Made by a program: the position numbers and the translations under genes
Source of the DNA: Bacteroidetes bacterium GWB2_32_14
GTDB lineage: Bacteria > Bacteroidota > Bacteroidia > Bacteroidales > UBA12077
Assembly: GCA_001768235.1 (NCBI GenBank)
Contig: MENK01000024.1
Coordinates: 84,468-148,467 of the forward strand
DNA: 64,000 bases
Reading direction: 5' to 3'
Notes under the pieces: model-generated
The model's database searches: none
What the model was told of the DNA's origin: nothing
The model's input: only the letters and a program-made list of their open reading frames with translations
In this document: positions 1 to 64,000 of the stretch, piece after piece
How positions within the stretch are numbered: the first letter of the stretch is position 1
Layout of the letters: every line of letters begins with the position of its first letter

Positions 1-256
1 CCGTTTCTTCAAAAACAGTGCGGTTATCTTCGGTCATTAAATGTTGAGGTAAGTAAGCAATAACAGCATCTTTTGGTGCAGAAACCCTTCCTTTTGAAGC
101 GGTTCTTTGCCCTGCAATTATTTTTAGTATTGTCGATTTTCCTGCACCGTTTTTGCCCATTAGAGCTATCCGGTCTTTCTCGTTTATTACAAATGAGATG
201 TCTTTAAAAAGGGTAGTTCCGCCAAATTCTACTGTTAATCCGTCAACTGAAATCAT
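1..256 (-). CDS. ABC-F family ATP-binding cassette protein, N-terminal part only (gene runs off the left edge)
   Basis: The reverse complement from the ATG at 256-254 reads MISVDGLTVEFGGTTLFKDISFVINEKDRIALMGKNGAGKSTILKIIAGQ... This is a typical ABC ATPase N-terminus with Walker A GKNGAGKST. It is absent from the ORF track because it is truncated. Confidence 0.8.
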   Translation of the reverse strand, partial: MISVDGLTVEFGGTTLFKDISFVINEKDRIALMGKNGAGKSTILKIIAGQRTASKGRVSAPKDAVIAYLPQHLMTEDNRTVFEET

Positions 257-360
257 CTTGAAAATTTTTATTGAGCGGCAAAGATACTATTTTACCTTAA
301 TTTTTTATCTTTTAATAACATAGGTTTACATATTTTTATAATTCGGTACTTTAAATAACA

Positions 361-388
361 AAAAAATCCCGCGTATGGCGGGATTTTA
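361..388 (-). terminator. Rho-independent terminator downstream of the 411..980 gene
   Basis: Arms aaaatcccgc (363-372) and gcgggatttt (378-387) flank the 5-nt loop gtatg. On the minus strand the GC core is followed by a T run. Confidence 0.75.
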
Positions 389-410
389 CAATAAAAATAA
401 TTCACGAGAT

Positions 411-980
411 TTATTCTTCTTTTGACTGGTATTCGTCGAGTTTTTCCTGTGCAGCTTCGAGTGCAGCCTGCGCATCTTTTAAAACAGGTTTGTACTGTTT
501 TTGTTTTTCAGAAGCTTTCGATTTATTACTTTCAGCAGTTTGTAGTTTCTTATTTTCTGCAGCATATCGTTTTTCAAATTCTTTCAGGCCTGCTTTGTAT
601 TTGGTATCCAATGCTTTCATTTCTTTATCAATTGCCTTGTTTTCCTCATCAGAAGCTTTTTTCCTGGTTTTATCCAGTTCTTTCATTTGCGTTGACATGT
701 CTTTATTAAAGGCGCTTTCTTCGTTTTCGATAATATCTAAGTTGGAATTTGCCTCGTTTTCAAGTTCAATGGCAGCGTTTATCAAGCTATCGGCTGATGC
801 CAGTTTGGCAAGTGTTTTATCAACTTTATCCTGTGCTTTTTTAACGTTTGTTTCGAGTTTTAACAAAGTCTGTTGTTCTTTTGTCAGAGCCTGAGGCTGG
901 GTTTCCTGGGAGAATACATTACTATTAATTAAAAATAGTGCGGCAAGTGTAATAAATAACGATGTAGAATAATTTTTCAT
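411..980 (-). CDS. Secreted Lys/Glu/Ala-rich coiled-coil protein, function unknown
   Basis: 189-aa ORF with an N-terminal signal peptide (MKNYSTSLFITLAALFLINSNVFSQ). The rest is heptad-like and charged. A terminator follows. No family recognised. Confidence 0.6.
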   Translation of the reverse strand: MKNYSTSLFITLAALFLINSNVFSQETQPQALTKEQQTLLKLETNVKKAQDKVDKTLAKLASADSLINAAIELENEANSNLDIIENEESAFNKDMSTQMKELDKTRKKASDEENKAIDKEMKALDTKYKAGLKEFEKRYAAENKKLQTAESNKSKASEKQKQYKPVLKDAQAALEAAQEKLDEYQSKEE

Positions 981-1117
981 TGCATTTTTTTTTAGGGTTT
1001 AAAGTAAAAATTATACGATAAAAGGTACGAATAGTTAAATCAATAGTAAATAAATATTTATTTATTTTTATAAATATTCATATTTATGCTATAAATCAAG
1101 TGATTTTAAATGTAAAA

Positions 1118-1999
1118 TTATGGAAGTAATACTTTCTGAATAGAATGAATTAGTTCAAGTTCAAGTTTATGAATATCATGATAAACTTCTCCATCGGCCA
1201 TTACAGGCAATGCCTCGCTAAATTTTAGGGTAAGAGATTTAGTATTCGTTTTCCATTTTGATTCACGGGATAATGAAATATATCGTGTATAAATCGAACG
1301 AATCTGGCCTGGTATGTTGTGGTTTTCAATCAGGTATTCAAATTTCCCATCGTTATATTCCGACTTTTGTAACGAGCTGAAAAATTCGGCACTACAGTTA
1401 TTAATTATAATTGATGAACAGGTTTTTTCTGTTAGACTTTCAGAATCGGAATTCAAATCAATTTTAAATTTTTTAATCGAGAAAAAGTTCAGAAAGGCAG
1501 CCGAAGGATAACGTAAAAATCTTGGCATCCACCTGAATTTTTCCGACAATAATGTCATGTTGGTTAAATGGCCAATAGTCATAAAACCCAAAATATATTT
1601 AGTAAATACTTTTCCTGAACTATGAAATGTTGCTTTTAATAAATCGAATGAAACTGTTTTGTTTGAATGTAAAAGCTTATGAATAAAAGAAACCGATAAT
1701 TTCATTTTTAAATGCCTTGCAATACAATTTACTGTACCGTTAGGCAGAAAAATAAGCCATTGTTTTGTATGATCAATTGAATTTACAGCTTCATGAATTG
1801 TTCCATCACCACCAATAACAATTATTCCATTATAGTTACCTGTTTTTTTTATTATTTCACAAATATGATTTTTATGTGAAGTAATCGTGTAATCAATTTG
1901 ATTTTGCTTAAAGTAATCGAATAGTTTGACAAATTTTTTATCCTGAAAATTTTTCCCGTTAATTATCGCTAATACCTTGTTTGTTGATTTTGTTTCCAT
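1118..1999 (-). CDS. Diacylglycerol/lipid kinase family protein (YegS/BmrU-like)
   Basis: Carries IIVIGGDGTIHEAVN, the DAGK catalytic-domain GGDG signature, after the N-terminal KVLAIINGK strand. Its 5' end overlaps the upstream methyltransferase gene by 41 nt. Confidence 0.8.
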   Translation of the reverse strand: METKSTNKVLAIINGKNFQDKKFVKLFDYFKQNQIDYTITSHKNHICEIIKKTGNYNGIIVIGGDGTIHEAVNSIDHTKQWLIFLPNGTVNCIARHLKMKLSVSFIHKLLHSNKTVSFDLLKATFHSSGKVFTKYILGFMTIGHLTNMTLLSEKFRWMPRFLRYPSAAFLNFFSIKKFKIDLNSDSESLTEKTCSSIIINNCSAEFFSSLQKSEYNDGKFEYLIENHNIPGQIRSIYTRYISLSRESKWKTNTKSLTLKFSEALPVMADGEVYHDIHKLELELIHSIQKVLLP

Positions 2000-2858
2000 T
2001 TTCAGCTATAAAAAGTCCACCAAAGTTTTGTAATTTTTTATTAGGCTTTAGTTCGTTATTATTTATCCACAAATCTAATAAATCAATATTTCTAACCAGT
2101 TTTAATCCGGAATTTTTTATCAATATCTCGATCTCGTCTGTAGAAAAAAATGAAACATATCGCTCATTATATTTGCTGAATGTTGATAACCATTGGGCTG
2201 CAAGCAAATTCTTTTTTTCTTCCAGCCCGTGCATCCTGTAATCGGCAATAATTATTGAGTTAATAAAAAGTGCAGGCAGTTCGTTTATAAGTTGCTCAAT
2301 TTCATTTTTCATTAAATAAGAAAGAACACCTTCGATAACAATAAACGTTTCCTTGTTATAATCCAGATGTTCAGCTTTTAATACATCTTTTACCGATTCT
2401 TTTTTTAAATCAATTTCATTAAACATTAAATTTGGTGTTTCAAAACCATTTCTCGATAAGATTTTTTTCTTTCTTTTTTGAGTTGCCGGGAAATCGAGCT
2501 CAATAAATGTTTGCGAAGTAATGGAATTTTTCAGATTCAGGTACGTGGTATCGTATCCTGCACCAATAAAAATAAATTGTGATGTGCCGCTTTTCATTGC
2601 ATGGATTAACTTGTCATAAATAAACCGGTGCCGGCATAACGATAAAAGGTAACCAACCGAATTCATTCCTGTATTCCAAAAATGCGGGTTTATAAACGAC
2701 AGAATTAAGTTATAATAGTAAATGACAGATGTTCTTTTTCCAATAAACAGCTTAGAATAGGGGTCGTTAAATATCGATTTTCCTAGTTTGTTTCTTGTTG
2801 CAACAGCTCTTATCATTGCACTTAGTTCGGCTGTTTTACTTGCTAGTCCGTATTTCAT
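1959..2858 (-). CDS. Class I SAM-dependent methyltransferase, leucine carboxyl methyltransferase (LCM)-like
   Basis: Carries FIFIGAGYDTTY (SAM motif I of LCM/O-methyltransferase-type enzymes), an N-terminal SAMIRA motif and later VIEGVLSYL. No DNA-methyltransferase DPPY or PC motifs. Confidence 0.7.
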   Translation of the reverse strand: MKYGLASKTAELSAMIRAVATRNKLGKSIFNDPYSKLFIGKRTSVIYYYNLILSFINPHFWNTGMNSVGYLLSLCRHRFIYDKLIHAMKSGTSQFIFIGAGYDTTYLNLKNSITSQTFIELDFPATQKRKKKILSRNGFETPNLMFNEIDLKKESVKDVLKAEHLDYNKETFIVIEGVLSYLMKNEIEQLINELPALFINSIIIADYRMHGLEEKKNLLAAQWLSTFSKYNERYVSFFSTDEIEILIKNSGLKLVRNIDLLDLWINNNELKPNKKLQNFGGLFIAENGNKINKQGISDN

Positions 2859-2899
2859 TTATGTTGCCTTATGTAAAATTTGAATTGTTGTAAATAAAT

Positions 2900-5857
2900 C
2901 TATTTTAATAATTCTAAAATATTTTCAATATTCATTTTCTGAATGCTTTGATTGGTATTTATGAACGATTCTGCTAATTCCGTTTTTTTTGATTTTAATC
3001 TTTGGATTTTTTCTTCGACAGTATCGGTAGAAATAAAACGATATACTATCACTTTTTTATCCTGGCCTATTCTGTGTGTTCTGTTTATTGCTTGTTCTTC
3101 AACGGCCGGATTCCACCACGGGTCAATAATAAAAACATAATCGGCCGATGTAAGATTTAAGCCAACTCCACCTGCTTTTATCTGGATAAGAAAAACATGA
3201 TTATCATCGCTGTTTTGAAAATCGTCGATTACCTGTTGTCGGTTAGTTGTACTCCCGGTAAGTATGGAGAACTTACTCCCCATTTCTGATAAATATTTAG
3301 AAACCAGGTTCAGGTGTTTTACATATGCCGAAAAAACAAGCACCTTATGTTTTTCTGCAATAAGGTTTTCAATATTACGTGTTATTTCTTCAAATTTCCC
3401 TGATTCTGATGTGTATGTTTCATCAATTAATACAGGATGATTTGCAATCTGCCTCAATTTACTTAATCCTTCAATTGCCAGTATTGTTGGTTTTTCTTTT
3501 GTTTTTTCAATTGTTTCAAGAATTGAATTACGAATTTTAGATTTTTCTGTTTCGTAATACGATTTTTGTTCATCGGTCATGTCGCAATAGATTACCAGTT
3601 CCGACTTATCGGGCAGGTCTTTAGCAACCTGATCTTTGGTTCGCCGCAAAACGAAAGGTTGAATAAACTGCTGTAACCGTTCTTTTTTACTGCTATTCCC
3701 GTTTTTTTCTATTCCCTGAACAAATTCTTGTTTAAAAAAACGCAGGTTTCCTAAAAGGCCTTTATTTAAAAAGTTTATCTGTGCCCACAGGTCGGTTAAC
3801 GAATTTTCTATTGGTGTCCCGGTTAAAACCAACTTGTGTTGTGATTTTAACTGGATTACAGATTTGTAAATTTTCGAATCAGGGTTTTTAATATACTGGC
3901 TTTCATCGAGGATGATATAAAAAAACATGTAGTTTCTCAGCAACTCAATATCGTTTCTCACAACTCCATAAGTTGTAAGTATGATATCGAAATTCGAAAA
4001 TTCAGCTAAATCTTTAGTCCTGTTTGTACCAATGAATTTATAAATACTTATTTCGGGTGTAAATTTCTTAATTTCTTTTTCCCAGTTATGAATAAGAGAA
4101 GTAGGCATTACAATGATTGAAGTTGCCGGGCTTTGTTTATCCAGGGGTTTGTTTAAAGTATCAAAAATGTTGAGTTGTTTTAAAGCAGGTAATTTTTCGG
4201 GTTGATAAAACACTCCGGTATTCTTCCCTTTTGAATGCAACAGCAAAGTAAGGGTTTGGATTGTTTTTCCTAAACCCATATCATCGGCCAGGCAACCTCC
4301 GAAATTGTTTTGCTGAAGCATGTACATCCACGAAAAACCTTCGGTTTGATAAGGCCTTAATGTTGCATTTAACCCTTTTGGAATTTCAAATTGTTGTTTA
4401 TTGTAATTCTCAATAATACTTTTATATCGTTCGAGAATGGACTTGCCCCGCTCGGGAACACTTGTTTCAATCACGCCGAAATGATGTTTTTGTAGTTGAA
4501 TGCTTTTTTCGGTATCTGTACCAAACTGAAATAATTCTTTATATTTTTCGAACCATTCCTTTGGAAGTACAACAATTTCTCCCCCGGGAAGTTTGTATTC
4601 TCTTATGCCATTCAATATGTTTTTTCGTAATCGCGTAAACGGGATTCTGTATTCTCCTATCTGAACTTCTATTTGAATATCAAACCAGTCATTTTCTTCA
4701 TTTACTATAGATTGAATATCTGGTTCTTTTAATAAGTACTGTTTTTCCTTTAGTCTCTGAAGAAATTTTATATGAAAACTTTCAAGTTTATCAATATTTT
4801 TGCTTAACCAATATACAAGTTCGTAATGTTTTTCTTCAAACGCGGAATTTTCAATTTGCTCAGGAATAAAATATAAATCCTGAATATTTCTAAGTCCAAT
4901 AGATTCAATGCTCTGAATTATTGTTTTTTCCCAATCAAAATCACGTTCAATTTTATTGAAAACATATTCACCGTTTACAATCTCAAATTTCACTGAACTA
5001 TTCACTTTTTCAGAAGCAGAAAACTTGATGTTGTCGTTGTAAATGAATGATAATACAAGACAAGGTTCTTCCTTTAAATTGATTTCATAACTCAGGGTTG
5101 CTTCTTTAGCTAAATATTGCTGATTTACAGTAAACCCGTATGCCTTAACATTATATTGCCTGATACTATCGAGAGCAAATGTTTCGAACCATTTTTTTTC
5201 TGATGCTTTTGGAATATGAATACATTCTTTATTAAAAAACGGAGTAAGTTTTTTCGCATTAATATCTTCGAAGCAATACAAAGAATTATTTATAATTATC
5301 CGGCAAGGATCATTAACCAGTGTAAATCCTGATTTATTGAGCAAACTGATTTCTTTATTATTTTGTTTTATTGTTAAATAATATTGGCTCTCATCGGTAA
5401 GTTTTGAAATATTAAAAATGGCTTGCGCTTTATCTGTAGTAACAGTAACCAGATCATCCCTGTTTATATACGAGGCTTTTCCTTTAAAATACACTTCAAT
5501 ATCCATTGCCTGTAACAAATTAATAATTTTCACAAGCCTTTTTTCTATATATGGGCGTATATGTTCATCGGCAAAACTTCGAGTTAACGAATTCATAAAA
5601 TTAACTGTTGTCAACGATTTATTTTTCGAAAATAGTTTGTATAGGTTCTGTTCGCTGTATTCATCGGCAAGTTTTACAAGTTTCTTTTCATTCTCACTAA
5701 AACCGGATAAATACACGTCGCTGTTAAATTGCGATATTCTGACTTCAATCTGGTAATAGCCGTGGTTAGGCTTTTTTACTATAATGTAAGGAACCAGAAG
5801 TAGCCCGAGTATCGGGTGATCGGTTATTACTACTACCAGTTCTTTTTTAGATGTCAT
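2900..5857 (-). CDS. SNF2 family DEAD/H helicase with a long bacterial SNF2-associated N-terminal region
   Basis: Helicase motifs are LADDMGLGKTIQT (I), ILDESQYIKN (II, DExQ), LTGTPIEN (III) and the C-terminal GGVGLNLTSADYVFIIDPWWNPAVEEQAINRTHRIGQ (V/VI). Confidence 0.9.
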   Translation of the reverse strand: MTSKKELVVVITDHPILGLLLVPYIIVKKPNHGYYQIEVRISQFNSDVYLSGFSENEKKLVKLADEYSEQNLYKLFSKNKSLTTVNFMNSLTRSFADEHIRPYIEKRLVKIINLLQAMDIEVYFKGKASYINRDDLVTVTTDKAQAIFNISKLTDESQYYLTIKQNNKEISLLNKSGFTLVNDPCRIIINNSLYCFEDINAKKLTPFFNKECIHIPKASEKKWFETFALDSIRQYNVKAYGFTVNQQYLAKEATLSYEINLKEEPCLVLSFIYNDNIKFSASEKVNSSVKFEIVNGEYVFNKIERDFDWEKTIIQSIESIGLRNIQDLYFIPEQIENSAFEEKHYELVYWLSKNIDKLESFHIKFLQRLKEKQYLLKEPDIQSIVNEENDWFDIQIEVQIGEYRIPFTRLRKNILNGIREYKLPGGEIVVLPKEWFEKYKELFQFGTDTEKSIQLQKHHFGVIETSVPERGKSILERYKSIIENYNKQQFEIPKGLNATLRPYQTEGFSWMYMLQQNNFGGCLADDMGLGKTIQTLTLLLHSKGKNTGVFYQPEKLPALKQLNIFDTLNKPLDKQSPATSIIVMPTSLIHNWEKEIKKFTPEISIYKFIGTNRTKDLAEFSNFDIILTTYGVVRNDIELLRNYMFFYIILDESQYIKNPDSKIYKSVIQLKSQHKLVLTGTPIENSLTDLWAQINFLNKGLLGNLRFFKQEFVQGIEKNGNSSKKERLQQFIQPFVLRRTKDQVAKDLPDKSELVIYCDMTDEQKSYYETEKSKIRNSILETIEKTKEKPTILAIEGLSKLRQIANHPVLIDETYTSESGKFEEITRNIENLIAEKHKVLVFSAYVKHLNLVSKYLSEMGSKFSILTGSTTNRQQVIDDFQNSDDNHVFLIQIKAGGVGLNLTSADYVFIIDPWWNPAVEEQAINRTHRIGQDKKVIVYRFISTDTVEEKIQRLKSKKTELAESFINTNQSIQKMNIENILELLK

Positions 5858-6154
5858 AAAACGTAAAACTCATCAATATTAAAAATCCTGTAAAAGTATT
5901 AAAAATACCTGAAAAAGCCATTGGTTCATTTTTATTTTAGAAATTCGTTTTCATATAGTATAAATCGACTTAATAAAAAAAATGTTGAAAACAGTTTAGA
6001 CTAATTTTAAATAAGATATGGAAAATACAGATTGATTTACAATTACATAAAAATCATATTTTACGACATGTGAAATTTATTGCGAATGAAATAACAAAAT
6101 TATAAATTAAGCCTTTATTTTAAGTGTTAAAAAACAACCTAAGCCTTCTGAATT

Positions 6155-6676
6155 ATGCGCGTTAAAAGAGTTTTGCAAAAAAACGAAGATGTAAAAGAAA
6201 AGATTTTCGTTGATTTAAGTTTAATTGATTCTTTGCTTGAAAAATATAAAAGCAAAAAAGGAAACCTTATACCCATATTACAAGGAACACAAAATATTTA
6301 TGGATATATACCCGAAGATGCTTTTATTAAAATAGCAGAAGTTACCGGGTTAAAACTTGCTGATATGTACGGTGTTGCGACTTTTTATACTCAGTTCAGG
6401 TTACACCCCGTGGGTAAACATATTGTTAAAGTTTGCCATGGAACAGCTTGCCATGTTCAAAATGCAACAGCAATTTCTGAAGCCATTGAAGATGCTTTGG
6501 AAATTAAAGATGGCGAAACAACACCCGATAGACTTTTTACTCTTGAGTCAGTTGCATGTCTTGGATGTTGTTCTTTAGCTCCTGTTATGATGATTGGTGA
6601 TAATACTTTTGGTAAACTCACGGGCAGCCAGGCTGTAAAAATTCTTAAAGAGATAAAAATCAAAGAAAACAATTAA
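6155..6676 (+). CDS. NuoE/HydC-like thioredoxin-fold [2Fe-2S] subunit (BfuC/StnA-like)
   Basis: Cys pattern VCHGTACHV...CLGCCSLAP is typical of NuoE-family 2Fe-2S proteins. It is the first gene of a three-gene redox operon. Confidence 0.85.
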   Translation: MRVKRVLQKNEDVKEKIFVDLSLIDSLLEKYKSKKGNLIPILQGTQNIYGYIPEDAFIKIAEVTGLKLADMYGVATFYTQFRLHPVGKHIVKVCHGTACHVQNATAISEAIEDALEIKDGETTPDRLFTLESVACLGCCSLAPVMMIGDNTFGKLTGSQAVKILKEIKIKENN

Positions 6677-6713
6677 CAAAATTTACCATCCTGAATTCTC
6701 AAATACTATCAAA

Positions 6714-8492
6714 ATGGAAAAAACGAAAGTTTTAATAGGCCTGGCCAGTTGTGGAATAGCAGCCGGAGCTAACAAGGTATATGAAAAGATAAATGCTTTA
6801 AAAATTTCTGAAAAAATAGATTTCGAACTTACGAAAACGGGTTGCCTGGGTATGTGTTTCAGAGAACCCCTTGTTGAAATAATCGACGAAACAGGTTCAT
6901 ATCTTTATGGAGATATTAACGAAGATAAAGCCGTTGAGATTTTTGATAAACATGTAAAGCAACATGAACCCGTTAAAGAATATATTGTCAGAAGCGATTT
7001 ATTCCAGGCAAAAGACGATAACTTTTGGAATGGACAAATTAAAATTGCTCTTCGAAACTGCGGGGTAATTGATCCCGAAAATATTAAAGAATACGAGAAT
7101 AAAGGGGGATACGAAGCTATAAAAAAAATTATTTCAGAGAAGATTTCGTCTGAAAAAGTGATTCAAACAGTGCTTGATTCGGGAATACGCGGACGTGGTG
7201 GTGGCGGATTTCCTACCGGGTTAAAATGGAGATTTGCAGCGAATAGTAAATCCGATTTTAAATATATTATTTGTAATGCCGATGAGGGCGATCCGGGAGC
7301 ATTTATGGATAGATCCGTGTTAGAAGGCGATCCTCATGCTGTAATTGAAGGTTTAATAATTGGTGCGTATTCCATAGGAGCTAAAGAAGGTGTAATTTAT
7401 TGCCGTGCAGAATATCCTTTAGCTATTAAACGATTGAATATTGCTATTGAACAGGCGAGAAAAAAAGGTTACCTGGGAAAAAATATTCTTGGTATTAAAG
7501 GCCTTGACTTTGATTTATATGTGAAGGAAGGTGCCGGAGCTTTTGTTTGTGGCGAGGAAACTGCTCTTATGGCTTCAATAGAAGGTGAACGGGGAATGCC
7601 CCGTAAGCGGCCTCCGTTTCCTGCAGAATCAGGATTATGGGCTAAGCCTACAAATATTAATAATGTTGAAACTTTTGCTAATATCCCTTATATTATTTTA
7701 AACGGAGCGGAATCTTTTTCAAAATATGGAACCGAAAAAAGTAAAGGCACAAAAGTATTTGCATTAACAGGAAAAATCAATCATGGTGGCTTGATTGAAG
7801 TACCTATGGGAATTTCAATTCGTGATATTATTTTTAAACTGGGCGGAGGTATAACCGGAGGTAAAAAATTTAAGGCCGTTCAGTTGGGAGGCCCTTCCGG
7901 TGGTTGTATTCCTGAATATTTAGCCGACACTATTGTCGATTACGATTCGGTAAATGCTACCGGCGCAATTATGGGTTCGGGTGGTATGGTTGTTATGGAC
8001 GAAACTACCTGTATGGTTGATATGGCAAGGTTTTTTCTCGATTTTACATGTAAGGAATCTTGTGGTAAATGTACTTTTTGCAGGGTTGGAACAAAACGAA
8101 TGCTCGAAATTTTAACCCGGATAACGCATGGCGAAGGCAAAGAAGGTGATATAGAAAAGCTGGAAGAACTGGCATACCAGATAAAAGAAAATTCTCTTTG
8201 CGGGTTGGGCCAAACGGCTCCCAATCCTGTTTTAACTACAATAAAATATTTCCGCCACGAATACGAAGCACATATTAACGATAAAAAATGCCCGGCAAAA
8301 AATTGCAAACAGTTACTAACTTACACTGTAGATGAAGAGAAGTGTACAGGTTGTACCGTTTGTGCCAAAAACTGCCCGTCAAATGCAATTGATGGCGAAC
8401 GTAAATCGGCACATTTTATCCGACAGGATGCTTGTATTAAGTGTGGTTCATGCTACAGCAAATGCAAGTTCGGTGCTATAATATTATCGTAA
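6714..8492 (+). CDS. NuoF/HydB-like FMN- and NAD(H)-binding subunit with extra Fe-S domains (BfuB/StnB-like)
   Basis: GRGGGGFPTGLKW is the FMN/NADH site and ESCGKCTFCR is the N3-type 4Fe-4S motif. There is an N-terminal thioredoxin-like Cys domain (ASCG...CLGMC). The C-terminus has a 2x[4Fe-4S] ferredoxin (CTGCTVCAKNCP, CIKCGSCYSKC). Confidence 0.9.
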   Translation: MEKTKVLIGLASCGIAAGANKVYEKINALKISEKIDFELTKTGCLGMCFREPLVEIIDETGSYLYGDINEDKAVEIFDKHVKQHEPVKEYIVRSDLFQAKDDNFWNGQIKIALRNCGVIDPENIKEYENKGGYEAIKKIISEKISSEKVIQTVLDSGIRGRGGGGFPTGLKWRFAANSKSDFKYIICNADEGDPGAFMDRSVLEGDPHAVIEGLIIGAYSIGAKEGVIYCRAEYPLAIKRLNIAIEQARKKGYLGKNILGIKGLDFDLYVKEGAGAFVCGEETALMASIEGERGMPRKRPPFPAESGLWAKPTNINNVETFANIPYIILNGAESFSKYGTEKSKGTKVFALTGKINHGGLIEVPMGISIRDIIFKLGGGITGGKKFKAVQLGGPSGGCIPEYLADTIVDYDSVNATGAIMGSGGMVVMDETTCMVDMARFFLDFTCKESCGKCTFCRVGTKRMLEILTRITHGEGKEGDIEKLEELAYQIKENSLCGLGQTAPNPVLTTIKYFRHEYEAHINDKKCPAKNCKQLLTYTVDEEKCTGCTVCAKNCPSNAIDGERKSAHFIRQDACIKCGSCYSKCKFGAIILS

Positions 8493-8539
8493 TTAGTAGC
8501 TTAAAGTAAAATTTTTTTAATCATCAAATAAAAAAGAAA

Positions 8540-11500
8540 ATGAGCAATCAACATAATATAATACTTAACGGTAAGAATGTTAAAGGAAATCCAGGGGAAA
8601 CAATATTAGAGCTTGCGAAACGTAATGGTATTGAAATTCCTACTTTATGCAACGATCCCCGTTTAAAACCATTTTCATCATGTTTTGTATGTGTTGTTCA
8701 GATTGAAGGAATGAAAAATATGCAACCATCCTGTTCAACAGTTATCCAGGAAGGCATGAAGATTGAAACAGAAAATGACAGGGTAAAGAAAGCGCGAAAA
8801 ACAGCTTTGGATTTATTATTAAGCAATCATTATGCTGATTGTGAAGCTCCCTGTAAGCAAACTTGTCCTGCCGGTGTTGATGTTCAGGGATACATTTCAT
8901 TAATTGAAAAAGGTTTATACAGCGAAGCTATAGGGCTTATAAAACAAACCAACCCATTACCTGCAATTTGTGGGCGTGTATGTGTCCGGCCTTGTGAAGT
9001 AGCCTGTCGAAGGAATTATTTAAACGAAGGTGCTGCCGTTGGTATCGATTATATGAAACGTTTTGCTGCTGATCAGGATTTAATGTCAGGTAAAAAATAT
9101 AAGCCTGAAATAGCTAAAACAACAGGGAAAAAAGTAGCCATAATTGGTGCAGGCCCGGGAGGATTATCAACGGCATACTTTTTACAACAAAAAGGCCATC
9201 AGTGCGATATTTACGAAGCAAATGCAAACCCTGGCGGCTGGTTGCGTTATGGTATTCCTGAGTATCGATTGCCAAACAGAATTCTTGATAAAGAAGTTGA
9301 ATCAGTTACCGAACTGGGCGTTAACATATTTTATAACAAGAAATTAGGCGATAACCTAAGCTACAAAGATTTAAAAGATAAATACGACTCAGTTATCCTG
9401 ACTATAGGATCTCAACGGGGAACATTAATTGGCTGCGAAGGCGATGATGCTGAAAATATTTTTTCAGGAATCGATTTTCTTCGAAACATGGAAGTTACTG
9501 GACAGAAATACGACTTTAAGGGAAAAACAATTGCTGTTGTTGGTGGTGGAAATACTGCCATGGATTGTTGCCGTACATCAATTCGTTGCGGAGCCGAAAA
9601 AGTATATGTTATATACCGTCGTACTGAAAAAGAAATGCCTGCAAATCCTATTGAAATTCATGAATCGAAAATCGAAGGTGTTGAATACCTGTTTTTAACC
9701 AACCCTACAAAAGTAAATAAAGACAAGGATGGCAAACTACGTTCGATGACTTGCCAGAAGATGGAACTGGGAGAGCCCGATTCTTCCGGTCGTAGAAGGC
9801 CTGTTCCTGTTGAAGGTTCTGAATTTGAAATAGAGCTTGATTACGCTTTAGCTGCTATTGGCCAAAAAACTGAAGTAAATTTTCTTGATGACGTGAACAA
9901 ACACGCTACTGATGGCAAACTGGAAGCAAATAAATGGGGTGATATAAGTGTTGATAAAAATACATTGCAAACCGGAATAAAATCAATGTTTGCAGCAGGC
10001 GATGGTGTTACAGGCCCTGCAACAATTATTGAAGCAGTAGCCCAGGCTAAAATAGCCAGCCGTAGCTGCCACCAGTTTTTAACGGGATTGGAATTGAAAC
10101 CCGAACCAAAAGAATTTGTAAGCCGTCGCGATAATTTTAAAGAACTCTCATCTTCCGATTTTATTGGCAGGTATCAGAAGCAAATACGTGAAGAAATGCC
10201 CGTGTTGGAAGCCGGTAAAAGGTTAAATTTTAATGAGGTAGAATTGGGTTATACAAACGAGAAAATTGCTAAACATGAATCAGAAAGATGCCTTGAATGT
10301 GGCTGTACAGAATATTTTACCTGCGACCTGAAAAAATACTCAACACGATATGAAGCTGACCAAAAACATTACGAGGGTGAATTTCATGCTCGTGATATCG
10401 ATTTCTCGCATCCATTTATCGAGATTGATAACAATAAATGTATTTTATGTGCACGATGTGTAAGAATTTGTAAGGAAGTTGTAGGGGCTAATGCTTTAGG
10501 ATTGGTAAACAGGGGATTTAACACGTTTGTTGCCCCAAGCATGGGCAAATCCCTGACTGAAACCAATTGTGAGTCCTGTGGATTATGTATTTCAACATGC
10601 CCTACAGGCGCTATAACAGAAAATGTTTCATTTAAACCAGGTCCTGTTAAACTCGATAAAGTAAACACGATATGTAAATTCTGTTCTGTAGGTTGCGAGG
10701 TAGAATATCATTATAAAGGAAATTTTATTTGGCGCGTAACAGGCAAAGAAGGACAGATAAATAAAGATGGTAATATATGCAGGTTTCCAAAGTTTGGTCA
10801 CCAAATAATGAATGATAGTAAGCGAATTACTCAGCCAATGCTTAAAGTGGATAACAACTTTGAAGTTATCAGCTGGCAAAAGGCATTCGATATTATTGCC
10901 GACGAAATTAAAGGAGCCGACCCTGACGAAAATGGATTTTTTGCAGGAGCACGGTTAAGTAATGAAGAAATGTACCTGGTTCAAAAGATAGCCCGGGCTG
11001 GTGCCGGAACAAACAATGTTTCAAGTTTTCATTATGTTGGACAGGGAAAAGGGTACAGCTCAAATTCACTTGCAAATGTTCCTTTTGAACAAATAAAACA
11101 AGCAGGTAAGATATACTTATTTGGAGCAGAAGTAAATAAAGACAACGCCGTTGTTGGATTTATGATCAATAATGCCAGGGAAATAAATAAAATCCCTGTA
11201 GAATCAGTTACTGTTCATGAAAAAAGCTCAATGTCGCATAAAGTGGATAAAGAGTTGGTTATTAAATCACATTACCATTTCATAAAGGCTGTGAATTATT
11301 ATCTTGTAAAAAAAGGATTACATAATGCTTTGTTTATTAAAGATCGATGTACAGGTTTCGACGATTATAAGAAAACCCTTCTAAAAGAAAACTATGAACA
11401 ATTAGTTAAAGATTCAGGTGTTTGTTGTAAAGAATGTCTCGAAGAGTTTGCAGAAAAGTACAATAACGAACAAAATGCAATACTCGTGTTTTCTGAAAAA

Positions 11501-12283
11501 GAAGTTTCATCGAATACAAGTTTCGAGTTATATAATCTTGCAATGATTACCGGGAAATTAGGTAAAACAGCAAGCGGGTTAATATCATTAAAAGAAAAAA
11601 ATAATTCACAGGGATTATTCGATATGGGAATATCATCTAAAAACGGAGTTGGAAATACGGATTTATCGGATAAAAAGTTTGTTAAAAAACTTGAAAAACT
11701 ATGGAAAATTAAAGAGTTTCCAAAAACAAGAGAATCCTGTATGAAAGAATACCTTAACGAAGGGAAAATCAAAAACTTCTTTATTTTCGGCGAAGACCCA
11801 GTGGGATGCGCTATTGACAAACCAAAAGTTCAGAAATGGTTTGTTGATGCCGAGTTTATACTTGTCCAGGATTATTTTATGACAGAAACTGCTAAAAGTG
11901 CAAACTTGGTATTACCTGCAGTTTTCCCGCTTGAAACAACAGGCAGTTTTACAAATACTCAAAAAAATATACAGGTATTTGAGAAACAACTAAACAGTAC
12001 GGTTGATAAGGAGAATATTGATCAGTTAATGAATATTATTAATCTGGTTTCTCAACAAAAATCTAATTCTATAGATGAAATAAGAAAGGAGATTTTTGAA
12101 TTATTGCCAAACTCGGCAAATAAAGAAAAGTACATTTTTAATTACACAAAAGCAGAAAACATAAATAAACTATTTAAATACGGTTGCGATTACACACATA
12201 AATATTTCGAAGAATTTTTTGAAAAATCATTTGCATCCAAAAATGAAAACTCAAAAGAGCTTTCAGGTAAAAAAGTGATTTAA
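8540..12283 (+). CDS. Multi-domain Fe-S flavoprotein (StnC/NfnABC large-subunit-like): 2Fe-2S ferredoxin, GltD/NfnB-like NAD(P)H FAD module, 4Fe-4S clusters, and a degenerate molybdopterin-oxidoreductase-like domain
   Basis: N-terminal NuoG-type 2Fe-2S region (SSCFVCVV...PSCST). GltD signatures are CPAGVDVQGYI, NPLPAICGRVCVRPCEVAC, VAIIGAGPGGL, VVGGGNTAMDC and AAGDGVTGP. Cluster motifs are CILCARCVRIC and CESCGLCISTCP, plus the MopB-type CKFCSVGCEV. The expected Cys/Sec-His active site is replaced by SSFHY. Confidence 0.85.
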   Translation: MSNQHNIILNGKNVKGNPGETILELAKRNGIEIPTLCNDPRLKPFSSCFVCVVQIEGMKNMQPSCSTVIQEGMKIETENDRVKKARKTALDLLLSNHYADCEAPCKQTCPAGVDVQGYISLIEKGLYSEAIGLIKQTNPLPAICGRVCVRPCEVACRRNYLNEGAAVGIDYMKRFAADQDLMSGKKYKPEIAKTTGKKVAIIGAGPGGLSTAYFLQQKGHQCDIYEANANPGGWLRYGIPEYRLPNRILDKEVESVTELGVNIFYNKKLGDNLSYKDLKDKYDSVILTIGSQRGTLIGCEGDDAENIFSGIDFLRNMEVTGQKYDFKGKTIAVVGGGNTAMDCCRTSIRCGAEKVYVIYRRTEKEMPANPIEIHESKIEGVEYLFLTNPTKVNKDKDGKLRSMTCQKMELGEPDSSGRRRPVPVEGSEFEIELDYALAAIGQKTEVNFLDDVNKHATDGKLEANKWGDISVDKNTLQTGIKSMFAAGDGVTGPATIIEAVAQAKIASRSCHQFLTGLELKPEPKEFVSRRDNFKELSSSDFIGRYQKQIREEMPVLEAGKRLNFNEVELGYTNEKIAKHESERCLECGCTEYFTCDLKKYSTRYEADQKHYEGEFHARDIDFSHPFIEIDNNKCILCARCVRICKEVVGANALGLVNRGFNTFVAPSMGKSLTETNCESCGLCISTCPTGAITENVSFKPGPVKLDKVNTICKFCSVGCEVEYHYKGNFIWRVTGKEGQINKDGNICRFPKFGHQIMNDSKRITQPMLKVDNNFEVISWQKAFDIIADEIKGADPDENGFFAGARLSNEEMYLVQKIARAGAGTNNVSSFHYVGQGKGYSSNSLANVPFEQIKQAGKIYLFGAEVNKDNAVVGFMINNAREINKIPVESVTVHEKSSMSHKVDKELVIKSHYHFIKAVNYYLVKKGLHNALFIKDRCTGFDDYKKTLLKENYEQLVKDSGVCCKECLEEFAEKYNNEQNAILVFSEKEVSSNTSFELYNLAMITGKLGKTASGLISLKEKNNSQGLFDMGISSKNGVGNTDLSDKKFVKKLEKLWKIKEFPKTRESCMKEYLNEGKIKNFFIFGEDPVGCAIDKPKVQKWFVDAEFILVQDYFMTETAKSANLVLPAVFPLETTGSFTNTQKNIQVFEKQLNSTVDKENIDQLMNIINLVSQQKSNSIDEIRKEIFELLPNSANKEKYIFNYTKAENINKLFKYGCDYTHKYFEEFFEKSFASKNENSKELSGKKVI

Positions 12284-12301
12284 AAAGTTAAAAAAAGAAC
12301 T

Positions 12302-12757
12302 ATGAAAAATTTTAATTCGATAAATGAAATACTTGATTTTGCAATAAATGCAGAGCAAGAAGCTGTTGATTTTTACAATCAGCTGGCAGTAAATTCAAAA
12401 ACTTCCGATATGCAACAGGTATTTACACAGTTTGCACAGGAAGAAATAGGCCATAAAGCACGATTGATAAAGATAAAAAATGAAGGCAGCTACCAGTTAA
12501 AACAAGAACAAGTTGCTGATTTAAAAATTGCAGATTACCTGGTAAGTATTATGCCAACACCTGGTATAAGTTACCAGGATGCACTTGTACTCGCGATGAA
12601 AAAAGAAAAAGCAGCTTTTAAATTGTATTTTGAACTTTCGAAACGTGCCCAGGATACTGAAATGAAAAATGTTTTTCTTTCCCTGGCCCAGGAAGAATCA
12701 AAACACAAACTCAGGTTCGAAATCGAATACGACGAGTTTGTTTTACGCGAGAATTAA
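12302..12757 (+). CDS. Ferritin-like di-iron protein (rubrerythrin-family domain without a rubredoxin domain)
   Basis: Two E...ExxH pairs (EQEAVDFY...EEIGH and a second set ...EESKH). Lies 19 nt after the redox operon and is followed by a terminator. Confidence 0.7.
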   Translation: MKNFNSINEILDFAINAEQEAVDFYNQLAVNSKTSDMQQVFTQFAQEEIGHKARLIKIKNEGSYQLKQEQVADLKIADYLVSIMPTPGISYQDALVLAMKKEKAAFKLYFELSKRAQDTEMKNVFLSLAQEESKHKLRFEIEYDEFVLREN

Positions 12758-12773
12758 ATTTTAACTCCCATTT

Positions 12774-12808
12774 ATAAGCATGGCTTTTTAGGTCATGCTT
12801 ATTTTTTT
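12774..12808 (+). terminator. Rho-independent terminator closing the 6155-12757 transcription unit
   Basis: taagcatg / catgctta stem with an 11-nt loop, followed by ttttttt. Confidence 0.7.
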
Positions 12809-12908
12809 ATTTGTTCAGATGGATTAATTTTGTGCATGTATTTTCTATATTGCAATATTTATTGTTATTTGTTGTTTTATATTTTGATCTTATTTTATTC
12901 TTGTAAAC

Positions 12909-14876
12909 GTGAGAATTTTTTATCTTTTTATTATAACGCTTTTTATATTTTCAAAAAGCATATCGGCTCAAACAGATACATTGGTTAATCAAAAATCGAC
13001 CGACAGGGTAATTATTGGTGGCCAAATGTACTATGTTCATATTGTTAAACAAGGCGAAACACTTTACTCGCTAAGCAAGCTTTATGGTATTTCCCAGAAA
13101 GAAATTGCCAAAGAAAACCCTGATATATTTCTCGGCTTAATGGTAGGGCAGGCTTTAAAAATTCCACAAAACAGTAAAGAGAGTACATTAGAAAATAATG
13201 AGAAATCAGCTGATTTTATCTATCATCGTGTTAAAAAGGGCCAGACTTTATATTCTCTTTCAAAGAAATATGATGTTTCACAAGAATCAATAATTCAGTT
13301 TAACCCGGAAACCCGGTTTGGTTTAAGTACTGGCCAGATAATTAAAATTCCCCGAAAATCATATCAACTTCAGGCCGATACTTCAATTCCAAAATCAGAG
13401 TCAGAAATTGACACGATAAAAATTCCCGATCAATATATTTATCACCTGGTAAAAAGTAAAGAAACAATTTATTCTTTAACCAAAAGCTATAATATTACGC
13501 AGGAAGTGTTGTTTGAGCAAAATCCATTTCTTAATGAAGGCTTAAAAACGGGACAATTGTTAAGAATACCTAAAGTGCCGGATACCGAAGAAAGTTATGT
13601 TTTTGAAAAAAACACTACAAAACTTTCGGATACACTACTTTTCGAAAAACATTCACTGGTTCCATATTCTGAAATTACACAATGCGATACATTAAAGAAA
13701 ATAAAACGGGAAACATACTCTGTTGCATTACTGTTGCCATTGTATTTGGATCAAAGCGATGAAGAGTTTTATATTGATTCGACAAAAACAAATGAATATG
13801 GTAAAAAGATATACGATAAAATATATAGAAACCCCAATTATATTTATCCCCGTTCTTTAAACTACCTTGCATTTTACGAAGGTGTTTTAATGGCTTTAGA
13901 TACCCTTAAAAGTCAGGGCTTCTCAGTCAATTTACATGTTTTCGATACTCAGGGCGATACCCTGAAATTAAACGAAATACTTCACTCGGAAATATTCACA
14001 GATGTTAATTTAATTATAGGACCTGTATATAATAATGAACTGGAAATCGTTTCAAGGTTTGCATTAAAAAACAACATAAAAATGGTTTCTCCTTTATCCG
14101 ATAATCTTGTATTAGTCAATTCAAACCCATACTTATTCCAGGTTGGGCCATCATTTTTAACACAACTCGATGCTCTGGCAAAATACTCATCAGGGTTTAG
14201 CAATAAGAATATAGTGCTTATTCATAATTCCGACAGTTTGCAATACGGGAATATCTTGTTTTTTAAAGATAAGCTGTTTAATTATTCGTCTGTTGATACA
14301 TCTATTGGAAGTCTTCAGTTTAAAGAAGTATCATATATCGATAGTATTCAATTAATTGAACATGCATTAAATATAAATAACGAAAATGTAATTATTGTTC
14401 CTTCAAACGATCAGGCTTTTGTAACATCTGTTGTTTCCAATTTAAATACATTAACGAGTAAAGGGTATCAAATTAAAACTTTTGGGATGTCGCGTTGGTA
14501 CAAGTTTGATAATATTGACCAGGAATATTTATATAATATTAAAACCTGCCTGGTTGTACCATTTTATATTGATTATAATAACAAATATGTAAAGAAATTT
14601 ATAAGCAAATACAGAAAAATATTTAAAACAGACCCCGACCAATATACCATGCACGGGTATGATGTGAGCATGTATTTTTTAACTGCCCTGATGAACTATG
14701 GAGAAGATTTCCAAAATTGTATTTCCTACCATAAAATGGATCAACTTCAGGCTGAATTCAATTTTGTAAAATGGTACAAAACGTCAGGTTACGAAAATAA
14801 CGGCATGTCATTAATCCGGTACGATGAAGGTTATAATATTAACAAACTTGATAAAACAGGATGTACCTTTAAATAG
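12909..14876 (+). CDS. LysM-repeat protein with a C-terminal type-I periplasmic-binding-protein-like domain
   Basis: GTG start and signal peptide. Four LysM repeats (YHxVKxGETLYSLSKxY...I...N) are followed by a roughly 400-aa PBP1/Leu-Ile-Val-binding-like region. Confidence 0.8.
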   Translation: MRIFYLFIITLFIFSKSISAQTDTLVNQKSTDRVIIGGQMYYVHIVKQGETLYSLSKLYGISQKEIAKENPDIFLGLMVGQALKIPQNSKESTLENNEKSADFIYHRVKKGQTLYSLSKKYDVSQESIIQFNPETRFGLSTGQIIKIPRKSYQLQADTSIPKSESEIDTIKIPDQYIYHLVKSKETIYSLTKSYNITQEVLFEQNPFLNEGLKTGQLLRIPKVPDTEESYVFEKNTTKLSDTLLFEKHSLVPYSEITQCDTLKKIKRETYSVALLLPLYLDQSDEEFYIDSTKTNEYGKKIYDKIYRNPNYIYPRSLNYLAFYEGVLMALDTLKSQGFSVNLHVFDTQGDTLKLNEILHSEIFTDVNLIIGPVYNNELEIVSRFALKNNIKMVSPLSDNLVLVNSNPYLFQVGPSFLTQLDALAKYSSGFSNKNIVLIHNSDSLQYGNILFFKDKLFNYSSVDTSIGSLQFKEVSYIDSIQLIEHALNINNENVIIVPSNDQAFVTSVVSNLNTLTSKGYQIKTFGMSRWYKFDNIDQEYLYNIKTCLVVPFYIDYNNKYVKKFISKYRKIFKTDPDQYTMHGYDVSMYFLTALMNYGEDFQNCISYHKMDQLQAEFNFVKWYKTSGYENNGMSLIRYDEGYNINKLDKTGCTFK

Positions 14877-15054
14877 GGTGTGTTGCCTGGTAATAAGAGT
14901 TTTACAATCTTCGTTTTATTTGTCGTTTATCAAATCGCCAAATATTTTTATTTAAAGAAGTTGCATATTAAAAATTTTAACAATATCTTACTTCTTAATT
15001 TAAGTTTCTTGTAAAGAAAAATTTTATAATAAATTAATTTTTAAAACCTTATAT

Positions 15055-15327
15055 ATGGCAAGTTGCAAAAATCTTAAAAAGGATATTAATTTCCTGGCTC
15101 AGCAAATTATGACAGAGGGATTTTCGTATCTCGAATATTCTCCTGTAAATAACCAGGAAAATGTTCTTGAAATTTTGCACGAAGCTGAGCAAATCAGGCA
15201 GCAACTTATTTATAGAGTAAATCATTTGCCGAAAGGAACTAAACAAGAAATTAAGCAATATTACAAAGATATTGTCGATGATTTATATAAACTTAACATT
15301 GAATTGCTCGATAGGCTAAACAACTAA
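15055..15327 (+). CDS. Small helical hypothetical protein (90 aa)
   Basis: ATG-initiated ORF in an otherwise empty interval, followed immediately by a strong terminator. No family recognised. Confidence 0.45.
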   Translation: MASCKNLKKDINFLAQQIMTEGFSYLEYSPVNNQENVLEILHEAEQIRQQLIYRVNHLPKGTKQEIKQYYKDIVDDLYKLNIELLDRLNN

Positions 15328-15334
15328 ACGATTT

Positions 15335-15358
15335 AAACCGGGAACCCCGGTTTTTTTT
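15335..15358 (+). terminator. Terminator hairpin shared by the convergent genes 15055..15327 (+) and 15357..17933 (-)
   Basis: aaaccggg-aa-ccccggttt followed by a T run. It overlaps the stop codon of the minus-strand peptidase gene, and the A run on the other side allows bidirectional use. Confidence 0.7.
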
Positions 15359-17933
15359 ATTCGTTTTTTATTTGGCATGCCCTGTACAATAAATCAGATG
15401 ATTGTACTATTTTATTCTTTAGATTTTCAGGTAAACCGGGATTTTCGTTTAAAAATATCTGAACTTCGGTGACTGCATCAATACCCGAATGGCCACTCAA
15501 CGTGGCATCGAGCCATTGCTTAGGGAAAAAAATATCGCCTGTTTGTTGAATTTCCTGCAACAATTTTAAAGATGGAGTGATATATCTTACACTTTCGTTA
15601 CTACGCAATGGATGGTGTAAATAGGTTAATGCGGAAATAACCCAGGGTTCTTTTTCCCTGTTTCTTTCATCTTTTAACGATTCAAAGAACGAATCTCTGA
15701 CATAGCTGTCATGTGATAATGATGGAATTATAAACTTCATCCTTTTTTTTCGTTCATTATCTTGAATTTTACTTAGTTGCACGGCGAGAATGCTATCTCC
15801 TTTTTCTTTACTTCGCAATGCAAGTTCAAATGATAAATCTGTAAAGTCATTCTCACTTAATTCCAGTTCCCCGGTTTTTATTTCCCCATTCCATATCCTG
15901 TATAAATTACCAAAACTTTGATTTGATGTACTTATCGAGATATATGATTTTAAAAACATCAGTTTGAGTGCAGCTGGTTTTGAGTTTTTGATTTTGTCCC
16001 AATATATCTCCTCGATTTGATTTGCAATTCTTTCGCGTGTTAATCGTGTTAAGAATCTCCAATACAGCGATGTAATGTAGTTTTGTAATAAGCTGATATT
16101 TTGCTGATCCGATTCGTAAGTAACAGCATTTGTATAAAACGAAATTAGTTCGTTGGGTAACATATTCCTGTTTAACATATTTTCCCAAAGCATAATATAT
16201 ATTGAGCTTCTGTAAACCGGGTTCTGAATTAAAGATAAATTCTTAACCAGGTAGTTCTTTGTATCATTGTCAAGTTCGAAATACCCGTATGCATTGCCAT
16301 TAAGATTGGGCAAAATGAGCTCTGAATTTGACAATTTATCGGTTATCGGAATTACAGAAAAAGTGTCTGAAACCTGGATAGGGTATTTTTGAAATATCTT
16401 GTTTTTGAAAAAGCCAACATCAATATTTTGTGGCCAAAGTTTATAGTTATCATAAAGATCGGTTTGTTCAATAATAAATGTAGCAAATTCATTTCTCTCG
16501 TTAAAGGCTTTATAAAAACGTAGCTTTGGCATACCCGGGGTATTTACCCACTGCTTGCTCCAGTTTTCGAGTTCAAAATCTGTTTTTGTTTTAAGTATTG
16601 AAATTAAATCGTTCCAATTGGCATTACCATACATGTTTTTTAAAAGATATTCCTGCAAACCTGCTTGTAATATACTATCGCCTGTAATTGTTTCCAGGTG
16701 TTGCATAACAATCGGGGCTTTATGATAAATTATTGATCCATATAAGGTTCCCGCATCTTTCATGTTTTCCAGTTCCTGGTCTATCGGGTTTGCACCTGAA
16801 GTTCTGTCAACAGAATATGATTCAGGGAAATGATTTATTATAAAGTTAAGCTGATGATTAATTTCAGGAAACTGGGGATTTACAATTTTATCGGCAATAA
16901 AATTTGCAAAAACTTCTTTGAGCCAAACTTGCCCGAACCATTGCATGGTAACCAGATCGCCAAACCACATGTGAGCTGTTTCGTGAGCAATTAGGTTTGC
17001 ACGGGTTAATTCATCGCGTACAGATGCTGACGGGTCTAAAAATAATTTTGAATCTCTGTACAGAATTGCCCCCGGGTGTTCCATTCCTGAATATTGAAAC
17101 GAAGGGATTACAATAAAATCGAATTTCTGAAAGGGATATGAAATATTTGTATATTTTTCGAGCCATTCAAGCGAAGTGAATTGTAACTCGAATATTTTAT
17201 CGGTATTTTGAATTACTTTTAACGAATCACTCTCCCTGTGATACATGGTAATTGCACGGTCTTTTTTTGTTTTTGTTATCGATTTAAATTTACCTGCTGT
17301 AAATGCAAATAAATAGGTGCTGATAGGTTCTGTTTCTTTAAACGTATAAACGGAATAACTCTTGGTACTTTCTTTTTCAAGTATTCCCGAATTTGCAATT
17401 GCTATCCATTTTTCAGGTATTTTCAAACTAAGAGTGAACCGTGCTTTTAACGAAGGTTGATCAAAACAGGGAAATGCTGTAGATGCACGGTCAGGTACAA
17501 AAAGAGTATATAAGTATTCACTATTGCGGTTTAGGGCCCTGTCGGTTGCTATAAAATCAATTTCAATGCGGTTTTTGCCCTTGTTAACCTTTCTGTTTGG
17601 TAGAACAATATGCTGGTTTATATAATTATAATTTACATTCCCCTGGTTAAATTTAACCTGCAATAATTTATCTGTACTATTCTGAAAATCAATAACAAGT
17701 GGTTCTTTCCCCGATCCTGTAAAATTAAATTCAATAGTTACTTTCCCTTTAATTTCAGCATTTAAAGAGTCGGGGATATCGAAAAATATAAAATAGTTAA
17801 TTTCAGAGATTTGCTTCTCGCGCAACCCGGCTAAATCTTTCGATACTCCTTGTTCGGTAATATTGCTTTGATCGGGCGAGCATGAATACAGAATAATACT
17901 ACTTATAATGATGCAAAATAGTGAGCGTATCAT
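15357..17933 (-). CDS. M1 family zinc aminopeptidase (aminopeptidase N-like), secreted or lipoprotein
   Basis: HETAHMWFGD plus a downstream WLKE (the HExxH-18-E zinc site), the exopeptidase motif SGMEHPG (GxMEN-like), and an N-terminal signal with a Cys (ILYSCS). Confidence 0.9.
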   Translation of the reverse strand: MIRSLFCIIISSIILYSCSPDQSNITEQGVSKDLAGLREKQISEINYFIFFDIPDSLNAEIKGKVTIEFNFTGSGKEPLVIDFQNSTDKLLQVKFNQGNVNYNYINQHIVLPNRKVNKGKNRIEIDFIATDRALNRNSEYLYTLFVPDRASTAFPCFDQPSLKARFTLSLKIPEKWIAIANSGILEKESTKSYSVYTFKETEPISTYLFAFTAGKFKSITKTKKDRAITMYHRESDSLKVIQNTDKIFELQFTSLEWLEKYTNISYPFQKFDFIVIPSFQYSGMEHPGAILYRDSKLFLDPSASVRDELTRANLIAHETAHMWFGDLVTMQWFGQVWLKEVFANFIADKIVNPQFPEINHQLNFIINHFPESYSVDRTSGANPIDQELENMKDAGTLYGSIIYHKAPIVMQHLETITGDSILQAGLQEYLLKNMYGNANWNDLISILKTKTDFELENWSKQWVNTPGMPKLRFYKAFNERNEFATFIIEQTDLYDNYKLWPQNIDVGFFKNKIFQKYPIQVSDTFSVIPITDKLSNSELILPNLNGNAYGYFELDNDTKNYLVKNLSLIQNPVYRSSIYIMLWENMLNRNMLPNELISFYTNAVTYESDQQNISLLQNYITSLYWRFLTRLTRERIANQIEEIYWDKIKNSKPAALKLMFLKSYISISTSNQSFGNLYRIWNGEIKTGELELSENDFTDLSFELALRSKEKGDSILAVQLSKIQDNERKKRMKFIIPSLSHDSYVRDSFFESLKDERNREKEPWVISALTYLHHPLRSNESVRYITPSLKLLQEIQQTGDIFFPKQWLDATLSGHSGIDAVTEVQIFLNENPGLPENLKNKIVQSSDLLYRACQIKNE

Positions 17934-18057
17934 GATTTTATAATTTTGATAAATCAGTAAAATTTAAAGGTTTAAAAACCCGAAATTAGCAATAAATTGA
18001 TAAAATACACTTACATAGTATAAAATATGAAAAAATAAGGGTAGAGAAAAAATAGTA

Positions 18058-20298
18058 TTACCTGATATGCCATGCAATTTTATCGAGTAGAATCTTTGCA
18101 TTAATAGGTTTTGAAATGTAATCAATACAACCATTCTTTAAACACAATTCTTTTTCATTTTTCATGGCATATGCTGTTTGTGCAATAACCGGAATATCAA
18201 TATTAAGGTCTTTCATTTTATCCAGGAAATCAAAACCGTTCATCAGGGGCATATTTATGTCCAAAAGTATTATATCCGGATGTTTTGCTTTTACCATTTC
18301 CAGCAAAACCATTCCGTTTTCGGCATGTTTAATATTTGCATTGGTACGTGAAAGAAATTCTTTAATTAATAAAAATGATGTGATTTCGTCTTCTGCAACA
18401 TATATTAATTTACCTGAAAAGTTAAATTCTTTCTTCTGCTCACTTTCTTCTTTTAAAAGCTCATTTTCTTCTTCGGGTGTAATTAGAGGAATTTTAAAAG
18501 TAAAAGTTGATCCTTTTCCTAACTCGGATTTAAGTTCAATGCTTCCATGCATTAATTCAAGGATTCCTTTACAAATGCTTAAACCAAGCCCCGTTCCTTC
18601 TTTTATGCGCCTGTTCTCCGATTGCATAAATCTTCCAAAAATAAGCTCTTGTTCTTTTTCCGAAATTCCTATACCCTCATCTTTAACCGAAAAGTGAATC
18701 TGTTTATTCTCTTTATCAACCACGAAATTTACTTTAATAACACCCTTGTCTGAATACCTGATTGCATTCGAGATTAGGTTATCTAATACTTGTTTTAAAC
18801 GTATGGGATCGGTTTTACAAACCATGTAAAAATATTCGCTGGATGTTGTATGAATTAATTCAAGGTCATTTTTTATTTTAAATTCATGGCTTTCTTTGTA
18901 AAAAGCAATTGATTGTTCAACGATATCATAAATATTGCCCCAGATATACTGGATATTTAACAGGTTGGATTCGATCTTTGAGATATCAATAATATCGTCG
19001 ATAATTCGCAAAAGTTTTTTTCCCGCATTATTTATGTGAATAATAAACGATTGTGATTTTTCATGTGTTTGTTGTGTTGCAAGAAGTTCGGAGAAACCCA
19101 TAATAGCATTCATAGGAGTACGAATTTCGTGGCTCATATTGGCCAGAAATGCTGATTTTAAACGGTCGCTTTCTTCTGCTTTTTTCTTTGCTTTTTCAAG
19201 TTCGGTAATAAGTTTTTCGGTTCTTTCCAGGTTTTCTTCAAGCTCCTCGTTTTGTGCAAGATATTCTTCGTTTAAAGAAAGGTACTCCTCGTTACTTTCT
19301 TTTAATTCGATTTCTGCTTTTTTTCGTTCTGAAATGTCTTTATGTGTCCCGATAACACGTGTTGGGTTATTATTTTTATCCCATTCCATTACTTTTCCCA
19401 TATCCAGCACCCATTTGTATGAGCCATCTTTACAAAGCAAACGGTGTTCGTTTATATGATGCTGAATTTTGCCTGTTAATAGTTTATTTAAATCGGAAAT
19501 AGCTTTCTCTTTATCATCGGGATGAATTCTTATTTCCCATTCTTCATAGGTATTTTGAATATCCTCATCAGAATAACCCAGCATGTTTTTCCATTGTTTC
19601 GAGAAATAGACTTCTTTTGTTTGTGGATTCCAATCCCAAACACCATCTCCACTGCCTTCGAGCGCGTATTGCCATCGTTGTTCGCTTTCTTTCAGGGCTT
19701 TACGTGTATTCCAGCTTTGTTTTTGTTTAACCATCATTCTGCCAAGTATCATTGAGCCAATGGGATACAGCAGGATTACCGGAAGCCCAATTTTTTTAAG
19801 TGTTGGAATTGTTCTTCCTTCAGGTAAAAACAGGGTACAAATCAACATTACTACATGCACTATAAAACCAAGATAATATAATTCGGCAGTACCATAATTT
19901 ATCTTGTCTTTTATAAAAATTGTTCTCAGATTTCTCCAACCAATTCCAATTAAGCCTGAGCTGATTATTACGCTTACACCCATCAACATGCCGTCACCTC
20001 CCATGTAAACCCTGAAGATGGTTGTTATTGTCATAGCTATTAATGTAGGTATTGAGCCAAAAAATAAACCGGAAATAGAAAGCATTATTGAACGGGTATC
20101 AAATACTAAACCGGGATATAAAGTCCATGGAGTTAACATCAATATTATGCCAATGCATCCTAATACTATACCGGTAATTATTTTATATATAGCGTTCTTT
20201 TTTATTTCAATTTTAACCCACGCTAAATCATATAACATGCTAAATGACAGGAGAATGGCGGTGTTTTGCAATAACCCCAGTATCATGAGTTTTTCCAT
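18058..20298 (-). CDS. Hybrid sensor histidine kinase (5TMR-LYT membrane domain, PAS, HisKA, HATPase, receiver)
   Basis: Multi-TM N-terminus, a PAS region (WDWNP...), the canonical H-box SAFLANMSHEIRTPMNAI, N/G boxes (NLISNAIRY, DEGIGI, GTGLGLSI) and a C-terminal receiver (ILLDINMP). Confidence 0.9.
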   Translation of the reverse strand: MEKLMILGLLQNTAILLSFSMLYDLAWVKIEIKKNAIYKIITGIVLGCIGIILMLTPWTLYPGLVFDTRSIMLSISGLFFGSIPTLIAMTITTIFRVYMGGDGMLMGVSVIISSGLIGIGWRNLRTIFIKDKINYGTAELYYLGFIVHVVMLICTLFLPEGRTIPTLKKIGLPVILLYPIGSMILGRMMVKQKQSWNTRKALKESEQRWQYALEGSGDGVWDWNPQTKEVYFSKQWKNMLGYSDEDIQNTYEEWEIRIHPDDKEKAISDLNKLLTGKIQHHINEHRLLCKDGSYKWVLDMGKVMEWDKNNNPTRVIGTHKDISERKKAEIELKESNEEYLSLNEEYLAQNEELEENLERTEKLITELEKAKKKAEESDRLKSAFLANMSHEIRTPMNAIMGFSELLATQQTHEKSQSFIIHINNAGKKLLRIIDDIIDISKIESNLLNIQYIWGNIYDIVEQSIAFYKESHEFKIKNDLELIHTTSSEYFYMVCKTDPIRLKQVLDNLISNAIRYSDKGVIKVNFVVDKENKQIHFSVKDEGIGISEKEQELIFGRFMQSENRRIKEGTGLGLSICKGILELMHGSIELKSELGKGSTFTFKIPLITPEEENELLKEESEQKKEFNFSGKLIYVAEDEITSFLLIKEFLSRTNANIKHAENGMVLLEMVKAKHPDIILLDINMPLMNGFDFLDKMKDLNIDIPVIAQTAYAMKNEKELCLKNGCIDYISKPINAKILLDKIAWHIR

Positions 20299-20528
20299 AG
20301 GTTTTAATTAAAATATTACTAGATTTCTAATCCCTCTAAAAAAAGCTATCGTGAAGAATGTATTAACCGTTAAATTATAAAATATTTATGATTAATTCAA
20401 AATGTAATTCAAAATTATTCAAAACAAATGAAGGGGGGATTATATCTTTTTTAGAATCTCTATTTATAACAGCTTTCTAATATATGAATTTGGATGATTT
20501 AAGGGTCTTAATACATATAAAACCCATG

Positions 20529-20909
20529 CTAATCTATACTTCTGAATTTTTTAATGGCTTTTAATATCTTTTCAAAAGAATAAGGCTTAGTTAATAAGTT
20601 ATCAAATCCGGCATTATTATAATTACTAAAGAAATCGGCCGGATTATGTGCTGTTAAAGCAATTATCGGAATTTTATTCTTTGGGAAGGAGAAGTTTTCT
20701 CTAATGTATTTTGTTGTTTCAACACCGTTCATTACAGGCATTTCAATATCCATTAATACAATATCTATTGTTTTTGTTTGAAGCAATTCAATGGCTGACT
20801 TGCCATTATCAGCTTCGAAAATCAATGGGCATATCTCTTTAATGATTTCTTTTAAGAGCATCCTATTCATTAAAATGTCATCTACTATTAAACAGGAAAA
20901 GGGTTTCAT
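20529..20909 (-). CDS. Single-domain response regulator (receiver only)
   Basis: LIVDD, VLMDIEMP, ALTAH and TKP: the receiver acidic pocket, phospho-Asp, Thr and Lys positions. Confidence 0.85.
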   Translation of the reverse strand: MKPFSCLIVDDILMNRMLLKEIIKEICPLIFEADNGKSAIELLQTKTIDIVLMDIEMPVMNGVETTKYIRENFSFPKNKIPIIALTAHNPADFFSNYNNAGFDNLLTKPYSFEKILKAIKKFRSID

Positions 20910-20919
20910 AACTATATTT

Positions 20920-21606
20920 TTATCCTAATTTACTTAATGTTTCAATAATGTTTAAACTATTAATTTTCACATTTTTCCCTTCAATATCTATAATTTTATC
21001 GTTTTTAAACTCGGTTAAGGTACGAATAAAGCTTTCTTTGGTTGTTCCTGCAAGTTCTGCCAATTCAGTTCTCGACATAGGAAATTCAAAGCTATTTGAG
21101 TTAAAAATCTGTTTAGAAAAATAAAGGATTATATCTGCCACTCTTCCGGGCAATTGTTTCTGGTTTTGAGCCATTAATTTATCAAAAAAGTAAAGATTAT
21201 CTGCACTTAGTAATTGAATCAGCAGTATTGCAAAACGTCCATTTTGCTCCATTACTTCTTTAAAGCATGCAATATCAATAAAAAGTATTTCAGCGTTTTC
21301 AATTGCCGATGCTGAATAGCGGAACGTGTCCTCTCCAAAAATTGAAATATTGGCGAGAAAATGGCCGGGAGTGACAATTTTAAATATTATAACTTTTTTA
21401 TTTCTCCCCTCTTTATAAATCTTTATTAATCCGGATTGCACAAACATAACATGCGATGTGCGTGTATTCTGCTTAAAAACGATGTCTTTTTTATTAAACT
21501 TAACTGTATTGCTATTCTTATTAATAAGTTCAGCTTGTTCAGATGTTAAGTATTCCAAACAAGGTATTCCACCTTGATAGATATTTTCATCGATAGGATA
21601 AACCAT
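20920..21606 (-). CDS. Crp/Fnr family transcriptional regulator
   Basis: N-terminal cNMP-binding-like beta-roll (FKQNTRTSHVMFVQSGLIKIY) and a C-terminal HTH (SRTELAELAGTTKESFIRTL). No N-terminal Fnr Cys cluster. Confidence 0.85.
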   Translation of the reverse strand: MVYPIDENIYQGGIPCLEYLTSEQAELINKNSNTVKFNKKDIVFKQNTRTSHVMFVQSGLIKIYKEGRNKKVIIFKIVTPGHFLANISIFGEDTFRYSASAIENAEILFIDIACFKEVMEQNGRFAILLIQLLSADNLYFFDKLMAQNQKQLPGRVADIILYFSKQIFNSNSFEFPMSRTELAELAGTTKESFIRTLTEFKNDKIIDIEGKNVKINSLNIIETLSKLG

Positions 21607-21801
21607 AAGAATAATGGATTTATGTAAATATATGAAATTTTTTGAATGGTGATCTAATTCTCAATTTTTTGGTGATATAAATCATCGCAAACAAGCAAGG
21701 AAGATCATTATGGAAATTTGAAATGATTCGTGTAAGGTATGTACTTTTATAATATGCAAGTGTAAAAATTAAATCATTGTAATTCAGTTAAATAAACGAT
21801 C

Positions 21802-22179
21802 ATGAGTGCGAAAAAGAAAATTATAGTGGTTGATGATTCGGAAACAAACCTTGTTCTTTTAGAAGCTATTTTAGAGGATGAAGGATTTATTGTTAAAACA
21901 GCTTTTAGCGTTAAAGAAGCAACTGAATTGTTAAAAGATTATAAGCCAAACTTAATTTTACTGGATTTATTAATGCCAAACGAAAATGGTTTCGATTTAC
22001 TTAAAAAACTAAAGTTAAATTCGAGTTATAAAGATATTCCGGTAATTATTGTTACTGCTTTTGCAAACAGAGAAAACTCCGCTATTGCTTTCGATTTGGG
22101 AGCATTTGATATTATTGAGAAACCAATTGATATACCCTTTTTTCTGGAAAAGGTAAACAAGGCCCTTGCAATTTTTTAA
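21802..22179 (+). CDS. Single-domain response regulator (CheY-like receiver), first gene of the chemosensory cluster
   Basis: IVVDDSE, ILLDLLMP, IVTAF and EKP. Confidence 0.85.
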   Translation: MSAKKKIIVVDDSETNLVLLEAILEDEGFIVKTAFSVKEATELLKDYKPNLILLDLLMPNENGFDLLKKLKLNSSYKDIPVIIVTAFANRENSAIAFDLGAFDIIEKPIDIPFFLEKVNKALAIF

Positions 22180-22195
22180 TCATAATATTTTTAAA

Positions 22196-23992
22196 ATGAC
22201 TGAAAAGGAATTGGAAAATAAAATAAAGGTTAAGGCATTACTTGAAACATATTCTACAAAAGATATATGTAAAATATTTACAACTATCGATAGTAAAATA
22301 TACTCATTGCACGAATGCTCATCCGATGATTTTCTTCGGTTAAATAACGATTTTAAACAATTATATAACCAGTCAAAATTAATTTCGGAAAATGTTGCTG
22401 AAATATTTAATATCCTGAATACAAATAAAAACAAGCTTTTATATAACGAGATTTACACCTATTGTGAGAAAATAATTGAAAACACAAAAACTTTTGATCA
22501 TAACCTGATCGTGATAATCGATTTTTTAAAGGATTTGTCGAATCAATTAAGGTTTGTTTTTTTCCCGGTTAAGAATTATGGCCAAAATTTAATGAGCCTT
22601 AAATACTTAATAGCGAATTTAAATCTTACTGTATCTTATTCAAAAGAAAATAGTGACGCATTAAAAAGCTTTAAAAGAATCGAGGAAAATATAAACGGGT
22701 TGAAATCATTGCTGGAAAAAATACCAAAAATCGTTAATGCTTCCAGGAAAATATCGAGAATAATTACTTCAAATTTCGCACTGGGTAAAGAAACACCAGA
22801 TACGAATATTGAATCCATATTAAATGCAGTAAAGTCAAGTATAGGATTAATTGAAAGGAAATACAAAGCGAATGAAAATAATATCCCGGATATTCGAAAG
22901 AAAACGGATAAATCGGCTGAGAATATTAGTGATATAATTAAAAAATTACAGTATCAGGATATTATTAAGCAAAAAATGGAGCATATTCAGCATACACATA
23001 AAGACCTTATTAATGAACTTTATGAGTTTGAAAATACTTCTGACGAAGAAAAATATATTAACGAAAAAGCAAAGTTTTTCTTGCGCATAAGAGATATTGC
23101 AGGATTACAGGCAGCTCAGCTTATCCATGCAAATAAGGAGTACCAGTCTGCCCTGGAAATAATTATTAATAATTTTATACAAATAGGAGATAATATGAAA
23201 ATTATCTCTCAATTGTGTAATGATATTGTTACGGATAATGAAAATGATGAAGAAAGATTATTTGATGAGATAGTGCAAAATATCAAGCGTTCGGAAGAAT
23301 GCTACCTTAATAAAAACAACCAGAATAAAAAGCTATACAAAGAGCTAAATTCAATAGAATATCAATTAACCCAGTCAGAGAAAAGTTTCGCACTGCTGAA
23401 TGAACTAAATAATGATTTAAACATAAATATTAATCAATATTTTAAGGAAATAGAAAAACTGTCGGAACATGATGAGAATATTAAACAATCTTTAATACAA
23501 TTAAAAAGCCTTTATAAAGATATTCAGCAAAATGGTTTAAAACTGATTGGTTTTAATGGCCTGCTAGCTCCTTTAAAAAAACATGTTCAGAGCCTGATTA
23601 ACGACAAAACCGATACATCATTAAATAAAAATTTTGAAAGAATTGAAAAAGCCGTGAGCCATTTACATTCATTACGCTTTAGCCTTGATAGCAAATTAAA
23701 GGAAAATCAGGATATAAGTAATGGTGTATTAAATGGAATTAAAAAATCAATTTCCGAAATAAAGTATTATGATTTTTTCGAAAAAATAATTGATGAGATA
23801 ATAACAGAATTAAATACAATAAACTATAACCTGAAGATTGATGATGAAGAAATAAGCAGTAAAGAAGAAAATTTAAAGAAACTTAAAAGTTATTATACTA
23901 TGCAAACCGAGCATTTAATTCATGAGCAGGTCGAAAAAGGAGAAAAAGCGGATATAGAAAGCGATGATAATGGCGAAATAGAATTCTTTTAA
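22196..23992 (+). CDS. Large coiled-coil protein of unknown family with a CheZ-like DxxxQ motif and an acidic aromatic C-terminal tail
   Basis: The track ORF starts at a TTG at 22166. The ATG at 22196 (MTEKELENK) is more likely, 16 nt after the receiver stop. The protein is helical and low-complexity throughout. It carries KLQYQDIIKQKMEHI at 22943-22987 and ends ...ADIESDDNGEIEFF. Confidence 0.6.
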   Translation: MTEKELENKIKVKALLETYSTKDICKIFTTIDSKIYSLHECSSDDFLRLNNDFKQLYNQSKLISENVAEIFNILNTNKNKLLYNEIYTYCEKIIENTKTFDHNLIVIIDFLKDLSNQLRFVFFPVKNYGQNLMSLKYLIANLNLTVSYSKENSDALKSFKRIEENINGLKSLLEKIPKIVNASRKISRIITSNFALGKETPDTNIESILNAVKSSIGLIERKYKANENNIPDIRKKTDKSAENISDIIKKLQYQDIIKQKMEHIQHTHKDLINELYEFENTSDEEKYINEKAKFFLRIRDIAGLQAAQLIHANKEYQSALEIIINNFIQIGDNMKIISQLCNDIVTDNENDEERLFDEIVQNIKRSEECYLNKNNQNKKLYKELNSIEYQLTQSEKSFALLNELNNDLNININQYFKEIEKLSEHDENIKQSLIQLKSLYKDIQQNGLKLIGFNGLLAPLKKHVQSLINDKTDTSLNKNFERIEKAVSHLHSLRFSLDSKLKENQDISNGVLNGIKKSISEIKYYDFFEKIIDEIITELNTINYNLKIDDEEISSKEENLKKLKSYYTMQTEHLIHEQVEKGEKADIESDDNGEIEFF

Positions 23993-24009
23993 AAGTAAAA
24001 ACCAACGAT

Positions 24010-24324
24010 ATGAAATCAAAAGAAAAAAATATTCAATTAATTCCTTCGGGCAATACGAAAGTGGTTATTATACTTGAACATGAACTTACCATGTTCACAA
24101 TTGAAAAAATTAAAAGTAAAATAATTGATGCGTTTCAGCAGTATGATTTTATAGATTTAAACCTTAAAAAGGTTCATAACATGGATCTTACATTTGTCCA
24201 GTTATTATACTCCCTAAAGGTGTCCGCGCAAAAGTTGAATAAAAAAATAGTATTTAAGGCAGATATGCCTGATGATTTACGATCGCTTTTTGAAAATTCA
24301 GATTTGAATAAAATATTGGTATAA
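24010..24324 (+). CDS. STAS-domain protein (anti-sigma-factor-antagonist-like)
   Basis: 104 aa with a SpoIIAA-like layout. The ...DLNLKKVHNMDLTFVQLL segment sits where the phosphorylatable loop DxSGVxFMDSSG lies. Recognition is by eye, so confidence is moderate. Confidence 0.55.
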   Translation: MKSKEKNIQLIPSGNTKVVIILEHELTMFTIEKIKSKIIDAFQQYDFIDLNLKKVHNMDLTFVQLLYSLKVSAQKLNKKIVFKADMPDDLRSLFENSDLNKILV

Positions 24325-24344
24325 TAAAGAAAATATCTAAAACT

Positions 24345-24710
24345 ATGAGCAAAGTTATTTTAATTGTTGATGATTCTGAGAGTATCCGGGAAGTGGTAAA
24401 TTTCACATTAGAAAACGAAGGCTATAAAGTACTTATTGGTATTGATGGCAAGGATGCTTTAAAATTCCTTGATGGCAGGCCTATCGATTTAATTATTACC
24501 GATTTACATATGCCGGAAATGGATGGTATCGAATTAATAAAACATATTCGTACCGTTGATGCATATAAGCATATTCCTATCTTATTTCTAACTACAGAAT
24601 CTCAGGTTTCAAAAAAAATGGAAGCCAAAGATGCCGGAGCAACCGGATGGATAATTAAGCCATTTGTCCCCGCGAAATTAATTGAAGCACTTAAAAAAGT
24701 AATACGATGA
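24345..24710 (+). CDS. cheY: Chemotaxis response regulator CheY
   Basis: 121 aa with LIVDDSES, IITDLHMPEMDG, LTTE and IIKPF. Overlaps cheA by 4 nt (ATGA). Confidence 0.9.
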   Translation: MSKVILIVDDSESIREVVNFTLENEGYKVLIGIDGKDALKFLDGRPIDLIITDLHMPEMDGIELIKHIRTVDAYKHIPILFLTTESQVSKKMEAKDAGATGWIIKPFVPAKLIEALKKVIR

Positions 24711-26755
24711 TAGATAAATTCAAAAATAAATTTATCGAAGAAGCAACAGATAATATTAATGATCTGGAAGATGCTTTATTGCTTATTGAGAATGATACCC
24801 AAAACAAAGAACTTGTCGAAAGAATATTCAGGGCTATGCATTCCCTGAAAGGCGGCGGAGCCATGTTTGGGTTCAACCAATTAAGTGAGTTTACTCATAA
24901 CCTCGAGAATTTGTACGACATTGTCAGAGAAGGGAAACAACAGATTACAAGGAACCTTTTAGATGTTACATTAGCATCTGTTGACCACATGAAAGTGTTA
25001 ATAACAAATGAAAACCTTGATACTCCTGAAATCAAAGCAAGGCAAGAAGAATTAACCCTTCAAATAAAAAAGGTAATGGCCAACGATATTAGCAAAGAAA
25101 AAACTGTTGCCTCTGATACAATCCGGAAAAACAAAAACATTAAAACCTACTACATTTATTTTGAACCTGATATCAATGTGTTTAACGATGGTACAAACCC
25201 CTTGTTTTTAATCGACGAGTTATATACACTCGGGAATTGTAAAACATATGCTCATTTTAATAAAGTTCCCGATCTTAACAAAATTGATGTTACCAAATGT
25301 TATACATACTGGGAGATTCTGTTAGCTACCAACGAAGATATTAATGTAATTACTGATGTTTTTATTTTTATAGAAGATCAGTGTAAACTGGAGATAAATG
25401 AAATTGCTGATTATGATATTACATCAACTCCGGAGATAATTGAAAAGATATCGGTATTAGCGGCAGAAAGAAAAGATGTTGGAATTGCTGAGATTCAAAA
25501 TATTATAAAGGCAACAGCAAAAGCCAGGTTCGATTCAATAAATGCCGATGAGGTAATCTCTAAAGCAGGAAATCTTCCATCTGTAAAAGAAAATGTTATT
25601 TCCAGTATCAGGGTTTCATCTAACAAGTTGGATCAATTAATGAACCTTGTTAGTGAACTTGTTACAACCCAGGCAAGATTAAGTTTGTTTGCTGAAAAGT
25701 TAGGCGATCCTGAAGTGTTTGCTATTGCTGAAAATGTTCAGAAATTATCACGGCAACTTCGTGACAATGCGTTTGATATTGTGTTGGTTCCTATTGAAAC
25801 GATGATTACCCGCTTCCAGCGATTAGTCAGGGACCTGTCAAAAGAACTGAACAAAAATGTTGTATTTATTGCCGAAGGTACCGATACAGAATTAGATAAA
25901 ACAATTATTGAATCTTTAACAGATCCTTTATTGCATATAATCCGAAATTGTATCGATCATGGAATTGAAACAGCCGATACCAGAAAAAGGCTGAATAAGC
26001 CGGAACAAGGTAAAATCCTTTTAAAAGCATTTTATTCGGGAGCCAATGTCCATATTAAAATACATGATGATGGCGCGGGAATTGATCTGGAAAGAATCAG
26101 GGATAAAGCAATCCAGAAGGGGATAATCGGAAAAGATAGCGTACTGAATAAAAAAGAAACACTAGACCTCGTTTTCTTGCCGGGATTTTCAACAGTTCAA
26201 AATGTTACGGATGTCTCAGGCAGGGGCGTTGGAATGGACGTGGTTAAACGTAAGCTTGCTGAAATCCGTGGTGAAGTGGAACTTGATTCCGAAGTTGGTG
26301 TGGGTACAACCTTAACATTAAAATTGCCTCTTACTTTATCAATAATTGATGGATTACTTGTGAAAATTGATCAGATTCATTATGTAATTCCATTGTCAGT
26401 TGTAAAAAAAATATATGCTACTGAACATAACCAGGTTATTAATAAATACAATAACCTGATAGTTCTGGATAATGAACGAATTCCTTTTTATTATTTAAGA
26501 GAAGAGTTTAGTTTACCTGAATCGAATCAGAAGATAGAACAGGTAATAGTTGTTTCTTTCGAAGATAAACAAATTGGTTTGGTTGTAGATGAAGTGGTTG
26601 GCGAATACCAGGCCGTACTAAAATCTTTGGGGAGAATGTATAAAAAACAGGAAATAATATCAGGAGCAACCATCCTGGGTGATGGAACAGTTGCCCTTGT
26701 TATGGATACAAACAAAATTATCAATAAGTTTTCGCAGGGAAAACTAAATATTTAA
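24707..26755 (+). CDS. cheA: Chemotaxis histidine kinase CheA
   Basis: Hpt P1 motif FRAMHSLKGGGAMFG, a dimerisation region, HATPase boxes (HIIRNCIDHGIE, DDGAGID, GRGVGMDVV) and a C-terminal CheW-like P5 domain. Confidence 0.95.
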   Translation: MIDKFKNKFIEEATDNINDLEDALLLIENDTQNKELVERIFRAMHSLKGGGAMFGFNQLSEFTHNLENLYDIVREGKQQITRNLLDVTLASVDHMKVLITNENLDTPEIKARQEELTLQIKKVMANDISKEKTVASDTIRKNKNIKTYYIYFEPDINVFNDGTNPLFLIDELYTLGNCKTYAHFNKVPDLNKIDVTKCYTYWEILLATNEDINVITDVFIFIEDQCKLEINEIADYDITSTPEIIEKISVLAAERKDVGIAEIQNIIKATAKARFDSINADEVISKAGNLPSVKENVISSIRVSSNKLDQLMNLVSELVTTQARLSLFAEKLGDPEVFAIAENVQKLSRQLRDNAFDIVLVPIETMITRFQRLVRDLSKELNKNVVFIAEGTDTELDKTIIESLTDPLLHIIRNCIDHGIETADTRKRLNKPEQGKILLKAFYSGANVHIKIHDDGAGIDLERIRDKAIQKGIIGKDSVLNKKETLDLVFLPGFSTVQNVTDVSGRGVGMDVVKRKLAEIRGEVELDSEVGVGTTLTLKLPLTLSIIDGLLVKIDQIHYVIPLSVVKKIYATEHNQVINKYNNLIVLDNERIPFYYLREEFSLPESNQKIEQVIVVSFEDKQIGLVVDEVVGEYQAVLKSLGRMYKKQEIISGATILGDGTVALVMDTNKIINKFSQGKLNI

Positions 26756-26762
26756 ATTAATT

Positions 26763-26768
26763 GGGAGG
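26763..26768 (+). promoter_or_regulatory. Shine-Dalgarno-like GGGAGG 7 nt upstream of the cheW-1 ATG
   Basis: ttGGGAGGtatagctATG. Most other starts in the window lack any purine-rich SD. Confidence 0.35.
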
Positions 26769-26775
26769 TATAGCT

Positions 26776-27237
26776 ATGAAAGAAGAAGCCATGGACAAGA
26801 CTATTTCCTATCTTTCGTTTCATCTCGGAGAAGAAGAATTTGCTGCACATGTTAGTAAGGTGCTTAACATTCTCGAGATGATTAAAATTATTGAAGTACC
26901 AAATGCTCCTGAATATATGAAAGGAGTTATTAATCTGAGAGGTACAGTCCTTCCTGTTGTTGATACACGTGTAAAATTTGGAATGACACCAACAGTTTAT
27001 ACCCCAAATACATGTATTGTGGTCATGGATGTGGAGATTGAAAACGAAATGGTAAAAGTTGGGGCTTTGGTTGATTCTGTTCAGGCAGTTCTCGAGATCG
27101 AAGAATCAATGATTCAACCTCCACCAAGCATTGGAAGTAAATATAAGTCTGAATTTATTTACGGCATGGCAAAGATCGATGATAAGTTTATTATGCTTCT
27201 TGATATGGAAAAAGTTTTTTCGAATGACGAAATCTAA
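26776..27237 (+). CDS. cheW: Chemotaxis coupling protein CheW (copy 1)
   Basis: CheW fold motifs (FAAHV..V..I, GVINLRGTVLPVVD, IVV). The track start is the TTG at 26761. The ATG at 26776, preceded by GGAGG, is preferred. Confidence 0.9.
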   Translation: MKEEAMDKTISYLSFHLGEEEFAAHVSKVLNILEMIKIIEVPNAPEYMKGVINLRGTVLPVVDTRVKFGMTPTVYTPNTCIVVMDVEIENEMVKVGALVDSVQAVLEIEESMIQPPPSIGSKYKSEFIYGMAKIDDKFIMLLDMEKVFSNDEI

Positions 27238-27303
27238 AAACAGGACAATAAAAGAAATAGAAATAAAAACAAACAGATAATTAAAAACTAATAAATTAAA
27301 ACT

Positions 27304-29385
27304 ATGAAATCAATTAACGATTTAAAAATTGGATTAAGGCTTAATTTAATATTAAGTATCCTGATTGTTGTAATTATTACAGCTTTAGGTGTTTATAATT
27401 ATTACACCAATAAGCAAAGAATTATTAACGATGCTGATATAAGGATGAACGAACAATTGGATGATATGGTAAGCATTCTGGATGTTCAGATATCTGAAAA
27501 TCAGAAAAAAGTCAATACTGCACTTCAGGTAGCTTCGCATGTATTTAATACAAGCGGAGATTTAATTTTAGATAGCAGGGAATATATAAACATGGCTGCT
27601 TCAGGACAGGGTTTCCAGATGCAGGATATGAATGTACAACTTTGGAAATTGGGGAATGTTCCTATTCAATTAAACAATGACTTTGTTGATAAAATAGGAG
27701 AATTAACAGGAGCAAATACTTCGGTATTTCAGAAAGTGCAGGGAGGATACGTGCGAATCGCGACAAATGTACTAAACGAATCAGGAAAAAGATCGTTCGG
27801 AACTTTTATGGCAAATAACTCAGATATTGTTCAGAAAATTGAATCTGGCCAAAAATATGAAGGACGTGCCCTGGTATTGAATGTTTGGATGTTAACTGCA
27901 TATGAACCGATAAAGCTAAATGGACAAATAATTGGGATGATTGGTGTTGGAGTTCCCGAAAAAGATCTTGGTAGTTTAAAAAAGATTTTTGACAGTAAAA
28001 TCTACTTTGAGTCGGGATATCCTTTTCTTGTAGCAAAAGATGGTACATTTATTATTCACCCTACATCGGAAGGTCAAAATGCAAGCCAGTTTACATTTTT
28101 TAAACAAATGACAGGAAGTAATCAAAACAGTGGAAAATCAAGGTATCAATGGCCTGAAACAGCAAGTGGACAATGGAAATATCAATATTTTAAATACGTT
28201 CCTAAAATTGATTCTTATGTTGCCGTATCATTTTATGAAAATATTTTATTTAAATATTTAAAAGAAATACGTACATCAATAATTGTAGGGTTAATACTAG
28301 CAATTGTAATTTTTATTATTATTGTTTCGTTAATTTCCACGAATATAGCCAAGGCATTAAATAAGGGAGTTAATTTTGCACAGAAAGTTGCCGATGGGGA
28401 TCTTACAGCAACAGTTGAAATAAAACAACAAGATGAAATAGGGTTGTTGGCTAATGCGCTCAATCGTATGGTTTTACAACTACGTGGTATTGTAGAAAAT
28501 GTCGATTTAAGTGCAGACAACATTGTTTCTGCAAGCCAGCAGATAAGTTCTGGTTCGCAACAATTATCACAAGGAGCTAATGAACAGGCTTCATCAACGG
28601 AAGAAGTATCTTCATCTATGGAAGAAATGGTTTCTAACATTCAGCAAAATACAGATAATTCGCAGCAAACAGAAAAAATATCAATAGAAGCAGCTAATGG
28701 TATAGAAAAAGTTGCTCATGCTTCTCAGGAAAGCCTAAGCTCTATAAGGCAAATTGCGGGCAAAATCAATGTTGTTAACGATATTGCTTTTCAAACGAAT
28801 ATACTGGCTTTAAATGCGGCAGTAGAAGCTGCACGTGCCGGTGAACATGGCAGGGGGTTTGCCGTTGTTGCCGCAGAGGTTAGAAAGCTGGCCGAAAGAA
28901 GTAAAATTGCTGCCGACGAAATAGTTGGTTTATCAGCGCATAGTTTAAAAGTTACCGAAGAAGCCGGAGAACTAATGGCCAAGATAATTCCTGAAATAGG
29001 TAAAACAGCCAAACTGGTACAGGAAATTTCTGCTGCAAGCCTTGAACAAAATTCAGGCGCCGACCAGATAAATAATGCTATTCAGCAATTAAATCAGGTT
29101 ACACAGCAAAATGCTGCTGCATCGGAAGAATTGGCTACCAGTGCCGAAGAACTCGCCAGCCAGGCCGAACAATTGAGAGAGAATATTTCATTCTTTACTA
29201 TTGGCGATAATAAAAAATTAATGAAAAGTAAAAAAGATCATGGGAAATATGATTCCCAAAAGAAAGAAAATAAGGCAGCAAATAGTGTTCATGAACAAAA
29301 ACATGCAAGTTTAAATCGTAATACCGGGTATGACTTTAAGATGCACGATGATAAAACTACTGACGATGATTATGAAAAATTTTAA
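27304..29385 (+). CDS. Methyl-accepting chemotaxis protein with a periplasmic Cache-type (double-Cache-like) sensor, HAMP and signalling domain
   Basis: TM1, a roughly 280-aa periplasmic region ([10 protein letters not shown]...GKRSFGT Cache-like motif), TM2 and HAMP ([13 protein letters not shown]). The conserved hairpin tip is [42 protein letters not shown]. Confidence 0.95.
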
Positions 29386-29427
29386 AGTTATTTATGTTTC
29401 TGAATAATTAAATTAAAAAATATTAAT

Positions 29428-29432
29428 GGAGG
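29428..29432 (+). promoter_or_regulatory. Shine-Dalgarno-like GGAGG 8 nt upstream of the cheW-2 ATG
   Basis: aatGGAGGaataataaATG. Confidence 0.35.
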
Positions 29433-29440
29433 AATAATAA

Positions 29441-30004
29441 ATGAATAAAGATATTCATAATAATAGCAATTCGTACCTTTCATTTCATCTTGGCGAAGAG
29501 GAATTTGCGGCACATGTTGGTAAAGTCCTTAATATACTTGAAATGACAAGGATTACAGAAGTGCCCAAAGCTCCTGAATACATGAAAGGGGTTATTAACC
29601 TGAGAGGCACAGTTTTACCCGTCGTCGATACTCGTATAAAATTCGGAATGTCACCAACAGTTTATACTCCAAACACATGTATTGTTGTCATGGAAGTAGA
29701 AATTGAAAATGATAATGTGCAGGTCGGAGCTTTGGTAGATTCTGTGCAGGCAGTACTTGAAATAGAAGACTCACAAGTACAACCTCCGCCAAGTATTGGA
29801 AGTAAATATAAATCGGAGTTTATTTATGGCATGACCAGGTTTGATGAAAAATTCATTATGTTGCTCGATATGGATAAGGTTTTCTCAAGTGATGATATTC
29901 AATCGCTTAAAGAAAAAACATTTGAAGGCGAACAGGAAATGGGGGCTAATACTGAAACAAATATTAAAACTGTGACCAAAACAAAAACAAAATCAAAAAC
30001 TTGA
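29441..30004 (+). CDS. cheW: Chemotaxis coupling protein CheW (copy 2) with a Lys/Thr-rich C-terminal extension
   Basis: 122 of 144 core residues are identical to copy 1 (my by-eye count). It has an extra tail ...TETNIKTVTKTKTKSKT. Confidence 0.9.
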   Translation: MNKDIHNNSNSYLSFHLGEEEFAAHVGKVLNILEMTRITEVPKAPEYMKGVINLRGTVLPVVDTRIKFGMSPTVYTPNTCIVVMEVEIENDNVQVGALVDSVQAVLEIEDSQVQPPPSIGSKYKSEFIYGMTRFDEKFIMLLDMDKVFSSDDIQSLKEKTFEGEQEMGANTETNIKTVTKTKTKSKT

Positions 30005-30071
30005 TTACAGCTTGATAGTATAGATAAGAAAATGAATCATGTTGGTAATCAGAAAATTATAAAATTGAGAT

Positions 30072-32009
30072 ATGAAAATAAACGATATAAAAATCAGTAA
30101 CAAGTTAAGAATTTCAATATTTTCTCAAGTGGTTTTTATTGCTTTAATCGTCTTCTTCTTTTTTAATATCAATAATAAGTTTAATGAAATTAAAAAGAAT
30201 AAGATTTATGTTTCGGAGAAGATAAATGAAATTCGATCGTTTTCTCTAAACGTAAAAGATTTTATTAATAATGACATGGATTACAATCAGTTGCGTTCGG
30301 TTTACGAATCCATGAGAGCCGGCCTTTCACAGGATGTTTCAATGAATGTTTTTGATGAGATTTGGTCGGACATTGATAAAATTAATGACTTACGTAACCA
30401 AAATCTGGCGATTGAAAACAAAGTTATGGATTTGTGTTCGCAATCAATAAATGCTTCGTCAACTTTTATTATGAGCGTTAGTGCGAAACTTGCCGATGCA
30501 AGGTTAAGCAATTCTGTTTCAAAATTAGAACGAATAGTTATTGGTGGTGCGAATAATAATAATTTGTTTTATGCTGAAATAAAAGTGCTTTTTTATAAAT
30601 TAAAAAATGATATTTCTTTAAAAGAACAATTGCTGACAACACTTAATAGTGGAATTGAGAACGCAACCCAGGACAGGGGGCGTTTAAAAGGAACTCCCTA
30701 TGAATCGCTTGCGGTTACAGCCATTGATGCAAATGTTCAGATAAGAAGCCTTGTTGTTGAGTATGTTTCAAAAGTAGAAACTGAGAATAATCTTAAAAAT
30801 AATATTTTTCAGATTATTGATAAAATGGATAAAGAACTAAACAGCAATGAAACAAAATCAACTTTCGATGGATTTGCCGTGATTAAGAGCCAGATAATTA
30901 CAATTTTTACTCTGATTTTTATTATATCATTCATTCTTATACTGATTTACTATGATTTGGTAAAAGTAGTTGGAAGGTTGATTAATGTAGCTGTCACAAA
31001 CCTCACCAAGATGTCAGAAGGTGAACTCGATCTTAATATTTCAGAAACATTAACAGATAGAAACGATGAATTGGGGTTGTTCTCAAAAAGTTTGAATAAC
31101 CTGATTGTAAAGCTAAAGGATATTATTGATTCCATTTCAACTGCTGCAGAGAGTATTAATTCGGCAAGTCTGCAAATAAGTTCAGGTTCTCAGCAATTAT
31201 CGCAGGGAGCTAATGAACAGGCATCTTCAACCGAAGAAGTATCTTCATCAATGGAAGAGATGGTGTCGAATATTCAACAAAATGCAGATAATGCACAGCA
31301 AACAGAGAAAATTTCTGTTGAAGCTTCAAATGGTATCGGGAATGTTGCAAAAGCAGCTCAGGAAAGCTTGAAATCGATCCGCCAGATAGCTGATAAAATT
31401 TCAGTTGTAAACGATATTGCTTTCCAAACAAATATTTTAGCGCTTAATGCAGCAGTCGAAGCTGCCCGTGCAGGGGAACATGGTAAAGGATTTGCAGTAG
31501 TAGCTGCTGAAGTTAGAAAACTTGCTGAAAGGAGTAAAGTTGCTGCCGACGAGATTGTTGGTTTATCAGCACATACTTTAAAAGTTACCGAAGAAGCAGG
31601 GGAACTAATGGCCAAAATAATCCCTGAAATAGGTAAAACAGCCAAACTGGTACAGGAAATTTCTGCCGCAAGCCTTGAGCAAAATTCAGGCGCCGATCAG
31701 GTTAATAATGCGATACAGCAATTGAATCAAATTACTCAGCAAAACGCTGCAGCTTCTGAAGAATTGGCAACCAGCGCCGAAGAACTTGCCAGCCAGGCAG
31801 AACAATTAAAGGAGAATATATCTTATTTTTCTACCGGGAGCATAAAAAATTATAAAAGTATAAAGAGTAATGCAGCCAAATTGCATGAACAGAAAAAATC
31901 ATTTTCTCTTACTCCTAAGGCAAGTCCCAAAATGAAAATGAATAAACATTCTGGTATTGATATTCATTTGAACGACAGGAATATTGATGATGAATATGTA
32001 AAGTATTAA
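30072..32009 (+). CDS. Methyl-accepting chemotaxis protein with an all-helical periplasmic sensor (4HB/HBM-like), HAMP and signalling domain
   Basis: Two TM segments flank a roughly 240-aa helical region, followed by HAMP ([14 protein letters not shown]). The signalling domain is 203/222 identical to that of the first MCP (by-eye count). Confidence 0.95.
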
Positions 32010-32087
32010 ATTTTTGCAGGAAGAATAATTGATATTTATGGTTCATAGATTTTTTAGGTTAGGGTTTTTAGTACGAATCTTTAATCA

Positions 32088-32112
32088 AGAGAGGGGATTC
32101 TCCCTCTCTTTT
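32088..32112 (+). terminator. Intrinsic terminator/attenuator-like hairpin between mcp-2 and cheR
   Basis: agagaggg (32088-32095), loop gattct, ccctctct (32102-32109), then ttt followed by aaaa. It is an 8-bp GC-rich stem but has only a short T tract. Confidence 0.5.
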
Positions 32113-32129
32113 AAAACAAATTAGGAATA

Positions 32130-32987
32130 ATGGATCCAACATTATTACAACAAATTTTTAATGCAAAAATGACTGACGATGATTTTAATCGCCTGAGCGA
32201 TTTTATATATAAGCAGTCAGGAATAAAAATGCCGTATGTAAAATTAATTATGCTGCAAAGTCGGTTGCAAAAGCGACTGAAGGAATTAAAAATTAGCACG
32301 TATAAAGATTATGTTGATTATGTTTTTAGTGAAGAGGGACAAAAAAACGAAATTATCCACATGCTCGATGTGGTGAGCACGAATAAAACAGATTTTTTCA
32401 GGGAACCTGTACATTTCGATTTTTTAAATACAGATGTTTTACCCAAATTCATGAATAATATTCATTTAAATTATAACTTTAAAGTATGGAGTGCAGGATG
32501 TTCAAGCGGAGAAGAACCATATACCATTGCAATTACCTTACAGGAGTTTAAAAACAGAAATCCAAGATTCGATTATTTTATAACAGCAACAGATATTTCT
32601 TTGCAGATTTTACAACATGCTTCCCTGGCTGTTTACAAGGAAGAAAGAATATCAAATATACCCCTGGAGATTAAAAGAAAATATTTTCTGAGAAGCAAGG
32701 ATCATGAAAAAAAAACGGTAAGGGTTGTTAAAGAATTGAGAAACAAAGTAGCCTATTACAGGCTTAACTTTATGAACGATACCTACAATTTGCCCGACGT
32801 CTTCGATGTTATATTTTGCAGGAATGTCCTTATTTATTTTAATCGTGAAACCCAGGAACAGGTAATTAATAAATTGTGTTTAAAACTAAAAAGCGGGGGA
32901 TATTTATTTATTGGGCATTCCGAATCAATATTGGGCATGAAAGTTCCTTTAGAACAAATAAAACCAACAATTTTCAAACGTATTTAA
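32130..32987 (+). CDS. cheR: Chemotaxis protein methyltransferase CheR
   Basis: TDFFRE, VWSAGCSSGEEPYTIA (SAM motif), IFCRNVLIYF and GGYLFIGHSE. Confidence 0.9.
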   Translation: MDPTLLQQIFNAKMTDDDFNRLSDFIYKQSGIKMPYVKLIMLQSRLQKRLKELKISTYKDYVDYVFSEEGQKNEIIHMLDVVSTNKTDFFREPVHFDFLNTDVLPKFMNNIHLNYNFKVWSAGCSSGEEPYTIAITLQEFKNRNPRFDYFITATDISLQILQHASLAVYKEERISNIPLEIKRKYFLRSKDHEKKTVRVVKELRNKVAYYRLNFMNDTYNLPDVFDVIFCRNVLIYFNRETQEQVINKLCLKLKSGGYLFIGHSESILGMKVPLEQIKPTIFKRI

Positions 32988-32998
32988 AACCTACGAAT

Positions 32999-33916
32999 AT
33001 GACAGATTTAACCGACAAAGAATTAATCGACGAGCTTAAAAAACGTTTTGAACAAAATAAACGGGCACTTGAAGAAGTACATGAACTTAATAATGAGCTT
33101 AAAAACGCTAATTTGAAACTCGAAGAATCAGAAGCCCTGAAAAGCCACTTTATTTCGAATATTACAAACGAAATTATTAATCCTTTTGCATCAATTCTGG
33201 CTTTATCAAAAAATATATTATCTGTAGATAAAGAAAATTGGAAAAAAGTAATTTCAATGATTTCCTTAATATATTCCGAAGCTTTTAACCTCGATTTTCA
33301 GTTGCGGAATATATTTGTTGCAGCAAAACTTGAAGCCGGCGAAATTTATCCCGAAATTTTAAATGTGGATATAAAATACTTAATTGATAGTGTTATTGAA
33401 TCATTTAAGTACGTATCTAAGAAAAAGAAATTAAGCATCAGTTTTAATTTTAACATTCCAACAGAACATAATAAACCGGTTTTCTTTAAATCCGATCCCG
33501 AAAAGCTAAGATTAATATTATCAAATCTTTTAAGCAATGCTGTAAAATTTAGCGCTGATGATAAAAGTATTGAAATTACAGCATCTATGGAAAAGAAAAA
33601 TTTAATAATATCTGTTAAAGATAATGGAACAGGAATATCATTAAAAAACCAGAAAATAATTTTTGACAGGTTTAAAAGGCTCGATTCAGGAATTAACTCA
33701 ATTAACCGTGGACATGGATTAGGCCTTTCAATAAACAAAGCATTACTCGATTTGTTAAACGGAACTATTAAAGTTGAGAGTAGTATTGGCAAAGGAGCTA
33801 ATTTCATAATCTCAATACCCGAAAACGATTCACAAGCCAGTGGGTTTTCATTCGATGGAAACGAGTTGTTTTTTGATGACGAATCCATTTTGAATACTGA
33901 TTCTGAAACATTCTAA
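32999..33916 (+). CDS. Soluble histidine-kinase-fold protein with a degenerate H-box (phospho-acceptor His replaced by Asn) and an intact HATPase domain
   Basis: The ATG at 32999 (MTDLTDKEL) is preferred over the track TTG at 32876, which overlaps cheR by 112 nt. It has a coiled coil, a DHp-like segment ESEALKSHFISNITNEIINPFASI, and N/G1/F/G2 boxes LSNLLSNAVKF, DNGTGI, FDRF, GHGLGLSI. No TM segment or sensor domain. Confidence 0.8.
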   Translation: MTDLTDKELIDELKKRFEQNKRALEEVHELNNELKNANLKLEESEALKSHFISNITNEIINPFASILALSKNILSVDKENWKKVISMISLIYSEAFNLDFQLRNIFVAAKLEAGEIYPEILNVDIKYLIDSVIESFKYVSKKKKLSISFNFNIPTEHNKPVFFKSDPEKLRLILSNLLSNAVKFSADDKSIEITASMEKKNLIISVKDNGTGISLKNQKIIFDRFKRLDSGINSINRGHGLGLSINKALLDLLNGTIKVESSIGKGANFIISIPENDSQASGFSFDGNELFFDDESILNTDSETF

Positions 33917-33927
33917 AAAAAGTTTTA

Positions 33928-34416
33928 ATGGATAACCTTGGGTCACATTTTTTATATCCGGCGGAACTTTATGCAAGTAAAGAGCCATTCCAGATTAATA
34001 CTATTTTAGGTTCATGTGTTGCAGTTTGTTTATGGGACAGAACCTTAAACTATGGAGGAATGTGTCATTACATGTTGCCTTATTGGAATGGAGAAGGTTT
34101 AGCGTCGCCTAAATACGGTAATATTGCAATAGAAAAGCTATTAGAGAAAATGTATTCTTTTGGTTGCAATAAAATGAATATTGTTGCAAAGGTTTTTGGC
34201 GGTGGCGAAGTTATTGAAACAAAATCTCCCCAGTTTCATATTGGTGAAAGAAACATTAAATTAGCACTAGAAGTTTTAGAAGAAAAAAAAATAAGTATTA
34301 TTAGTTCAAGCCTGGGTGGCAAGCAGGGACGAAAAATCATATTTTATACCCATACAGGAGAAGTTAAACAAAGATATGTGCAACGTCAAACAGTAAATCC
34401 TGATAATAAAAACTGA
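33928..34416 (+). CDS. cheD: Chemoreceptor glutamine deamidase CheD
   Basis: ILGSCVAVCLWD (catalytic Cys), GGMCHYMLP (His) and AKVFGGG. Confidence 0.85.
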   Translation: MDNLGSHFLYPAELYASKEPFQINTILGSCVAVCLWDRTLNYGGMCHYMLPYWNGEGLASPKYGNIAIEKLLEKMYSFGCNKMNIVAKVFGGGEVIETKSPQFHIGERNIKLALEVLEEKKISIISSSLGGKQGRKIIFYTHTGEVKQRYVQRQTVNPDNKN

Positions 34417-34476
34417 CCTGGATAACAATATTTTTATAGATACCAACTTTTTTTACAATATTATATAATTTTGTAA

Positions 34477-35571
<1,095 letters not shown>

Positions 35572-35735
35572 GAATTTGTTAAGAATATTTTTGAAATAAA
35601 AGTTATGCCTGACGTGTTAAAAATAAAAAAATGAAAAGAAATTAAGGCTACGATAAATCAATGATAATATTGATAAAAATATTGAAAGAATTTAAAAAAT
35701 ATAAATATTGATTAAAATAAATAATTGAGAAGGTA

Positions 35736-35743
35736 TAAATTTG
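35736..35743 (+). promoter_or_regulatory. Candidate Bacteroidota-type -7 promoter box (TAnnTTTG) for the GAF-PAS sensor gene
   Basis: TAAATTTG lies 50 nt upstream of the ATG at 35794. There is no clear TTTG -33 element at ideal spacing. Confidence 0.3.
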
Positions 35744-35793
35744 TTGATACGATTAATTATTTTTAATTTCAGCAAAAATTATAACATAAATCT

Positions 35794-38070
35794 ATGGGTG
35801 AACGTAATTCTCAAGGCATTGTATTTAAATATACTGTTAGTGGTTTTATTGTTGGATTAGTTACAGTTTTATTTGTAATTATTGTTGATTTTTTAATTAA
35901 AAAAATCAGTTTCTCCGAATTAATCGAGATACATAAGTCAAACCCGGTTTATATAATTATTGATTTGTCTCCGCTTGTTCTTGCCTTTTATGCTTATCTG
36001 GTTAGTAAAAAATATGCCGATACTTCATCGGTTCTACATGCATCATTAAAAAATGAATTTGACAAAACCCAAAAAATATTCAGGTTTGTTGAAAAAATCA
36101 GGCTTGGTAATATCGATGCTGATTATAAAGTTCAGGATTCTGACGATGTGCTTGGCCAATCAATACTCGATTTACGGGATAATTTAAAGAAAAACAAAAT
36201 AGAAGAGGATAACAGGCGCAGGGAAGATAAGCAAAGAAACTGGATAGCCGAAGGACTGGCTATGTTCGGAGAAATATTACGTAAAGATACCGATAACATC
36301 CAGGAGCTTTCTTATAACCTGATTAGCGAACTTGTAAAATATATTAAAGTTAACCAGGGAGCATTCTTTATTATTAATGATGAATCTTTATCCGATAAGC
36401 ATCTTGAAATGACTGCCTGCTATGCTTATGAACGCAGAAAATTCGCTGATAAAAGGGTTGAGTGGGGCGAAGGAATTCTTGGAGCATGCATTTTAGAACA
36501 GGAAACAATTTATATGACCGATGTTCCTAAAAACTATGTAAATATTACATCAGGTCTTGGGCAGGCAACTCCGAAATTTTTATTGGTTGTTCCGTTAAAA
36601 ATTAATAACGAGGTTTACGGTGTCCTTGAAATAGGTTCCTTTCAGCAAATTGAAAAATACGTTATTGAATTTATCGAAAAAGTTGCAGAAAGCGTTGCAT
36701 CAACAATTTCAAATGTTAAAATAAATACGCGGACAGCAAAGCTTCTTAAAGAATCTCAATTGCAGGCAGAAACTCTTGCATCTCAGGAAGAACAAATGAG
36801 GCAGAACATGGAAGAACTTCAGGCCACCCAGGAAGAAGCTGCCCGCCAAAGTGAGAAGTTTATTACTTTTACAAATGCCGTGAATCACACTCTTATTCGT
36901 GCCGAATATGATTCCAATGGAACCCTTCTTTATGCAAATACTAGATTCCTTAAAAAATTGGGTTACGAAAGAAACTCTGAGGTTGAAGGTCAGCACATCT
37001 CTTTGTTTATTAATGAAAAAGACAGGGAGTGGTTCGACGAATTATGGGAAGGTTTGGCCAAAGGAGGTAAACATTTCGAAGGCGACATGAAACATGTTAC
37101 AAAACAAGGCCGCGATTTGTGGACTATGTCAACATACACGTGCATGAGAAATGATGATGGAAGTGTAGAAAAAATCCTGTTCCTTGCAATTGATACTACC
37201 GACCAGAAAAAACAAAGCCTCGATTACCAGGGGCAAATTCAGGCTTTGAATAAGTCAACAATTAAAGTAGAGTTTTTACCTACTGGTGATTTACTCGAAT
37301 GCAATCAGAAATTTATTGATTTAATGGAGTTTTCGTTATATGAACTTAAAGAAAAAACAATTTTCGATTTTGTTGATAAATCTGAATTAAACAAATTACG
37401 TGAATTCTGGGATAAAATTATACTGGGTGAAACATGGGAAGGTACGTTACGACAAAGAACAAAAGAAGATAAAGATATATGGGTAAGAGTTTCTCTTTCG
37501 GCTGTTAAAGATATGTACGATGACATTTCAAAAATTGTATATATTGGCAACGATGAAACCAAAGAGAAATTAATGGAAATTGAATCGAGAAAACAGACCG
37601 AACTACTCAAAAAACAAGAAGAAGAGTTGCGTATATCACGATTAGATTTAAGAGCTCAACTTAAACAGGCAAAAGACGAAATACGACAACAATTTAAAGA
37701 AATTGAAAGATCTAAAATACTTCATGAAAGAACATTGGAAGGAGCTCTCGATTCAATTATTACTATAAATCATAATGGAATTATTATATTTTTTAATAAA
37801 GCTGCCGAAGAGCTTTGGAATGTAAAAAAAGACTCCGTATTGGGGCGAAATGTTTCAAAACTTTTCCCTGATTATGATTTTAGCGATGAGTTTATTAATT
37901 CATTTATTGATTTGAACGAAGATAAGGTAATTGGAGAGCGTAAAGAAGTTGTTATTAAAGATGCAAAAGGAAATGAAAAATCTGTACTTTTCCTTATATC
38001 ACAGGCAAAAGTGGATGATGAAACAACATATACAGCATTTATACAGAATATTTCTGTAGATTTATTTTAG
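35794..38070 (+). CDS. Membrane-anchored GAF plus multi-PAS sensor protein with no recognisable output domain
   Basis: Two N-terminal TM helices and a GAF-like region (VNQGAFFIIND...LLVVPLKINNEVYGVLEIGSF). A coiled-coil linker follows (QEEQMRQNMEELQATQEEA). There are then at least three PAS-like repeats, and the ORF ends inside or just after the last PAS. Confidence 0.85.
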   Translation: MGERNSQGIVFKYTVSGFIVGLVTVLFVIIVDFLIKKISFSELIEIHKSNPVYIIIDLSPLVLAFYAYLVSKKYADTSSVLHASLKNEFDKTQKIFRFVEKIRLGNIDADYKVQDSDDVLGQSILDLRDNLKKNKIEEDNRRREDKQRNWIAEGLAMFGEILRKDTDNIQELSYNLISELVKYIKVNQGAFFIINDESLSDKHLEMTACYAYERRKFADKRVEWGEGILGACILEQETIYMTDVPKNYVNITSGLGQATPKFLLVVPLKINNEVYGVLEIGSFQQIEKYVIEFIEKVAESVASTISNVKINTRTAKLLKESQLQAETLASQEEQMRQNMEELQATQEEAARQSEKFITFTNAVNHTLIRAEYDSNGTLLYANTRFLKKLGYERNSEVEGQHISLFINEKDREWFDELWEGLAKGGKHFEGDMKHVTKQGRDLWTMSTYTCMRNDDGSVEKILFLAIDTTDQKKQSLDYQGQIQALNKSTIKVEFLPTGDLLECNQKFIDLMEFSLYELKEKTIFDFVDKSELNKLREFWDKIILGETWEGTLRQRTKEDKDIWVRVSLSAVKDMYDDISKIVYIGNDETKEKLMEIESRKQTELLKKQEEELRISRLDLRAQLKQAKDEIRQQFKEIERSKILHERTLEGALDSIITINHNGIIIFFNKAAEELWNVKKDSVLGRNVSKLFPDYDFSDEFINSFIDLNEDKVIGERKEVVIKDAKGNEKSVLFLISQAKVDDETTYTAFIQNISVDLF

Positions 38071-38152
38071 AACACTTTATTTACGTTGCAAACATATTTT
38101 CTTACCACTGAATCGTACATTCGTATTTTACATATTGATATAATTATTTCTA

Positions 38153-40516
38153 TTGATAACTAATTCAGGAAATAAAAAAGGAAAAACAAAATATAGTTTC
38201 GTTAAGAACTTTTTTGTAACTGTAGTTTTTCTTTTGTTTAGCATGTTCATTTGTGCTCAACAGAATAAAACCGATAGTTTACTTTTGTTATTCCAATCAG
38301 CAAAAGATAATAGAAAGGTTGATCTTTTAAATGAACTATCAATTTCATCCCGTAATATTTCGTTAAATAAATCACTCGATTATGCCAACCAGGCAATTGA
38401 TTTAGCCCTGAAAATGAACTATAAATTTGGCGAAGCCGATGGGTATAAAAATAAAGGAGTAGTTTACTTTATTCAAAATAAAAATACCGAAGCTTTAGCT
38501 GAATATGAAAAATCATTACATCTTTTCAAGCAGGAAAAGAATAGCGCTAAAGTATCTGCCCTTATGAATAACATAGCTAACATATATGTCAGGCAGGGCG
38601 ATTATGAAAAAGCATTAACAAATTATTTAGAAGCAGCAAAAATAAATATCGAAACAAATAAACAGGAAAGTGTCGCGAATATTTATAATAACATTGGCAT
38701 GGTTTATAATAAATGGGGTAAAAACGAGCAGGCTTATGAATATTATAATAAATCGCTTGATATTAATAAAAAACTAAATAATAAATTAGGAATTGCTGCA
38801 GCATTAAATAACATTGCTTTGATTTTAAAGAATTGGGGACAGTTCGAGAAATCACTCGGGTATTTTCAGGAAGCTGTAAAAACCAACGAAGAAATTGGCG
38901 ATAAGATTGGCATTGCAAGATGTTTAAGTAATATGGCCCTTGTATATTTAAGCCTGGGGCAAGACAAAAAAGCTTTGGAACTCAATTTACAATCTCTCGA
39001 GTTAAAAATGGAGCTTGAAGATAATCAGGGAGTTTTATTTTCATATTCTGGTATTGGAGATATTTATTACAATACCGGGGAGTTTGAAAAAGCACTCGAA
39101 TTTTACGAAAAGTCTTTAAATACAGCAATTCAATCGAACAGTAAAGAATATATCATTTTATCAAATACGGATATCGGGGATACTTATTTCATGGTTAAGA
39201 ACTATTTAAAAGCCCTTGAATATTATGGAGATGCAATTCATATAGCCGAAAAAATTAAAAGCAACCAGAACATAAGTGTTATACGGAATAAAATAGGTAA
39301 CTGTCAATTCGCGATTAATCAATATAATAGTGCCGGGCAAAATTATTTATACAGTTTGAACCTGGCAAGAGAACTTAACCTGGTAAGTTTAATTGAACAA
39401 AACGCTTACGATTTATCTGTTCTGTATGCCAAAACAAAAAATTTTGAAAAAGCATATCAATATCAGACAGAATATATCGAAATTCATACAAAACTTTTTA
39501 ATGAAAATACACAAACCAAGATATCTGAGATACAAACAAAATACGAAACCGAAAAAAAAGAGAAAGAAATTATTGAGTTAAAATCGAAGCAGGTTAAAGT
39601 GAAACAGCAAAATCTTTATTATTATACAGGATCAATACTTGTTATTTTTATCATCATCATTATATTTCTGCAAAACAGGTACCTGATAAAGAAAAAATCG
39701 TTAAATATGCTCGATCAAAAAAATATCTTGCTCGAAAAAGCAAACCAGGACTTAATTCTTGCTAAAGAAAAGGCACAAGAATCGGATCGTTTAAAAACAG
39801 CATTTTTAACGAATATTTCTCACGAGATTCGAACTCCCATGAATGCAATTATTGGTTTTTCCGAATATATAACCGATAATGATATAGCCGAAGATGAGAA
39901 GAAAGAACTGTTTAATTTAATTCGTATAAACAGCAATGTTTTGTTAAGTTTAATTGATGATATTCTTGATGTTTCCCTTATTGAAACAGGCCAATTAAAA
40001 ATTAAAAATGAAAAAGTATCATTGGAGAAATTAATGGAAGAATCTTACCTCCTGGTTAAAGAAAACAAAAAGCTTAAACAATCGCGTATTGATTTTACAT
40101 ATTATATTGACAATCAATTAAAAGGAGCCTGTGTTATTTCAGATCCATTCAGGTTAAAGCAAATATTGGTTAATTTACTCGATAATTCAATAAAATTCAC
40201 CGATTCCGGACAAATATCCTTTAGTTGTAAGCTTATTGATAATGAGTCAGGTAAAATTATCCAGTTTAGCATTGATGATACAGGAATAGGCATTGATAAA
40301 AAATATCACGAAATGATTTTTGAACGTTTTTTTAAAGTTCCTTCAAACAATACAGTTATTTATCGCGGTTCAGGAATCGGGTTATCAATTGCTAAAAGCC
40401 TTATAAACCAGATGAAAGGGCAGGTATGGCTTCGTTCTGAACCCAATGTTGGTACATCATTTATTTTTACAATTCCTTATATTGAAAGTTCGCAAGCGAA
40501 TGAAGTATTGAATTAA
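38153..40516 (+). CDS. TPR-repeat sensor histidine kinase (extracytoplasmic TPR array, one TM, HisKA, HATPase)
   Basis: TTG start and signal-like N-terminus. About 9 TPR-like repeats (A..Y...L.I....G) precede a TM segment (ILVIFIIIIIFL). The H-box TAFLTNISHEIRTPMNAI is canonical, with NLLDNSIKF, DTGIGI and GSGIGLSI boxes. Confidence 0.85.
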   Translation: MITNSGNKKGKTKYSFVKNFFVTVVFLLFSMFICAQQNKTDSLLLLFQSAKDNRKVDLLNELSISSRNISLNKSLDYANQAIDLALKMNYKFGEADGYKNKGVVYFIQNKNTEALAEYEKSLHLFKQEKNSAKVSALMNNIANIYVRQGDYEKALTNYLEAAKINIETNKQESVANIYNNIGMVYNKWGKNEQAYEYYNKSLDINKKLNNKLGIAAALNNIALILKNWGQFEKSLGYFQEAVKTNEEIGDKIGIARCLSNMALVYLSLGQDKKALELNLQSLELKMELEDNQGVLFSYSGIGDIYYNTGEFEKALEFYEKSLNTAIQSNSKEYIILSNTDIGDTYFMVKNYLKALEYYGDAIHIAEKIKSNQNISVIRNKIGNCQFAINQYNSAGQNYLYSLNLARELNLVSLIEQNAYDLSVLYAKTKNFEKAYQYQTEYIEIHTKLFNENTQTKISEIQTKYETEKKEKEIIELKSKQVKVKQQNLYYYTGSILVIFIIIIIFLQNRYLIKKKSLNMLDQKNILLEKANQDLILAKEKAQESDRLKTAFLTNISHEIRTPMNAIIGFSEYITDNDIAEDEKKELFNLIRINSNVLLSLIDDILDVSLIETGQLKIKNEKVSLEKLMEESYLLVKENKKLKQSRIDFTYYIDNQLKGACVISDPFRLKQILVNLLDNSIKFTDSGQISFSCKLIDNESGKIIQFSIDDTGIGIDKKYHEMIFERFFKVPSNNTVIYRGSGIGLSIAKSLINQMKGQVWLRSEPNVGTSFIFTIPYIESSQANEVLN

Positions 40517-40798
40517 CAAAATGTTAATCCAACTTTTATTAAACAATTCAGTAATTCCAATTACATTTACAAATTGTTAAGAAAATAGAATAATGAAATA
40601 TTCATGCAAAAAATTGCACGAAACGAAGATGAATAAGTTTGAGAAAATGCGTATTAGAAAAGATATGCATGGATATTAGCGGCCAGCTTGTGTTTAGTCT
40701 GTGTGAGGGAGCCTGCCTGCCGCCAGGCAACAAAAAACGACAACGAATGACTTTGTATAATAAAATAAACAATCTAAACATCACAAAAACATATACAG

Positions 40799-42568
40799 AT
40801 GAAGAAAAGAATATTAACAGGTTTCATACTTTTATTTAGTATTTTACACTTTATTTGCTATAGTCAGAATAAACCTGCCGGGTATATACTTAAAATAGTT
40901 GAAACAAGCGATGTTCACGGAGCGTTATACAATTATGATTTTATAAACGATACGAAAGCCAAAACATCATTAGCACAAGTAGAAACTTATATTAAGTCGC
41001 AAAAAACAAATCAGGATATTGTTTTAATGGATAATGGTGATATTATACAGGGTCAACCCGTGGTTTATTATTCTAATTATAAGAATACTTCAGATACCCA
41101 TATTGTTGCAAAAATGCTGAACTACATGAATTATGATGTTGCAACAATTGGTAATCACGATATTGAAGCAGGGCATGCTGTTTACGATAAACTCGTGAAT
41201 GAATATAAATTCCCGTTGCTTGCAGCAAACGCGATAAGAACCGATAACGGGAAACCTTATTTTAAACCATACACAGTTATTAATCGAAAGGGTTATAAAA
41301 TAGCTGTTTTGGGTTTAATTACCCCGGGAATACCCGACTGGCTTCCTCAGGAACTATGGCAGGGAATTGAATTTGAAGACATGATTGAATCAGCAAAAAA
41401 ATGGGTTCCAATAATACTTGAAAATGAAAAACCTGATCTAATGATTGGCTTATTTCATGCAGGCTTTGATTTTACTTATTCTAACTCTGATGAAAATACA
41501 TTTAAAAACGAAAATGCTTCTGTTCTGGTAGCTAAACAGGTTCCCGGTTTCGATATTATTTTTATCGGGCACGACCATCGCATGTGGAACGAGAAAATAA
41601 AAAACAGTATGGGTAAAGATGTATTTATTCTTGGCCCACAAGGCTCATCCCGGCAAGTAACCGCTGCAACGATTAATTTTTCAACAAATGAAAAAGGACA
41701 AACAGAGAAAACAATAAAAACAGAAATTGTTGAAATTTCGAATTACAAGCCTGATTCAATATTTATTAATCAATTCAAAAAAGAATTTGCTGAGGTAAAA
41801 GATTATGTTTCAAGGCCTATTGGTCAATTTGAAAAAACGATTCTAACAAATGATGCAATATTTGGGCCATCCATATTTATTGAACTTATTCACCAGATTC
41901 AGCTTGACATTACACATGCCGATATTTCATTTACCGCACCATTGTCATATAACGATACGATTAAAAAAGGCGTGGTTTATGTTCGCGATATGTTTAAATT
42001 ATATAGATTTGAAAATTTTCTATATACAATGAATTTAACGGGAACCGAAATCAAAAACTATCTTGAATATTCATACAACTCGTGGTTTAATACTATGAAA
42101 GATGAAAATGATCATATCCTCATTTTTAAATCAGATAGTGTTGGAAATCCTGTTTATAATGAAAAAAATAAAAGTTATACCCTGAAAAATAATTTCTACA
42201 ACTTCGATGTAGCAGCCGGAATAAGCTACATCGTTGATGTGTCAAAACCATTTAATCAAAAAATCAGTATTAACTCAATGAGTAATGGTGAACCATTTTA
42301 TGCAGACAGTGTTTATACTGTTGCTATTAATAGTTACAGGGGAAATGGAGGGGGAGGATTATTAACTTATGGTGCAGGACTGGACAAAGAAGAAATAACT
42401 AAGCGGAGAATGAGTTCGACAGATAAAGATTTTCGGTTTTACATTATGCAGTGGATTGAAAAAAATAAAATAATTAATCCTGATTTTAACCCGGGATGGT
42501 ACGTTATACCAGAACTGTGGTGGGGCAAAGCGGTTGTTAAAGATAAAAAAATGTTAAATGTAAAATAA
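40799..42568 (+). CDS. Secreted bifunctional metallophosphatase / 5'-nucleotidase (UshA-like)
   Basis: Signal peptide, calcineurin-like motifs (TSDVHG, DNGDIIQG, GNHD, GHDH) and a C-terminal 5'-nucleotidase-like domain. Confidence 0.85.
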   Translation: MKKRILTGFILLFSILHFICYSQNKPAGYILKIVETSDVHGALYNYDFINDTKAKTSLAQVETYIKSQKTNQDIVLMDNGDIIQGQPVVYYSNYKNTSDTHIVAKMLNYMNYDVATIGNHDIEAGHAVYDKLVNEYKFPLLAANAIRTDNGKPYFKPYTVINRKGYKIAVLGLITPGIPDWLPQELWQGIEFEDMIESAKKWVPIILENEKPDLMIGLFHAGFDFTYSNSDENTFKNENASVLVAKQVPGFDIIFIGHDHRMWNEKIKNSMGKDVFILGPQGSSRQVTAATINFSTNEKGQTEKTIKTEIVEISNYKPDSIFINQFKKEFAEVKDYVSRPIGQFEKTILTNDAIFGPSIFIELIHQIQLDITHADISFTAPLSYNDTIKKGVVYVRDMFKLYRFENFLYTMNLTGTEIKNYLEYSYNSWFNTMKDENDHILIFKSDSVGNPVYNEKNKSYTLKNNFYNFDVAAGISYIVDVSKPFNQKISINSMSNGEPFYADSVYTVAINSYRGNGGGGLLTYGAGLDKEEITKRRMSSTDKDFRFYIMQWIEKNKIINPDFNPGWYVIPELWWGKAVVKDKKMLNVK

Positions 42569-42576
42569 TAAAACGA

Positions 42577-43653
42577 ATGATAAGAATAGCATCACTGCTT
42601 TTACTTTTAATTATATCGAATGTAAATATAAGAGCACAAGTTAGTAATCCACGATCACAAAAAACAGCAAAAAATATAATTTTATTAATTGGCGACGGAA
42701 TGGGAGTAAGCCAGATATATGCAGCGATGTCTGTATCATCCAAAACATTAAACCTGGAACAATTTAAGGTTATTGGTTTTCACAAAACATACTCTGCAAA
42801 CGATTATATAACCGATTCCGGGGCTGGTGGTACTGCTCTTTCAACAGGAGTTAAAACATGTAATAACTGTATTGCTACCGATACATTGGGAAACCCTTTA
42901 AAAACAATACTCGAAATAGCCGAAAAAAACAATAAGGCTACCGGCTTAATTTCAACAAGTTCAATTTTACATGCGACACCTGCATCGTTTATTGCCCATG
43001 TTAAAAGCCGCAATAATTTAGAAGATATTGCCACCTGGTTTTTAAAAACAGATATTGATTTATTTATTGGTGGCGGACGCAAACAATTTATTTGCAGGAA
43101 AGATGGCTTAAATTTATTCGACTCACTTTTAGAGCGCGGCTATTTTATTACAGACAGCTTACATAAAATTCAAAACAATAAATCTGCTAAGTATGCCGTA
43201 ATAACAGCGTATGAACACAACCCCAAATATTCAGAAGGAAGAGGCGATCTTTTACCCGATGCTGCTGAAAAAGCAATTCAAATTCTTAGTGAAAAAGAAA
43301 ATGGTTTTTTCCTGATGATCGAAGGTTCCCAAATCGATTGGGGCGGGCATGATAATGATATTAACTATGTTGTAACTGAAACTATAGATTTTGATAAAGC
43401 CATTGGAAAAGCTTTGGAATTTGCAAAAAAAGATGGTGAAACTCTTGTAATTGTAACTGCCGATCATGAAACAGGCGGCTTAACATTGGTTGATGGTAAT
43501 ACTGATAAAAAAATTACAGCAAAATTTTCTACCGATAATCACACAGGAGTTATGGTTCCAGTATTTGTTTATGGCCCGGGGGCAGAAAATTTTGGCGGAA
43601 TTTACCAAAATACCGAAGTATTTAATAAAATGATGGATGCCTTTGGATTTTGA
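42577..43653 (+). CDS. Alkaline phosphatase (PhoA family), secreted
   Basis: Signal peptide, LLIGDGMG, the active-site region TDSGAGGTALSTG, WGGHDND and VTADHETGG. Confidence 0.85.
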   Translation: MIRIASLLLLLIISNVNIRAQVSNPRSQKTAKNIILLIGDGMGVSQIYAAMSVSSKTLNLEQFKVIGFHKTYSANDYITDSGAGGTALSTGVKTCNNCIATDTLGNPLKTILEIAEKNNKATGLISTSSILHATPASFIAHVKSRNNLEDIATWFLKTDIDLFIGGGRKQFICRKDGLNLFDSLLERGYFITDSLHKIQNNKSAKYAVITAYEHNPKYSEGRGDLLPDAAEKAIQILSEKENGFFLMIEGSQIDWGGHDNDINYVVTETIDFDKAIGKALEFAKKDGETLVIVTADHETGGLTLVDGNTDKKITAKFSTDNHTGVMVPVFVYGPGAENFGGIYQNTEVFNKMMDAFGF

Positions 43654-43812
43654 TTTTTAAAATTTGATTCTGTTTCTTATTATTTCCTTCTGTAATATTA
43701 TCTTTTTGTATGTTTTTTCAATACTAAATTATAGTATGGTTATTAACATATTATTTTTTGCATGTTTTATGCCTGTTGATTAATATTTATTGTCTTTTTA
43801 AGATATTTTAAA

Positions 43813-43820
43813 TAGTTTTG
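43813..43820 (+). promoter_or_regulatory. Candidate Bacteroidota-type -7 promoter box (TAnnTTTG)
   Basis: TAGTTTTG lies 36 nt upstream of the ATG at 43856. An ATTG about 20 nt further upstream could act as a weak -33 element. Confidence 0.35.
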
Positions 43821-43855
43821 ATGAATCTTTAAACCCAGACAAAAAATAACGTATT

Positions 43856-44728
43856 ATGGAATTTCAACCATCTGAATTGATAATTAATAAAGATGGAAGT
43901 ATTTTTCATCTGAATATACTTCCTGAAGATATTGCCGATGATATTATTCTTGTTGGTGATCCCGGGAGAGTAGAAACTGTGGCAGGTTTTTTCGATTCTG
44001 TTGAATTAAAAAAACAGAACCGTGAATTTTATACAATCACGGGGAAGTATAAAAATAAACGAATTTCTGTAATTTCAACAGGAATAGGAACCGACAATAT
44101 TGATATTGTTGTTAATGAGCTTGATGCACTTGCAAATATTGATTTAAAAACCCGTTCACCGAAAAAAGAACATCGTACGTTAAATCTTGTACGTATTGGT
44201 ACGTCGGGATCACTTCAAAAACATGTTCCTGTTGACTCTGTATTAATGAGTACACGCTCAATAGGATTCGATGGATTATTAAATTTTTATGCCAATCGGA
44301 ACTCAATATCAGATTTAGAATTTGAAAGCGCATTTAAAAAACACGTGAGTTGGAATGAACTTCTGCCTTCGCCATATGTTGTAAACGCTTCTGAAAATCT
44401 AATTAAAAAATTCGAAAATAATTCTATTATAAAAGGCATTACCATTTCGGCTCCCGGGTTTTATGGGCCTCAGGGCCGTCAGCTGAGATTGAAAATTGTT
44501 GACCAGGATATTAACGATAAAATTGAAACATTCGAATTTAAAGGCCAGAAAATAACCAACTATGAAATGGAAAGTTCTGCTATTTTTGGGTTGTCAGGAT
44601 TATTAGGCCATAATGCGATAACCCTTTGTGCAATTATAGCAAACAGAACTTCTAAAGAATTTAGCAAAGATTATAAACCAGTAATTAAAAACCTGATCCA
44701 GTTTGTTTTGAAAAAAATTGCGGATTAA
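43856..44728 (+). CDS. PNP/UDP family nucleoside phosphorylase (uridine-phosphorylase-like)
   Basis: LVGDPGRV, VSTGIGTDN, RIGTSGS and NYEMES, the motifs of nucleoside phosphorylase family 1. Confidence 0.8.
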   Translation: MEFQPSELIINKDGSIFHLNILPEDIADDIILVGDPGRVETVAGFFDSVELKKQNREFYTITGKYKNKRISVISTGIGTDNIDIVVNELDALANIDLKTRSPKKEHRTLNLVRIGTSGSLQKHVPVDSVLMSTRSIGFDGLLNFYANRNSISDLEFESAFKKHVSWNELLPSPYVVNASENLIKKFENNSIIKGITISAPGFYGPQGRQLRLKIVDQDINDKIETFEFKGQKITNYEMESSAIFGLSGLLGHNAITLCAIIANRTSKEFSKDYKPVIKNLIQFVLKKIAD

Positions 44729-44781
44729 TTGGTGGTTGGTGAATAGTGGTTCAGAACGCTTGCGGCAGTGATTTGAGATTC

Positions 44782-44806
44782 ATAATTTATAATTTATAAT
44801 TTATAA
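44782..44806. repeat. Tandem heptamer (ATAATTT) x ~3.6 immediately upstream of the 44809 GTG start
   Basis: ataattt ataattt ataattt ataa, read directly. It creates three phased TATAAT-like strings. Confidence 0.8.
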
Positions 44807-44808
44807 AG

Positions 44809-45672
44809 GTGGCTATTGACAGTAAAATAAAAGCTTTATTGCATTTGTTGGACGATCCCAACGAAGAAGTTTTTATGCATGTATCGAAAAACCTTTTGAA
44901 TCAGGGTGTTGAGATTATCCCTGAATTGGAGAAAGTTTGGGAGACATCTTTAAACCAAATCCTACAAGAACGAATAGAAAACCTTATCCAGGGAATTCAA
45001 TTTGTATCTGTTCAAAACCTTTTAACGAAATGGAAAAACGAAGGTGCTGCAAATATTCTTGAAGGAGCATTTAATATTGCAAAATACCAATATCCCGATT
45101 TAAAACTCGAACAGGTTGAAAAACAATTCGAAAATTTAAAACGGGATGTATGGCTCGAAATTAATAATAACCTCACAGCACTCGAAAAAACAAGGGTAAT
45201 AAACCATGTGTTTTATGAAATACATGGTTTCTCGGGGAATAGTTCAAATTTTTATGCTCCGCAAAATTCATACATTAATCTTGTTCTTGAAAATAAAAAA
45301 GGAAACCCGTTAACCCTGGGAATTATTTATATTGCCCTGGCACAGAATCTCGATATACCGGTTTATGGAGTGAGTATGCCAAAGAATTTTATTCTTTCAT
45401 ATATCGACGAGTATAATATTGGTTTATTAAAACAAAACGAAGTATTATTTTATATTAATCCCTTTAACAAAGGTGCCGTTTTAGGTAAACGCGAGATCGA
45501 TTATTTCTTAAAGCAACAAAAACTGGAGCCTGATAAATCATATTACAGCCCTTGTACAAATATTGAAGTTATTAAAAAGTTAATACTTAATTTAATATAC
45601 TCTTATGAAAAATTAGGCTACCCGGAGAAAGTAGATGATATGAAACAATTGTTCAACATACTACAGGACTAA
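44809..45672 (+). CDS. Transglutaminase-like / SirB1-N-terminal-domain family protein
   Basis: GTG start. The central GNPLTLGIIYIALAQNLDIPVYGVSMPKNFIL resembles the transglutaminase-like fold of the UPF0162/SirB1 family. Recognised by eye only. Confidence 0.55.
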   Translation: MAIDSKIKALLHLLDDPNEEVFMHVSKNLLNQGVEIIPELEKVWETSLNQILQERIENLIQGIQFVSVQNLLTKWKNEGAANILEGAFNIAKYQYPDLKLEQVEKQFENLKRDVWLEINNNLTALEKTRVINHVFYEIHGFSGNSSNFYAPQNSYINLVLENKKGNPLTLGIIYIALAQNLDIPVYGVSMPKNFILSYIDEYNIGLLKQNEVLFYINPFNKGAVLGKREIDYFLKQQKLEPDKSYYSPCTNIEVIKKLILNLIYSYEKLGYPEKVDDMKQLFNILQD

Positions 45673-45732
45673 TAAGAATAGGAGAGGCGCTTGCAAAAAA
45701 TGATGCATTAGCATAATACTTTTTATTCACAG

Positions 45733-45740
45733 TAAATTTG
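45733..45740 (+). promoter_or_regulatory. Candidate -7 promoter box (TAnnTTTG) for the Wzz-like gene
   Basis: TAAATTTG lies 18 nt upstream of the ATG at 45759. It overlaps the TTG that the ORF track used as a start. Confidence 0.35.
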
Positions 45741-45758
45741 ATTAAAAACAAAAATAAT

Positions 45759-46580
45759 ATGACAACTGAAAAAAGAAACGATGAGATTGATTTAATAGAA
45801 TTGTTTTTAAAAATATATGTATTTTTTAAAAAACATTTCTGGTTTTTATTTATTTGTGCATTTATTGGTGCGGGAATAGGATATTCAACTAAGTTTTTTA
45901 CAAAAAAACATTATGAATCAACTATGATAATGAATTCAAATACAATACCTGAAAATTTCTTAATAGAATATATCAATAACCTGAATAGCATTATAAAAGA
46001 TAAAAACTACATGTATTTAAGTAAAAAAATGATGCTCGATTCAAATTTGTTGCTTTCAATAAATGAAATTAAAGCTGAAAGTGCTTATGATGAAAAAGAA
46101 AAGAAAAATCTTGGTTATGTTACAGTCTCGGTAAAAGTAGCTAATAATCAAGTTCTTGAACAATTAAGCAAAGGCATGTTAAATTATATTGCTGACGAAA
46201 CTTATGTAAAGAATGAAACAGAGATTTTTATTGAACAAAATACTGCTTTAATAGAAAAAATTGATGAAGAAATTAAGAAGTTAGAAATACTTCAAACAAG
46301 TTTATCAAAGCCCGTGCAAAATAGTGGTGATGTTAATATTTATAATGATCAGAAATCTTTTCAGGATGAACTTCTTTCTCTTTTAAAAGAAAAACAAAGC
46401 AGGGAAAAGCTTCTAAAATTTACGGTGCCATTCCGGATAATTCAGGATTTTACTATTTACCAGAAACCTGTAAGAAAAACTGTAACTTATACTTTATCCG
46501 GAGGTTTCCTTTTTGGATTTATTGCTTTGTTCTATTTAATCTTTAAAAATTTGAATAAACAAGTTAAGGATTTGGAATAG
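45759..46580 (+). CDS. Polysaccharide chain-length-determinant (Wzz-like) protein
   Basis: An N-terminal TM segment (FWFLFICAFIGAGIGY), a long helical periplasmic region and a C-terminal TM segment (GGFLFGFIALFYLIF). The N-terminal DEIDLIELF is typical of Wzz. The ATG at 45759 is preferred over the TTG at 45738. Confidence 0.6.
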   Translation: MTTEKRNDEIDLIELFLKIYVFFKKHFWFLFICAFIGAGIGYSTKFFTKKHYESTMIMNSNTIPENFLIEYINNLNSIIKDKNYMYLSKKMMLDSNLLLSINEIKAESAYDEKEKKNLGYVTVSVKVANNQVLEQLSKGMLNYIADETYVKNETEIFIEQNTALIEKIDEEIKKLEILQTSLSKPVQNSGDVNIYNDQKSFQDELLSLLKEKQSREKLLKFTVPFRIIQDFTIYQKPVRKTVTYTLSGGFLFGFIALFYLIFKNLNKQVKDLE

Positions 46581-46723
46581 CTTTGCTATTATTATCATTA
46601 TTGTAACGTGAGTTCGATATAACCCTGATTTATTTCAAATATATTTTAATGTTTATGCTCCAGAGGCTTGTCTGCTTTTGGCAGGAGTACAATCTTTATA
46701 GAAAAATTATCTTGTTTATATCG

Positions 46724-46771
46724 GCGCATCAGTACTATATAGTTCTATGGTACAAAGTTTTCTTGATGCGC
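46724..46771. other. GC-clamped hairpin 1 in the convergent intergenic region
   Basis: GCGCATCA (46724-46731) pairs with TGATGCGC (46764-46771) across a 32-nt loop. The 10-nt direct repeat ATGGTACAAA occurs at 46747-46756 and 46773-46782. Confidence 0.4.
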
Positions 46772-46823
46772 AATGGTACAAATACAAAATAGTTGAGAAT
46801 CATTACTCATTGATATATACATA

Positions 46824-46878
46824 GCGCACCACATACCTGATTTCCATTTAAAAATTCGTGGTTGGTGCGCTTTTCTTC
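46824..46878 (+). terminator. GC-clamped hairpin 2, a possible terminator in the wzz / fnlC convergent gap
   Basis: GCGCACCA (46824-46831) pairs with TGGTGCGC (46863-46870) across a 31-nt loop, then ttttcttc. The large loop makes it atypical. Confidence 0.3.
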
Positions 46879-46892
46879 ATTAATCTAATCTT

Positions 46893-48029
46893 CTATTCTC
46901 TCCAAACAGTTTTTTTTACATAATCTATATAAGAAATAATTATCCGAACAACTTTATCCGAGACATTCGGCATAGAATAATCTGATACTGGAAGAAAATT
47001 TCTATTTTCCCTGGTATCTTGATACTTTAATTGTTCCAATCCCTGAAGAATACGTTCCGGGTTTAAACCAACCATCATAACTGAAGCCTGCTCCATGGCT
47101 TCAGGCCTCTCGTGGGCTTCGCGAATATTTAGAGCTCTAAAATTTAATATTGATGATTCTTCTGAAATAGTTCCACTATCTGAAAGGACTGCAAATGAGT
47201 TTATTTGAAGTGCATTGTAATCATTAAAACCAAGTGGTTTTAAGAACTGGATTTCACTGTTTACTTTTATATTTTTTAACTCAATCATTTTTCGTGTTCG
47301 GGGATGAGTGCTAACAATTATTGGAAGTCTGTACTTTTCAGCAATTGTATTAAGAGAGTTTATTAAGCCATTAAAGTTCTTGTCGCTATTAATATTTTCT
47401 TCACGATGGGCAGAAACAACAAAGTATTTTTCTTTTTTTAAACCTAACCGGGATAACACATCCGATTTTTTAATATCCGGGAGATAATGATTCAGGACTT
47501 CAAACATGGGTGACCCTGTTTTAATTATTCTGTCAGCAGGAAGGCCTTCTCTTAATAAGTATTCACGAGCGATATCACTATAAGTTAAATTAATATCAGA
47601 TATATGATCTACGATTTTTCTGTTTGTTTCTTCAGGAACTCTTTGGTCAAAACAACGATTTCCGGCTTCCATGTGAAAAATTGGAATATGGCGTTTCTTT
47701 GCAGGAATTGCACAAAGACAACTATTTGTATCACCTAAAACTAAAAAGGCATCAGGATTTAATTTGTCTAAAATGGAGTCTGTCTTGATAAGAATCTGTC
47801 CAATAGTTTCAATAGCAGTAGAACCTGCTGCATCTAAAAAATAATCTGGTTTACGTATTTTTAAATCGTCGTAGAATATCTGGTTCAATTCATAATCGTA
47901 ATTCTGGCCTGTATGAATAGTTATATGCTCAATAGCATCTGACTGGTCTAACTTGGCCATTACACGAGAAAGCCTGATTATTTCAGGCCTGGTGCCAACA
48001 ACTGTAACTACTCTTAACTTTTGTTTCAT
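46893..48029 (-). CDS. fnlC: Non-hydrolysing UDP-sugar 2-epimerase (FnlC/CapG type; WecB family)
   Basis: VVTVVGTRPEIIRL, LVLGDTNS and HMEAGNR are WecB-family motifs. It is the last of a CapE/CapF/CapG-like trio. Confidence 0.8.
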   Translation of the reverse strand: MKQKLRVVTVVGTRPEIIRLSRVMAKLDQSDAIEHITIHTGQNYDYELNQIFYDDLKIRKPDYFLDAAGSTAIETIGQILIKTDSILDKLNPDAFLVLGDTNSCLCAIPAKKRHIPIFHMEAGNRCFDQRVPEETNRKIVDHISDINLTYSDIAREYLLREGLPADRIIKTGSPMFEVLNHYLPDIKKSDVLSRLGLKKEKYFVVSAHREENINSDKNFNGLINSLNTIAEKYRLPIIVSTHPRTRKMIELKNIKVNSEIQFLKPLGFNDYNALQINSFAVLSDSGTISEESSILNFRALNIREAHERPEAMEQASVMMVGLNPERILQGLEQLKYQDTRENRNFLPVSDYSMPNVSDKVVRIIISYIDYVKKTVWRE

Positions 48030-48056
48030 GATTGATTCTATTAATTCGGAAAAAGA

Positions 48057-49193
48057 TTAAACAAGTTCAAAAAATGTATCCGGATCAGCTTGATCAAAGT
48101 GTTCACTTATCCAGAAAATGGTATATACTTCGTCTGCTCCAACATTTGTTATATTATGTGTAAACCAAACGGGCATATCAACAAATGAAGGTTTGCTTCC
48201 ATCTAGTTCAAAGATAAATTTTTCTTTAGTTCCAATTCTTCTCATCTCAATTATTGCCTTTCCTTTTATAACGGCAAACCGTTCAGCTTTTCTGGTATGA
48301 AAGTGATTTCCTCTTGTTATGCCTGGTTTTGTGGTTGAAAAAGAAACCTGTCCTCCACTGTTTAATTTAATAGTTTCAACAAAAGTTCCTCTGTCGTCGG
48401 TGTTTAGTTTTAGCAGAAAAGGGAAGAATGATTTATGATCAATATATGTTAAAAACGTGTTATACAGATTTCTTTCAAACGAGTTTGAAAGGTCGGGTAA
48501 CGTTCCTTTTTCAAAATAATTATCTTTAAAACTTCTGAGTTTTTGTAAAAGATCAGAAACTTTTATAGTTGATGTATGCGAAATAGAATAGTTTTCAACA
48601 AATGATTTATTTAAATCGGCATTTTTCTTATCAATCTTTTTGAGAATCTCTGAAACAAGTTCGCCAACATAAATTAATTTTAATTCACCATCAATATCAA
48701 TTTTGGGAGTTTCGTTATGAGTAAGCTGATGGCAGAAAGTTGCAACTACCGAATTATAATAAGGATGGCCAAAAGGGCCAAAAACATTTGGGATTATAAG
48801 CCCTGTAAAATTGGATGAAGTTGATAAGGCCCATTTTTCGATTAACTGACGTCCCTCTTTCTTTGATCGTCCATACATGTTATCTTTATCTTCCTGTGTT
48901 GATGAAGAAAAAAGGATATGCGGCCGTGAATGAGTTATTTCACAAGCATCAATAAGTTTTTTAACCAAACTGATATTTGTGTTGTATATTATTTCAGGAT
49001 CATGATGCCTGTTCATTGCGGCCAGGTGAACAACCACGTCGCAGCCTGAAACAAAATCCTGTAGTTTTTGATTGTCAGAGAAAAACGAATCTTCAAAAGG
49101 AACTCTTGAATACTTGCCTGGGTTTAAACCAAGTGTATTATACAAATGTGTTCCTACAAAACCTGCCTGTCCGGTTATTCCAACTTTTATCAT
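48057..49193 (-). CDS. fnlB: UDP-2-acetamido-2,6-dideoxy-hexose reductase/epimerase (FnlB/CapF type: SDR domain plus C-terminal cupin)
   Basis: N-terminal Rossmann motif ITGQAGFVG, about 370 aa in total, and a cupin-like C-terminal third (RGNHFH...HNITNVG). It lies between the FnlA-like and FnlC-like genes. Confidence 0.75.
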   Translation of the reverse strand: MIKVGITGQAGFVGTHLYNTLGLNPGKYSRVPFEDSFFSDNQKLQDFVSGCDVVVHLAAMNRHHDPEIIYNTNISLVKKLIDACEITHSRPHILFSSSTQEDKDNMYGRSKKEGRQLIEKWALSTSSNFTGLIIPNVFGPFGHPYYNSVVATFCHQLTHNETPKIDIDGELKLIYVGELVSEILKKIDKKNADLNKSFVENYSISHTSTIKVSDLLQKLRSFKDNYFEKGTLPDLSNSFERNLYNTFLTYIDHKSFFPFLLKLNTDDRGTFVETIKLNSGGQVSFSTTKPGITRGNHFHTRKAERFAVIKGKAIIEMRRIGTKEKFIFELDGSKPSFVDMPVWFTHNITNVGADEVYTIFWISEHFDQADPDTFFELV

Positions 49194-49206
49194 ACTATTT
49201 TTATAA

Positions 49207-50244
49207 CTAATCCGAAAAATGATTATCAGGTGCTTCTCCTAAAATGTCTTTTCTAATTACCGGAAGTTTTAGTAGTAACTTTTTCATACCTTCATTATCT
49301 AGTAGTTCGGTATTATGAGAATGGTATTCTTCAAACTTGGAAACATCGGGTATTCCCTCGGAAAAATATTGAGCATAATTTAAATCCCTATTGTCTGCGG
49401 GGATTCGAAAATAATTTTCAAGATCTTCAGCCTTAACCATATCTTCCCTGTTTACCAATGTCTCATATAACTTTTCTCCATGCCGGGTGCCAATAATTTT
49501 TATTTTACTATTTGATTTATATAAATCGATTAATGCTTTTGCAAGAGTTTCGATTGTTGCAGCCGGGGCTTTTTGAACAAACAGATCGCCGGGCTTGCCA
49601 TGTTCAAATGCGTATAAAACCAAGTCAACAGCGTCGTCTAGTGTCATCATAAAACGGGTCATGTTTGGATCAGTTATGGTCAATGGTTTGTTATCCTTAA
49701 TCTGTTCTATAAATAAGGGTATAACAGAACCTCTTGATGCCATTACATTTCCATAACGAGTCCCGCAAAAAACCTGTTTGGCCGGATTATTATTCCTGGA
49801 TCTGGCAACCATCACTTTCTCCATTAATGCTTTAGACATTCCCATTGCATTTATAGGGTACGCTGCTTTATCAGTACTTAGAACCACAACTCTTTTTACC
49901 CCGGACAGTTCTGCAGCCTGAAGAACATTGTCAGTTCCGAGAATATTCGTTTTAACAGCTTCAATTGGGAAAAATTCACATGAGGGTACTTGTTTCAAGG
50001 CTGCAGCATGGAATACAAAATCGACGTTATGAATTGCCCTGTGAATACTGTTAGCGTCTCTTACATCACCAATATAAAATTTGAGCTTAGAGTTATTGTA
50101 ATAACGACGCATGTCATCCTGTTTTTTCTCATCACGGGAAAAAATGCGAATCTCCTGTATTCCTGTATTTAGAAATCTTTTTAAAACAGCATTACCAAAT
50201 GAACCTGTGCCACCTGTAATAAGTAAAGTTTGATTTTTAAACAT
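49207..50244 (-). CDS. fnlA: UDP-GlcNAc 4,6-dehydratase/5-epimerase (FnlA/CapE/WbjB type)
   Basis: LLITGGTGSFGNAV, EIRIFSRDEKKQDDM, KLKFYIGDVRD, FHAAALKQVPSCEFFP and LSTDKAAYPINAMGMSKA. These are very close to S. aureus Cap5E as I remember it. Confidence 0.85.
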   Translation of the reverse strand: MFKNQTLLITGGTGSFGNAVLKRFLNTGIQEIRIFSRDEKKQDDMRRYYNNSKLKFYIGDVRDANSIHRAIHNVDFVFHAAALKQVPSCEFFPIEAVKTNILGTDNVLQAAELSGVKRVVVLSTDKAAYPINAMGMSKALMEKVMVARSRNNNPAKQVFCGTRYGNVMASRGSVIPLFIEQIKDNKPLTITDPNMTRFMMTLDDAVDLVLYAFEHGKPGDLFVQKAPAATIETLAKALIDLYKSNSKIKIIGTRHGEKLYETLVNREDMVKAEDLENYFRIPADNRDLNYAQYFSEGIPDVSKFEEYHSHNTELLDNEGMKKLLLKLPVIRKDILGEAPDNHFSD

Positions 50245-50427
50245 AATTCATGTTAAATATTATTTCTGCTTTTCTGGTTTTATGAATATTGTTTGAAATT
50301 TCTATAAAAATATTATAATATCATCAATAATTATAATATTTAAAAATGAGTTTTAAGAATGATAAAATTAAGTCAAAATTTAAATTTTACCAATATTTAT
50401 CAAAAAGCGAGAGTATTTAAAAAATCT

Positions 50428-51720
50428 TTAATTAAGCTCTTTTTCTTTTATTGTTAAAACAGGTACTAATAAACTATAGAAAAAAACAATAAATGAAGTA
50501 CCTGCAATTGTATTAAGCATATTTTCGAAAATTAAATTTATACTTACAATTAAAATTAAGAGAATTAGTAAGTAATATTTTACTTTAATTGCAAGATATA
50601 TTGGATAAAACATCCATAATAATAAACTGACTAATCCAATTGTTCCCAATTTTACAGCTACATCTAAATACTGATTATGTGTATTGTAGTTATGTTCGTC
50701 TGCAATTTTTAAATTATATTCGTTGAATTTTTTATCTAATGATAAGTCAATATCACCAGTTCCAATACCATAAATCAAATTGTTTTTATAAATTCCTAAA
50801 CCTGATTTCCAAAGCCAAAGCCGAATATCCGATTTTTCATTTAAATGAACATTTTTATGTAAAATTTTATATGTTTCTTTAAAATTTCTATTTAATTGTT
50901 TATTCGATAATAGAATAACTGCAGCAATTCCAATTGCGATTATACCAGCAAATAATACAAGGTATTTTTTATACTTTTTAATTAAATATAAAATTAAACC
51001 TATTAATAAAATAAAATAAATTAAATAAGCAGCCCTACTAGCTAATAACCAAATATAAACTGAAAAATAAATAATTAATGAAAAATTTATCCATGTTTTC
51101 TGTTTATTAATTTTTATAAAATAAATAAGAATAACTATTGAAAAAGTAATATACATTGAATAGTATGAAGGGTGATGAATAAAACTCAAATATGAATATG
51201 AAAAATGACTGTACCTTAGGTTAATCATCTTAAATATTCCAACATTTTTAGTATCAGACCAAACTGATGGTTCAAAAATTAAATTACCTAAGTCATTATA
51301 TACTAAACTATTTTTAAGTGCAAAAAATAAACACACTAAGCTTATAATAAAATTAGATATAACAAATAATTGTAAAATTTGATTTTGTTTTTGAATTACT
51401 TTCTGAGATATAAATAGTGTAATTAACGGAATAAATACAATTGATAATTTTACTTCTAGGTCGAAAAAACCTGATTTTAAATTATTTGTATATAATAATC
51501 CAATAATATGTAAAATAAAATATAAAAAAGGAAAAAGTAAGATTAATAAATTTTTATAATTACTTAAATTTATTTTTTTTATTTGTATTAAACCCGATAA
51601 AACCCATAAAGACATTACTAAGGGTAAGTATTTTTTTGTAACTGGTAAAAATATTGCTACCAGAATAAATACATAAAATTGAAAATTATTTTTTAAAAAA
51701 TCGATTATTGATTTAGTCAT
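50428..51720 (-). CDS. wzy: O-antigen polymerase/ligase family membrane protein (Wzy_C domain)
   Basis: About 10-12 TM segments, with NTHNQYLDVAVKLGTIGL matching the Wzy_C HNxxL..xxE/KxGxxG signature. Confidence 0.7.
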   Translation of the reverse strand: MTKSIIDFLKNNFQFYVFILVAIFLPVTKKYLPLVMSLWVLSGLIQIKKINLSNYKNLLILLFPFLYFILHIIGLLYTNNLKSGFFDLEVKLSIVFIPLITLFISQKVIQKQNQILQLFVISNFIISLVCLFFALKNSLVYNDLGNLIFEPSVWSDTKNVGIFKMINLRYSHFSYSYLSFIHHPSYYSMYITFSIVILIYFIKINKQKTWINFSLIIYFSVYIWLLASRAAYLIYFILLIGLILYLIKKYKKYLVLFAGIIAIGIAAVILLSNKQLNRNFKETYKILHKNVHLNEKSDIRLWLWKSGLGIYKNNLIYGIGTGDIDLSLDKKFNEYNLKIADEHNYNTHNQYLDVAVKLGTIGLVSLLLWMFYPIYLAIKVKYYLLILLILIVSINLIFENMLNTIAGTSFIVFFYSLLVPVLTIKEKELN

Positions 51721-51725
51721 AAACT

Positions 51726-52721
51726 TTACTTTAATACTAGTTTAATCATTCTTAAAATTCCAATTAACGAACCAATACCATATGAAAAATGTAAAATAAA
51801 AAATGCAAATATAATATTATGGTAATTTGAATTTCTTATTTTTTTAAACAATATAATATTTGATATAAATATTATATAAATAATCAATAATCCTATACTA
51901 AAAAAAAATAATGGGAAATAATACAGAGAAAAAACTAAAGGTAATAATATTGACAAAACAAATCCTAAAGGAACGAAATGTCTAAATGATAATGAATTAA
52001 TTTTTTTTGTATAATAAACTGTTAAAATATTCCATAGTCCATTTTGAAAATTATTTTTTGCAAATTCTCTAAATGTACTTCTTGCATAATAAATTGCAGA
52101 AACATCAGGAACAATGAATATCGTTCCACCGCTTTTTTTTATTCTTAAATTAAATTCTATATCTTGATTTCTAATAAGATATTGATTAAACTTACCATAT
52201 TTATCAAAAACACTTCTATGATAACATCCAAAAGCTACGGTATCAACTTCAAAAACATTTTCAACACCTGTACGAAAAATAGCATTGCCTACTCCCCATT
52301 TATTCGATAACACAAATTGAATAGCATTTGCTGTTTTGGTTTTTTTTAGTGTTTTTGTTTTTAATACTCCTCCAACACAATCAGCATTAAGCTTATTTGC
52401 CCATTCAACTAATTTAAAAAAATAATCTTCTGGATATTCAGCATGTGCACTAACAATAAAAATGTATTCCCCAGTTGAATTTTCTATACCTAGATTTAAA
52501 GCATAAGGAGTAGTTTTACTATAATTAGTAATTAGTTTAATATTTTCATTATTTTTTGATAAATTATTTACAATTTCAATTGTACTATCATCACTTAATC
52601 CATCAACAATAATGATTTCTATTTTATCTTTGGGATATAACCCATTAATAATAGAATTTATGCAAGTAAATAAGTACTTCTCTTCGTTCCTGGTTGGTAT
52701 TATAATTGAAATATTATTCAT
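51726..52721 (-). CDS. Family 2 glycosyltransferase with a C-terminal membrane anchor
   Basis: SIIIPTRNEEKYL, VDGLSDD (DxD region) and the GT-A layout. Confidence 0.85.
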   Translation of the reverse strand: MNNISIIIPTRNEEKYLFTCINSIINGLYPKDKIEIIIVDGLSDDSTIEIVNNLSKNNENIKLITNYSKTTPYALNLGIENSTGEYIFIVSAHAEYPEDYFFKLVEWANKLNADCVGGVLKTKTLKKTKTANAIQFVLSNKWGVGNAIFRTGVENVFEVDTVAFGCYHRSVFDKYGKFNQYLIRNQDIEFNLRIKKSGGTIFIVPDVSAIYYARSTFREFAKNNFQNGLWNILTVYYTKKINSLSFRHFVPLGFVLSILLPLVFSLYYFPLFFFSIGLLIIYIIFISNIILFKKIRNSNYHNIIFAFFILHFSYGIGSLIGILRMIKLVLK

Positions 52722-53824
52722 TTAATAATCATAAACTTATTATAAATATTTAATAATTTTTCAGACTCGACTTCCCAATTATATTTCTCAATTACTGCTT
52801 TTCTTCCATTTTCACCCATTTTTAAAGCTTGATCAGGGTTGTTTATTAAAAACTGTATAGCCGTAGAAATTTCATCTGGATTTGTGGGATTAACACAAAT
52901 ACCACAATTATTATTATGAATTATCTCTTTCCATAACGGGAAATCTGAAGCAATAACCGGAACTCCAGCACTCATATACTCAAACATCTTATTAGGTTGA
53001 GAATTTATATGATTTGGTAAAGGTAAAAAAGTAACAATGCCAGCAATTGAAGATACCAAACTCTCATTCACATATTCTCTCGAATTGTAACCAACATAAT
53101 CGACATTTTGCCATCCTTTTTGATTTTTTAATTCATTATAATAATCATTTGATGAAAAATTCCCAATTAATAAAAGTCTAATTTCTACTTTTTCTAATGC
53201 TTTAACGATATATCCTATTCCCCTTTGTTGGTTTATTATTCCTGTATAACAAAGTTGTTTTTGTTTTTGATGTTTTTTATTATTTAAATTAATTATTTCT
53301 GATAGTTGAGGGTAGTTATTAAGGGTAATAGTATTTTTATTAATTAAAATAAATCTATTATAAATATTATTTGTAGCAGTTAATAATACATCAAACTTTT
53401 TAGAAAAAATATTTTCAAACTTTTCAAAGAAGTAAGAAATAATTATTCTTAAATATTTGTTTCCCCAATCTCTACCTATGATTGCTCTAGGGTTGTCTTC
53501 ATGAATATCATATATAATTATTTTTCCCTTTCTTTTCAATAAAAAACCAACAATAAGTAGCTCAGGATCATGAAAATGATATATATCTGCATTAATTATT
53601 TTAGCTTTCTTATAAAATATAAAGGGTAAATAAAAAAACCTTTTTAATAGATTGTTTGTACTAAACTTTAAAAGTTCATATTTAATTTTAGGCTCAATAG
53701 ATTTCCAAGAAATTGATCCTAAAATTTGAATATCAAAACCATATTTATTTAAAGTAAGGCACTCTTTATGATAAATCCTAACATCATCTATTGGATGTGC
53801 CGAAGTAATATGGCATATTTTCAT
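52718..53824 (-). CDS. Family 4 (GT-B) glycosyltransferase
   Basis: A C-terminal EYMSAGVPVIASD resembling the E-x7-E region, with the GT1/GT4 fold layout. There is a 4-nt overlap with the downstream GT2 gene. Confidence 0.85.
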   Translation of the reverse strand: MKICHITSAHPIDDVRIYHKECLTLNKYGFDIQILGSISWKSIEPKIKYELLKFSTNNLLKRFFYLPFIFYKKAKIINADIYHFHDPELLIVGFLLKRKGKIIIYDIHEDNPRAIIGRDWGNKYLRIIISYFFEKFENIFSKKFDVLLTATNNIYNRFILINKNTITLNNYPQLSEIINLNNKKHQKQKQLCYTGIINQQRGIGYIVKALEKVEIRLLLIGNFSSNDYYNELKNQKGWQNVDYVGYNSREYVNESLVSSIAGIVTFLPLPNHINSQPNKMFEYMSAGVPVIASDFPLWKEIIHNNNCGICVNPTNPDEISTAIQFLINNPDQALKMGENGRKAVIEKYNWEVESEKLLNIYNKFMIIK

Positions 53825-53827
53825 TAA

Positions 53828-55096
53828 TTAATCTTTTAAAGATTTATCGTACTGATTAACTACAAAATATATAAATATAAAATAAATAATATAGCATATC
53901 AACTCAATACCAACAAGTATTTTAAGAAAAACAAGTATATCTATGTTTTTGAAAAGAAATAATACAGATAAAAAACAAAAATAAAATATTTGCCATAAGG
54001 CTCCAATTTTTATTTTTTCGAGTGCTGGAAAAACTGAAGCTAAAGGTGAGACAATAAATTTTATTCCATACGAAAAAACCAATATTCTTGTATAAACACC
54101 CGAAATGGTATATTGCTTTCCAAATAGTTGGAATATTTCGTTTGCAAATAGTTCAATAATAATTATTCCTATAAAAACCATTATCGAAAGATATCCAGCT
54201 GTTTTTAAAATATCTTTTTTTATCGGTTTATGATTATTTCTTTTTTCAGAAATATTTTGTAGCAGAACCTGCGATAAAGATATTGTTATTAATGCTAAAG
54301 GAGCAGCAAGAACCATCCTGCTTAAATCAAAATAGCCTACAATTGAATCAGAGTATAGTTTATTTACAATTAATACAGGCAAAACAAGACTAACAGAATT
54401 AAATAAATTTGGAATTGCATAGTATTTAGGAAAATCAATATATCTATTTAATTCACGTTTTATGTTACTAATATTAACATTCTTAATTTTTAATCCGAAT
54501 CGTATTGATTGTACAATACCTGCTATTAAATTTAGAAAGTTTCCAATAATATCACCTAATAAAATTCCGATTGAATTTTTTGTATATCCAACTCCAACTT
54601 GAGTTATTCCCTCGCCTGTTCTTCTTATTATTTTATTAACAGAACTTGCTTTAAAAGCTTTATTTTTAATTAACCAGTAATTTATTGCATCATAAGATGC
54701 GAATAAAAATACTGTAATAGGCATAAAATATAACCATTTAAAATATTTTTCAGGAAATTCAATTAATTCAGTCCAAATAGAAGGAATAAAAACTACTGTA
54801 AAAAAAATGCATACTGAAAATATTGAAATGATAAAGATTGTTCCAAAAAGCAGGTTTGTACTTTTATCCTTTTCATTTGGTAAAACAATCGCTTTGTTAT
54901 ATTGAAGAGGAACAATTGAAGCTAAAATACTTACTATACTATAATAAACTGCATACGCACCAAAATCATCGGGAGAATATAATCTACGTGTAATCAATTG
55001 AAAGACTATGGCTATAATCTGAGCTATTCCAACGCCTACAATTAGTATCAGAGTATTTTTTACAATTATTCTATTTCTAAATTGGTTAAGAAACAT
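53828..55096 (-). CDS. wzx: Wzx-type oligosaccharide flippase (MOP superfamily)
   Basis: 422 aa with about 12 TM segments, the N-terminal KNTLILIVGVGIAQII pattern typical of polysaccharide-biosynthesis (PST) flippases, and a suitable locus position. Confidence 0.75.
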   Translation of the reverse strand: MFLNQFRNRIIVKNTLILIVGVGIAQIIAIVFQLITRRLYSPDDFGAYAVYYSIVSILASIVPLQYNKAIVLPNEKDKSTNLLFGTIFIISIFSVCIFFTVVFIPSIWTELIEFPEKYFKWLYFMPITVFLFASYDAINYWLIKNKAFKASSVNKIIRRTGEGITQVGVGYTKNSIGILLGDIIGNFLNLIAGIVQSIRFGLKIKNVNISNIKRELNRYIDFPKYYAIPNLFNSVSLVLPVLIVNKLYSDSIVGYFDLSRMVLAAPLALITISLSQVLLQNISEKRNNHKPIKKDILKTAGYLSIMVFIGIIIIELFANEIFQLFGKQYTISGVYTRILVFSYGIKFIVSPLASVFPALEKIKIGALWQIFYFCFLSVLFLFKNIDILVFLKILVGIELICYIIYFIFIYFVVNQYDKSLKD

Positions 55097-55336
55097 GATT
55101 GTTTTCTTTTAAATCATACGTAAACGGAATAATTGATAAAATTGTAATTCCTTTTTTATAAAAAATTGAATAAAAAATTGTTTTTAATAAAACAGATAAG
55201 TAGAGATAATGCCAAATAATCAGAATCAAGACTTAAACGATAAATTTTTCTAAATAAAATTCCATTATTTATTATCGAAATTGAAATAACTATAACATTC
55301 CGATTAATTTTTTTACCAGTTAAAGAATTTATCATT

Positions 55337-56467
55337 TTAAAAAATATTATTTAAAACTTTGGAAATTCTTTCTTTATCAGAGTTAGTTAAATTACTCCCT
55401 GATGGTAAACATAATCCATTTTCGAATAATTTTTCGCTACAACCGCTCAAATAGGCAGGGTGTTTTTCAAAAACAGGTTGTAAATGCATAGGCTTCCAAA
55501 GTGGACGTGATTCAATGTTCTCACTTTCAAAAGCAAGTCGTAAAGTTTCACGTGAAATTCCATTAGTTACTTTTGGATCAATTAGTATTGTTGTTAGCCA
55601 GAAATTTGAATAAAATTTATTATCTGGTTCATCCAGAATAGTAACTCCTTTTATATTCTTAAATATTTCTTTATAAAACAAATGATTAGCTCTTCTCTGT
55701 TTTACTCGCTCATCAATAACTTCAAGTTGACCACGGCCAATGCCTGCAACAATATTACTCATCCTGTAATTATAACCTATGTGAGAATGTTGATAATGAG
55801 GTGCATTATCTCTTGCCTGAGTAGCTAGAAATCTCGATTTATTAATATATTCATCGTTATTAGAAATTAATGCACCACCACCTGAAGTAGTAATAATTTT
55901 ATTCCCATTAAATGATAGAATTCCCATTAAACTAAAAGTACCGCATGCTTTACCATTATACTTACTGCCTAATGCTTCAGCAGCATCTTCGATAACCGGT
56001 ATTTCATATTTATTTGCAATGTCAATAATTTTTTCAATTTGAGCAGGCATTCCATAAAGATGAACTACAATAATTGCTTTTGGTTTTTTCCCGGTTTTAA
56101 TTCTATCATTAATCGCTTTTTCAAGTAATCCGGGATCCATGTTCCAAGTATCCTTCTCGCTATCAATAAAAACTGGAATAGCTTTTTGATATACAATAGG
56201 ATTAACTGTTGCAGAGAAAGTAAAAGATGAAACAAGTACTTCATCTCCTTGTTCAACACCTAAAAGAATTAATGCTAAATGAATAGCAGCAGTTCCTGAG
56301 CTTAATGCTGCAACGTGATTAATATGTAAGTAGTTTTGTAATTCATTTTCAAAACCATTTACATTAGGTCCTAAAGGAGCAACCCAATTTTCATCGAATG
56401 CCTGATGTATATATTTTAATTCATTTCCACTCATATGTGGAGACGATAACCAAATCTTTTTATTCAT
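55337..56467 (-). CDS. DegT/DnrJ/EryC1/StrS family PLP-dependent sugar aminotransferase (PglE/WbpE-like)
   Basis: LSSGTAAIHLAL, DAAEALG and SFNGNKIITTSGGGAL (PLP Lys). Confidence 0.9.
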   Translation of the reverse strand: MNKKIWLSSPHMSGNELKYIHQAFDENWVAPLGPNVNGFENELQNYLHINHVAALSSGTAAIHLALILLGVEQGDEVLVSSFTFSATVNPIVYQKAIPVFIDSEKDTWNMDPGLLEKAINDRIKTGKKPKAIIVVHLYGMPAQIEKIIDIANKYEIPVIEDAAEALGSKYNGKACGTFSLMGILSFNGNKIITTSGGGALISNNDEYINKSRFLATQARDNAPHYQHSHIGYNYRMSNIVAGIGRGQLEVIDERVKQRRANHLFYKEIFKNIKGVTILDEPDNKFYSNFWLTTILIDPKVTNGISRETLRLAFESENIESRPLWKPMHLQPVFEKHPAYLSGCSEKLFENGLCLPSGSNLTNSDKERISKVLNNIF

Positions 56468-56472
56468 ACTTT

Positions 56473-58413
56473 TTATTGAAAATAGTTTTCTTTAAGTTTC
56501 TTTCTTAAGGCAGTAAAGATAATTATTTTAATATCGATCCAGAAATTCCAATATTTCATATATTCTTTATTAATTCTAACTTTATCAGGGAAAATTACCC
56601 TATCATTATATTCTTGAGGATTTGTAACTTTTTTTAAGATATCCTCTTCATCCACATATTTTAAAGATGCTGGCCCTGTAAGGCCAGGTTTTAATTGAAG
56701 AATTATTTTATCATCATCACATAACAAATCGGCATAACCAGGTACATCTGGTCGTGGTCCAACAAAACTCATATCTCCTCTTATAATGTTTATTAACTCT
56801 GGTAGTTCATCAATTTTTGATTTTCTTAAAAAATTACCAACTTGAGTTATTCGTTCGATTTCTTTAGCAGCTATACTTGTTTCTGATTTTGCTTTTTTCA
56901 TTGTTCTAAACTTGTATAATCGAAACAATTTCCCATTTTGACCTACTCGGGTTTGTGTATAAAATACAGGCCAACCCATTGAAATAATTACAATAATTGA
57001 AACCAATAATAATATTGGAAATAAAACAATTAAAAGTATTGTAGATGAAAAATAATCAAATATTTCTTTAAATAGTTTACTTCCGGGTTTAGCTAAGTTG
57101 AAATCAATATTCAAATCAGAAATTTCCTGATGGCGAATTAAAAATGATAATGAAAAAAGAAATAAAAAGATAGGTACACTAAAAATACTATTTCCGCTAA
57201 ACAATATAAAAACAGATGATACAAATAGCATTAATGAGTATAATGGGTAATTTGCAATATATATAATTCCATAATAGATAGAAAGAATTAAAAAAACCAA
57301 TACAAATAAACTACCTAAAAAACCTGAATATAAAAGAGAAGAAAGAATTGGGTTATGTGGATAATCAAATTCATTTAAATCGTTTTTAAATTTTTTTCCA
57401 AATTTCTCTAAATAAGTAAAACCACTACCAAATAATTTTTGACTAACATTTTGTTCATTAAATGTTTCAAATGCATATTTCAATTTTTCAACTTTAAATG
57501 CATCATTTATTAAAACATTAGTCATGTTTACATTAAACTCATTTACATTAATAGTTTGATTTTTAAAATAACCTGATTTAATACTCTCATTAAAATTGGG
57601 TTTATGCTTAACCAATAAAATTCCGCAAAATATTACTCCAATTAAAGTTAATGTTAATAATCTTGTATTTATTCTTAAATATTCAATCCGAGTATGTGTT
57701 TTACTTTTATTTATTGGAAACTGAACAAATACAAGTATGAAAAATGAAATTCCGAGAAGAAACAAAGAGCGCGATGAATAAGTAAAAAATATATTTACTA
57801 TTAATATTAAAATTAACATTTGAATATATGTCCTTTTTAATAAATTTAATTGTTTAGTAAGTACAGGAAGAAATGAAATAATTCCTAGAAAAGAAAACAA
57901 AGCAAAAAAGTTTGCATCCATATTTAATGATGTACCTGTAGAACCACTTATTATCTCTATATCATAAAATTGTAATATATAATTTGTTATCCCTATTAAA
58001 GATGCTATTATTGAGGATACTCCTATTATTCTGGTAATTTTTTTAAATATTTGTTTAAGATAAACGATACTTTTATTACCATGAATTATGATAAATAAAC
58101 AATACAATAATAAAATATTAATTGAGAATTCAGTTAAATCATTTAAGCAAGTTGCATATATTTTAATCGAATTTATAATTCCAATTAAATAAAAAATGCC
58201 CAGTATAATAAGAGGATAAAATGTTTTAATATATTCATAAAAAAGGTTTTTATTAAAAAACATTTTAAAGTAAAAAATAATGAAAAATATTAGATTTACT
58301 ATAAATACAGGAATAAAAACAAACTTAATACCTGGCAATACCATTCGCATGAACCATAATAATACGGTTAAGATAAAGCTAAGTGTAGTATAATAATAAT
58401 ATTTTTTATACAT
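56473..58413 (-). CDS. Fusion protein: N-terminal Wzy_C-like polytopic membrane domain plus a C-terminal monotopic phosphoglycosyl transferase (PglC/WbaP-C-like)
   Basis: The N-terminal ~440 aa are multi-TM and carry DYPHNPILSSLLYSGFLGSL. The C-terminal ~200 aa carry the re-entrant helix LLIVLFPILLLVSIIVIISMGWPVFY, then YKFRTM, IDELPELINIIRGDMSFVGPRP. The ATG at 58413 is preferred over the TTG at 58416. Confidence 0.8.
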   Translation of the reverse strand: MYKKYYYYTTLSFILTVLLWFMRMVLPGIKFVFIPVFIVNLIFFIIFYFKMFFNKNLFYEYIKTFYPLIILGIFYLIGIINSIKIYATCLNDLTEFSINILLLYCLFIIIHGNKSIVYLKQIFKKITRIIGVSSIIASLIGITNYILQFYDIEIISGSTGTSLNMDANFFALFSFLGIISFLPVLTKQLNLLKRTYIQMLILILIVNIFFTYSSRSLFLLGISFFILVFVQFPINKSKTHTRIEYLRINTRLLTLTLIGVIFCGILLVKHKPNFNESIKSGYFKNQTINVNEFNVNMTNVLINDAFKVEKLKYAFETFNEQNVSQKLFGSGFTYLEKFGKKFKNDLNEFDYPHNPILSSLLYSGFLGSLFVLVFLILSIYYGIIYIANYPLYSLMLFVSSVFILFSGNSIFSVPIFLFLFSLSFLIRHQEISDLNIDFNLAKPGSKLFKEIFDYFSSTILLIVLFPILLLVSIIVIISMGWPVFYTQTRVGQNGKLFRLYKFRTMKKAKSETSIAAKEIERITQVGNFLRKSKIDELPELINIIRGDMSFVGPRPDVPGYADLLCDDDKIILQLKPGLTGPASLKYVDEEDILKKVTNPQEYNDRVIFPDKVRINKEYMKYWNFWIDIKIIIFTALRKKLKENYFQ

Positions 58414-58416
58414 CAA

Positions 58417-59007
58417 TTATTTTAATCTCTTTGCAGGATTTCCAACCCAAGTTTGATGATCAGGAATATTTCTATTCACAATAGATCCTGCACCAATTAT
58501 TGACCATTTACCAATTTTAATTCCTGGTAAAATTACAGCTCCAGCACCAATAAATGTACCTTCATGAACTTTAACTCCTCCACATAAAGTAGCCCCAGGG
58601 CCAATATGAACAAAATCTTCAATAATACAATCATGATCTATTGAAGCCTTAGTATTTAAAATAATATGGTTTCCAATATAACACGATGAATTAACAATTA
58701 CACCAGGCATTATAACTGTACCATTACCAATTATTGATCTTTTTGAAATCTTACTCGTAATGTCAATAGCTTTTGTATATTTTGCTTTTGAATAATTTCC
58801 AGCTATCTTTTTTCTAGTCTTGTTATCACCTATTGAAATTAATAATTCAGAGCAATTAATTAGTTCAATATCTGGTTTATTACATTTATAGCCTAATAAC
58901 TCCGTAATTTTTTCATTGTCATCAAACAATCCATTAATTTCAATACCTATAGATTCTAAGATTTCAAGAATAACTTTAGCATGCCCCGAAGCTCCATAAA
59001 GATACAT
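58417..59007 (-). CDS. Hexapeptide-repeat sugar N-acetyltransferase (PglD/NeuD-like)
   Basis: An N-terminal Rossmann-like MYLYGASGHAK and a C-terminal left-handed beta-helix with repeats (IG..A.I). Confidence 0.85.
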   Translation of the reverse strand: MYLYGASGHAKVILEILESIGIEINGLFDDNEKITELLGYKCNKPDIELINCSELLISIGDNKTRKKIAGNYSKAKYTKAIDITSKISKRSIIGNGTVIMPGVIVNSSCYIGNHIILNTKASIDHDCIIEDFVHIGPGATLCGGVKVHEGTFIGAGAVILPGIKIGKWSIIGAGSIVNRNIPDHQTWVGNPAKRLK

Positions 59008-59017
59008 AACACTACAT

Positions 59018-59617
59018 TTAATTACTTGTAAATTTTTCTGATGTTAAAGAATTTTTTGATGATATACCTTCTTTATTAATTATTTTATATAATGTTTTTA
59101 ATAAAATCCGTAAATCCAAAAAAAAAGATAAATTGTTGACATACCAAACATCATATTCAAATTTTTGTTCCCAAGATATTGCATTACGCCCATTTACTTG
59201 TGCCCAACCTGTTATTCCTGGTTTCACATTATGCCGTTGCATTTGAAATTCATTATATAATGGCAAATATTCAGGTAATAATGGTCGTGGTCCAACTAAT
59301 GACATATCTCCTTTTAAAACATTCATTAATTGTGGAATCTCATCCAAAGATAATTTTCTAATATTTTTGCCGATAAAAGTTAATCTATATTCATCTGGAA
59401 GTAATTTACCATTTTTATCAGTTTTATCATTCATTGTTTTAAACTTTATAATTTTAAATATTTTTCCATTCTTACCCGGGCGTTTTTGGATAAAAAATGG
59501 TTTTCCGGAGTTTGTAATAAATAAAAATAAAGTAACAATTATAAATACAGGTAAAAGTATAATAAATACAACTAATGCAAACACTCTATCAAATGTTCCT
59601 TTTACAATTCTATACAT
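59018..59617 (-). CDS. Monotopic phosphoglycosyl transferase (PglC/WcfS-like initiating sugar transferase)
   Basis: About 200 aa with the re-entrant helix VVFIILLPVFIIVTLFLF, then IKFKTM, LDEIPQLMNVLKGDMSLVGPRP and GITGWAQVNG. Confidence 0.9.
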   Translation of the reverse strand: MYRIVKGTFDRVFALVVFIILLPVFIIVTLFLFITNSGKPFFIQKRPGKNGKIFKIIKFKTMNDKTDKNGKLLPDEYRLTFIGKNIRKLSLDEIPQLMNVLKGDMSLVGPRPLLPEYLPLYNEFQMQRHNVKPGITGWAQVNGRNAISWEQKFEYDVWYVNNLSFFLDLRILLKTLYKIINKEGISSKNSLTSEKFTSN

Positions 59618-60764
59618 TCCTTATACAATTATAATATTCTTTTAAAATGAGTTCCCATATCTTCTGTTGCTCATATAAACATACTATACGTTCTCTTGCC
59701 TTTTTACCCATTGCATAGCAATCAATCGTTTCATCAGATATTATAGCTTCCATTGCCAAATATAGCGCTTTACTATCTTTTGGTGGTACAATAATTCCTG
59801 TTTCATTATGGATTACAATCTCATTTGAACCATTTATATCTGTAACAATGCTACATTTTTCCATAGCACCCGCTTGCAATACAACATTAGGAAAACCTTC
59901 TCTGTAACTGGGAAAAACAAAACAGTTAGCAATACTCAGATAAGGTCGCACGTCTGATTGAAAACCAATCATAATTATATTCTCGTTTTTAGCGATTGTA
60001 TCTTTTGACTTTACTGAGATTGGGTCTCTTTCTTCTTCATAGTCACCAACAAGAAGAAGTTTAATATTTTTTCTTTTCAGTAAAACTTGTTCAAAAGCAC
60101 TTAACATTTCATTTACTCCTTTGTCTTTTACTAATCTTCCAATATACAAGAATATAAAATCATTAGTTTTAATATTTAATTTTTCTCTAATAATAAGTGA
60201 TTGATCTTCAAAATATTTTGGCATAAAATAATTGGTATCTATCCCATTAGTACTTCCATTCCCAATGACCTTTACTTTTGATTCATGCGCAATTTTTTCA
60301 TTAACAATATATTCTGCAAGTTTTTTTGAATTAGGATATACTTGATTGGCACATAAATAAGTTATTTTCTCAATAAATTTATATATTAAAAATTTCAACC
60401 CTTTCGATTCCATTAGAGGTAAGCCGGCTACTGTGTGAAGCCTTACTGGTACTTTTGCAAAAAAAGATGCAATCATGCCTACCATTCCTGCTTTTGGTGT
60501 ATGTGTGTGTACAATTGTAGGTTTCTCTTTTTTTATTAATATATACATCCTTATTATACTCAAAATATCCTTGATAGGACTCGGTTTTCGCTCCATTGGC
60601 AGCTCTATGCAGCGAATTCCTTCATTCTTTATTACCTCATCTATTTCAACACCAGGTGCAGATACCCCTATCACTTCAAAATGCTGAGACATAAACTTTA
60701 ACTGCCCTTTGAGAAGAATTTTTAAGGAGATTGGAACCGTTGTTATTCTTAGCAATTTAATCAT
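59610..60764 (-). CDS. Family 4 glycosyltransferase (PglA-like position)
   Basis: GT-B layout with FVFPSYREGFPNVVLQAGAMEKCSIVTD (E-x7-E region). There are 8-nt overlaps with both neighbours. Confidence 0.85.
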   Translation of the reverse strand: MIKLLRITTVPISLKILLKGQLKFMSQHFEVIGVSAPGVEIDEVIKNEGIRCIELPMERKPSPIKDILSIIRMYILIKKEKPTIVHTHTPKAGMVGMIASFFAKVPVRLHTVAGLPLMESKGLKFLIYKFIEKITYLCANQVYPNSKKLAEYIVNEKIAHESKVKVIGNGSTNGIDTNYFMPKYFEDQSLIIREKLNIKTNDFIFLYIGRLVKDKGVNEMLSAFEQVLLKRKNIKLLLVGDYEEERDPISVKSKDTIAKNENIIMIGFQSDVRPYLSIANCFVFPSYREGFPNVVLQAGAMEKCSIVTDINGSNEIVIHNETGIIVPPKDSKALYLAMEAIISDETIDCYAMGKKARERIVCLYEQQKIWELILKEYYNCIRNV

Positions 60765-63357
60765 AAGTTTTACTACCTTTTATTGTTGGTAAAAAAGGAA
60801 TTAATGAAAATAAAGCAAAAACAGGTATTGAAAAATGACTATTCCCACTAAAAAAAGCAAAAACAAATGCCACCATATATAAGATAGCAAATATTGCTAG
60901 TTCCTTTCTCAATTTCCAATAACTATAAAAACTTAATCCTAAAAAATAGGTATATAGTAACCCACCTAAAACTCCAGAATATAAAAATGCTGAAATTATT
61001 GGGTTGTGAGGATAATCACCATCGACTTTTGTTTTAAAAATTTTATGGTAGACTGAAAGGTATTCTAATCTCTTACCAATCATTTTTTCTAAAATACTAT
61101 ATTCCTTAAAATATTTATATGCGAAATGCCATCGAATCAACCTACTTGTATATAGGTCTCTTGTTTGGTCAAGTTTTTCAAGTTTATAATATGCTAATAA
61201 GCTATCCTGAGTTATTGTAGCATAATTTTCATCAGCATATTTTCCCAATTTAAAAAACATTCCAGTATGATTTCTTTGTAGTTCTGTTAACTTTAGTTCC
61301 TTCTTATTACTATATAAAATATATTTAAAATCAGAAACAAAAAATGAATCCTGTTTAAACTTAGAACCAATGACTAAACTTGCGCAAAGAGATAAACAAT
61401 CTTCTACTTTAAAAGAATCTTTTACGAAGTATAGTTCGCCAATTTTTTCAGTAGTAAAAAATCTATTTTTTAATTTCGTATAATGTGGTTCTGTCTGTGG
61501 ATATCTTCCTATTTTATAGAATAGATTATCCGGATGAATATTGGTTTTATATGAAACTACATAAGTTTGATCAGGTATTGTAGGTACTATCTTCATTATA
61601 GCTCCATTTCTTCCAGTGGTTTTATATGATGCAAAATTAACTGAAGAACTATCTATATTAGAACGTGCATAAATTCTAAATTTCTGATTAAACACAATTT
61701 TATCTTGCATTAAAAATAAGGAATCGATATTCACATTTCTATTATCTGATGGATTATGCTCATTTTTAATAGCTACAATTGTTCTTTCATACAATTCTTT
61801 TTTCTCTATTGTATTTTTTTGAGGAGAATTTATAACAAGCTTTGAAAGTTGTTGTCTTTTCCAACTTAAATTAGAAATGATAAGTTCTGGGGAATTAAAA
61901 TCAATTTCAAATCTAATTTTATCAGCAGTCTCCTTAAGAATGTCTAATACTATTATTTTTTTATATTTATTATTTCGGTCAATACTGATAACAGTATCTT
62001 TAATAATGGAATGAAAAGCCTGACTATAAAAATCCAAAAGCCTAAATTGCGGTGTAGATGTTGTTGATGAGTAATCAAAGTTTAAAGTAAAACGAGAACT
62101 ATCGCTTGCAGGTAAAAAACTTAATAAACGTGAATTATCACCTGAAACTAATGATTTAAAAATAAACGTATTTTTATTTGAATTGTAATCTTCTAGGATG
62201 CAGTTCCCAAAACTTATTGGAATAAAAGAGTATTCAAAATCATAATCAACATTATAAGATAAAGGCAAATTGGTTAATTTTGTTTTATTAAAAACAGAGT
62301 CAGGAATTCTTTCTGCTTCTGGTATGTAGCTAATTAGTTCATCTTTTGAATCTACAAACAAAGCTAACTCATTGATACTTTTATAAATGTTGTTGGAATC
62401 CTTATTATGTTTTATATCATCTATTATTTTACTTTTTGGGATTTGCCCAAAAATAAAAGGAGGTGAGAAAAAACAAACTTTGTCAGGATTTCCTTCAAAT
62501 ATAGAATAATACTTTGCTGCAGTTGCTATAATACTATTAGAAAGAGATGTTGATTTAACATTATAAAGTAAGTAATGTCTAAAATTGTTGTTTATAAAAA
62601 GAGTAAGTGATAATGTTAACACTGAGAATACTATAAAAATATAAACCATAATCTGTTTACACTTTGAACGATATTTCTTCAATATTAGTCCTATTAATAT
62701 TAAGAATACTAAAACTGAAAGTATAATAATTCCCCTACGTGATGATAGTGTTAAGATAATAAAAGTTATTATAACAAGAAAAACATTATACAGTAATACT
62801 TTCCATCTTGTTTGATCTTCAGAATAAATGCGATAAACAATAATTATGACAGACATAATAAGATACATGGCTGTCATATTAAAATCGACTTCATTTGAAA
62901 ATAAATAAAATGTATACTCAGTATTTATTAACTTGTATAATGTAAATGTTATTATAAATGCTATATAAATTAAAAATATGTCAACAAATTTATTTTTAAT
63001 AAAACTTAGACCCTTATGAATAGAAACCAGGGAAAGAGAAACATAAAGTACTAAGGCAGATAAAATTCGAAAAAGCTCTTTTTCAATTAAACTAGTTTTA
63101 GTTTGAGTAAACAAGATAGCAACTATTAAAACTAAAGCAACTATAAATAGCAACCATGCATTTCTAAAACATATTATTATGTTTTCTTTAAGCGTAATAA
63201 CTGAAAAATTAACTAAATAAAAAACTCCAAATATCATTAAAGAGATTCCTGATATGAAAAATTGAAATGGTAAAAATGCCCTAAAAATCAATGATAATGA
63301 TGAAATAATTGGCAATATATAAAAGAAAACTTGGTATTTATTTATTATTTTCTGCAT
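60757..63357 (-). CDS. Large polytopic membrane protein with a ~480-aa extracytoplasmic insert and a C-terminal Wzy_C-like module (O-antigen ligase/polymerase/O-OTase superfamily)
   Basis: About 8 N-terminal TM segments, then a soluble beta-rich middle. The C-terminal GDYPHNPIISAFLYSGVLGGLLY...FFSGNSHFSIPVFALFSL is paralogous to the N-domain of the 646-aa fusion protein. Confidence 0.6.
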   Translation of the reverse strand: MQKIINKYQVFFYILPIISSLSLIFRAFLPFQFFISGISLMIFGVFYLVNFSVITLKENIIICFRNAWLLFIVALVLIVAILFTQTKTSLIEKELFRILSALVLYVSLSLVSIHKGLSFIKNKFVDIFLIYIAFIITFTLYKLINTEYTFYLFSNEVDFNMTAMYLIMSVIIIVYRIYSEDQTRWKVLLYNVFLVIITFIILTLSSRRGIIILSVLVFLILIGLILKKYRSKCKQIMVYIFIVFSVLTLSLTLFINNNFRHYLLYNVKSTSLSNSIIATAAKYYSIFEGNPDKVCFFSPPFIFGQIPKSKIIDDIKHNKDSNNIYKSINELALFVDSKDELISYIPEAERIPDSVFNKTKLTNLPLSYNVDYDFEYSFIPISFGNCILEDYNSNKNTFIFKSLVSGDNSRLLSFLPASDSSRFTLNFDYSSTTSTPQFRLLDFYSQAFHSIIKDTVISIDRNNKYKKIIVLDILKETADKIRFEIDFNSPELIISNLSWKRQQLSKLVINSPQKNTIEKKELYERTIVAIKNEHNPSDNRNVNIDSLFLMQDKIVFNQKFRIYARSNIDSSSVNFASYKTTGRNGAIMKIVPTIPDQTYVVSYKTNIHPDNLFYKIGRYPQTEPHYTKLKNRFFTTEKIGELYFVKDSFKVEDCLSLCASLVIGSKFKQDSFFVSDFKYILYSNKKELKLTELQRNHTGMFFKLGKYADENYATITQDSLLAYYKLEKLDQTRDLYTSRLIRWHFAYKYFKEYSILEKMIGKRLEYLSVYHKIFKTKVDGDYPHNPIISAFLYSGVLGGLLYTYFLGLSFYSYWKLRKELAIFAILYMVAFVFAFFSGNSHFSIPVFALFSLIPFLPTIKGSKTYD

Positions 63358-63716
63358 TTAAATTGGAATGAATTATTTACATTGAAAATTTAGTTTGTAA
63401 TTTGCTTTTTTCAATCATTTCATTTGACTTATACTTTGTTTAATTTGATGATAAACAATAGCTCATTCTTAACAAGCGATATGCTTTCCATTAAAATATT
63501 ATAATTAGAAACTAAATCTGTAATTAGATTAGACCTTCTATACACTATAAACTTTTACTTTTTATTTTTTTTCACCTCATCGAATGCCGATACTGGAGAT
63601 GAAAAATTACGACACATTTCTTAATTGTCCTTTTGATAAATCCAACAAATAATTTGATACTGTTTAATTTTTACTATTTTTTTCACAGAGTAAAATTTAA
63701 AAGATAAAAATTATGT

Positions 63717-64000
63717 TCATCTTTGCCAAACCACCCTATTCACATAATCTATATATGAAAGAATAATTCGGATCACTTTCTCAGAAACATTGGGCATTGA
63801 ATAATCAGAAACTAAACGTAAAGTTCTATCTTTTCCTCTTTTTTGTTTATCTAAAATAGCTAGACCTTGCATTATTCTATCCTCTGACATTCCAACCATC
63901 ATTACTGAAGATTCCTCCATTGCTCCTGGTCTTTCGTGAGCTTCTCTAATATTTAAAGCAGGAAAATTTAAAATTGAAGACTCTTCCGAAATTGTCCCAC
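63717..64000 (-). CDS. Second WecB/FnlC-like UDP-sugar 2-epimerase, C-terminal part only (gene continues past the right edge)
   Basis: The reverse complement reads ...[36 protein letters not shown]...[30 protein letters not shown]. This is collinear with the C-terminus of the 46893..48029 product. The track shows only the part from an internal Met. Confidence 0.8.

Follow-up and report, generated by a model that had tools for sequence, protein, structure and literature searches.

A predicted F8-class chemosensory operon with a conserved His-less kinase homologue beside cheD in a groundwater Bacteroidales bacterium

Introduction

Which class of chemosensory system is carried by a groundwater Bacteroidales bacterium, what are its accessory proteins likely to do, and where does its signal go? 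These questions are raised by a chemosensory operon located whole on the forward strand of a 64-kb stretch of DNA (the window, meaning the entire stretch analyzed), downstream of a divergent pair of genes for a Crp-family regulator and a receiver (REC). The original prediction, made from the sequence, described a complete Che-type cluster with non-canonical accessory proteins, and placed it among the systems with alternative cellular functions (ACF). To our knowledge, the behavior of gliding, non-flagellated Bacteroidota in chemical gradients is poorly understood. The rest of the window is occupied by genes of redox and nucleotide metabolism and by a polysaccharide locus.

Results

The gene run is a complete chemosensory operon

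Every domain assignment made earlier for the window proteins was confirmed by Pfam, and in the same order. The core of the operon, all on the forward strand, comprises CheY (24345..24710; Response_reg, 2.3e-29), CheA with the domains P1, P3, P4 and P5 (24707..26755; Hpt, H-kinase_dim, HATPase_c and CheW), two CheW copies with a mutual identity of 80% (26761..27237, 2.4e-35, and 29441..30004, 7.7e-38), the chemoreceptors MCP1 (27304..29385) and MCP2 (30072..32009; MCPsignal, 6.1e-34), the methyltransferase CheR (32130..32987; CheR, 3e-61, and CheR_N) and CheB, with a receiver and a methylesterase domain (34495..35571; CheB_methylest, 4.8e-70, and Response_reg). The start of CheB at 34495 was corrected by an independent gene call. 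The 4-nt ATGA overlap reported between cheY and cheA was present.

An identical gene order was found by synteny comparison in at least 13 other Bacteroidales loci, with a CheY identity across Bacteroidales loci of 77-88%. Since this order recurs in 13 independent loci of the Bacteroidales, it reflects more than chance, and the gene run is a real, intact and complete chemotaxis-type signaling operon. The methylation motifs quoted in the original prediction were found in both MCPs and thus CheR, CheB and CheD have plausible substrates, as it had proposed. The Bacteroidota background that it had suggested was also supported, as the relatives were Bacteroidales MAGs: among the 120 CheA matches listed, all were at least 59% identical and almost all of the named ones came from Bacteroidales or other Bacteroidota MAGs.

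The receptors and CheA point to the F8 class

An alignment with Tsr, a 36H receptor, revealed exactly one gap of seven residues per arm, symmetrically placed, in the window receptor. The signaling domain of MCP2 was 87% identical to that of MCP1 and aligned with it without gaps. Gap-free alignment to the window signaling domain was obtained for 64 receptors encoded beside CheA relatives (both window MCPs and 62 others), and the 36H control, E. coli Tap, showed 14 gap positions in the same alignment. The heptad class of both window MCPs is therefore 34H. MCP1 carries a Cache3-Cache2 sensor and a HAMP domain, and MCP2 a helical periplasmic sensor without a family match (Pfam).

The CheA phospho-acceptor motif is HSLKG, and no receiver domain was detected in this protein by Pfam; a CheA-receiver hybrid is the typical architecture of ACF CheA proteins. 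In a neighbor-joining tree without bootstrap, the window CheA grouped with the 34H-linked CheAs of many phyla, including that of Rhizobium, and apart from the 36H-linked F7 proteins of Vibrio and E. coli. The C-terminal tails of MCP1 (DYEKF) and MCP2 (EYVKY) fit the x[F/Y]xx[F/Y] pentapeptide, which is specific to 34H receptors (PMC2577667). The beta-subdomain loop of CheR has the length found in the pentapeptide-dependent CheR of Salmonella, three residues more than in B. subtilis CheR; its glycines are not conserved.

Receptors of the 34H type have been assigned to the F8 flagellar-type class (PMC9321776, PMC11253619, PMC7184735, bioRxiv 10.1101/2022.05.07.491037), and 40H receptors to the ACF/Wsp system of P. 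syringae (PMC11253619). Judged by receptor length, gene order and the unbootstrapped tree, the locus is predicted to be an F8-class chemosensory operon, a class that has already been catalogued. F8 is the sister class of F7 of E. coli. The ACF class, deduced earlier from the STAS domain and the extra kinases, was rejected in view of the 34H receptors and their pentapeptide, the CheA without receiver and its 34H-linked clade, and the stand-alone CheY. A flagellar (F-class) cluster was one half of what the original prediction had named as evidence against itself, and this is the kind of cluster predicted here; the other half, flagella encoded in the genome, is improbable on prior grounds.

The accessory genes at the head of the operon turned out to be less unusual than had been thought. 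The STAS gene and the gene of about 600 codons preceding it occur throughout the class, including flagellated lineages such as Ignavibacteria, and on sequence comparison the head consisting of an MCP-derived protein, STAS, CheY and CheA is a signature of the class across phyla.

Bacteroidales-specific genes and a candidate operator

The first gene of the operon encodes a single-domain receiver, REC1 (21802..22179, forward strand; Response_reg, 2.5e-26), which immediately precedes the MCP-derived gene in all 13 Bacteroidales loci and rarely does so elsewhere. On the reverse strand, a Crp/Fnr-family regulator (20920..21606; cNMP_binding, 3.8e-17, and HTH_Crp_2, 1.5e-12), restricted to the Bacteroidales versions of the cluster, is co-transcribed with another single-domain receiver, REC0 (20529..20909; Response_reg, 1.9e-25). 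REC0 has the DD/D/T/K phospho-acceptor residues and is conserved in position in Bacteroidales (L001-L015), in the Chlorobiota locus L016 and in L082.

Between the divergent genes lies the palindrome GGTGATATAAATCATC (21671..21686), of the Crp type GTGA-N6-TCAC, a probable operator according to motif conservation. The best match to GGTGAT-N4-ATCACC fell within the orthologous intergenic region in all 12 cases; its distance from the Crp start was about 60-75 bp in ten of them and greater in L003 and L010. In ten regions, 11-12 of the 12 specified bases were matched and none of 1000 shuffles reached the score; the shuffles that did so were 1 of 1000 for L015 and 63 of 1000 for L013. The palindrome is unique in the window, except for one site with one mismatch within cheR. 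The divergent regulator may bind this palindrome and thereby control the expression of the operon.

At the other end, a membrane sensor with one GAF and three PAS domains and no output domain (35794..38070, forward strand; GAF_2 and PAS) follows cheB in L001, L003, L005, L007, L010, L012, L013 and L017, and is the conserved last gene in Bacteroidales. As far as the loci compared indicate, REC1, the GAF-PAS sensor and the divergent Crp regulator and receiver with their putative palindromic operator are Bacteroidales-specific additions.

Two kinases identified by Pfam flank the system: a TPR-HisKA-HATPase kinase (38153..40516, forward strand) and a 5TMR-LYT/PAS hybrid histidine kinase (18058..20298, reverse strand). 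The former is missing from the interval that separates the GAF-PAS gene from the 5'-nucleotidase or phosphatase genes in L001, L003, L010 and L012, and in L082, a syntenic genome of 4.6 Mb, the latter does not occur between REC0 and the M1 peptidase. Because they are missing from orthologous loci, both are neighbors and not conserved parts, and the earlier suggestion of cross-talk through them was not supported.

A conserved kinase homologue without the phospho-acceptor histidine is linked to CheD

The gene between cheR and cheD encodes a HisKA-type protein with DHp and CA regions (32999..33916, forward strand). An independent call placed its start at ATG 32999, giving 305 aa, instead of the GTG at 32876 overlapping cheR that had been proposed. 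Only HATPase_c was matched by Pfam, and alignment with HK853 covered the full length (E 1e-28), with an Asn on His260. The histidine is replaced by Asn in all 18 aligned sequences (the window protein and 17 orthologues, including that of Geobacter), the helix contains no alternative conserved His in this alignment, and both the ExxN phosphatase motif and the ATP-binding boxes (N, G1, F, G2) have been preserved. The original description as a kinase fold without His was thus right about the residue and is extended by the DHp helix found besides the ATPase domain. Because the phospho-acceptor is Asn and no other His is conserved, the protein qualifies as a homologue of kinases but not as a histidine kinase; both parts of its database label, "HAMP domain-containing sensor histidine kinase", are wrong.

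Identity within Bacteroidales is 65-83%. The gene occurs in about 20 of 83 comparison loci, only in Geobacter among the proteobacterial ones, and wherever present it is followed by cheD. The window CheD (33928..34416, forward strand; CheD, 2.6e-27) has the catalytic GSC...H motif and belongs to a kinase-linked subfamily, being 51-81% identical to CheDs next to the kinase homologue versus 28-43% to unlinked ones; both types are found in Geobacter. In the Cytophagales loci with the kinase-CheD pair, CheY and CheB are the sole receivers of the cluster. This conserved kinase look-alike beside cheD appears to be undescribed, and a search of the accessible literature agreed with the original prediction that the accessory genes had not been functionally described.

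A protein of this kind would be incapable of autophosphorylation, while it keeps the receiver-docking DHp helix and the Asn at H+4 used in HisKA phosphatase activity. In HisKA proteins, Thr or Asn at H+4 is required for that activity; CrdS H371A is kinase-negative and retains most of its phosphatase activity, and PleC H610A loses both activities (PMC3510030). Given PleC H610A, lack of the histidine does not guarantee a phosphatase-positive protein. The role of the homologue may be to dephosphorylate CheY~P, as a dedicated phosphatase, or to sense the phosphorylated state of CheY, in either case in concert with its own CheD. Such coupling would resemble the CheC-CheD pair of Bacillus, where a CheY~P phosphatase is coupled to the receptor deamidase (PMC3513319). 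A pure phosphatase role leaves the intact ATP-binding boxes unexplained, and they may mean that the protein phosphorylates something else.

The STAS protein is a candidate CheA adaptor

One possible substrate is the STAS-only protein (24010..24324, forward strand; STAS, 5.3e-6, above the cut-off), the ORF of which immediately precedes cheY-cheA in 76 of 83 comparison loci. Its phospho-site position (D[LI][ST]F) is occupied by Ser or Thr in 14 of 15 orthologues. In L024, L027, L056, L046 and L054, no STAS was detected by tblastn and only weak STAS-HMM matches were obtained. The His-less protein might phosphorylate this residue as RsbW does with RsbV, and STAS would then sequester or release a regulator, so that the Che array controls transcription. 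The retained Ser/Thr, the N, G1, F and G2 boxes kept despite the lost His, and the presence of both genes in one Bacteroidales operon favor this partner switching. However, the kinase homologue derives from the HisKA type, has a DHp helix and is not of the RsbW/SpoIIAB (HATPase_c_2) type, its HATPase_c_2 score of 17 bits being below the cut-off; its constant neighbor is CheD, and it does not co-vary with STAS, which occurs in 76 of the comparison loci against about 20 for the homologue and was not detected by tblastn in the five loci named. The window proteins scanned contained no SpoIIE/PP2C domain. Partner switching is therefore an improbable reading.

In position, the protein corresponds to CheS. 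The STAS-only CheS belongs to the flagellar che operon of alpha-proteobacteria, and in Sinorhizobium meliloti and Agrobacterium fabrum it binds CheA and speeds the dephosphorylation of CheY1~P (PMC12654446). The window STAS would likewise be a CheA adaptor, tuning phosphotransfer to the receivers or their dephosphorylation, and would not act as an anti-sigma antagonist.

The helical protein derives from chemoreceptors

The gene following REC1 lies in the ORF 22166-23992, with a probable start at ATG 22196, and encodes a soluble, all-helical protein of 598 aa (22196..23992, forward strand). Neither Pfam nor NCBIfam gave a match, and none was obtained with Pfam for 24 Bacteroidales members; the AlphaFold model (pLDDT 79.6) is helical throughout. 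The family comprises 3660 representatives, and in about 50 loci from many phyla a member gene precedes STAS-cheY-cheA. Of ten distant members examined, five scored above the Pfam MCPsignal cut-off; distant members retain the hairpin-tip motif, lack transmembrane segments and have their genes within che clusters. Because these five carry MCPsignal and the tip, the window protein is a derived relative of MCPs. It was ruled out as an MCP proper, as it has no MCPsignal match and the tip motif is absent, as in the other Bacteroidales copies. The motifs Q..D...Q..EH, LQAAQL and YTM..E..H and the C-terminal DIEFF tail are retained and conserved across phyla. In the Bacteroidales lineage the protein has lost the CheA/CheW-binding tip, and it is probably a scaffold or decoy acting through its conserved N-terminal hairpin and C-terminal tail.

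A CheZ-like CheY~P phosphatase on a receptor scaffold, with catalysis by the pair D255-x3-Q259 and CheY docking by the C-terminal ELF/EFF peptide, was judged slightly less probable again than partner switching. Residues Q252, D255, Q259, E262 and H263 show little or no variation across phyla, QYQDIIKQ resembles CheZ DFQDLTGQ, which contains the catalytic residues D143 and Q147, and this CheZ helix is the sole region aligned by hhalign. The extreme C-terminus is conserved, as in the CheY-binding tail of CheZ, and CheZ, CheC and CheX are missing from F8 clusters (loci compared; PMC2577667). Nevertheless, hhalign against CheZ was far from significant (probability 0.4%, E 0.16), searches of PDB, Pfam and NCBIfam gave no CheZ match and Foldseek came back empty. 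A four-residue helix motif may be due to chance or have another role; with only D-x3-Q in common, the protein was not accepted as a CheZ homologue.

The output is probably non-flagellar

As the original prediction stated, no flagellar, pilus or gliding genes were found in the 64-kb window, and the output is not visible there. Homologous clusters occur in genera of Cytophagales and Prolixibacteraceae, which we take to be described as non-flagellated. Flagella are predicted for just 0.7% of Bacteroidota species clusters (PMC11095265), and the output is therefore presumably gliding or another surface behavior, or gene expression, encoded outside the window. Where F8-type 34H systems have been tested in flagellated species, they do not play the main part in chemotaxis (P. 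syringae, PMC11253619; R. leguminosarum Che2, PMC7617929). Ordinary flagellar chemotaxis, with flagella encoded elsewhere and CheY~P acting on FliM, would agree with the formally flagellar nature of F8, with the dependence of flagellar motility in R. sphaeroides on a related cluster (cited in PMC2577667) and with the flagellated sister Ignavibacteria (PMC3362086), but the rarity of flagella in the phylum, the lineages sharing the cluster and the gene content of the window make it very unlikely.

Discussion

The best overall explanation, held with slightly better than even confidence, is an F8 chemosensory operon whose accessory proteins have the roles proposed above. The two 34H receptors, each with its own kind of sensor, are connected via a pair of CheW proteins to a CheA of the five-domain type, which would phosphorylate CheY, CheB and probably REC1. 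CheR, CheB and CheD form the adaptation set, the receptor pentapeptide fitting the length of the CheR loop. A more specific reading can be offered only tentatively: the flagellar-type array descended within the Bacteroidota-Ignavibacteria-Chlorobi group, persisted once flagella had been lost and was rewired to a non-flagellar output, its signal being terminated by the His-less HisKA protein as a CheD-coupled CheY~P phosphatase, which would be an enzyme of a kind not recognized before and a functional analogue of CheC on a kinase fold.

A complete Che system widely conserved in Bacteroidales offers a genetic handle on the responses of gliding Bacteroidota to gradients. F8 is among the least characterized Che classes, and its STAS gene and receptor-derived helical protein are class-wide; the invariant polar motifs and C-terminal tail of the latter are targets in tractable hosts, among them Geobacter, Pseudomonas syringae and Rhizobium. 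If it works as suggested, the pairing of the His-less kinase with CheD would represent a novel means of ending or gating CheY signaling.

Compared with known systems, the full DHp and CA fold with a replaced His is shared with DivL (Tyr), RetS and CrdS H371A, the first two of which were among the PDB matches of the window protein; NtrB H139N is another kinase mutant without the phospho-acceptor. Unlike these, the window protein has a natural His-to-Asn change fixed across phyla, and is a sensor-less protein of 305 aa in a che operon, tied to CheD. In the CheC-CheD systems of Bacillus subtilis and Thermotoga, as here, CheD stands beside, and co-evolves with, a partner plausibly acting on a phosphorylated receiver, and CheZ is lacking in both; the window partner is a HisKA/HATPase protein instead of a CheC fold. 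Soluble cytoplasmic chemoreceptors are like the distant members of the helical family (MCPsignal with tip, no transmembrane segment, gene in a che cluster), but the window protein has neither a detectable MCPsignal domain nor the tip, and ordinary MCPs lack its family-specific motifs.

The likeness of the window STAS to CheS, which belongs to a different Che class, is one of position and domain only: both are small STAS-only proteins immediately upstream of cheY-cheA, in operons with more than one receiver. The window protein keeps a phosphorylatable Ser/Thr not obviously needed by a CheS-like adaptor, and the S. meliloti-type operon has cheT and a second cheY after cheB, neither of which is present in the window operon. 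The closest systems are the F8 clusters of P. syringae pv. tomato (cluster II), R. leguminosarum (Che2) and Geobacter ("E. coli-like Type 2") (PMC11253619, PMC7617929, PMC2577667), which share with the window in-cluster 34H receptors, the x[F/Y]xx[F/Y] pentapeptide with a matching CheR, and the order cheY-cheA-cheW-mcp-cheR-(cheD)-cheB with extra uncharacterized genes. The window operon differs from them in belonging to a phylum almost devoid of flagella, in the tip-less MCP-derived head protein, in the Bacteroidales additions (REC1, GAF-PAS and the divergent Crp and REC pair with its putative operator) and, except for Geobacter, in the His-less kinase homologue placed between cheR and cheD.

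Gene Content and Conservation of the che Cluster

The gene run was checked by an ORF listing and Pfam scans of the window, and the order and positions given in the original prediction were borne out. The + strand encodes a receiver (REC1), a protein of about 600 aa without Pfam hit, STAS, CheY, CheA, CheW and a Cache3-Cache2 MCP, followed by CheW, a second MCP, CheR, a protein hit by HATPase_c only, CheD, CheB, a membrane GAF-PAS protein and a TPR histidine kinase. Crp, a receiver and a hybrid kinase are encoded on the divergent strand. The 4-nt ATGA overlap of the cheY stop with the cheA start is present, as are the predicted consensus methylation motifs in both receptors. CheB starts at 34495 and the 600-aa protein (598 aa; 22196..23992, +) probably at 22196. 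For the kinase-fold gene, the longest ORF extends to a GTG at 32876 within cheR, but this extension (32876-32998) is an ORF-calling artefact; the gene starts at ATG 32999, as in the databases, and encodes 305 aa (32999..33916, +). Rfam and tRNA scans of the window returned nothing, and sigma-70 promoter and terminator scans, not informative for Bacteroidota, stayed at background level.

At least 120 relatives of the window CheA were found (59-80% identity), those with a name coming almost all from Bacteroidales, Bacteroidota or Marinilabiliales MAGs, and the exact sequence is contained in a groundwater metagenome. Eighty loci around CheA relatives in species-representative genomes were compared. 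The same block recurs across the Bacteroidales loci and on a circular 4.6-Mb Bacteroidales MAG contig (ENA ERZ21831104 ctg97523c): REC and Crp on the - strand, then REC, the 600-aa protein, STAS, CheY, CheA, CheW, 0-3 MCPs, CheR, the kinase-fold protein, CheD, CheB and GAF-PAS. The 4.6-Mb genome also has flanking genes in common with the window. The TPR kinase and the hybrid kinase are missing from the orthologous Bacteroidales loci and from the 4.6-Mb contig, and were therefore rejected as components and regarded as neighbors only. In the 4.6-Mb contig (L082, 17356-22046), cheB was not found after cheD; at this place, the close relative has a stand-alone receiver, a cheW, a CZB-domain MCP and a hybrid kinase.

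The cheW-mcp unit is tandemly duplicated in the window (26761-32009). Identity is 80% between the CheW copies and 87% between the signaling domains, whereas the sensors are wholly different, Cache3-Cache2 in one receptor and an unassigned helical domain in the other. Related loci have 0 to 3 MCPs at this site.

Two other loci of the window were also annotated. A polysaccharide or O-antigen-type biosynthesis locus with a low GC content of 21-28% (46893-63357, - strand) contains genes for a UDP-GlcNAc 2-epimerase, dehydratases, a Wzy-like polymerase, glycosyltransferases, a flippase, a DegT aminotransferase, two Bac_transf proteins and a PglD-like acetyltransferase, together with an 866-aa protein without Pfam hit. 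At 6155-12757, NuoE-like and NuoF-like genes, a 1247-aa GltD-type/molybdopterin (formate-dehydrogenase-like) fusion and then rubrerythrin look like a soluble NAD(P)H-linked formate dehydrogenase or hydrogenase-type complex; this gene set is syntenic in the 4.6-Mb relative.

Receptors and CheA Place the Cluster Near Class F8

When aligned with Tsr (36H), the window receptor shows exactly one 7-residue gap per arm, symmetric about the hairpin, and it was therefore assigned to the 34H heptad class. Sixty-four receptors encoded beside CheA relatives, from all phyla sampled, align without gaps over about 240 residues, compared with 14 gap positions for the 36H control E. coli Tap. The receptor tails DYEKF (29368-29385) and EYVKY (31992-32009) match x[F/Y]xx[F/Y], the 34H-specific C-terminal pentapeptide (PMC2577667), and the beta-subdomain loop of CheR has the length found in the pentapeptide-dependent Salmonella CheR. 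In a neighbor-joining tree rooted on E. coli CheA, the window CheA is nested in a 34H-linked clade, one member of which comes from a Rhizobium che2-like cluster; outside this clade, beside E. coli CheA, is the CheA of a Vibrio with a 36H neighboring receptor. By Pfam, the window CheA is without a receiver domain. Receptors of the 34H class have been assigned to F8, sister class of F7 (PMC9321776; PMC11253619; PMC7184735). In P. syringae, F8 arrays have a height of about 20 nm. Taken together, these features are strong, if indirect, indications of an F8-like cluster, and the ACF-type class originally proposed is unsupported because of the 34H receptors, their tails, the CheR loop, the CheA tree and the receiver-less CheA.

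STAS and the 600-aa Protein Are Widespread Accessory Components

HMMs built from the Bacteroidales orthologues were searched against all ORFs of the loci to locate accessory genes. Of the 83 comparison loci, 76 have a STAS ORF directly 5' of cheY-cheA, and STAS is also present in a minimal Chondrinema plasmid cluster and in the Rhizobium locus. In alpha-proteobacteria, the STAS-only protein at this position is CheS, a CheA-binding protein that makes CheY1~P lose its phosphate faster (PMC12654446). The family of the 600-aa protein comprises 3660 representatives at E values up to 1e-3, and about 50 loci, from Desulfobacterota, Nitrospirota, Geobacter, Ignavibacteria, Kuenenia and other groups, have a member of it encoded 5' of STAS. 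Both proteins, considered unusual in the original prediction, thus recur widely. Moreover, the Figure 1B legend of PMC9239204 lists symbols for a STAS-only gene ("S"), a histidine kinase gene ("K") and hypothetical proteins (dot), for gene orders covering classes F3, F7, F8, F9 and F14; as far as this legend goes, it suggests that such accessory genes are already recorded at class level.

By the MCPsignal matches of its family, the loss of the hairpin tip and the motifs retained, the 600-aa protein is a degenerate, soluble chemoreceptor derivative. Among ten distant family members tested, eight matched Pfam MCPsignal, five of them above the cut-off (best 59.8 bits). The hairpin tip, recognizable in distant members (LIALNA..KAA..G.EG..LGVLAEAI), is lost in the window protein as well as in its relatives from Bacteroidales and Chlorobiota, and Q[FY][HQ]D..xQ..EH, LQAAQL and YTM..E..H are kept in all members of the family. 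A direct comparison of the Bacteroidales family profile with an MCP alignment gave no signal, so the link to MCPs is transitive, via the distant members. A fold search against PDB with the AlphaFold model retrieved only generic long-helix proteins (TM < 0.25). A relationship to CheZ was tested because QYQDIIKQ resembles the CheZ active-site helix: hhalign aligned the protein with E. coli CheZ precisely at this helix, yet the match was insignificant (probability 0.4%), and CheZ was not among the matches in PDB profile, Pfam and NCBIfam searches. CheZ homology was rejected; the likeness is at motif level only.

The extreme C-terminus of the family, G[DE]N[VI]ELF, reads DIEFF in the window protein. 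Acidic/aromatic C-terminal tails are present in three kinds of operon proteins: the MCPs, the MCP-derived protein (GEIEFF, 23972-23992; GDNVELF in other phyla) and the His-less kinase described below (GNELFF...DSETF, 33800-33916). The three kinds of tail may all dock at one site on CheR, CheB or CheY.

A His-less Kinase Paired With CheD

The kinase-fold protein aligns with HK853 over its full length (E 1e-28). Since its FISNITNEIINP aligns with FIANISHELRTP of HK853, Asn takes the place of the phospho-acceptor His260, and this substitution was found in 18 of 18 aligned sequences from Bacteroidales, Cytophagales, Vicingaceae, Chlorobiota and Geobacter. Conservation extends to the N, G1, F and G2 boxes, the H+1 Glu and the H+4 Asn; with identities of 65-83%, the family is strongly constrained. 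A His located one heptad upstream in this kinase homologue was rejected as a substitute phospho-acceptor because it is not conserved. Database names, where given, are sensor histidine kinase, mostly "HAMP domain-containing", and are misleading, since the family is without HAMP domain, sensor or phospho-acceptor His.

In every locus with downstream sequence, cheD follows the kinase gene. The CheDs linked to the kinase are 51-81% identical to the window CheD, compared with 28-43% for CheDs not adjoining such a kinase, and both kinds occur in Geobacter clusters. Two Geobacteraceae MAG loci carry two cheD genes (L046, about 12.2-16.5 kb; L054, about 14.0-18.5 kb): the canonical copy follows cheR, and the other is paired with a receiver and the His-less kinase, so the kinase-CheD pair is a separate module. 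In the Cytophagales clusters with this pair, the only receivers are CheY and CheB.

Phosphatase activity of HisKA proteins needs an H+4 Thr/Asn; in CrdS, H371A abolished kinase activity with little reduction of the phosphatase, and in PleC, H610A abolished both (PMC3510030). The reading preferred here is that the His-less kinase would be a kinase-dead protein binding a phosphorylated receiver, most likely a CheY~P phosphatase working with its own CheD; CheC of Bacillus, which works with CheD, serves as the model for this pairing (PMC3513319). The intact ATP site is left without explanation by the phosphatase reading, and for this reason phosphorylation of STAS by the His-less kinase was kept as an alternative, STAS itself retaining its Ser/Thr. 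This alternative is weakened, however, since the kinase is not of RsbW type, genes for PP2C or a sigma factor are not present, and STAS does not co-vary with the kinase, whereas CheD does.

Crp-Family Regulator and Bacteroidales-Specific Additions

The divergent Crp and receiver pair was found in this Bacteroidales clade only. All 13 Bacteroidales loci have REC1 directly 5' of the MCP-derived gene, a position in which it is rare in other groups, and the GAF-PAS protein is encoded 3' of cheB in eight loci. The last PAS of this protein (37729-38070) resembles those of DosP and FixL (NCBIfam, E 1e-20 and 2e-12), and the protein is without an output domain. A heme-binding role of this PAS was rejected, as no His was seen by eye at the heme-ligand position.

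Between the Crp-family gene and the che operon lies the palindrome GGTGATATAAATCATC (21671-21686), with a weaker copy at 21648-21663. Its consensus, GGTGAT-N4-ATCA[CT]C, is of the Crp type (GTGA-N6-TCAC), and each of the 12 orthologous intergenic regions contains it, in ten cases some 60-75 bp away from the start of Crp and in L003 and L010 at a greater distance. In 10 of the 12 loci, 11-12 of the 12 specified bases are matched and none of 1000 shuffles reached the score; the values were 1/1000 in L015 and 63/1000 in L013. This conservation in the shared intergenic region points to transcriptional control of the che operon by the Crp-family protein via a predicted operator. Such control feeds into the system and says nothing about its output. 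The palindrome is essentially unique in the window. A copy with one mismatch, GGCGATTAAAATCATC on the - strand (32178-32193), lies about 50 bp inside cheR and could be due to chance or be an internal regulatory site.

Output and Relation to Known Systems

No motility genes were detected within the 64-kb window, and the predicted share of flagellated species clusters in Bacteroidota is only 0.7% (PMC11095265). Where flagellated hosts have been tested, the main chemotaxis pathway is a different one, and F8-type or 34H-linked systems act on other traits (PMC11253619; PMC7617929). Related clusters are also present in cultured Cytophagales and Prolixibacteraceae, for example Sunxiuqinia. From these observations and the CheA tree we infer that the output would be non-flagellar. 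In the CheA tree, Bacteroidota form one subclade beside Ignavibacteria, a group with a flagellated cultured member (PMC3362086); this placement fits a system that was inherited within the FCB group and kept when flagella were lost.

The literature search on che genes in Bacteroidota yielded nothing specific. The original prediction was right in considering the cluster real, complete, uncharacterized and probably non-flagellar, but not in its class nor in the unusualness of the STAS and helical proteins. What is new are lineage-specific elaborations, foremost the His-less kinase/CheD pair, alongside the tip-less MCP derivative and the Crp operator. The core is of a known kind; the F8-like cluster belongs with the Geobacter "E. 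coli-like Type 2" clusters, P. syringae cluster II and R. leguminosarum Che2.

Follow-up and report, generated by a model that had tools for sequence, protein, structure and literature searches.

The window (the whole 64,000-nucleotide stretch of Bacteroidales DNA that was analysed) contains a chemosensory (che) operon whose second gene, here called X, lies between a stand-alone receiver gene, REC1, and genes for a STAS protein, a CheY and CheA (Table 1). From there the gene order is CheA, CheW, Cache-MCP, CheW, MCP, CheR, a His-less kinase-like protein, CheD and CheB. REC1 retains the full phospho-acceptor set (DD11-12, D55, T85 and K107, as read from its sequence), and the CheY of the window is closer to S. 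meliloti CheY1 (48% identity) than to E. coli CheY (38%) or to CheY2 (31%). The original prediction had described X as a giant coiled-coil protein with a DxxxQ motif and a C-terminal peptide like those of CheZ, and hence as a candidate receiver phosphatase. Its coordinates for the gene, the motif, the tail and the gap to the receiver gene were all correct on recheck; its placement of X immediately after a receiver gene and two genes ahead of cheY was confirmed, and adjacency to receivers turned out to be conserved as well (see below). As it had also observed, the ORFs scanned between 20.5 and 51.7 kb yielded no phosphatase of the CheC/CheX/FliY kind.

Table 1. Gene X, its parts and the genes around it, in positions of the window.
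Feature	Position	Strand	Remarks
Second stand-alone receiver	20529..20909	-	Pfam; syntenic with the operon in most genomes
Crp/FNR-type regulator, divergently transcribed	20920..21606	-	Pfam; syntenic in most genomes
REC1, stand-alone receiver, 125 aa	21802..22179	+	Pfam Response_reg 2.5e-26; 16 nt upstream of X
Gene X, candidate DxxxQ receiver phosphatase	22196..23992	+	ATG ORF, 598 aa, all-helical model
X central helical hairpin, residues ~205-345	22808..23230	+	Helices 205-279 and 284-345; two best-conserved blocks
X motif KLQYQDIIKQKMEHI, residues 250-264	22943..22987	+	Proposed catalytic pair D255 (22958-22960) and Q259 (22970-22972)
X second conserved block R299-A319, RDIAGLQAAQLIHANKEYQSA	23090..23152	+	Return helix; invariant or nearly so
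X acidic C-terminal tail ADIESDDNGEIEFF, residues 585-598, end EIEFF-COOH	23948..23989	+	Candidate docking peptide
Single-domain STAS protein	24010..24324	+	Pfam STAS 5e-6; placed like CheS of the Sinorhizobium che operon
CheY, CheY1 type, 121 aa	24345..24710	+	Pfam Response_reg 2.3e-29
cheA	24707..26755	+	Downstream of cheY
Remaining che operon, CheA to CheB	24707..35571	+	Pfam; synteny conserved across loci
CheR	32130..32987	+	Pfam
His-less kinase-like protein	32999..33916	+	Pfam
CheD	33928..34416	+	Pfam
CheB	34483..35571	+	Pfam

A TTG start at 22166, given by the gene caller, is probably an over-extension of X; in the homologue search full-length homologues measure about 600 aa and start near the ATG. 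AlphaFold2 models the protein as all-helical with a mean pLDDT of 79.5, and about the last 30 residues are of low confidence (pLDDT below 50 at 581-598), which fits a flexible linker. When residues 198-348 were modelled separately by the same method, two helices of 75 and 62 residues were obtained with a pLDDT of 84.9. The conservation profile divides the protein into six well-conserved blocks, which besides those of the hairpin cover residues 21-60, 121-140, 521-540 and 561-580, and a variable, K/E/N-rich spacer of about 160 residues (341-500). The description of X as a low-complexity coiled coil is apt in part, for the spacer more than for the six blocks. Judged from helix boundaries rather than from coordinates, the R299-A319 block of the return helix should face the stripe that bears the DxxxQ motif. 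Two trivial explanations of the ORF were discarded: a transmembrane or secreted protein is ruled out by the lack of an N-terminal hydrophobic segment in the sequence, and a spurious ORF in AT-rich DNA by the more than 200 genomes that keep both the family and its synteny.

The family to which X belongs is large and unannotated. A representative-library search returned 689 clusters at 50% identity with E<=1e-3, 267 of them with E<=1e-10, and the best 150 matches listed are all full-length members. It is present in 211 species-level genomes, and among the 80 loci listed nearly all are from Bacteroidales. Neither Pfam nor NCBIfam has a model for it, the scans having returned just sub-threshold coiled-coil noise; homologues among the matches listed are named "hypothetical" throughout, and literature searches found no description of the family.

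The original prediction had made its case depend on conservation of the motif among orthologues, and the outcome was striking: all 123 diverse members have D255 and Q259. In this alignment, where identity falls to about 20%, just six columns are invariant (F46, D255, I256, Q259, Y567 and F598), so that both residues of the proposed pair stand among them. The longer string LQ[YF][QH]DII[KRQ]Q was found in all members but one across 80 species-level genomes. Bare DxxxQ is in itself uninformative, as X contains three copies against a mean of 1.6 in shuffled versions of its sequence, which is not more than chance; the extended form [FY]QD[LI]xxQ, however, arose in 0.24% of the shuffles, and of the three copies only the one at 255-259 is conserved. 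From heptad spacing, D255 and Q259 are predicted to be exposed to solvent.

The setting of the gene is similarly stable. Immediately before X there is a receiver gene in 65 of 77 loci, and a STAS gene and the CheY-CheA operon lie downstream in 64 of 76, with CheY within 1.2 kb; even very divergent members of the family keep this che context. One reduced locus consists of X, CheY and CheD only, which recalls the CheC-CheD-CheY circuit, and one syntenic operon has no MCP gene inside the cluster. In 11 loci, all from gut or rumen MAGs, the 6 kb around X encode neither a receiver nor CheY or CheA, and in three of the five such loci that were inspected an orphan CheW is nearby.

CheZ is the obvious comparison. 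In E. coli its active site is the D143-x3-Q147 pair, its acidic C-terminal peptide tethers it to CheY-P, and its helical hairpin becomes a four-helix bundle on dimerisation; remote homologues such as Helicobacter CheZ_HP retain little besides these features. X is like CheZ in having a long antiparallel helical hairpin (predicted, in its case), an Asp-x3-Gln pair within [FY]QD[LI]xxQ with about 25 residues of the helix still to follow, a linker (in X, one of low model confidence) that leads to an acidic C-terminal peptide ending in Phe, and a gene located beside cheY and cheA. It is unlike CheZ in being almost three times longer, in carrying E262 and H263 beside the motif, and in its occurrence in Bacteroidales rather than Proteobacteria.

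Profile methods do not connect the two proteins. Among the matches listed there is none to PF04344, either for the window protein at E<=1 or for 33 members of the family at E<=10, HMMER searches of the PDB with full-length and central-region X profiles did not find CheZ (1KMI), and hhalign gave probabilities of 0.1-2%, with the best local alignment always on the CheZ active site. X is therefore not a detectable member of the CheZ family, and to this extent the proposal of a CheZ-class phosphatase did not hold up; other signals, weak and concordant, do run in its favour. In an ungapped profile scan with windows of 15-44 columns, the register that places CheZ D143 on X D255 came first of 555-584 offsets (z 3.8-4.7), and with the motif masked it ranked first or second for the two long windows (z 2.9-3.6) and thirteenth for the shorter one; the CheZ alignment assembled for comparison is small, covering five genera from plasmid records. 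A homologue search with E. coli CheZ had listed enterobacterial matches only, all at least 71% identical. When the central hairpin of X was compared by Foldseek with 350,542 PDB chains, the top match was 1kmi_Z, which is CheZ itself, at a non-significant E of 0.067 and a TM of about 0.3.

The closest known analogue of X is CheT of Sinorhizobium. CheT, encoded by orf10 of the che operon of S. meliloti (Agbekudzi et al. 2024, Mol Microbiol 122:429), is reported, according to the review PMC12654446, to be a DXXXQ phosphatase that acts on one CheY~P species and not on a second, and to bind CheR as well. Its motif, VLQGIDLAVQK, is invariant in 18 of 18 sequences, and the counterpart in X is KLQYQDIIKQK, so that the two share an invariant Asp-x3-Gln within LQxxD[LI]xxQK. 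Both end in D-hydrophobic-[ED]-x-F-COOH (GDF[ED]xF in CheT, with [ALFS] at x, and [DN][ILV]E[FL]F in X), and for neither is there a Pfam model. The che operon of each is one in which a STAS gene directly precedes a CheY1-type CheY and CheA, and which also includes CheR and CheD, although BLAST found no similarity between the STAS protein of the window and CheS. The CheT pathway has two CheYs, and X likewise lies near two stand-alone receivers. The differences are in size (123-130 aa for CheT, 598 for X), in the conserved blocks that X adds (21-60, 121-140, 299-319, 521-540 and 561-580), in gene position (CheT last in the operon, X second) and in host, CheT being an alphaproteobacterial protein of flagellar chemotaxis and X a protein of Bacteroidales. 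Alignments of X compared with that of CheT by hhalign gave no significant similarity (probability about 0.1-0.2%). As a control, CheT and CheZ were compared in the same way and were likewise unlinked, at 0.1%; missing profile similarity is thus no argument against a shared mechanism.

Two further groups of receiver phosphatases bear on the assignment. CheC, CheX and FliY have an alpha/beta fold, the motif D/S-x3-E-x2-N-x22-P and an Asn/Glu mechanism. X would share with them its proposed role in CheY~P dephosphorylation, and it co-occurs with CheD as they do, but its model is all-helical and no CheC-family Pfam match is among the matches listed. In kinases of the HisKA_3 type the DxxxQ pair serves the phosphatase reaction, in which His-to-Gln variants stay active. 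The DHp domain of these kinases is a helical hairpin, as in X, and about half of the X family reads H-D-x3-Q-K, similar to the H-DxxxQ box of NarX and DesK, where the same Asp/Gln chemistry acts in receiver dephosphorylation (PMC3510030). X differs in lacking an ATPase domain and in having Gln in place of the His in the window protein and many relatives; with no HisKA_3 or HATPase match to it among the matches listed, X is not a HisKA_3 family member.

The resemblance to DHp domains does raise the question of whether X might be a histidine phosphotransfer protein of the Spo0B/DHp kind that carries phosphoryl groups from one of REC1 and CheY to the other by way of H263 or a histidine at position 254. 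Its hairpin has this architecture, its gene is flanked by two receivers, and H263, which together with E262 adjoins the motif and is nearly invariant, is at least 90% conserved; position 254 is His in about half of the family. However, the window protein and roughly half of the family have Gln at position 254, H263 is Asn in one member and so is not invariant, and neither HisKA, HisKA_3 nor Hpt is among the matches listed for the window protein or among the 25 families most often matched. The use that HisKA_3 kinases make of DxxxQ itself points back to a phosphatase, and we consider a phosphotransfer role highly improbable.

The C-terminal tail is conserved as well. Its consensus, [DNE][ILVF]E[FL]F-COOH, is found in all complete members but one, which looks interrupted (L048); the last residue is aromatic in 82 of 83 family ORFs, and E596 and F598 vary little or not at all. 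Hydrophobic residues occupy positions 0, -1 and -3 in X and 0, -2, -5 and -6 in CheZ, and the tail is closer to the chemoreceptor/CheT pentapeptide (D-hydrophobic-E-x-F) than to the CheZ peptide (DDLLDSLGF), which is longer and amphipathic. The MCPs encoded in X operons themselves end in [DE][YF]E[KNSQ][FY]. The original prediction of a CheZ-like C-terminal peptide was therefore right in that a conserved, acidic, Phe-ended tail follows a linker, and less apt in that the pattern is nearer to the receptor/CheT pentapeptide. By this likeness the partner of the tail may be CheR or CheB rather than CheY.

Such a tail would also suit a receptor-like component or decoy of the array, a soluble protein built as a helical bundle that associates with chemoreceptors or imitates them, binds CheW, recruits CheR, CheB or CheD by its tail and is perhaps itself methylated or deamidated. 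[DN][ILV]E[FL]F equals the receptor pentapeptide pattern at every position, and the orphan CheW beside X in gut and rumen members that have no CheY or CheA nearby, like the syntenic operon devoid of an MCP gene, might be read in this way. The full-length X profile did match MCP cytoplasmic domains in the PDB at about 1e-7 (2ch7, 3ja6), but these matches fall in the spacer (330-525), where they are interleaved with designed helical bundles and coiled coils, myosin and tropomyosin, and we rejected them as compositional; the central-region profile gave nothing meaningful in HMMER searches of the PDB. No X member matches PF00015 (MCPsignal) among the matches listed, and no Glx-Glx methylation-site pattern was seen in the conserved blocks, which were inspected by eye only. 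Since a receptor-like role also leaves the invariance of D255 and Q259 unexplained, it is in our view distinctly unlikely.

A somewhat less unlikely, though still doubtful, alternative is that X is a non-catalytic scaffold or output target. It would capture REC1 or CheY in the phosphorylated state on the conserved surface of its hairpin and pass the signal on to an effector, for example of surface motility or secretion, these bacteria being non-flagellated; the DxxxQ stripe would then be a binding surface and no active site. X is large, has several conserved blocks outside the motif and contains a variable coiled-coil spacer of 160 residues that is typical of scaffolds. Full-length Foldseek matches are to structural coiled coils only (SMC, Rad50 and axonemal proteins, none at E<=1e-3), and in the scan of ORFs between 20.5 and 51.7 kb no obvious output component was seen, neither a DNA-binding output domain nor a flagellar switch, for example. 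On the other hand, absolute invariance of Asp-x3-Gln is expected of catalysis and would be unusual for a simple docking surface, and the context of the motif agrees with that in two validated phosphatases. The scaffold and phosphatase roles are in addition compatible with each other, CheT itself being reported to have a dual role (review PMC12654446).

We therefore return to a phosphatase as the preferred reading: X is, on balance and with modest confidence, the candidate phosphatase that ends signalling in a chemosensory pathway of Bacteroidales, and is taken to be an exceptionally large form of the CheZ/CheT class. This rests on the che-operon setting, the invariance of D255 and Q259, a motif context that matches validated CheZ and CheT, the rank of the CheZ register, the hairpin and its Foldseek match, the conserved tail and the parallel with the S. 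meliloti che operon. For catalysis, substrate and tail partner we infer the following course of events. CheA would phosphorylate the CheY1-type CheY, which is a likely substrate of X, and perhaps REC1 too. The hairpin (about 205-345), probably as a dimer, would expose D255 and Q259 to solvent on a single face of a helix. By analogy with CheZ bound to CheY, the amide of the Gln would reach into the active site of the receiver and orient the water for attack, and the Asp would pair with the conserved Lys of the receiver. The acidic flexible tail, through its [ILV]-E-[FL]-F end, could tether X either to CheR or CheB, as receptor pentapeptides and probably CheT do, or to the receiver, as in CheZ. 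The variable 160-residue spacer and the other conserved blocks might supply reach, oligomerisation or links to the receptor array.

Several observations weaken the case for a phosphatase. Similarity to CheZ or CheT is not statistically significant by Pfam, HMMER against the PDB, hhalign or Foldseek. X is three to five times larger than these proteins and has four extra conserved blocks of unassigned role, as well as the invariant F46 and Y567. Nothing in CheZ or CheT corresponds to E262 and H263, which might indicate other chemistry or the binding of a ligand or metal. The 11 gut and rumen loci have no receiver, CheY or CheA nearby, and the operon encodes another possible phosphatase, the His-less kinase-like protein. 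A more speculative idea, which we hold to be possible rather than probable, is that X is an integrating hub of a non-flagellar pathway, in which a catalytic CheZ/CheT-type hairpin that ends the signal is combined with a CheR/CheB-recruiting tail and with surfaces (21-60, 121-140 and 521-580) that couple the pathway to its output or to the array. If this were so, the gut and rumen Bacteroidales that keep X beside an orphan CheW would have a stripped-down form of the same machine.

Chemosensory pathways of Bacteroidota are, to our knowledge, essentially unstudied, and genome surveys usually judge signal termination by the presence of CheZ or of CheC/CheX. X carries a DxxxQ motif and is invisible to the CheZ and CheC/CheX models, so that pathways like this one would be scored as having no phosphatase, with consequences for what is inferred about pathway design and phosphate sinks. 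An active X would be the third sequence-unrelated helical family built on the Asp/Gln dyad after CheZ and CheT, separate from HisKA_3, by far the largest of them and the first outside Proteobacteria, and it would serve well as an example of receiver phosphatases that either converged or diverged at great depth. X also offers a concrete entry to the output of Che pathways in non-flagellated anaerobic Bacteroidales, rumen and gut lineages included.

The His-less kinase-like protein has Asn in place of the phospho-accepting His and keeps the HisKA E-x-x-N motif, features of its sequence that make it a possible second candidate phosphatase of the operon. Both this protein and the precedent of CheT had been overlooked in the original prediction.

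X, the 598-residue candidate DxxxQ receiver phosphatase, starts 16 nt after the stop codon of REC1, the stand-alone receiver gene directly upstream. What had originally been observed for the protein as a whole was confirmed, and the proposed catalytic residues, D255 and Q259, are found at exactly the nucleotides named in the original prediction, inside KLQYQDIIKQKMEHI (residues 250-264); the C-terminal end reads ...ADIESDDNGEIEFF. AlphaFold2 with a 33-sequence alignment gives an all-helical model of mean pLDDT 79.5, with values below 50 over the final ~30 residues, and residues 198-348 modelled separately form a hairpin of 75+62 residues (pLDDT 85). Heptad spacing would place Y253, I257, M261, I264, H268 and L271 in the core of the motif helix, and given that assignment D255, Q259 and E262/H263 would form a single exposed stripe; judged by position, the conserved block R299-A319 of the return helix would lie opposite D255/Q259.

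Coordinates of X and neighbouring features in the window.
Feature	Position	Strand	Remark
Sensor kinase	18058-20298	-	flanks operon
Crp/FNR-type regulator and further stand-alone receiver	20529-21606	-	divergent from che operon
REC1, stand-alone receiver, 125 residues	21802-22179	+	
X, 598 residues	22196-23992	+	ATG ORF
STAS protein, 104 residues	24010-24324	+	next after X
CheY, 121 residues	24345-24710	+	
CheA	24707-26755	+	next after CheY
Kinase-like protein, ~300 aa	32999-33916	+	between cheR and cheD
GAF/PAS protein	35794-38070		after cheB; same placement in at least one further syntenic genome
Sensor kinase	38153-40516	+	flanks operon

X has no match in Pfam or NCBIfam and defines a large unannotated Bacteroidales family. 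A word-indexed search returned 198 relatives, nearly all of ~600 residues, the named ones all being 'hypothetical protein' from Bacteroidales, Marinilabiliales or Tenuifilaceae MAGs. Exhaustive HMM searching with the central region gave 689 clusters at 50% identity with E<=1e-3 (267 at E<=1e-10), and every one of the best 150 of these 689 is a full-length-type family member; with one genome scanned per species, relatives turned up in 211 genomes, and the 80 listed are essentially all Bacteroidales, rumen and gut MAGs among them. A bare DxxxQ is unremarkable in X, which has three copies against 1.6 expected from shuffles; the extended pattern [FY]QD[LI]xxQ arose in just 0.24% of shuffles, and the one conserved copy is that at 255-259. 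An alignment of 123 diverse representatives, the most distant only ~20% identical to the window protein, has just six invariant columns: F46, D255, I256, Q259, Y567 and F598. Since LQ[YF][QH]DII[KRQ]Q is present in all but one member from 80 species-level genomes, the DxxxQ conservation among orthologues that the original prediction called for is about as strong as it could be. The C-terminus [DNE][ILVF]E[FL]F is likewise found in all complete members except one. Six blocks are conserved (21-60, 121-140, 241-270, 299-320, 521-540 and 561-598), and residues 341-500 are a variable spacer. On one MAG contig (L048:2044-3855) the ORF seems interrupted, through a frameshift or else faulty assembly, and the extracted frame lacks the motif and has a stop inside the tail. 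Another member is on a contig (JBKHIH010000004.1, locus L014) from a nominally gammaproteobacterial MAG, Thiohalospira sp.; the entire operon there shows 46-85% identity to Bacteroidales versions, so misbinning of the contig is probable.

X had been proposed as a divergent CheZ-class phosphatase; of that interpretation the conserved DxxxQ and tail give partial support, and membership in the CheZ family could not be detected. None of 33 X members matches PF04344 (CheZ) even at E<=10, HMMER profiles of X do not recover the CheZ chain in the PDB, and hhalign gives probabilities of 0.1-2% against E. coli CheZ (sequence verified identical to 1KMI_Z) and a five-genus CheZ alignment. Whichever of the three query alignments is used, the best local hhalign alignment nevertheless pairs the X motif with AQDFQDL of CheZ, and in an ungapped profile-profile scan (15-44-column windows) the register that places the CheZ active-site D143 on D255 ranks first of 555-584 offsets (z 3.8-4.7). 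With the eight motif columns masked it ranks 1-2 in the two long windows (z 2.9-3.6) and 13 in the shorter one. In both proteins the helix ends ~25 residues past the Asp, and among 350,542 PDB chains the top Foldseek match of the 198-348 hairpin is CheZ 1kmi_Z (E 0.067, TM ~0.3), with generic hairpins ranking close behind. These signals are neither significant nor mutually independent, so sequence does not demonstrate that X belongs to the CheZ family, to which it may be remotely homologous.

A better precedent is CheT, to which X is nearer in features. For the S. meliloti protein a review (PMC12654446) reports a DXXXQ motif, a CheZ-like AlphaFold model and no homology that can be detected to chemotaxis proteins already known; of the two CheY~P species it speeds the dephosphorylation of one alone, and it forms a complex with CheR. 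CheS, encoded in the same operon, is a single-domain STAS protein that binds CheA, according to this review. The orf10 product of that operon, the protein named CheT by NCBI, contains ...VLQGIDLAVQKTRGLAEF... and ends in ...GDFEAF, both invariant among 18 CheT sequences. X and CheT share the extended motif context LQxxD[LI]xxQK and a terminal D-hydrophobic-[ED]-x-F, and in both operons a STAS gene immediately precedes a CheY1-type cheY, with CheA, CheR and CheD encoded as well. CheY1 is the phosphate-sink CheY of S. meliloti, and the window CheY is 48% identical to it over full length, compared with 38% for E. coli CheY and 31% for CheY2. The window STAS protein occupies the position of CheS, but BLAST shows no resemblance between the two. 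At the site of the phosphorylatable DSSG of anti-sigma antagonists its sequence, judged by eye, is DLTF. Hhalign does not link X to CheT (probability ~0.1%), and because it equally fails to link CheT to CheZ, such failure, expected for short, helical, fast-evolving proteins, is no argument against a shared mechanism.

The tail also differs from that of CheZ, whose ...QVDDLLDSLGF is an amphipathic helix of ~12 residues with hydrophobics at 0, -2, -5 and -6 from the C-terminus; the conserved X tail is shorter, with hydrophobics at 0, -1 and -3 and Glu at -2. Residue for residue, it lines up with CheT DFEAF and with NWETF, the pentapeptide of receptors. The window chemoreceptors end in DYEKF (29371-29385) and EYVKY (31995-32009), the MCP tail consensus in X operons is [DE][YF]E[KNSQ][FY] (loci L005-L084), and three unrelated operon proteins, the MCPs, a kinase-like protein and X, thus have in common an acidic-x-aromatic C-terminus, which in most is E-x-F. 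The CheD of S. meliloti likewise ends in ...SSIEFF (L093:7923-8474). Because this pattern recurs in MCPs, the kinase-like protein and CheT, we read the X tail as a putative docking peptide; a receiver domain is no likelier as its partner than CheR or CheB. That X is instead a receptor-like array component, or a decoy recruiting CheR, CheB or CheD, seems improbable.

The plus-strand order is REC1, X, STAS, CheY, CheA, CheW, Cache-MCP, CheW, MCP, CheR, kinase-like protein, CheD, CheB. Of the 80 species-level loci, 77 have enough flank on the upstream side, and in 65 of these X is immediately preceded by a receiver gene; on the downstream side, CheY is encoded no more than 1.2 kb from X in 64 of 76. 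Very divergent members retain the arrangement. One very divergent member is in a minimal X-CheY-CheD locus (L090:8001-10821); another (L089) is in an operon with no separate cheW gene, and one locus has two CheY-like genes after X. The window CheY is the operon's most conserved protein (74-88% identity across loci, against only 30-58% for X). As originally noted, no CheC/CheX/FliY-type protein is present among ORFs scanned from 20.5 to 51.7 kb, and these likewise include no flagellar genes; the che operon has no PP2C phosphatase. The Crp/FNR-type regulator and divergent receiver are syntenic with the che operon in most genomes, which suggests cyclic-nucleotide-linked control. One flanking sensor kinase is a membrane PAS-HisKA-HATPase-REC hybrid, the other a TPR-HisKA-HATPase kinase.

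With slightly better than even confidence, we predict that X dephosphorylates the CheY1-type CheY and/or REC1 in a D255/Q259-dependent manner; the tail would tether X, and the remainder would give oligomerisation, reach or further contacts. X would then best be regarded as a giant and new form of DxxxQ-class receiver phosphatase. Several observations speak against a phosphatase: X has no significant similarity to any validated phosphatase, it is large and has extra conserved blocks, and its nearly invariant E262 and H263 have no counterpart in CheZ or CheT. A Spo0B/DHp-like phosphotransfer role for X is very improbable.

A second candidate phosphatase in the same operon also counts against the phosphatase reading. 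The kinase-like protein has a HisKA-like H-box, SHFISNITNEIINP, with Asn in place of the phospho-accepting His in 18 of 18 orthologues; it retains an E-x-x-N phosphatase motif and the ATPase domain, and could be a dedicated phosphatase that has lost kinase activity, or else a pseudo-kinase. Its conserved acidic-x-F tail is mostly E-x-F (SETF or EEIF, for example), and a GTG start at 32876, overlapping cheR, looks over-extended.

The last point against a phosphatase is that adjacent receivers are missing in a subgroup of eleven loci, all gut or rumen MAGs, with no receiver, CheY or CheA within ~6 kb of X. A non-catalytic scaffold or output target is an unlikely alternative, and scaffolding and phosphatase activity are not mutually exclusive. 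Loci of this type (L050, L051, L054, L058, L059, L064, L066, L068, L071, L077, L078, L080) have genes for a small membrane protein and a family-2 glycosyltransferase ahead of X; in three of the five inspected, an ApbE-like lipoprotein gene and an orphan CheW are also close to X. The X proteins of this subgroup retain both motif and tail.

Follow-up and report, generated by a model that had tools for sequence, protein, structure and literature searches.

A HisKA-type kinase-like protein without its acceptor histidine, encoded next to cheD: a candidate phosphatase for chemotaxis receivers

INTRODUCTION

Chemosensory pathways need to remove the phosphate from CheY, and many CheD-bearing gene clusters lack CheC, CheX and CheZ. 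CheC and CheX each have an E-x-x-N pair in the active site, and both are stimulated by CheD, which binds CheC. CheZ is a dimeric bundle of helical hairpins that bears an acid/amide catalytic pair and continues through a flexible linker into a conserved peptide at the C-terminus. Wuichet and Zhulin reportedly delineated the chemosensory classes by CheA phylogeny, gene order and receptor heptad class.

HisKA-type histidine kinases can also dephosphorylate receivers, an activity that mutagenesis assigns to the Asn or Thr at position H+4 and not to the His itself (PMC3510030). In particular, the H+4 Asn of CrdS is essential for phosphatase activity and a His-to-Ala variant keeps most of it, with half-lives of the phosphorylated receiver of 0.7 min for the wild type, 2.6 min for the His-to-Ala variant and 53.5 min with no enzyme; the acid at H+1 serves the kinase reaction alone and is dispensable for the phosphatase (PMC3510030). 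The phosphatase activities of HK853 and EnvZ are strongly stimulated by ADP, acting via the CA domain and the ATP lid (PMC7005713). Moreover, there are HisKA-type cores with functions that do not need the acceptor His, including DivL, which has a Tyr in its place and large PAS sensor regions, and RetS, a hybrid kinase of the membrane with GacS as its target.

Here, we analyze a protein encoded within a 64,000-nucleotide stretch of Bacteroidetes bacterium GWB2_32_14 (the window; contig MENK01000024.1, positions 84,468 to 148,467). The protein, called HKL for His-less kinase-like, carries an Asn at the phospho-acceptor position; this replacement is conserved across a family that retains the kinase fold and motifs and whose genes pair with cheD.

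RESULTS

Gene and domain architecture

The HKL open reading frame starts with the ATG at 32999 and ends with the TAA at 33914-33916, leaving a gap of 11 nt to the stop codon of cheR on one side and of 11 nt to the start of cheD on the other, which agrees with the placement between these genes given in an earlier note on this DNA. The same Met start is found in 120 orthologues with lengths from 298 to 310 aa, and the family as a whole spans about 290-320 aa; Perlabentimonas gracilis has one such orthologue. Its coding parts are:

32999..33916, plus strand: HKL gene, 305 aa, coordinates including the stop codon (open reading frame and sequence)
33014..33133, plus strand: N-terminal coiled-coil stalk, residues 6-45, running on into DHp helix 1 (a single helix, 6-75, in the AF2 model)
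33140..33187, plus strand: degenerate H-box K48-F63, KSHFISNITNEIINPF, on DHp helix 1 (gapless alignment to the HK853 H-box)
33146..33148, plus strand: codon CAC of His50, 7 residues N-terminal of Asn57
33167..33169, plus strand: codon AAC of Asn57, the phospho-acceptor His position (N57 aligned to HK853 H260)
33170..33184, plus strand: E58-I-I-N61-P62, the E-x-x-N(-P) HisKA phosphatase motif (conservation; H+4 role from PMC3510030)
33239..33337, plus strand: DHp helix 2, residues 81-113 (AF2 model)
33359..33820, plus strand: CA (HATPase_c) domain, residues 121-274 (Pfam HATPase_c, E = 1.6e-25)
33512-33553, plus strand: N box, with LSNLLSNAVKF
33620-33634, plus strand: G1 box, DNGTG
33662-33673, plus strand: F box, FDRF
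33710-33730, plus strand: G2 box, GHGLGLS
33842..33913, plus strand: disordered acidic C-terminal tail, residues 282-305 (pLDDT below 50 for residues 285-305)
33857-33877, plus strand: tail motif G287-N-E-L-F-F-D293
33905-33913, plus strand: terminal E-T-F

The AF2 model consists of a long helix (6-75), a second helix (81-113) and a CA domain (121-274), which is the DHp hairpin and alpha/beta domain of a HisKA-type core homologous to known kinases. Heptad-like positions are conserved along the stalk (L9, L13, L30, L34 and L41), and E94, Q101, N104, E112 and G114 are conserved family-wide in the region of DHp helix 2. In the Pfam scan, HATPase_c is matched at 1.6e-25 together with weak HATPase_c_2 matches (the anti-sigma Ser-kinase type); no HisKA match appears even with the cutoff at E ≤ 1, and there is none to CheC or CheX, the reported families all being of the HATPase_c type. 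NCBIfam full-length kinase models span residues ~41 to 274. For the window protein, which is soluble, the Pfam scan shows no HAMP or other sensor domain, and no transmembrane segment was detected, in agreement with the earlier note, which listed only a coiled coil.

A profile built from 35 HKL orthologues aligns to HK853 over residues 40-277 with an E-value of 3.6e-31. Within this alignment, HKL ALKSHFISNITNEIINPFASI and HK853 RMKTEFIANISHELRTPLTAI pair without gaps, equating N57 with H260, H50 with E253 and N61 with T264. The top Foldseek matches are likewise HK853 structures, including HK853 in complex with RR468 (E = 2e-20); RetS (6dk7/6dk8) is among the structural matches, and DivL (4q20) is among the best matches by both structure and profile. 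Class I kinases have a phospho-acceptor His in the H-box, where HKL has Asn57 instead. The residues of the HisKA phosphatase motif, as E/D-x-x-T/N is defined in PMC3510030 and PMC7005713, are present, with an acid at H+1 (E58) and an Asn at H+4 (N61), followed by P62. All four nucleotide boxes (N, G1, F and G2) are also present, with some relaxation across the family at K183 and D208. Overall, the sequence features reported in the earlier note hold: the Asn codon at the acceptor position, the His 7 residues upstream, the E-I-I-N stretch, the four boxes, and the two canonical H-boxes that it quoted from other genes of the window (18058-20298, minus strand, and 38153-40516).

Conservation of the altered H-box

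Conservation was assessed in three sets: 120 close orthologues, 147-149 representatives of clusters at 50% identity, and 113 sequences of the Magnetococcales/Nitrospirota branch. Asn57 is present in 120/120, 145/147 and 113/113 of these, respectively. Its neighbors are similarly constrained, with E58 in 138, N61 in 143 and P62 in all 147 representatives, and with all three residues in 113/113 sequences of the Magnetococcales/Nitrospirota branch; the entire stretch K48-F63 shows no variation across the 120 orthologues. The family can be recognized by F-[LI]-S-N-x-x-N-E-x-x-N-P together with HATPase_c. Accordingly, one of two cases that the earlier note had named as fatal, orthologues with a normal His at this position, is contradicted by the alignment. 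With Asn57 shared by several hundred homologues from different phyla, and with identical HKL DNA present in five sequencing runs, we exclude that an ordinary kinase gene has suffered a strain-specific lesion or was misread in sequencing; the full-length reading frame is also conserved.

The upstream His is conserved less widely. His50 is found in 120/120 close orthologues and lies, by helical periodicity, on the same helix face as position 57, two turns away, as would be expected of a conventional autokinase with a shifted acceptor. However, it is fixed only within the Bacteroidales branch: among the 149 representatives, 71 have H at position 50, 35 have N and 17 have Q, and the 113 Magnetococcales/Nitrospirota sequences mostly have N (68) or D (37) there, with H in only 3, while N57, E58 and N61 stay fixed. 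Further, His50 is followed by a Phe and not by the acid required for HisKA autophosphorylation (PMC3510030). As the HKL alignments contain no family-wide conserved His column, we reject a kinase using the shifted His, the second of three options raised in the earlier note, as the mechanism of the family and consider it barely credible.

In the CA domain, N176, N180, G210, G238, G240 and G242 are kept in at least 146 of the 149 representatives, and the 35 orthologues of the Bacteroidales branch show no variation in the N, G1, F or G2 box. Family-wide, Lys183 of the N box is a Glu in about one-third of the representatives and Asp208 of the G1 box is an Asn in 18/149, variants which suggest that nucleotide use may differ within the family. 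On the DHp helices, positions 64, 65, 68 and 69, equivalent to kinase-regulator specificity residues, vary little across phyla, which fits one conserved type of receiver partner.

The chemotaxis operon and pairing with cheD

HKL is encoded among the following chemotaxis genes of the window:

24345..24710, plus strand: cheY, a candidate receiver substrate (Pfam Response_reg)
24707..26755, plus strand: cheA, the genuine pathway kinase, with Hpt, dimerisation, HATPase_c and CheW domains (Pfam)
32130..32987, plus strand: cheR, the upstream neighbor (Pfam CheR and CheR_N)
33928..34416, plus strand: cheD, receptor glutamine deamidase (Pfam CheD, E = 2.6e-27; NCBIfam CheD models)
34483..35571, plus strand: cheB, receiver and methylesterase, a candidate receiver substrate (Pfam; conserved in the operon)

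CheD retains its catalytic Cys and His motifs (LGSC and GGxxH), and CheY is the most conserved protein of the operon, with 75-88% identity across loci. The HKL gene is almost always located directly in front of cheD. In particular, cheD follows immediately in 77/77 Bacteroidales loci whose contig continues downstream, at a distance of roughly 7-32 nt as estimated from alignment starts, and cheR lies directly 5′ of HKL in 76/80 loci. The pairing extends to 8/9 distant loci sampled from Magnetococcales, Nitrospirota, Cytophagales and unassigned metagenomes; in one distant case (L092), the HKL-cheD pair stands alone between dnaN and gyrB, with no receiver nearby. No HKL-CheD fusion was seen among family members, and a 2017-aa match (P0213) is a chain of canonical kinases with a normal His. 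CheC, CheX and CheZ domains are absent from the scanned genes of the window and from the annotated distant loci, a count that applies to these loci. One operon protein of 608 aa, a candidate for an alternative phosphatase, has no Pfam, NCBIfam or PDB match.

The gene neighborhoods also bear on whether HKL could be a RetS-like pseudokinase, whose DHp domain forms heterodimers with a canonical kinase and thereby inhibits it; candidate partners in the window are the TPR kinase (38153-40516) and the PAS hybrid kinase (18058-20298, minus strand). The three H-boxes in the window are alike, and RetS is among the structural matches. However, the TPR kinase accompanies HKL in only 2/80 loci, the PAS hybrid kinase is outside the conserved block, no conserved kinase neighbor was seen around the distant members, and the ATP boxes of HKL are not degenerate. 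The heterodimerising pseudokinase, which was the third option of the earlier note, thus finds no support in these data and is very improbable.

Alternatively, HKL may consume ATP as a kinase with a non-His acceptor, transferring phosphate directly from ATP to a receiver Asp or phosphorylating Ser/Thr of a partner, for example a STAS protein, CheD or a receptor. The invariance of its nucleotide boxes in the Bacteroidales branch and the weak HATPase_c_2 matches point in this direction, as do the STAS/partner-switching genes in some distant clusters (L085 and L090) and, in PMC9239204, a gene-order legend in which 'K' (a histidine kinase gene) is listed with 'S' (STAS) for some chemosensory classes. 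Against this, neither the window operon nor most loci contain STAS genes, whereas cheD is missing from hardly any locus, and the Glu and Asn variants at Lys183 and Asp208 are a poor fit with universal phosphotransfer from ATP. To our knowledge, direct ATP-to-Asp transfer by a DHp-CA protein has no precedent. Overall, we consider such a kinase quite unlikely.

The C-terminal tail

The disordered tail contains a motif with the consensus G-N-x-[FL]-x-F-[DE], which is also present in distant members; among the 149 representatives, F292 is found in 131, G287 in 89 and N288 in 90. In addition, a terminal [ED]-x-F was seen in 80 Bacteroidales loci. The pentapeptide that docks CheR and CheB is x-[WYFH]-x-x-[WYFH]-COOH (PMC7390727), and MCPs conform to it, both in the same operon (DYEKF and EYVKY) and in distant loci (DFMQF, EFKKY and DYEQF). 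In contrast, HKL ends in D-S-E-T-F, where position 5 is aromatic and position 2 is not, and no aromatic residue occurs at position 2 among the C-termini tallied for the 80 loci; the tail is therefore not a canonical pentapeptide of the NWETF type. Outside the tail, mimicry of an MCP methylation/deamidation site for CheD (consensus [ASTG]-x-x-[EQ]-[EQ]-x-x-[ASTG]) by the DHp or the stalk is unsupported because, judged by eye, E42-E43 and N57-E58 lack the flanking small residues.

DISCUSSION

Proposed function of HKL

We propose that HKL is a kinase-dead, nucleotide-binding, HisKA-derived phosphatase of phosphorylated Che receivers that works with CheD, a prediction from sequence whose chances we judge to be evenly balanced. 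The protein would be a soluble dimer, in which a coiled-coil stalk, a DHp four-helix bundle and a CA domain make up a HisKA-type kinase core. With an Asn permanently in place of the acceptor His, HKL is predicted to be unable to act as an autokinase or phosphodonor; the core keeps the receiver-binding surface, a complete nucleotide pocket, and the E-x-x-N pair, which positions the hydrolytic water in HisKA phosphatases and, convergently, in CheC/CheX. With ADP or ATP as a cofactor, HKL would bind a phosphorylated Che receiver, with CheY as the first candidate and the CheB receiver as the second, and hydrolyze its acyl-phosphate. The putative functional partner is CheD, whose gene follows that of HKL almost without exception, and such CheD-partnered hydrolysis would have HKL fill the role that CheC plays in Bacillus and Thermotoga, or CheX in Borrelia. 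The conserved tail motif probably docks HKL to a component of the pathway. The retention of intact ATP boxes is accounted for by the stimulation of HisKA phosphatases by nucleotide bound to the CA domain.

The option of a kinase-dead, phosphatase-competent regulator is thus the best supported of the three in the earlier note: its predicted kinase loss is backed by Asn57 throughout the family, the ATP boxes and E-x-x-N-P are kept, and the phosphatase activity is predicted. Several observations count against it. E58 is conserved although the equivalent acid of CrdS serves kinase activity only, and in the Bacteroidales branch the near-perfect constraint on the ATP boxes is greater than a cofactor role alone would call for; conversely, Lys183 and Asp208 vary within the family. 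In addition, no HKL-CheD fusion was seen, and the L092 pair lies away from any receiver gene.

Non-catalytic signaling is a further explanation, where the HKL core, as in DivL, would bind phosphorylated CheY or CheB and capture or release CheD, yielding a CheC-style feedback to the receptors. DivL, which has a Tyr in place of the His, ranks among the best matches in both structure and sequence, and it is described as a kinase that has been repurposed to sense whether a regulator is phosphorylated (PMC4211667). Moreover, a core function of the CheC-CheD pair of B. subtilis is reported to be the interaction of the two proteins, which CheY~P strengthens (PMC3513319), and the pairing of HKL with cheD is documented here at the gene level. 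However, N61 and E58 occupy catalytic rather than structural positions and are near-invariant, for which catalysis is the simplest explanation. We regard a purely sensory role as unlikely, and it overlaps with the phosphatase explanation rather than excluding it.

In a broader and tentative view, which we hold as possible rather than probable, HKL-CheD may be a third, phylogenetically widespread solution to signal termination and adaptation besides CheC-CheD and CheX-CheD, in which a single His-to-Asn replacement created a dedicated, nucleotide-gated phosphatase or sensor of phosphorylated receivers that couples the state of CheY or CheB, and possibly the ATP/ADP state of the cell, to the action of CheD on receptors. 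HKL would then be the auxiliary component so far missing from a Che class that is experimentally unexplored and is found among Bacteroidota, Nitrospirota and Magnetococcales.

Comparison with described systems

HKL shares a homologous DHp-CA core, the E/D-x-x-T/N motif and a nucleotide pocket with HK853, EnvZ and CrdS. Unlike them, it has an Asn for the acceptor His family-wide, so that the kinase and phosphotransfer half is predicted to be gone; it also has no sensor domain and an extra conserved tail, and it is encoded with cheD instead of a cognate DNA-binding regulator. With CheC, CheX and FliY, it shares adjacency to cheD in Che clusters and a helix-borne acid-x-x-Asn pair (E58-x-x-N61 in HKL). 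However, that family is defined by a CheC-type fold and Pfam domain, which HKL lacks; its DHp-CA fold is unrelated, it has a nucleotide-binding domain, and its contact with CheD is putative. CheZ is analogous in architecture with no homology in sequence or fold, and it differs from HKL in having neither an ATP-binding domain nor a known link to CheD. Finally, DivL and RetS resemble HKL in their HisKA-type cores, which work independently of an acceptor His as is proposed for HKL, but neither is known to be located in Che clusters or paired with CheD, whereas the ATP boxes and the E-x-x-N motif of HKL are strongly constrained.

Two reports describe gene clusters with related contents. PMC9239204 records a kinase-like 'K' gene in Che clusters with cheD, sometimes with STAS. 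A preprint calls the F8 class, which has CheD, experimentally unexplored (bioRxiv 10.64898/2026.05.11.724241); the resemblance of F8 to the window cluster noted here is limited to CheD plus a kinase-like gene. In these two sources, the gene appears only as a letter in a diagram, and the missing His, the cheD pairing and the proposed function were not found. Another preprint, from 2026, deals with HisKA-less kinases; its selection required a conserved His plus an extra domain, and chemotaxis is not mentioned. Full-text literature searches turned up no paper on a His-less kinase that pairs with CheD, and the HKL family, which is large with roughly 2000 members, is apparently undescribed in the literature. 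The strongest functional clues, absent from the earlier note, are the near-obligate cheD pairing, how large and phylogenetically broad the family is, and the tail motif.

If the proposal is true, HKL fills the gap in CheY dephosphorylation for a whole group of CheD-bearing systems. Nature would, moreover, have provided a clean case in which a two-component kinase became a one-way 'off' enzyme and, being small and soluble, HKL offers an easy experimental handle. In current annotations, HKL genes carry the label 'HAMP domain-containing (sensor) histidine kinase'; as the window protein has no HAMP domain in the Pfam scan and the family lacks the acceptor His, such annotations inflate the counts of orphan kinases. 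A tblastn search of PLSDB plasmids returned only ordinary kinases at ~30% identity, the best full-length match being an 872-aa hybrid protein. The group of systems in question is found in Bacteroidales of groundwater and sediment and in magnetotactic Nitrospirota and Magnetococcales.

Domain architecture of the His-less protein

The His-less kinase-like protein (HKL) is encoded by an open reading frame that is separated by 11 nt from the preceding cheR stop and by 11 nt from the cheD start that follows.

32999-33916, + strand: HKL, 305 aa

The earlier note described a kinase fold whose acceptor His is replaced by Asn, with the ExxN motif and ATP-binding boxes intact and without a sensor domain. 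Domain models, a profile alignment, an AlphaFold2 model and its structural matches show that this description is correct, and both canonical H-boxes cited for comparison were found exactly as quoted. In particular, HATPase_c (residues 166-275, 1.6e-25) is the sole Pfam family reported, HisKA is not matched in the Pfam scan even at E<=1, and NCBIfam full-length kinase models (PnpS, PhoR, WalK and others) cover the protein from about residue 41 to 274. The gapless profile alignment of 35 HKL orthologues with T. maritima HK853 places ALKSHFISNITNEIINPFASI against RMKTEFIANISHELRTPLTAI, so that Asn57 (AAC, 33167-33169) corresponds to the acceptor His260, His50 (CAC, 33146-33148) to Glu253, and Asn61 to Thr264. 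In the AlphaFold2 model (mean pLDDT 74), residues 6-75 form a long helix and residues 81-113 another; the ATP-binding (CA) domain spans 121-274, and residues 285-305 are a disordered tail. The model's closest structure is HK853 (E 2e-20), followed by DivL, GacS, WalK and RetS.

Conservation across the family

The motif K-x-H-F-[IV]-S-N-I-T-N-E-I-[IV]-N-P-F is present in all 120 best homologues, which are Bacteroidales MAGs, 65-100% identical and 298-310 aa long bar one entry of 278 aa. With one genome scanned per species, relatives turned up in 333 species; the best 80 are nearly all labelled Bacteroidales or Bacteroidota, and include the cultured Perlabentimonas gracilis and one MAG labelled Thiohalospira. 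Further, the best 150 matches of an exhaustive profile search across 1.8 billion cluster representatives include 149 proteins, mostly about 260-320 aa (E<1e-69); the 150th, P0213 (2017 aa), strings together canonical kinases that have a normal His. Of the 147 aligned representatives, 145 have Asn at residue 57, 138 have Glu58, 143 have Asn61 and all have Pro62; the two without Asn57 carry Ser (the member at locus L091) and Cys (homologue P0264). A second search, seeded with divergent members, recovered a Magnetococcales/Nitrospirota branch including Ca. Magnetominusculus, where N57, E58 and N61 occur in 113 of 113 sequences. Asn57 is thus conserved in orthologues, and its presence across homologues, together with the recurrence of the window's HKL DNA in five independent groundwater metagenome runs, excludes a strain-specific lesion.

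The upstream His behaves differently. His50 is invariant in the Bacteroidales branch only: position 50 is H in 71, N in 35 and Q in 17 of the 149 representatives, and N in 68, D in 37 and H in 3 sequences of the Magnetococcales/Nitrospirota branch. In the remaining columns, His never occurs in more than 102 of the 149. An acidic residue directly after the His (H+1) is required for HisKA autophosphorylation and kinase activity (PMC3510030), whereas the residue after His50 is Phe. The variability of position 50 and the following Phe lead us to reject a kinase using the shifted His, one of three options raised earlier, as the family mechanism, and HKL is very probably not an autokinase.

The nucleotide boxes are strongly retained, with Asn176 and Asn180 of the N box, Gly210 of G1, and Gly238, Gly240 and Gly242 of G2 each present in at least 146 of the 149 representatives. 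The perfect ATP boxes of the window's branch would suit a genuine ATP-using kinase with a non-His acceptor, but a third of the family has Glu in place of the N-box Lys, and 18 of 149 representatives have Asn in place of the G1 Asp; such a kinase appears unlikely.

Several homologues (P0024, P0029, P0096, P0144 and others) bear the public name 'HAMP domain-containing (sensor) histidine kinase'. The HAMP domain is absent from the Pfam scan of the window's HKL, and these names are misleading for a family without the acceptor His.

Pairing with cheD

The window operon encodes, in order, a receiver (21802), a 608-aa coiled-coil protein (22166), CheY, CheA, CheW, MCP, CheW, MCP, CheR, HKL, CheD, CheB and a GAF-PAS protein. 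This order is retained in essentially all 80 Bacteroidales loci; in 77 the HKL stop lies about 7-32 nt from the cheD start (estimated from alignment starts), and in the other three the contig stops right after HKL. The gene context of the Bacteroidales loci gives no support to a pseudo-kinase heterodimerising with another kinase, as proposed earlier, or to RetS-like pairing with neighbouring kinases. At three loci (L029, L033 and L065), an additional gene of about 1.5 kb between cheR and HKL encodes a receiver and a kinase-like region 27-29% identical to HKL.

Among nine distant members examined, cheD follows HKL in all but one.

Gene orders at distant loci
Magnetococcales: HKL-CheD
Nitrospirota: CheR-CheB-HKL-CheD
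Unassigned metagenome, two loci: CheR-HKL-CheD-CheB; CheR-CheB-HKL-CheD
Cytophagales: MCP-CheR-HKL-CheD
STAS-bearing cluster: STAS-CheY-CheA-MCP-CheW-CheR-CheB-HKL-CheD
L092, 4387-5912: HKL-cheD pair alone between dnaN and gyrB, metagenome contig

No further che gene lies within the 10 kb of the L092 contig. The presence of cheD at distant loci, including this isolated pair, indicates that the invariant association is with cheD and not with cheA or cheY. The CheD partners retain their catalytic Cys and His motifs, and HKL is probably linked to CheD in function. The sole sampled member without a following cheD is the Ser57 protein of L091 (8001-10330), where the next gene instead encodes a canonical membrane PAS kinase whose H-box (SHEIRTP) is normal. 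CheC, CheX and CheZ domains were found neither in the scanned window genes (55337-63357 lies outside the scan) nor at the annotated distant loci.

Two distant Che clusters have partner-switching genes around them, which hints at a non-motility output: a receiver-SpoIIE phosphatase, two DUF6272 genes and a SiaC/STAS-like gene in one (L085, 10910-14764), and a STAS gene in the other (L090, 438-782).

Proposed function

CheC and CheX use an E-x-x-N catalytic pair, the same spacing as E58-x-x-N61 of HKL, and CheX-CheD is a chemotaxis partnership. The CheC-CheD and CheX-CheD pairs are paralleled by the near-obligate pairing of HKL with cheD; an interaction between CheD and CheC is described in PMC3513319. 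In HisKA kinases, the Thr or Asn at H+4 is the residue needed for phosphatase activity and the His merely enhances it: with CrdS H371A, the half-life of the phosphorylated receiver is 2.6 min, versus 0.7 min with wild type and 53.5 min without enzyme (PMC3510030). The phosphatase activity of HK853 and of EnvZ rises strongly when ADP is bound to the CA domain (PMC7005713).

HKL has lost the His, but strong constraint maintains its E-x-x-N-P motif, its receiver-binding helices and its nucleotide pocket. Most simply, it would be a dedicated phosphatase that uses nucleotide as cofactor and acts on a phosphorylated receiver, or at minimum a protein that binds one. The His loss with conserved E-x-x-N-P and pocket, the cheD pairing and the CheC/CheX-like spacing favour a CheC equivalent on a kinase scaffold, a reading that we hold with about even confidence; we infer its receiver target, its CheD contact and the ligand of its tail. 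The kinase-dead phosphatase suggested earlier is thus favoured, its lost His and conserved motif being observed and its phosphatase activity predicted. The main rival, rather unlikely, is that HKL resembles DivL, senses the phosphorylation of a receiver without catalysis and controls CheD.

No description of the family was found in the literature covered, which did not include the founding classification paper. The CheD-containing F8 class is called experimentally unexplored (2026 preprint, bioRxiv 10.64898/2026.05.11.724241), and a conserved His is a selection criterion in a second 2026 preprint, on HisKA-less kinases, which does not include HKL. HKL would be a kinase-derived phosphatase or pseudokinase and a CheD-partnered auxiliary protein.

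C-terminal ends and neighbouring genes

After the CA domain, HKL has an acidic segment of low model confidence in which the motif G-N-x-[FL]-x-F-[DE] (G287-NELFF-D293 in the window) recurs across the family; F292 is present in 131 of 149 representatives, and Bacteroidales members end in [ED]-[TIV]-F. Position 2 is never aromatic, which rules out a canonical CheR/CheB pentapeptide (rule from PMC7390727). By contrast, pentapeptide-like ends occur in the receptors of the operon (DYEKF, EYVKY) and in those adjoining distant members (DFMQF, EFKKY, DYEQF). In nearly all Bacteroidales loci, [E/D]-x-F-COOH is common to four protein families of the operon, the others ending in (D)EYE(K/N)F (MCPs), (D/N)-[LIV]-E-[LF]-F (608-aa protein) and I-S-V-D-L-F (GAF-PAS protein). 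These shared ends suggest a common C-terminal docking site used beyond receptors, perhaps on CheR or CheB.

22166-23992, + strand: 608-aa coiled-coil-rich protein, directly after and overlapping the first receiver gene (21802-22179)
35794-38070, + strand: GAF-PAS protein, 758 aa; N-terminal hydrophobic segment, GAF, three PAS

The 608-aa protein matches nothing in Pfam, NCBIfam or PDB. Most loci have it in the same place, at only 27-58% identity, and it may serve this Che pathway as output or scaffold. The GAF-PAS protein, last in the Bacteroidales Che block (52-88% identity), has no output domain; its last PAS is similar to the heme-PAS sensors DosP and FixL, and the protein could feed signals into the array or into the sensor-less HKL. 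The receptor genes 27304-29385 and 30072-32009 share long identical signalling-domain stretches and differ in their N-terminal sensor halves, which looks like recent duplication with sensor swapping. Elsewhere in the window, a redox cluster (6155-12757, + strand) encodes NuoE-like 2Fe-2S and NuoF-like FMN/4Fe-4S proteins, rubrerythrin and a 1247-aa pyridine-nucleotide-disulfide oxidoreductase/molybdopterin oxidoreductase fusion, and a polysaccharide biosynthesis cluster (46893-55096, - strand) encodes UDP-GlcNAc 2-epimerase, epimerases/dehydratases, a Wzy-type polymerase, glycosyltransferases and a flippase.
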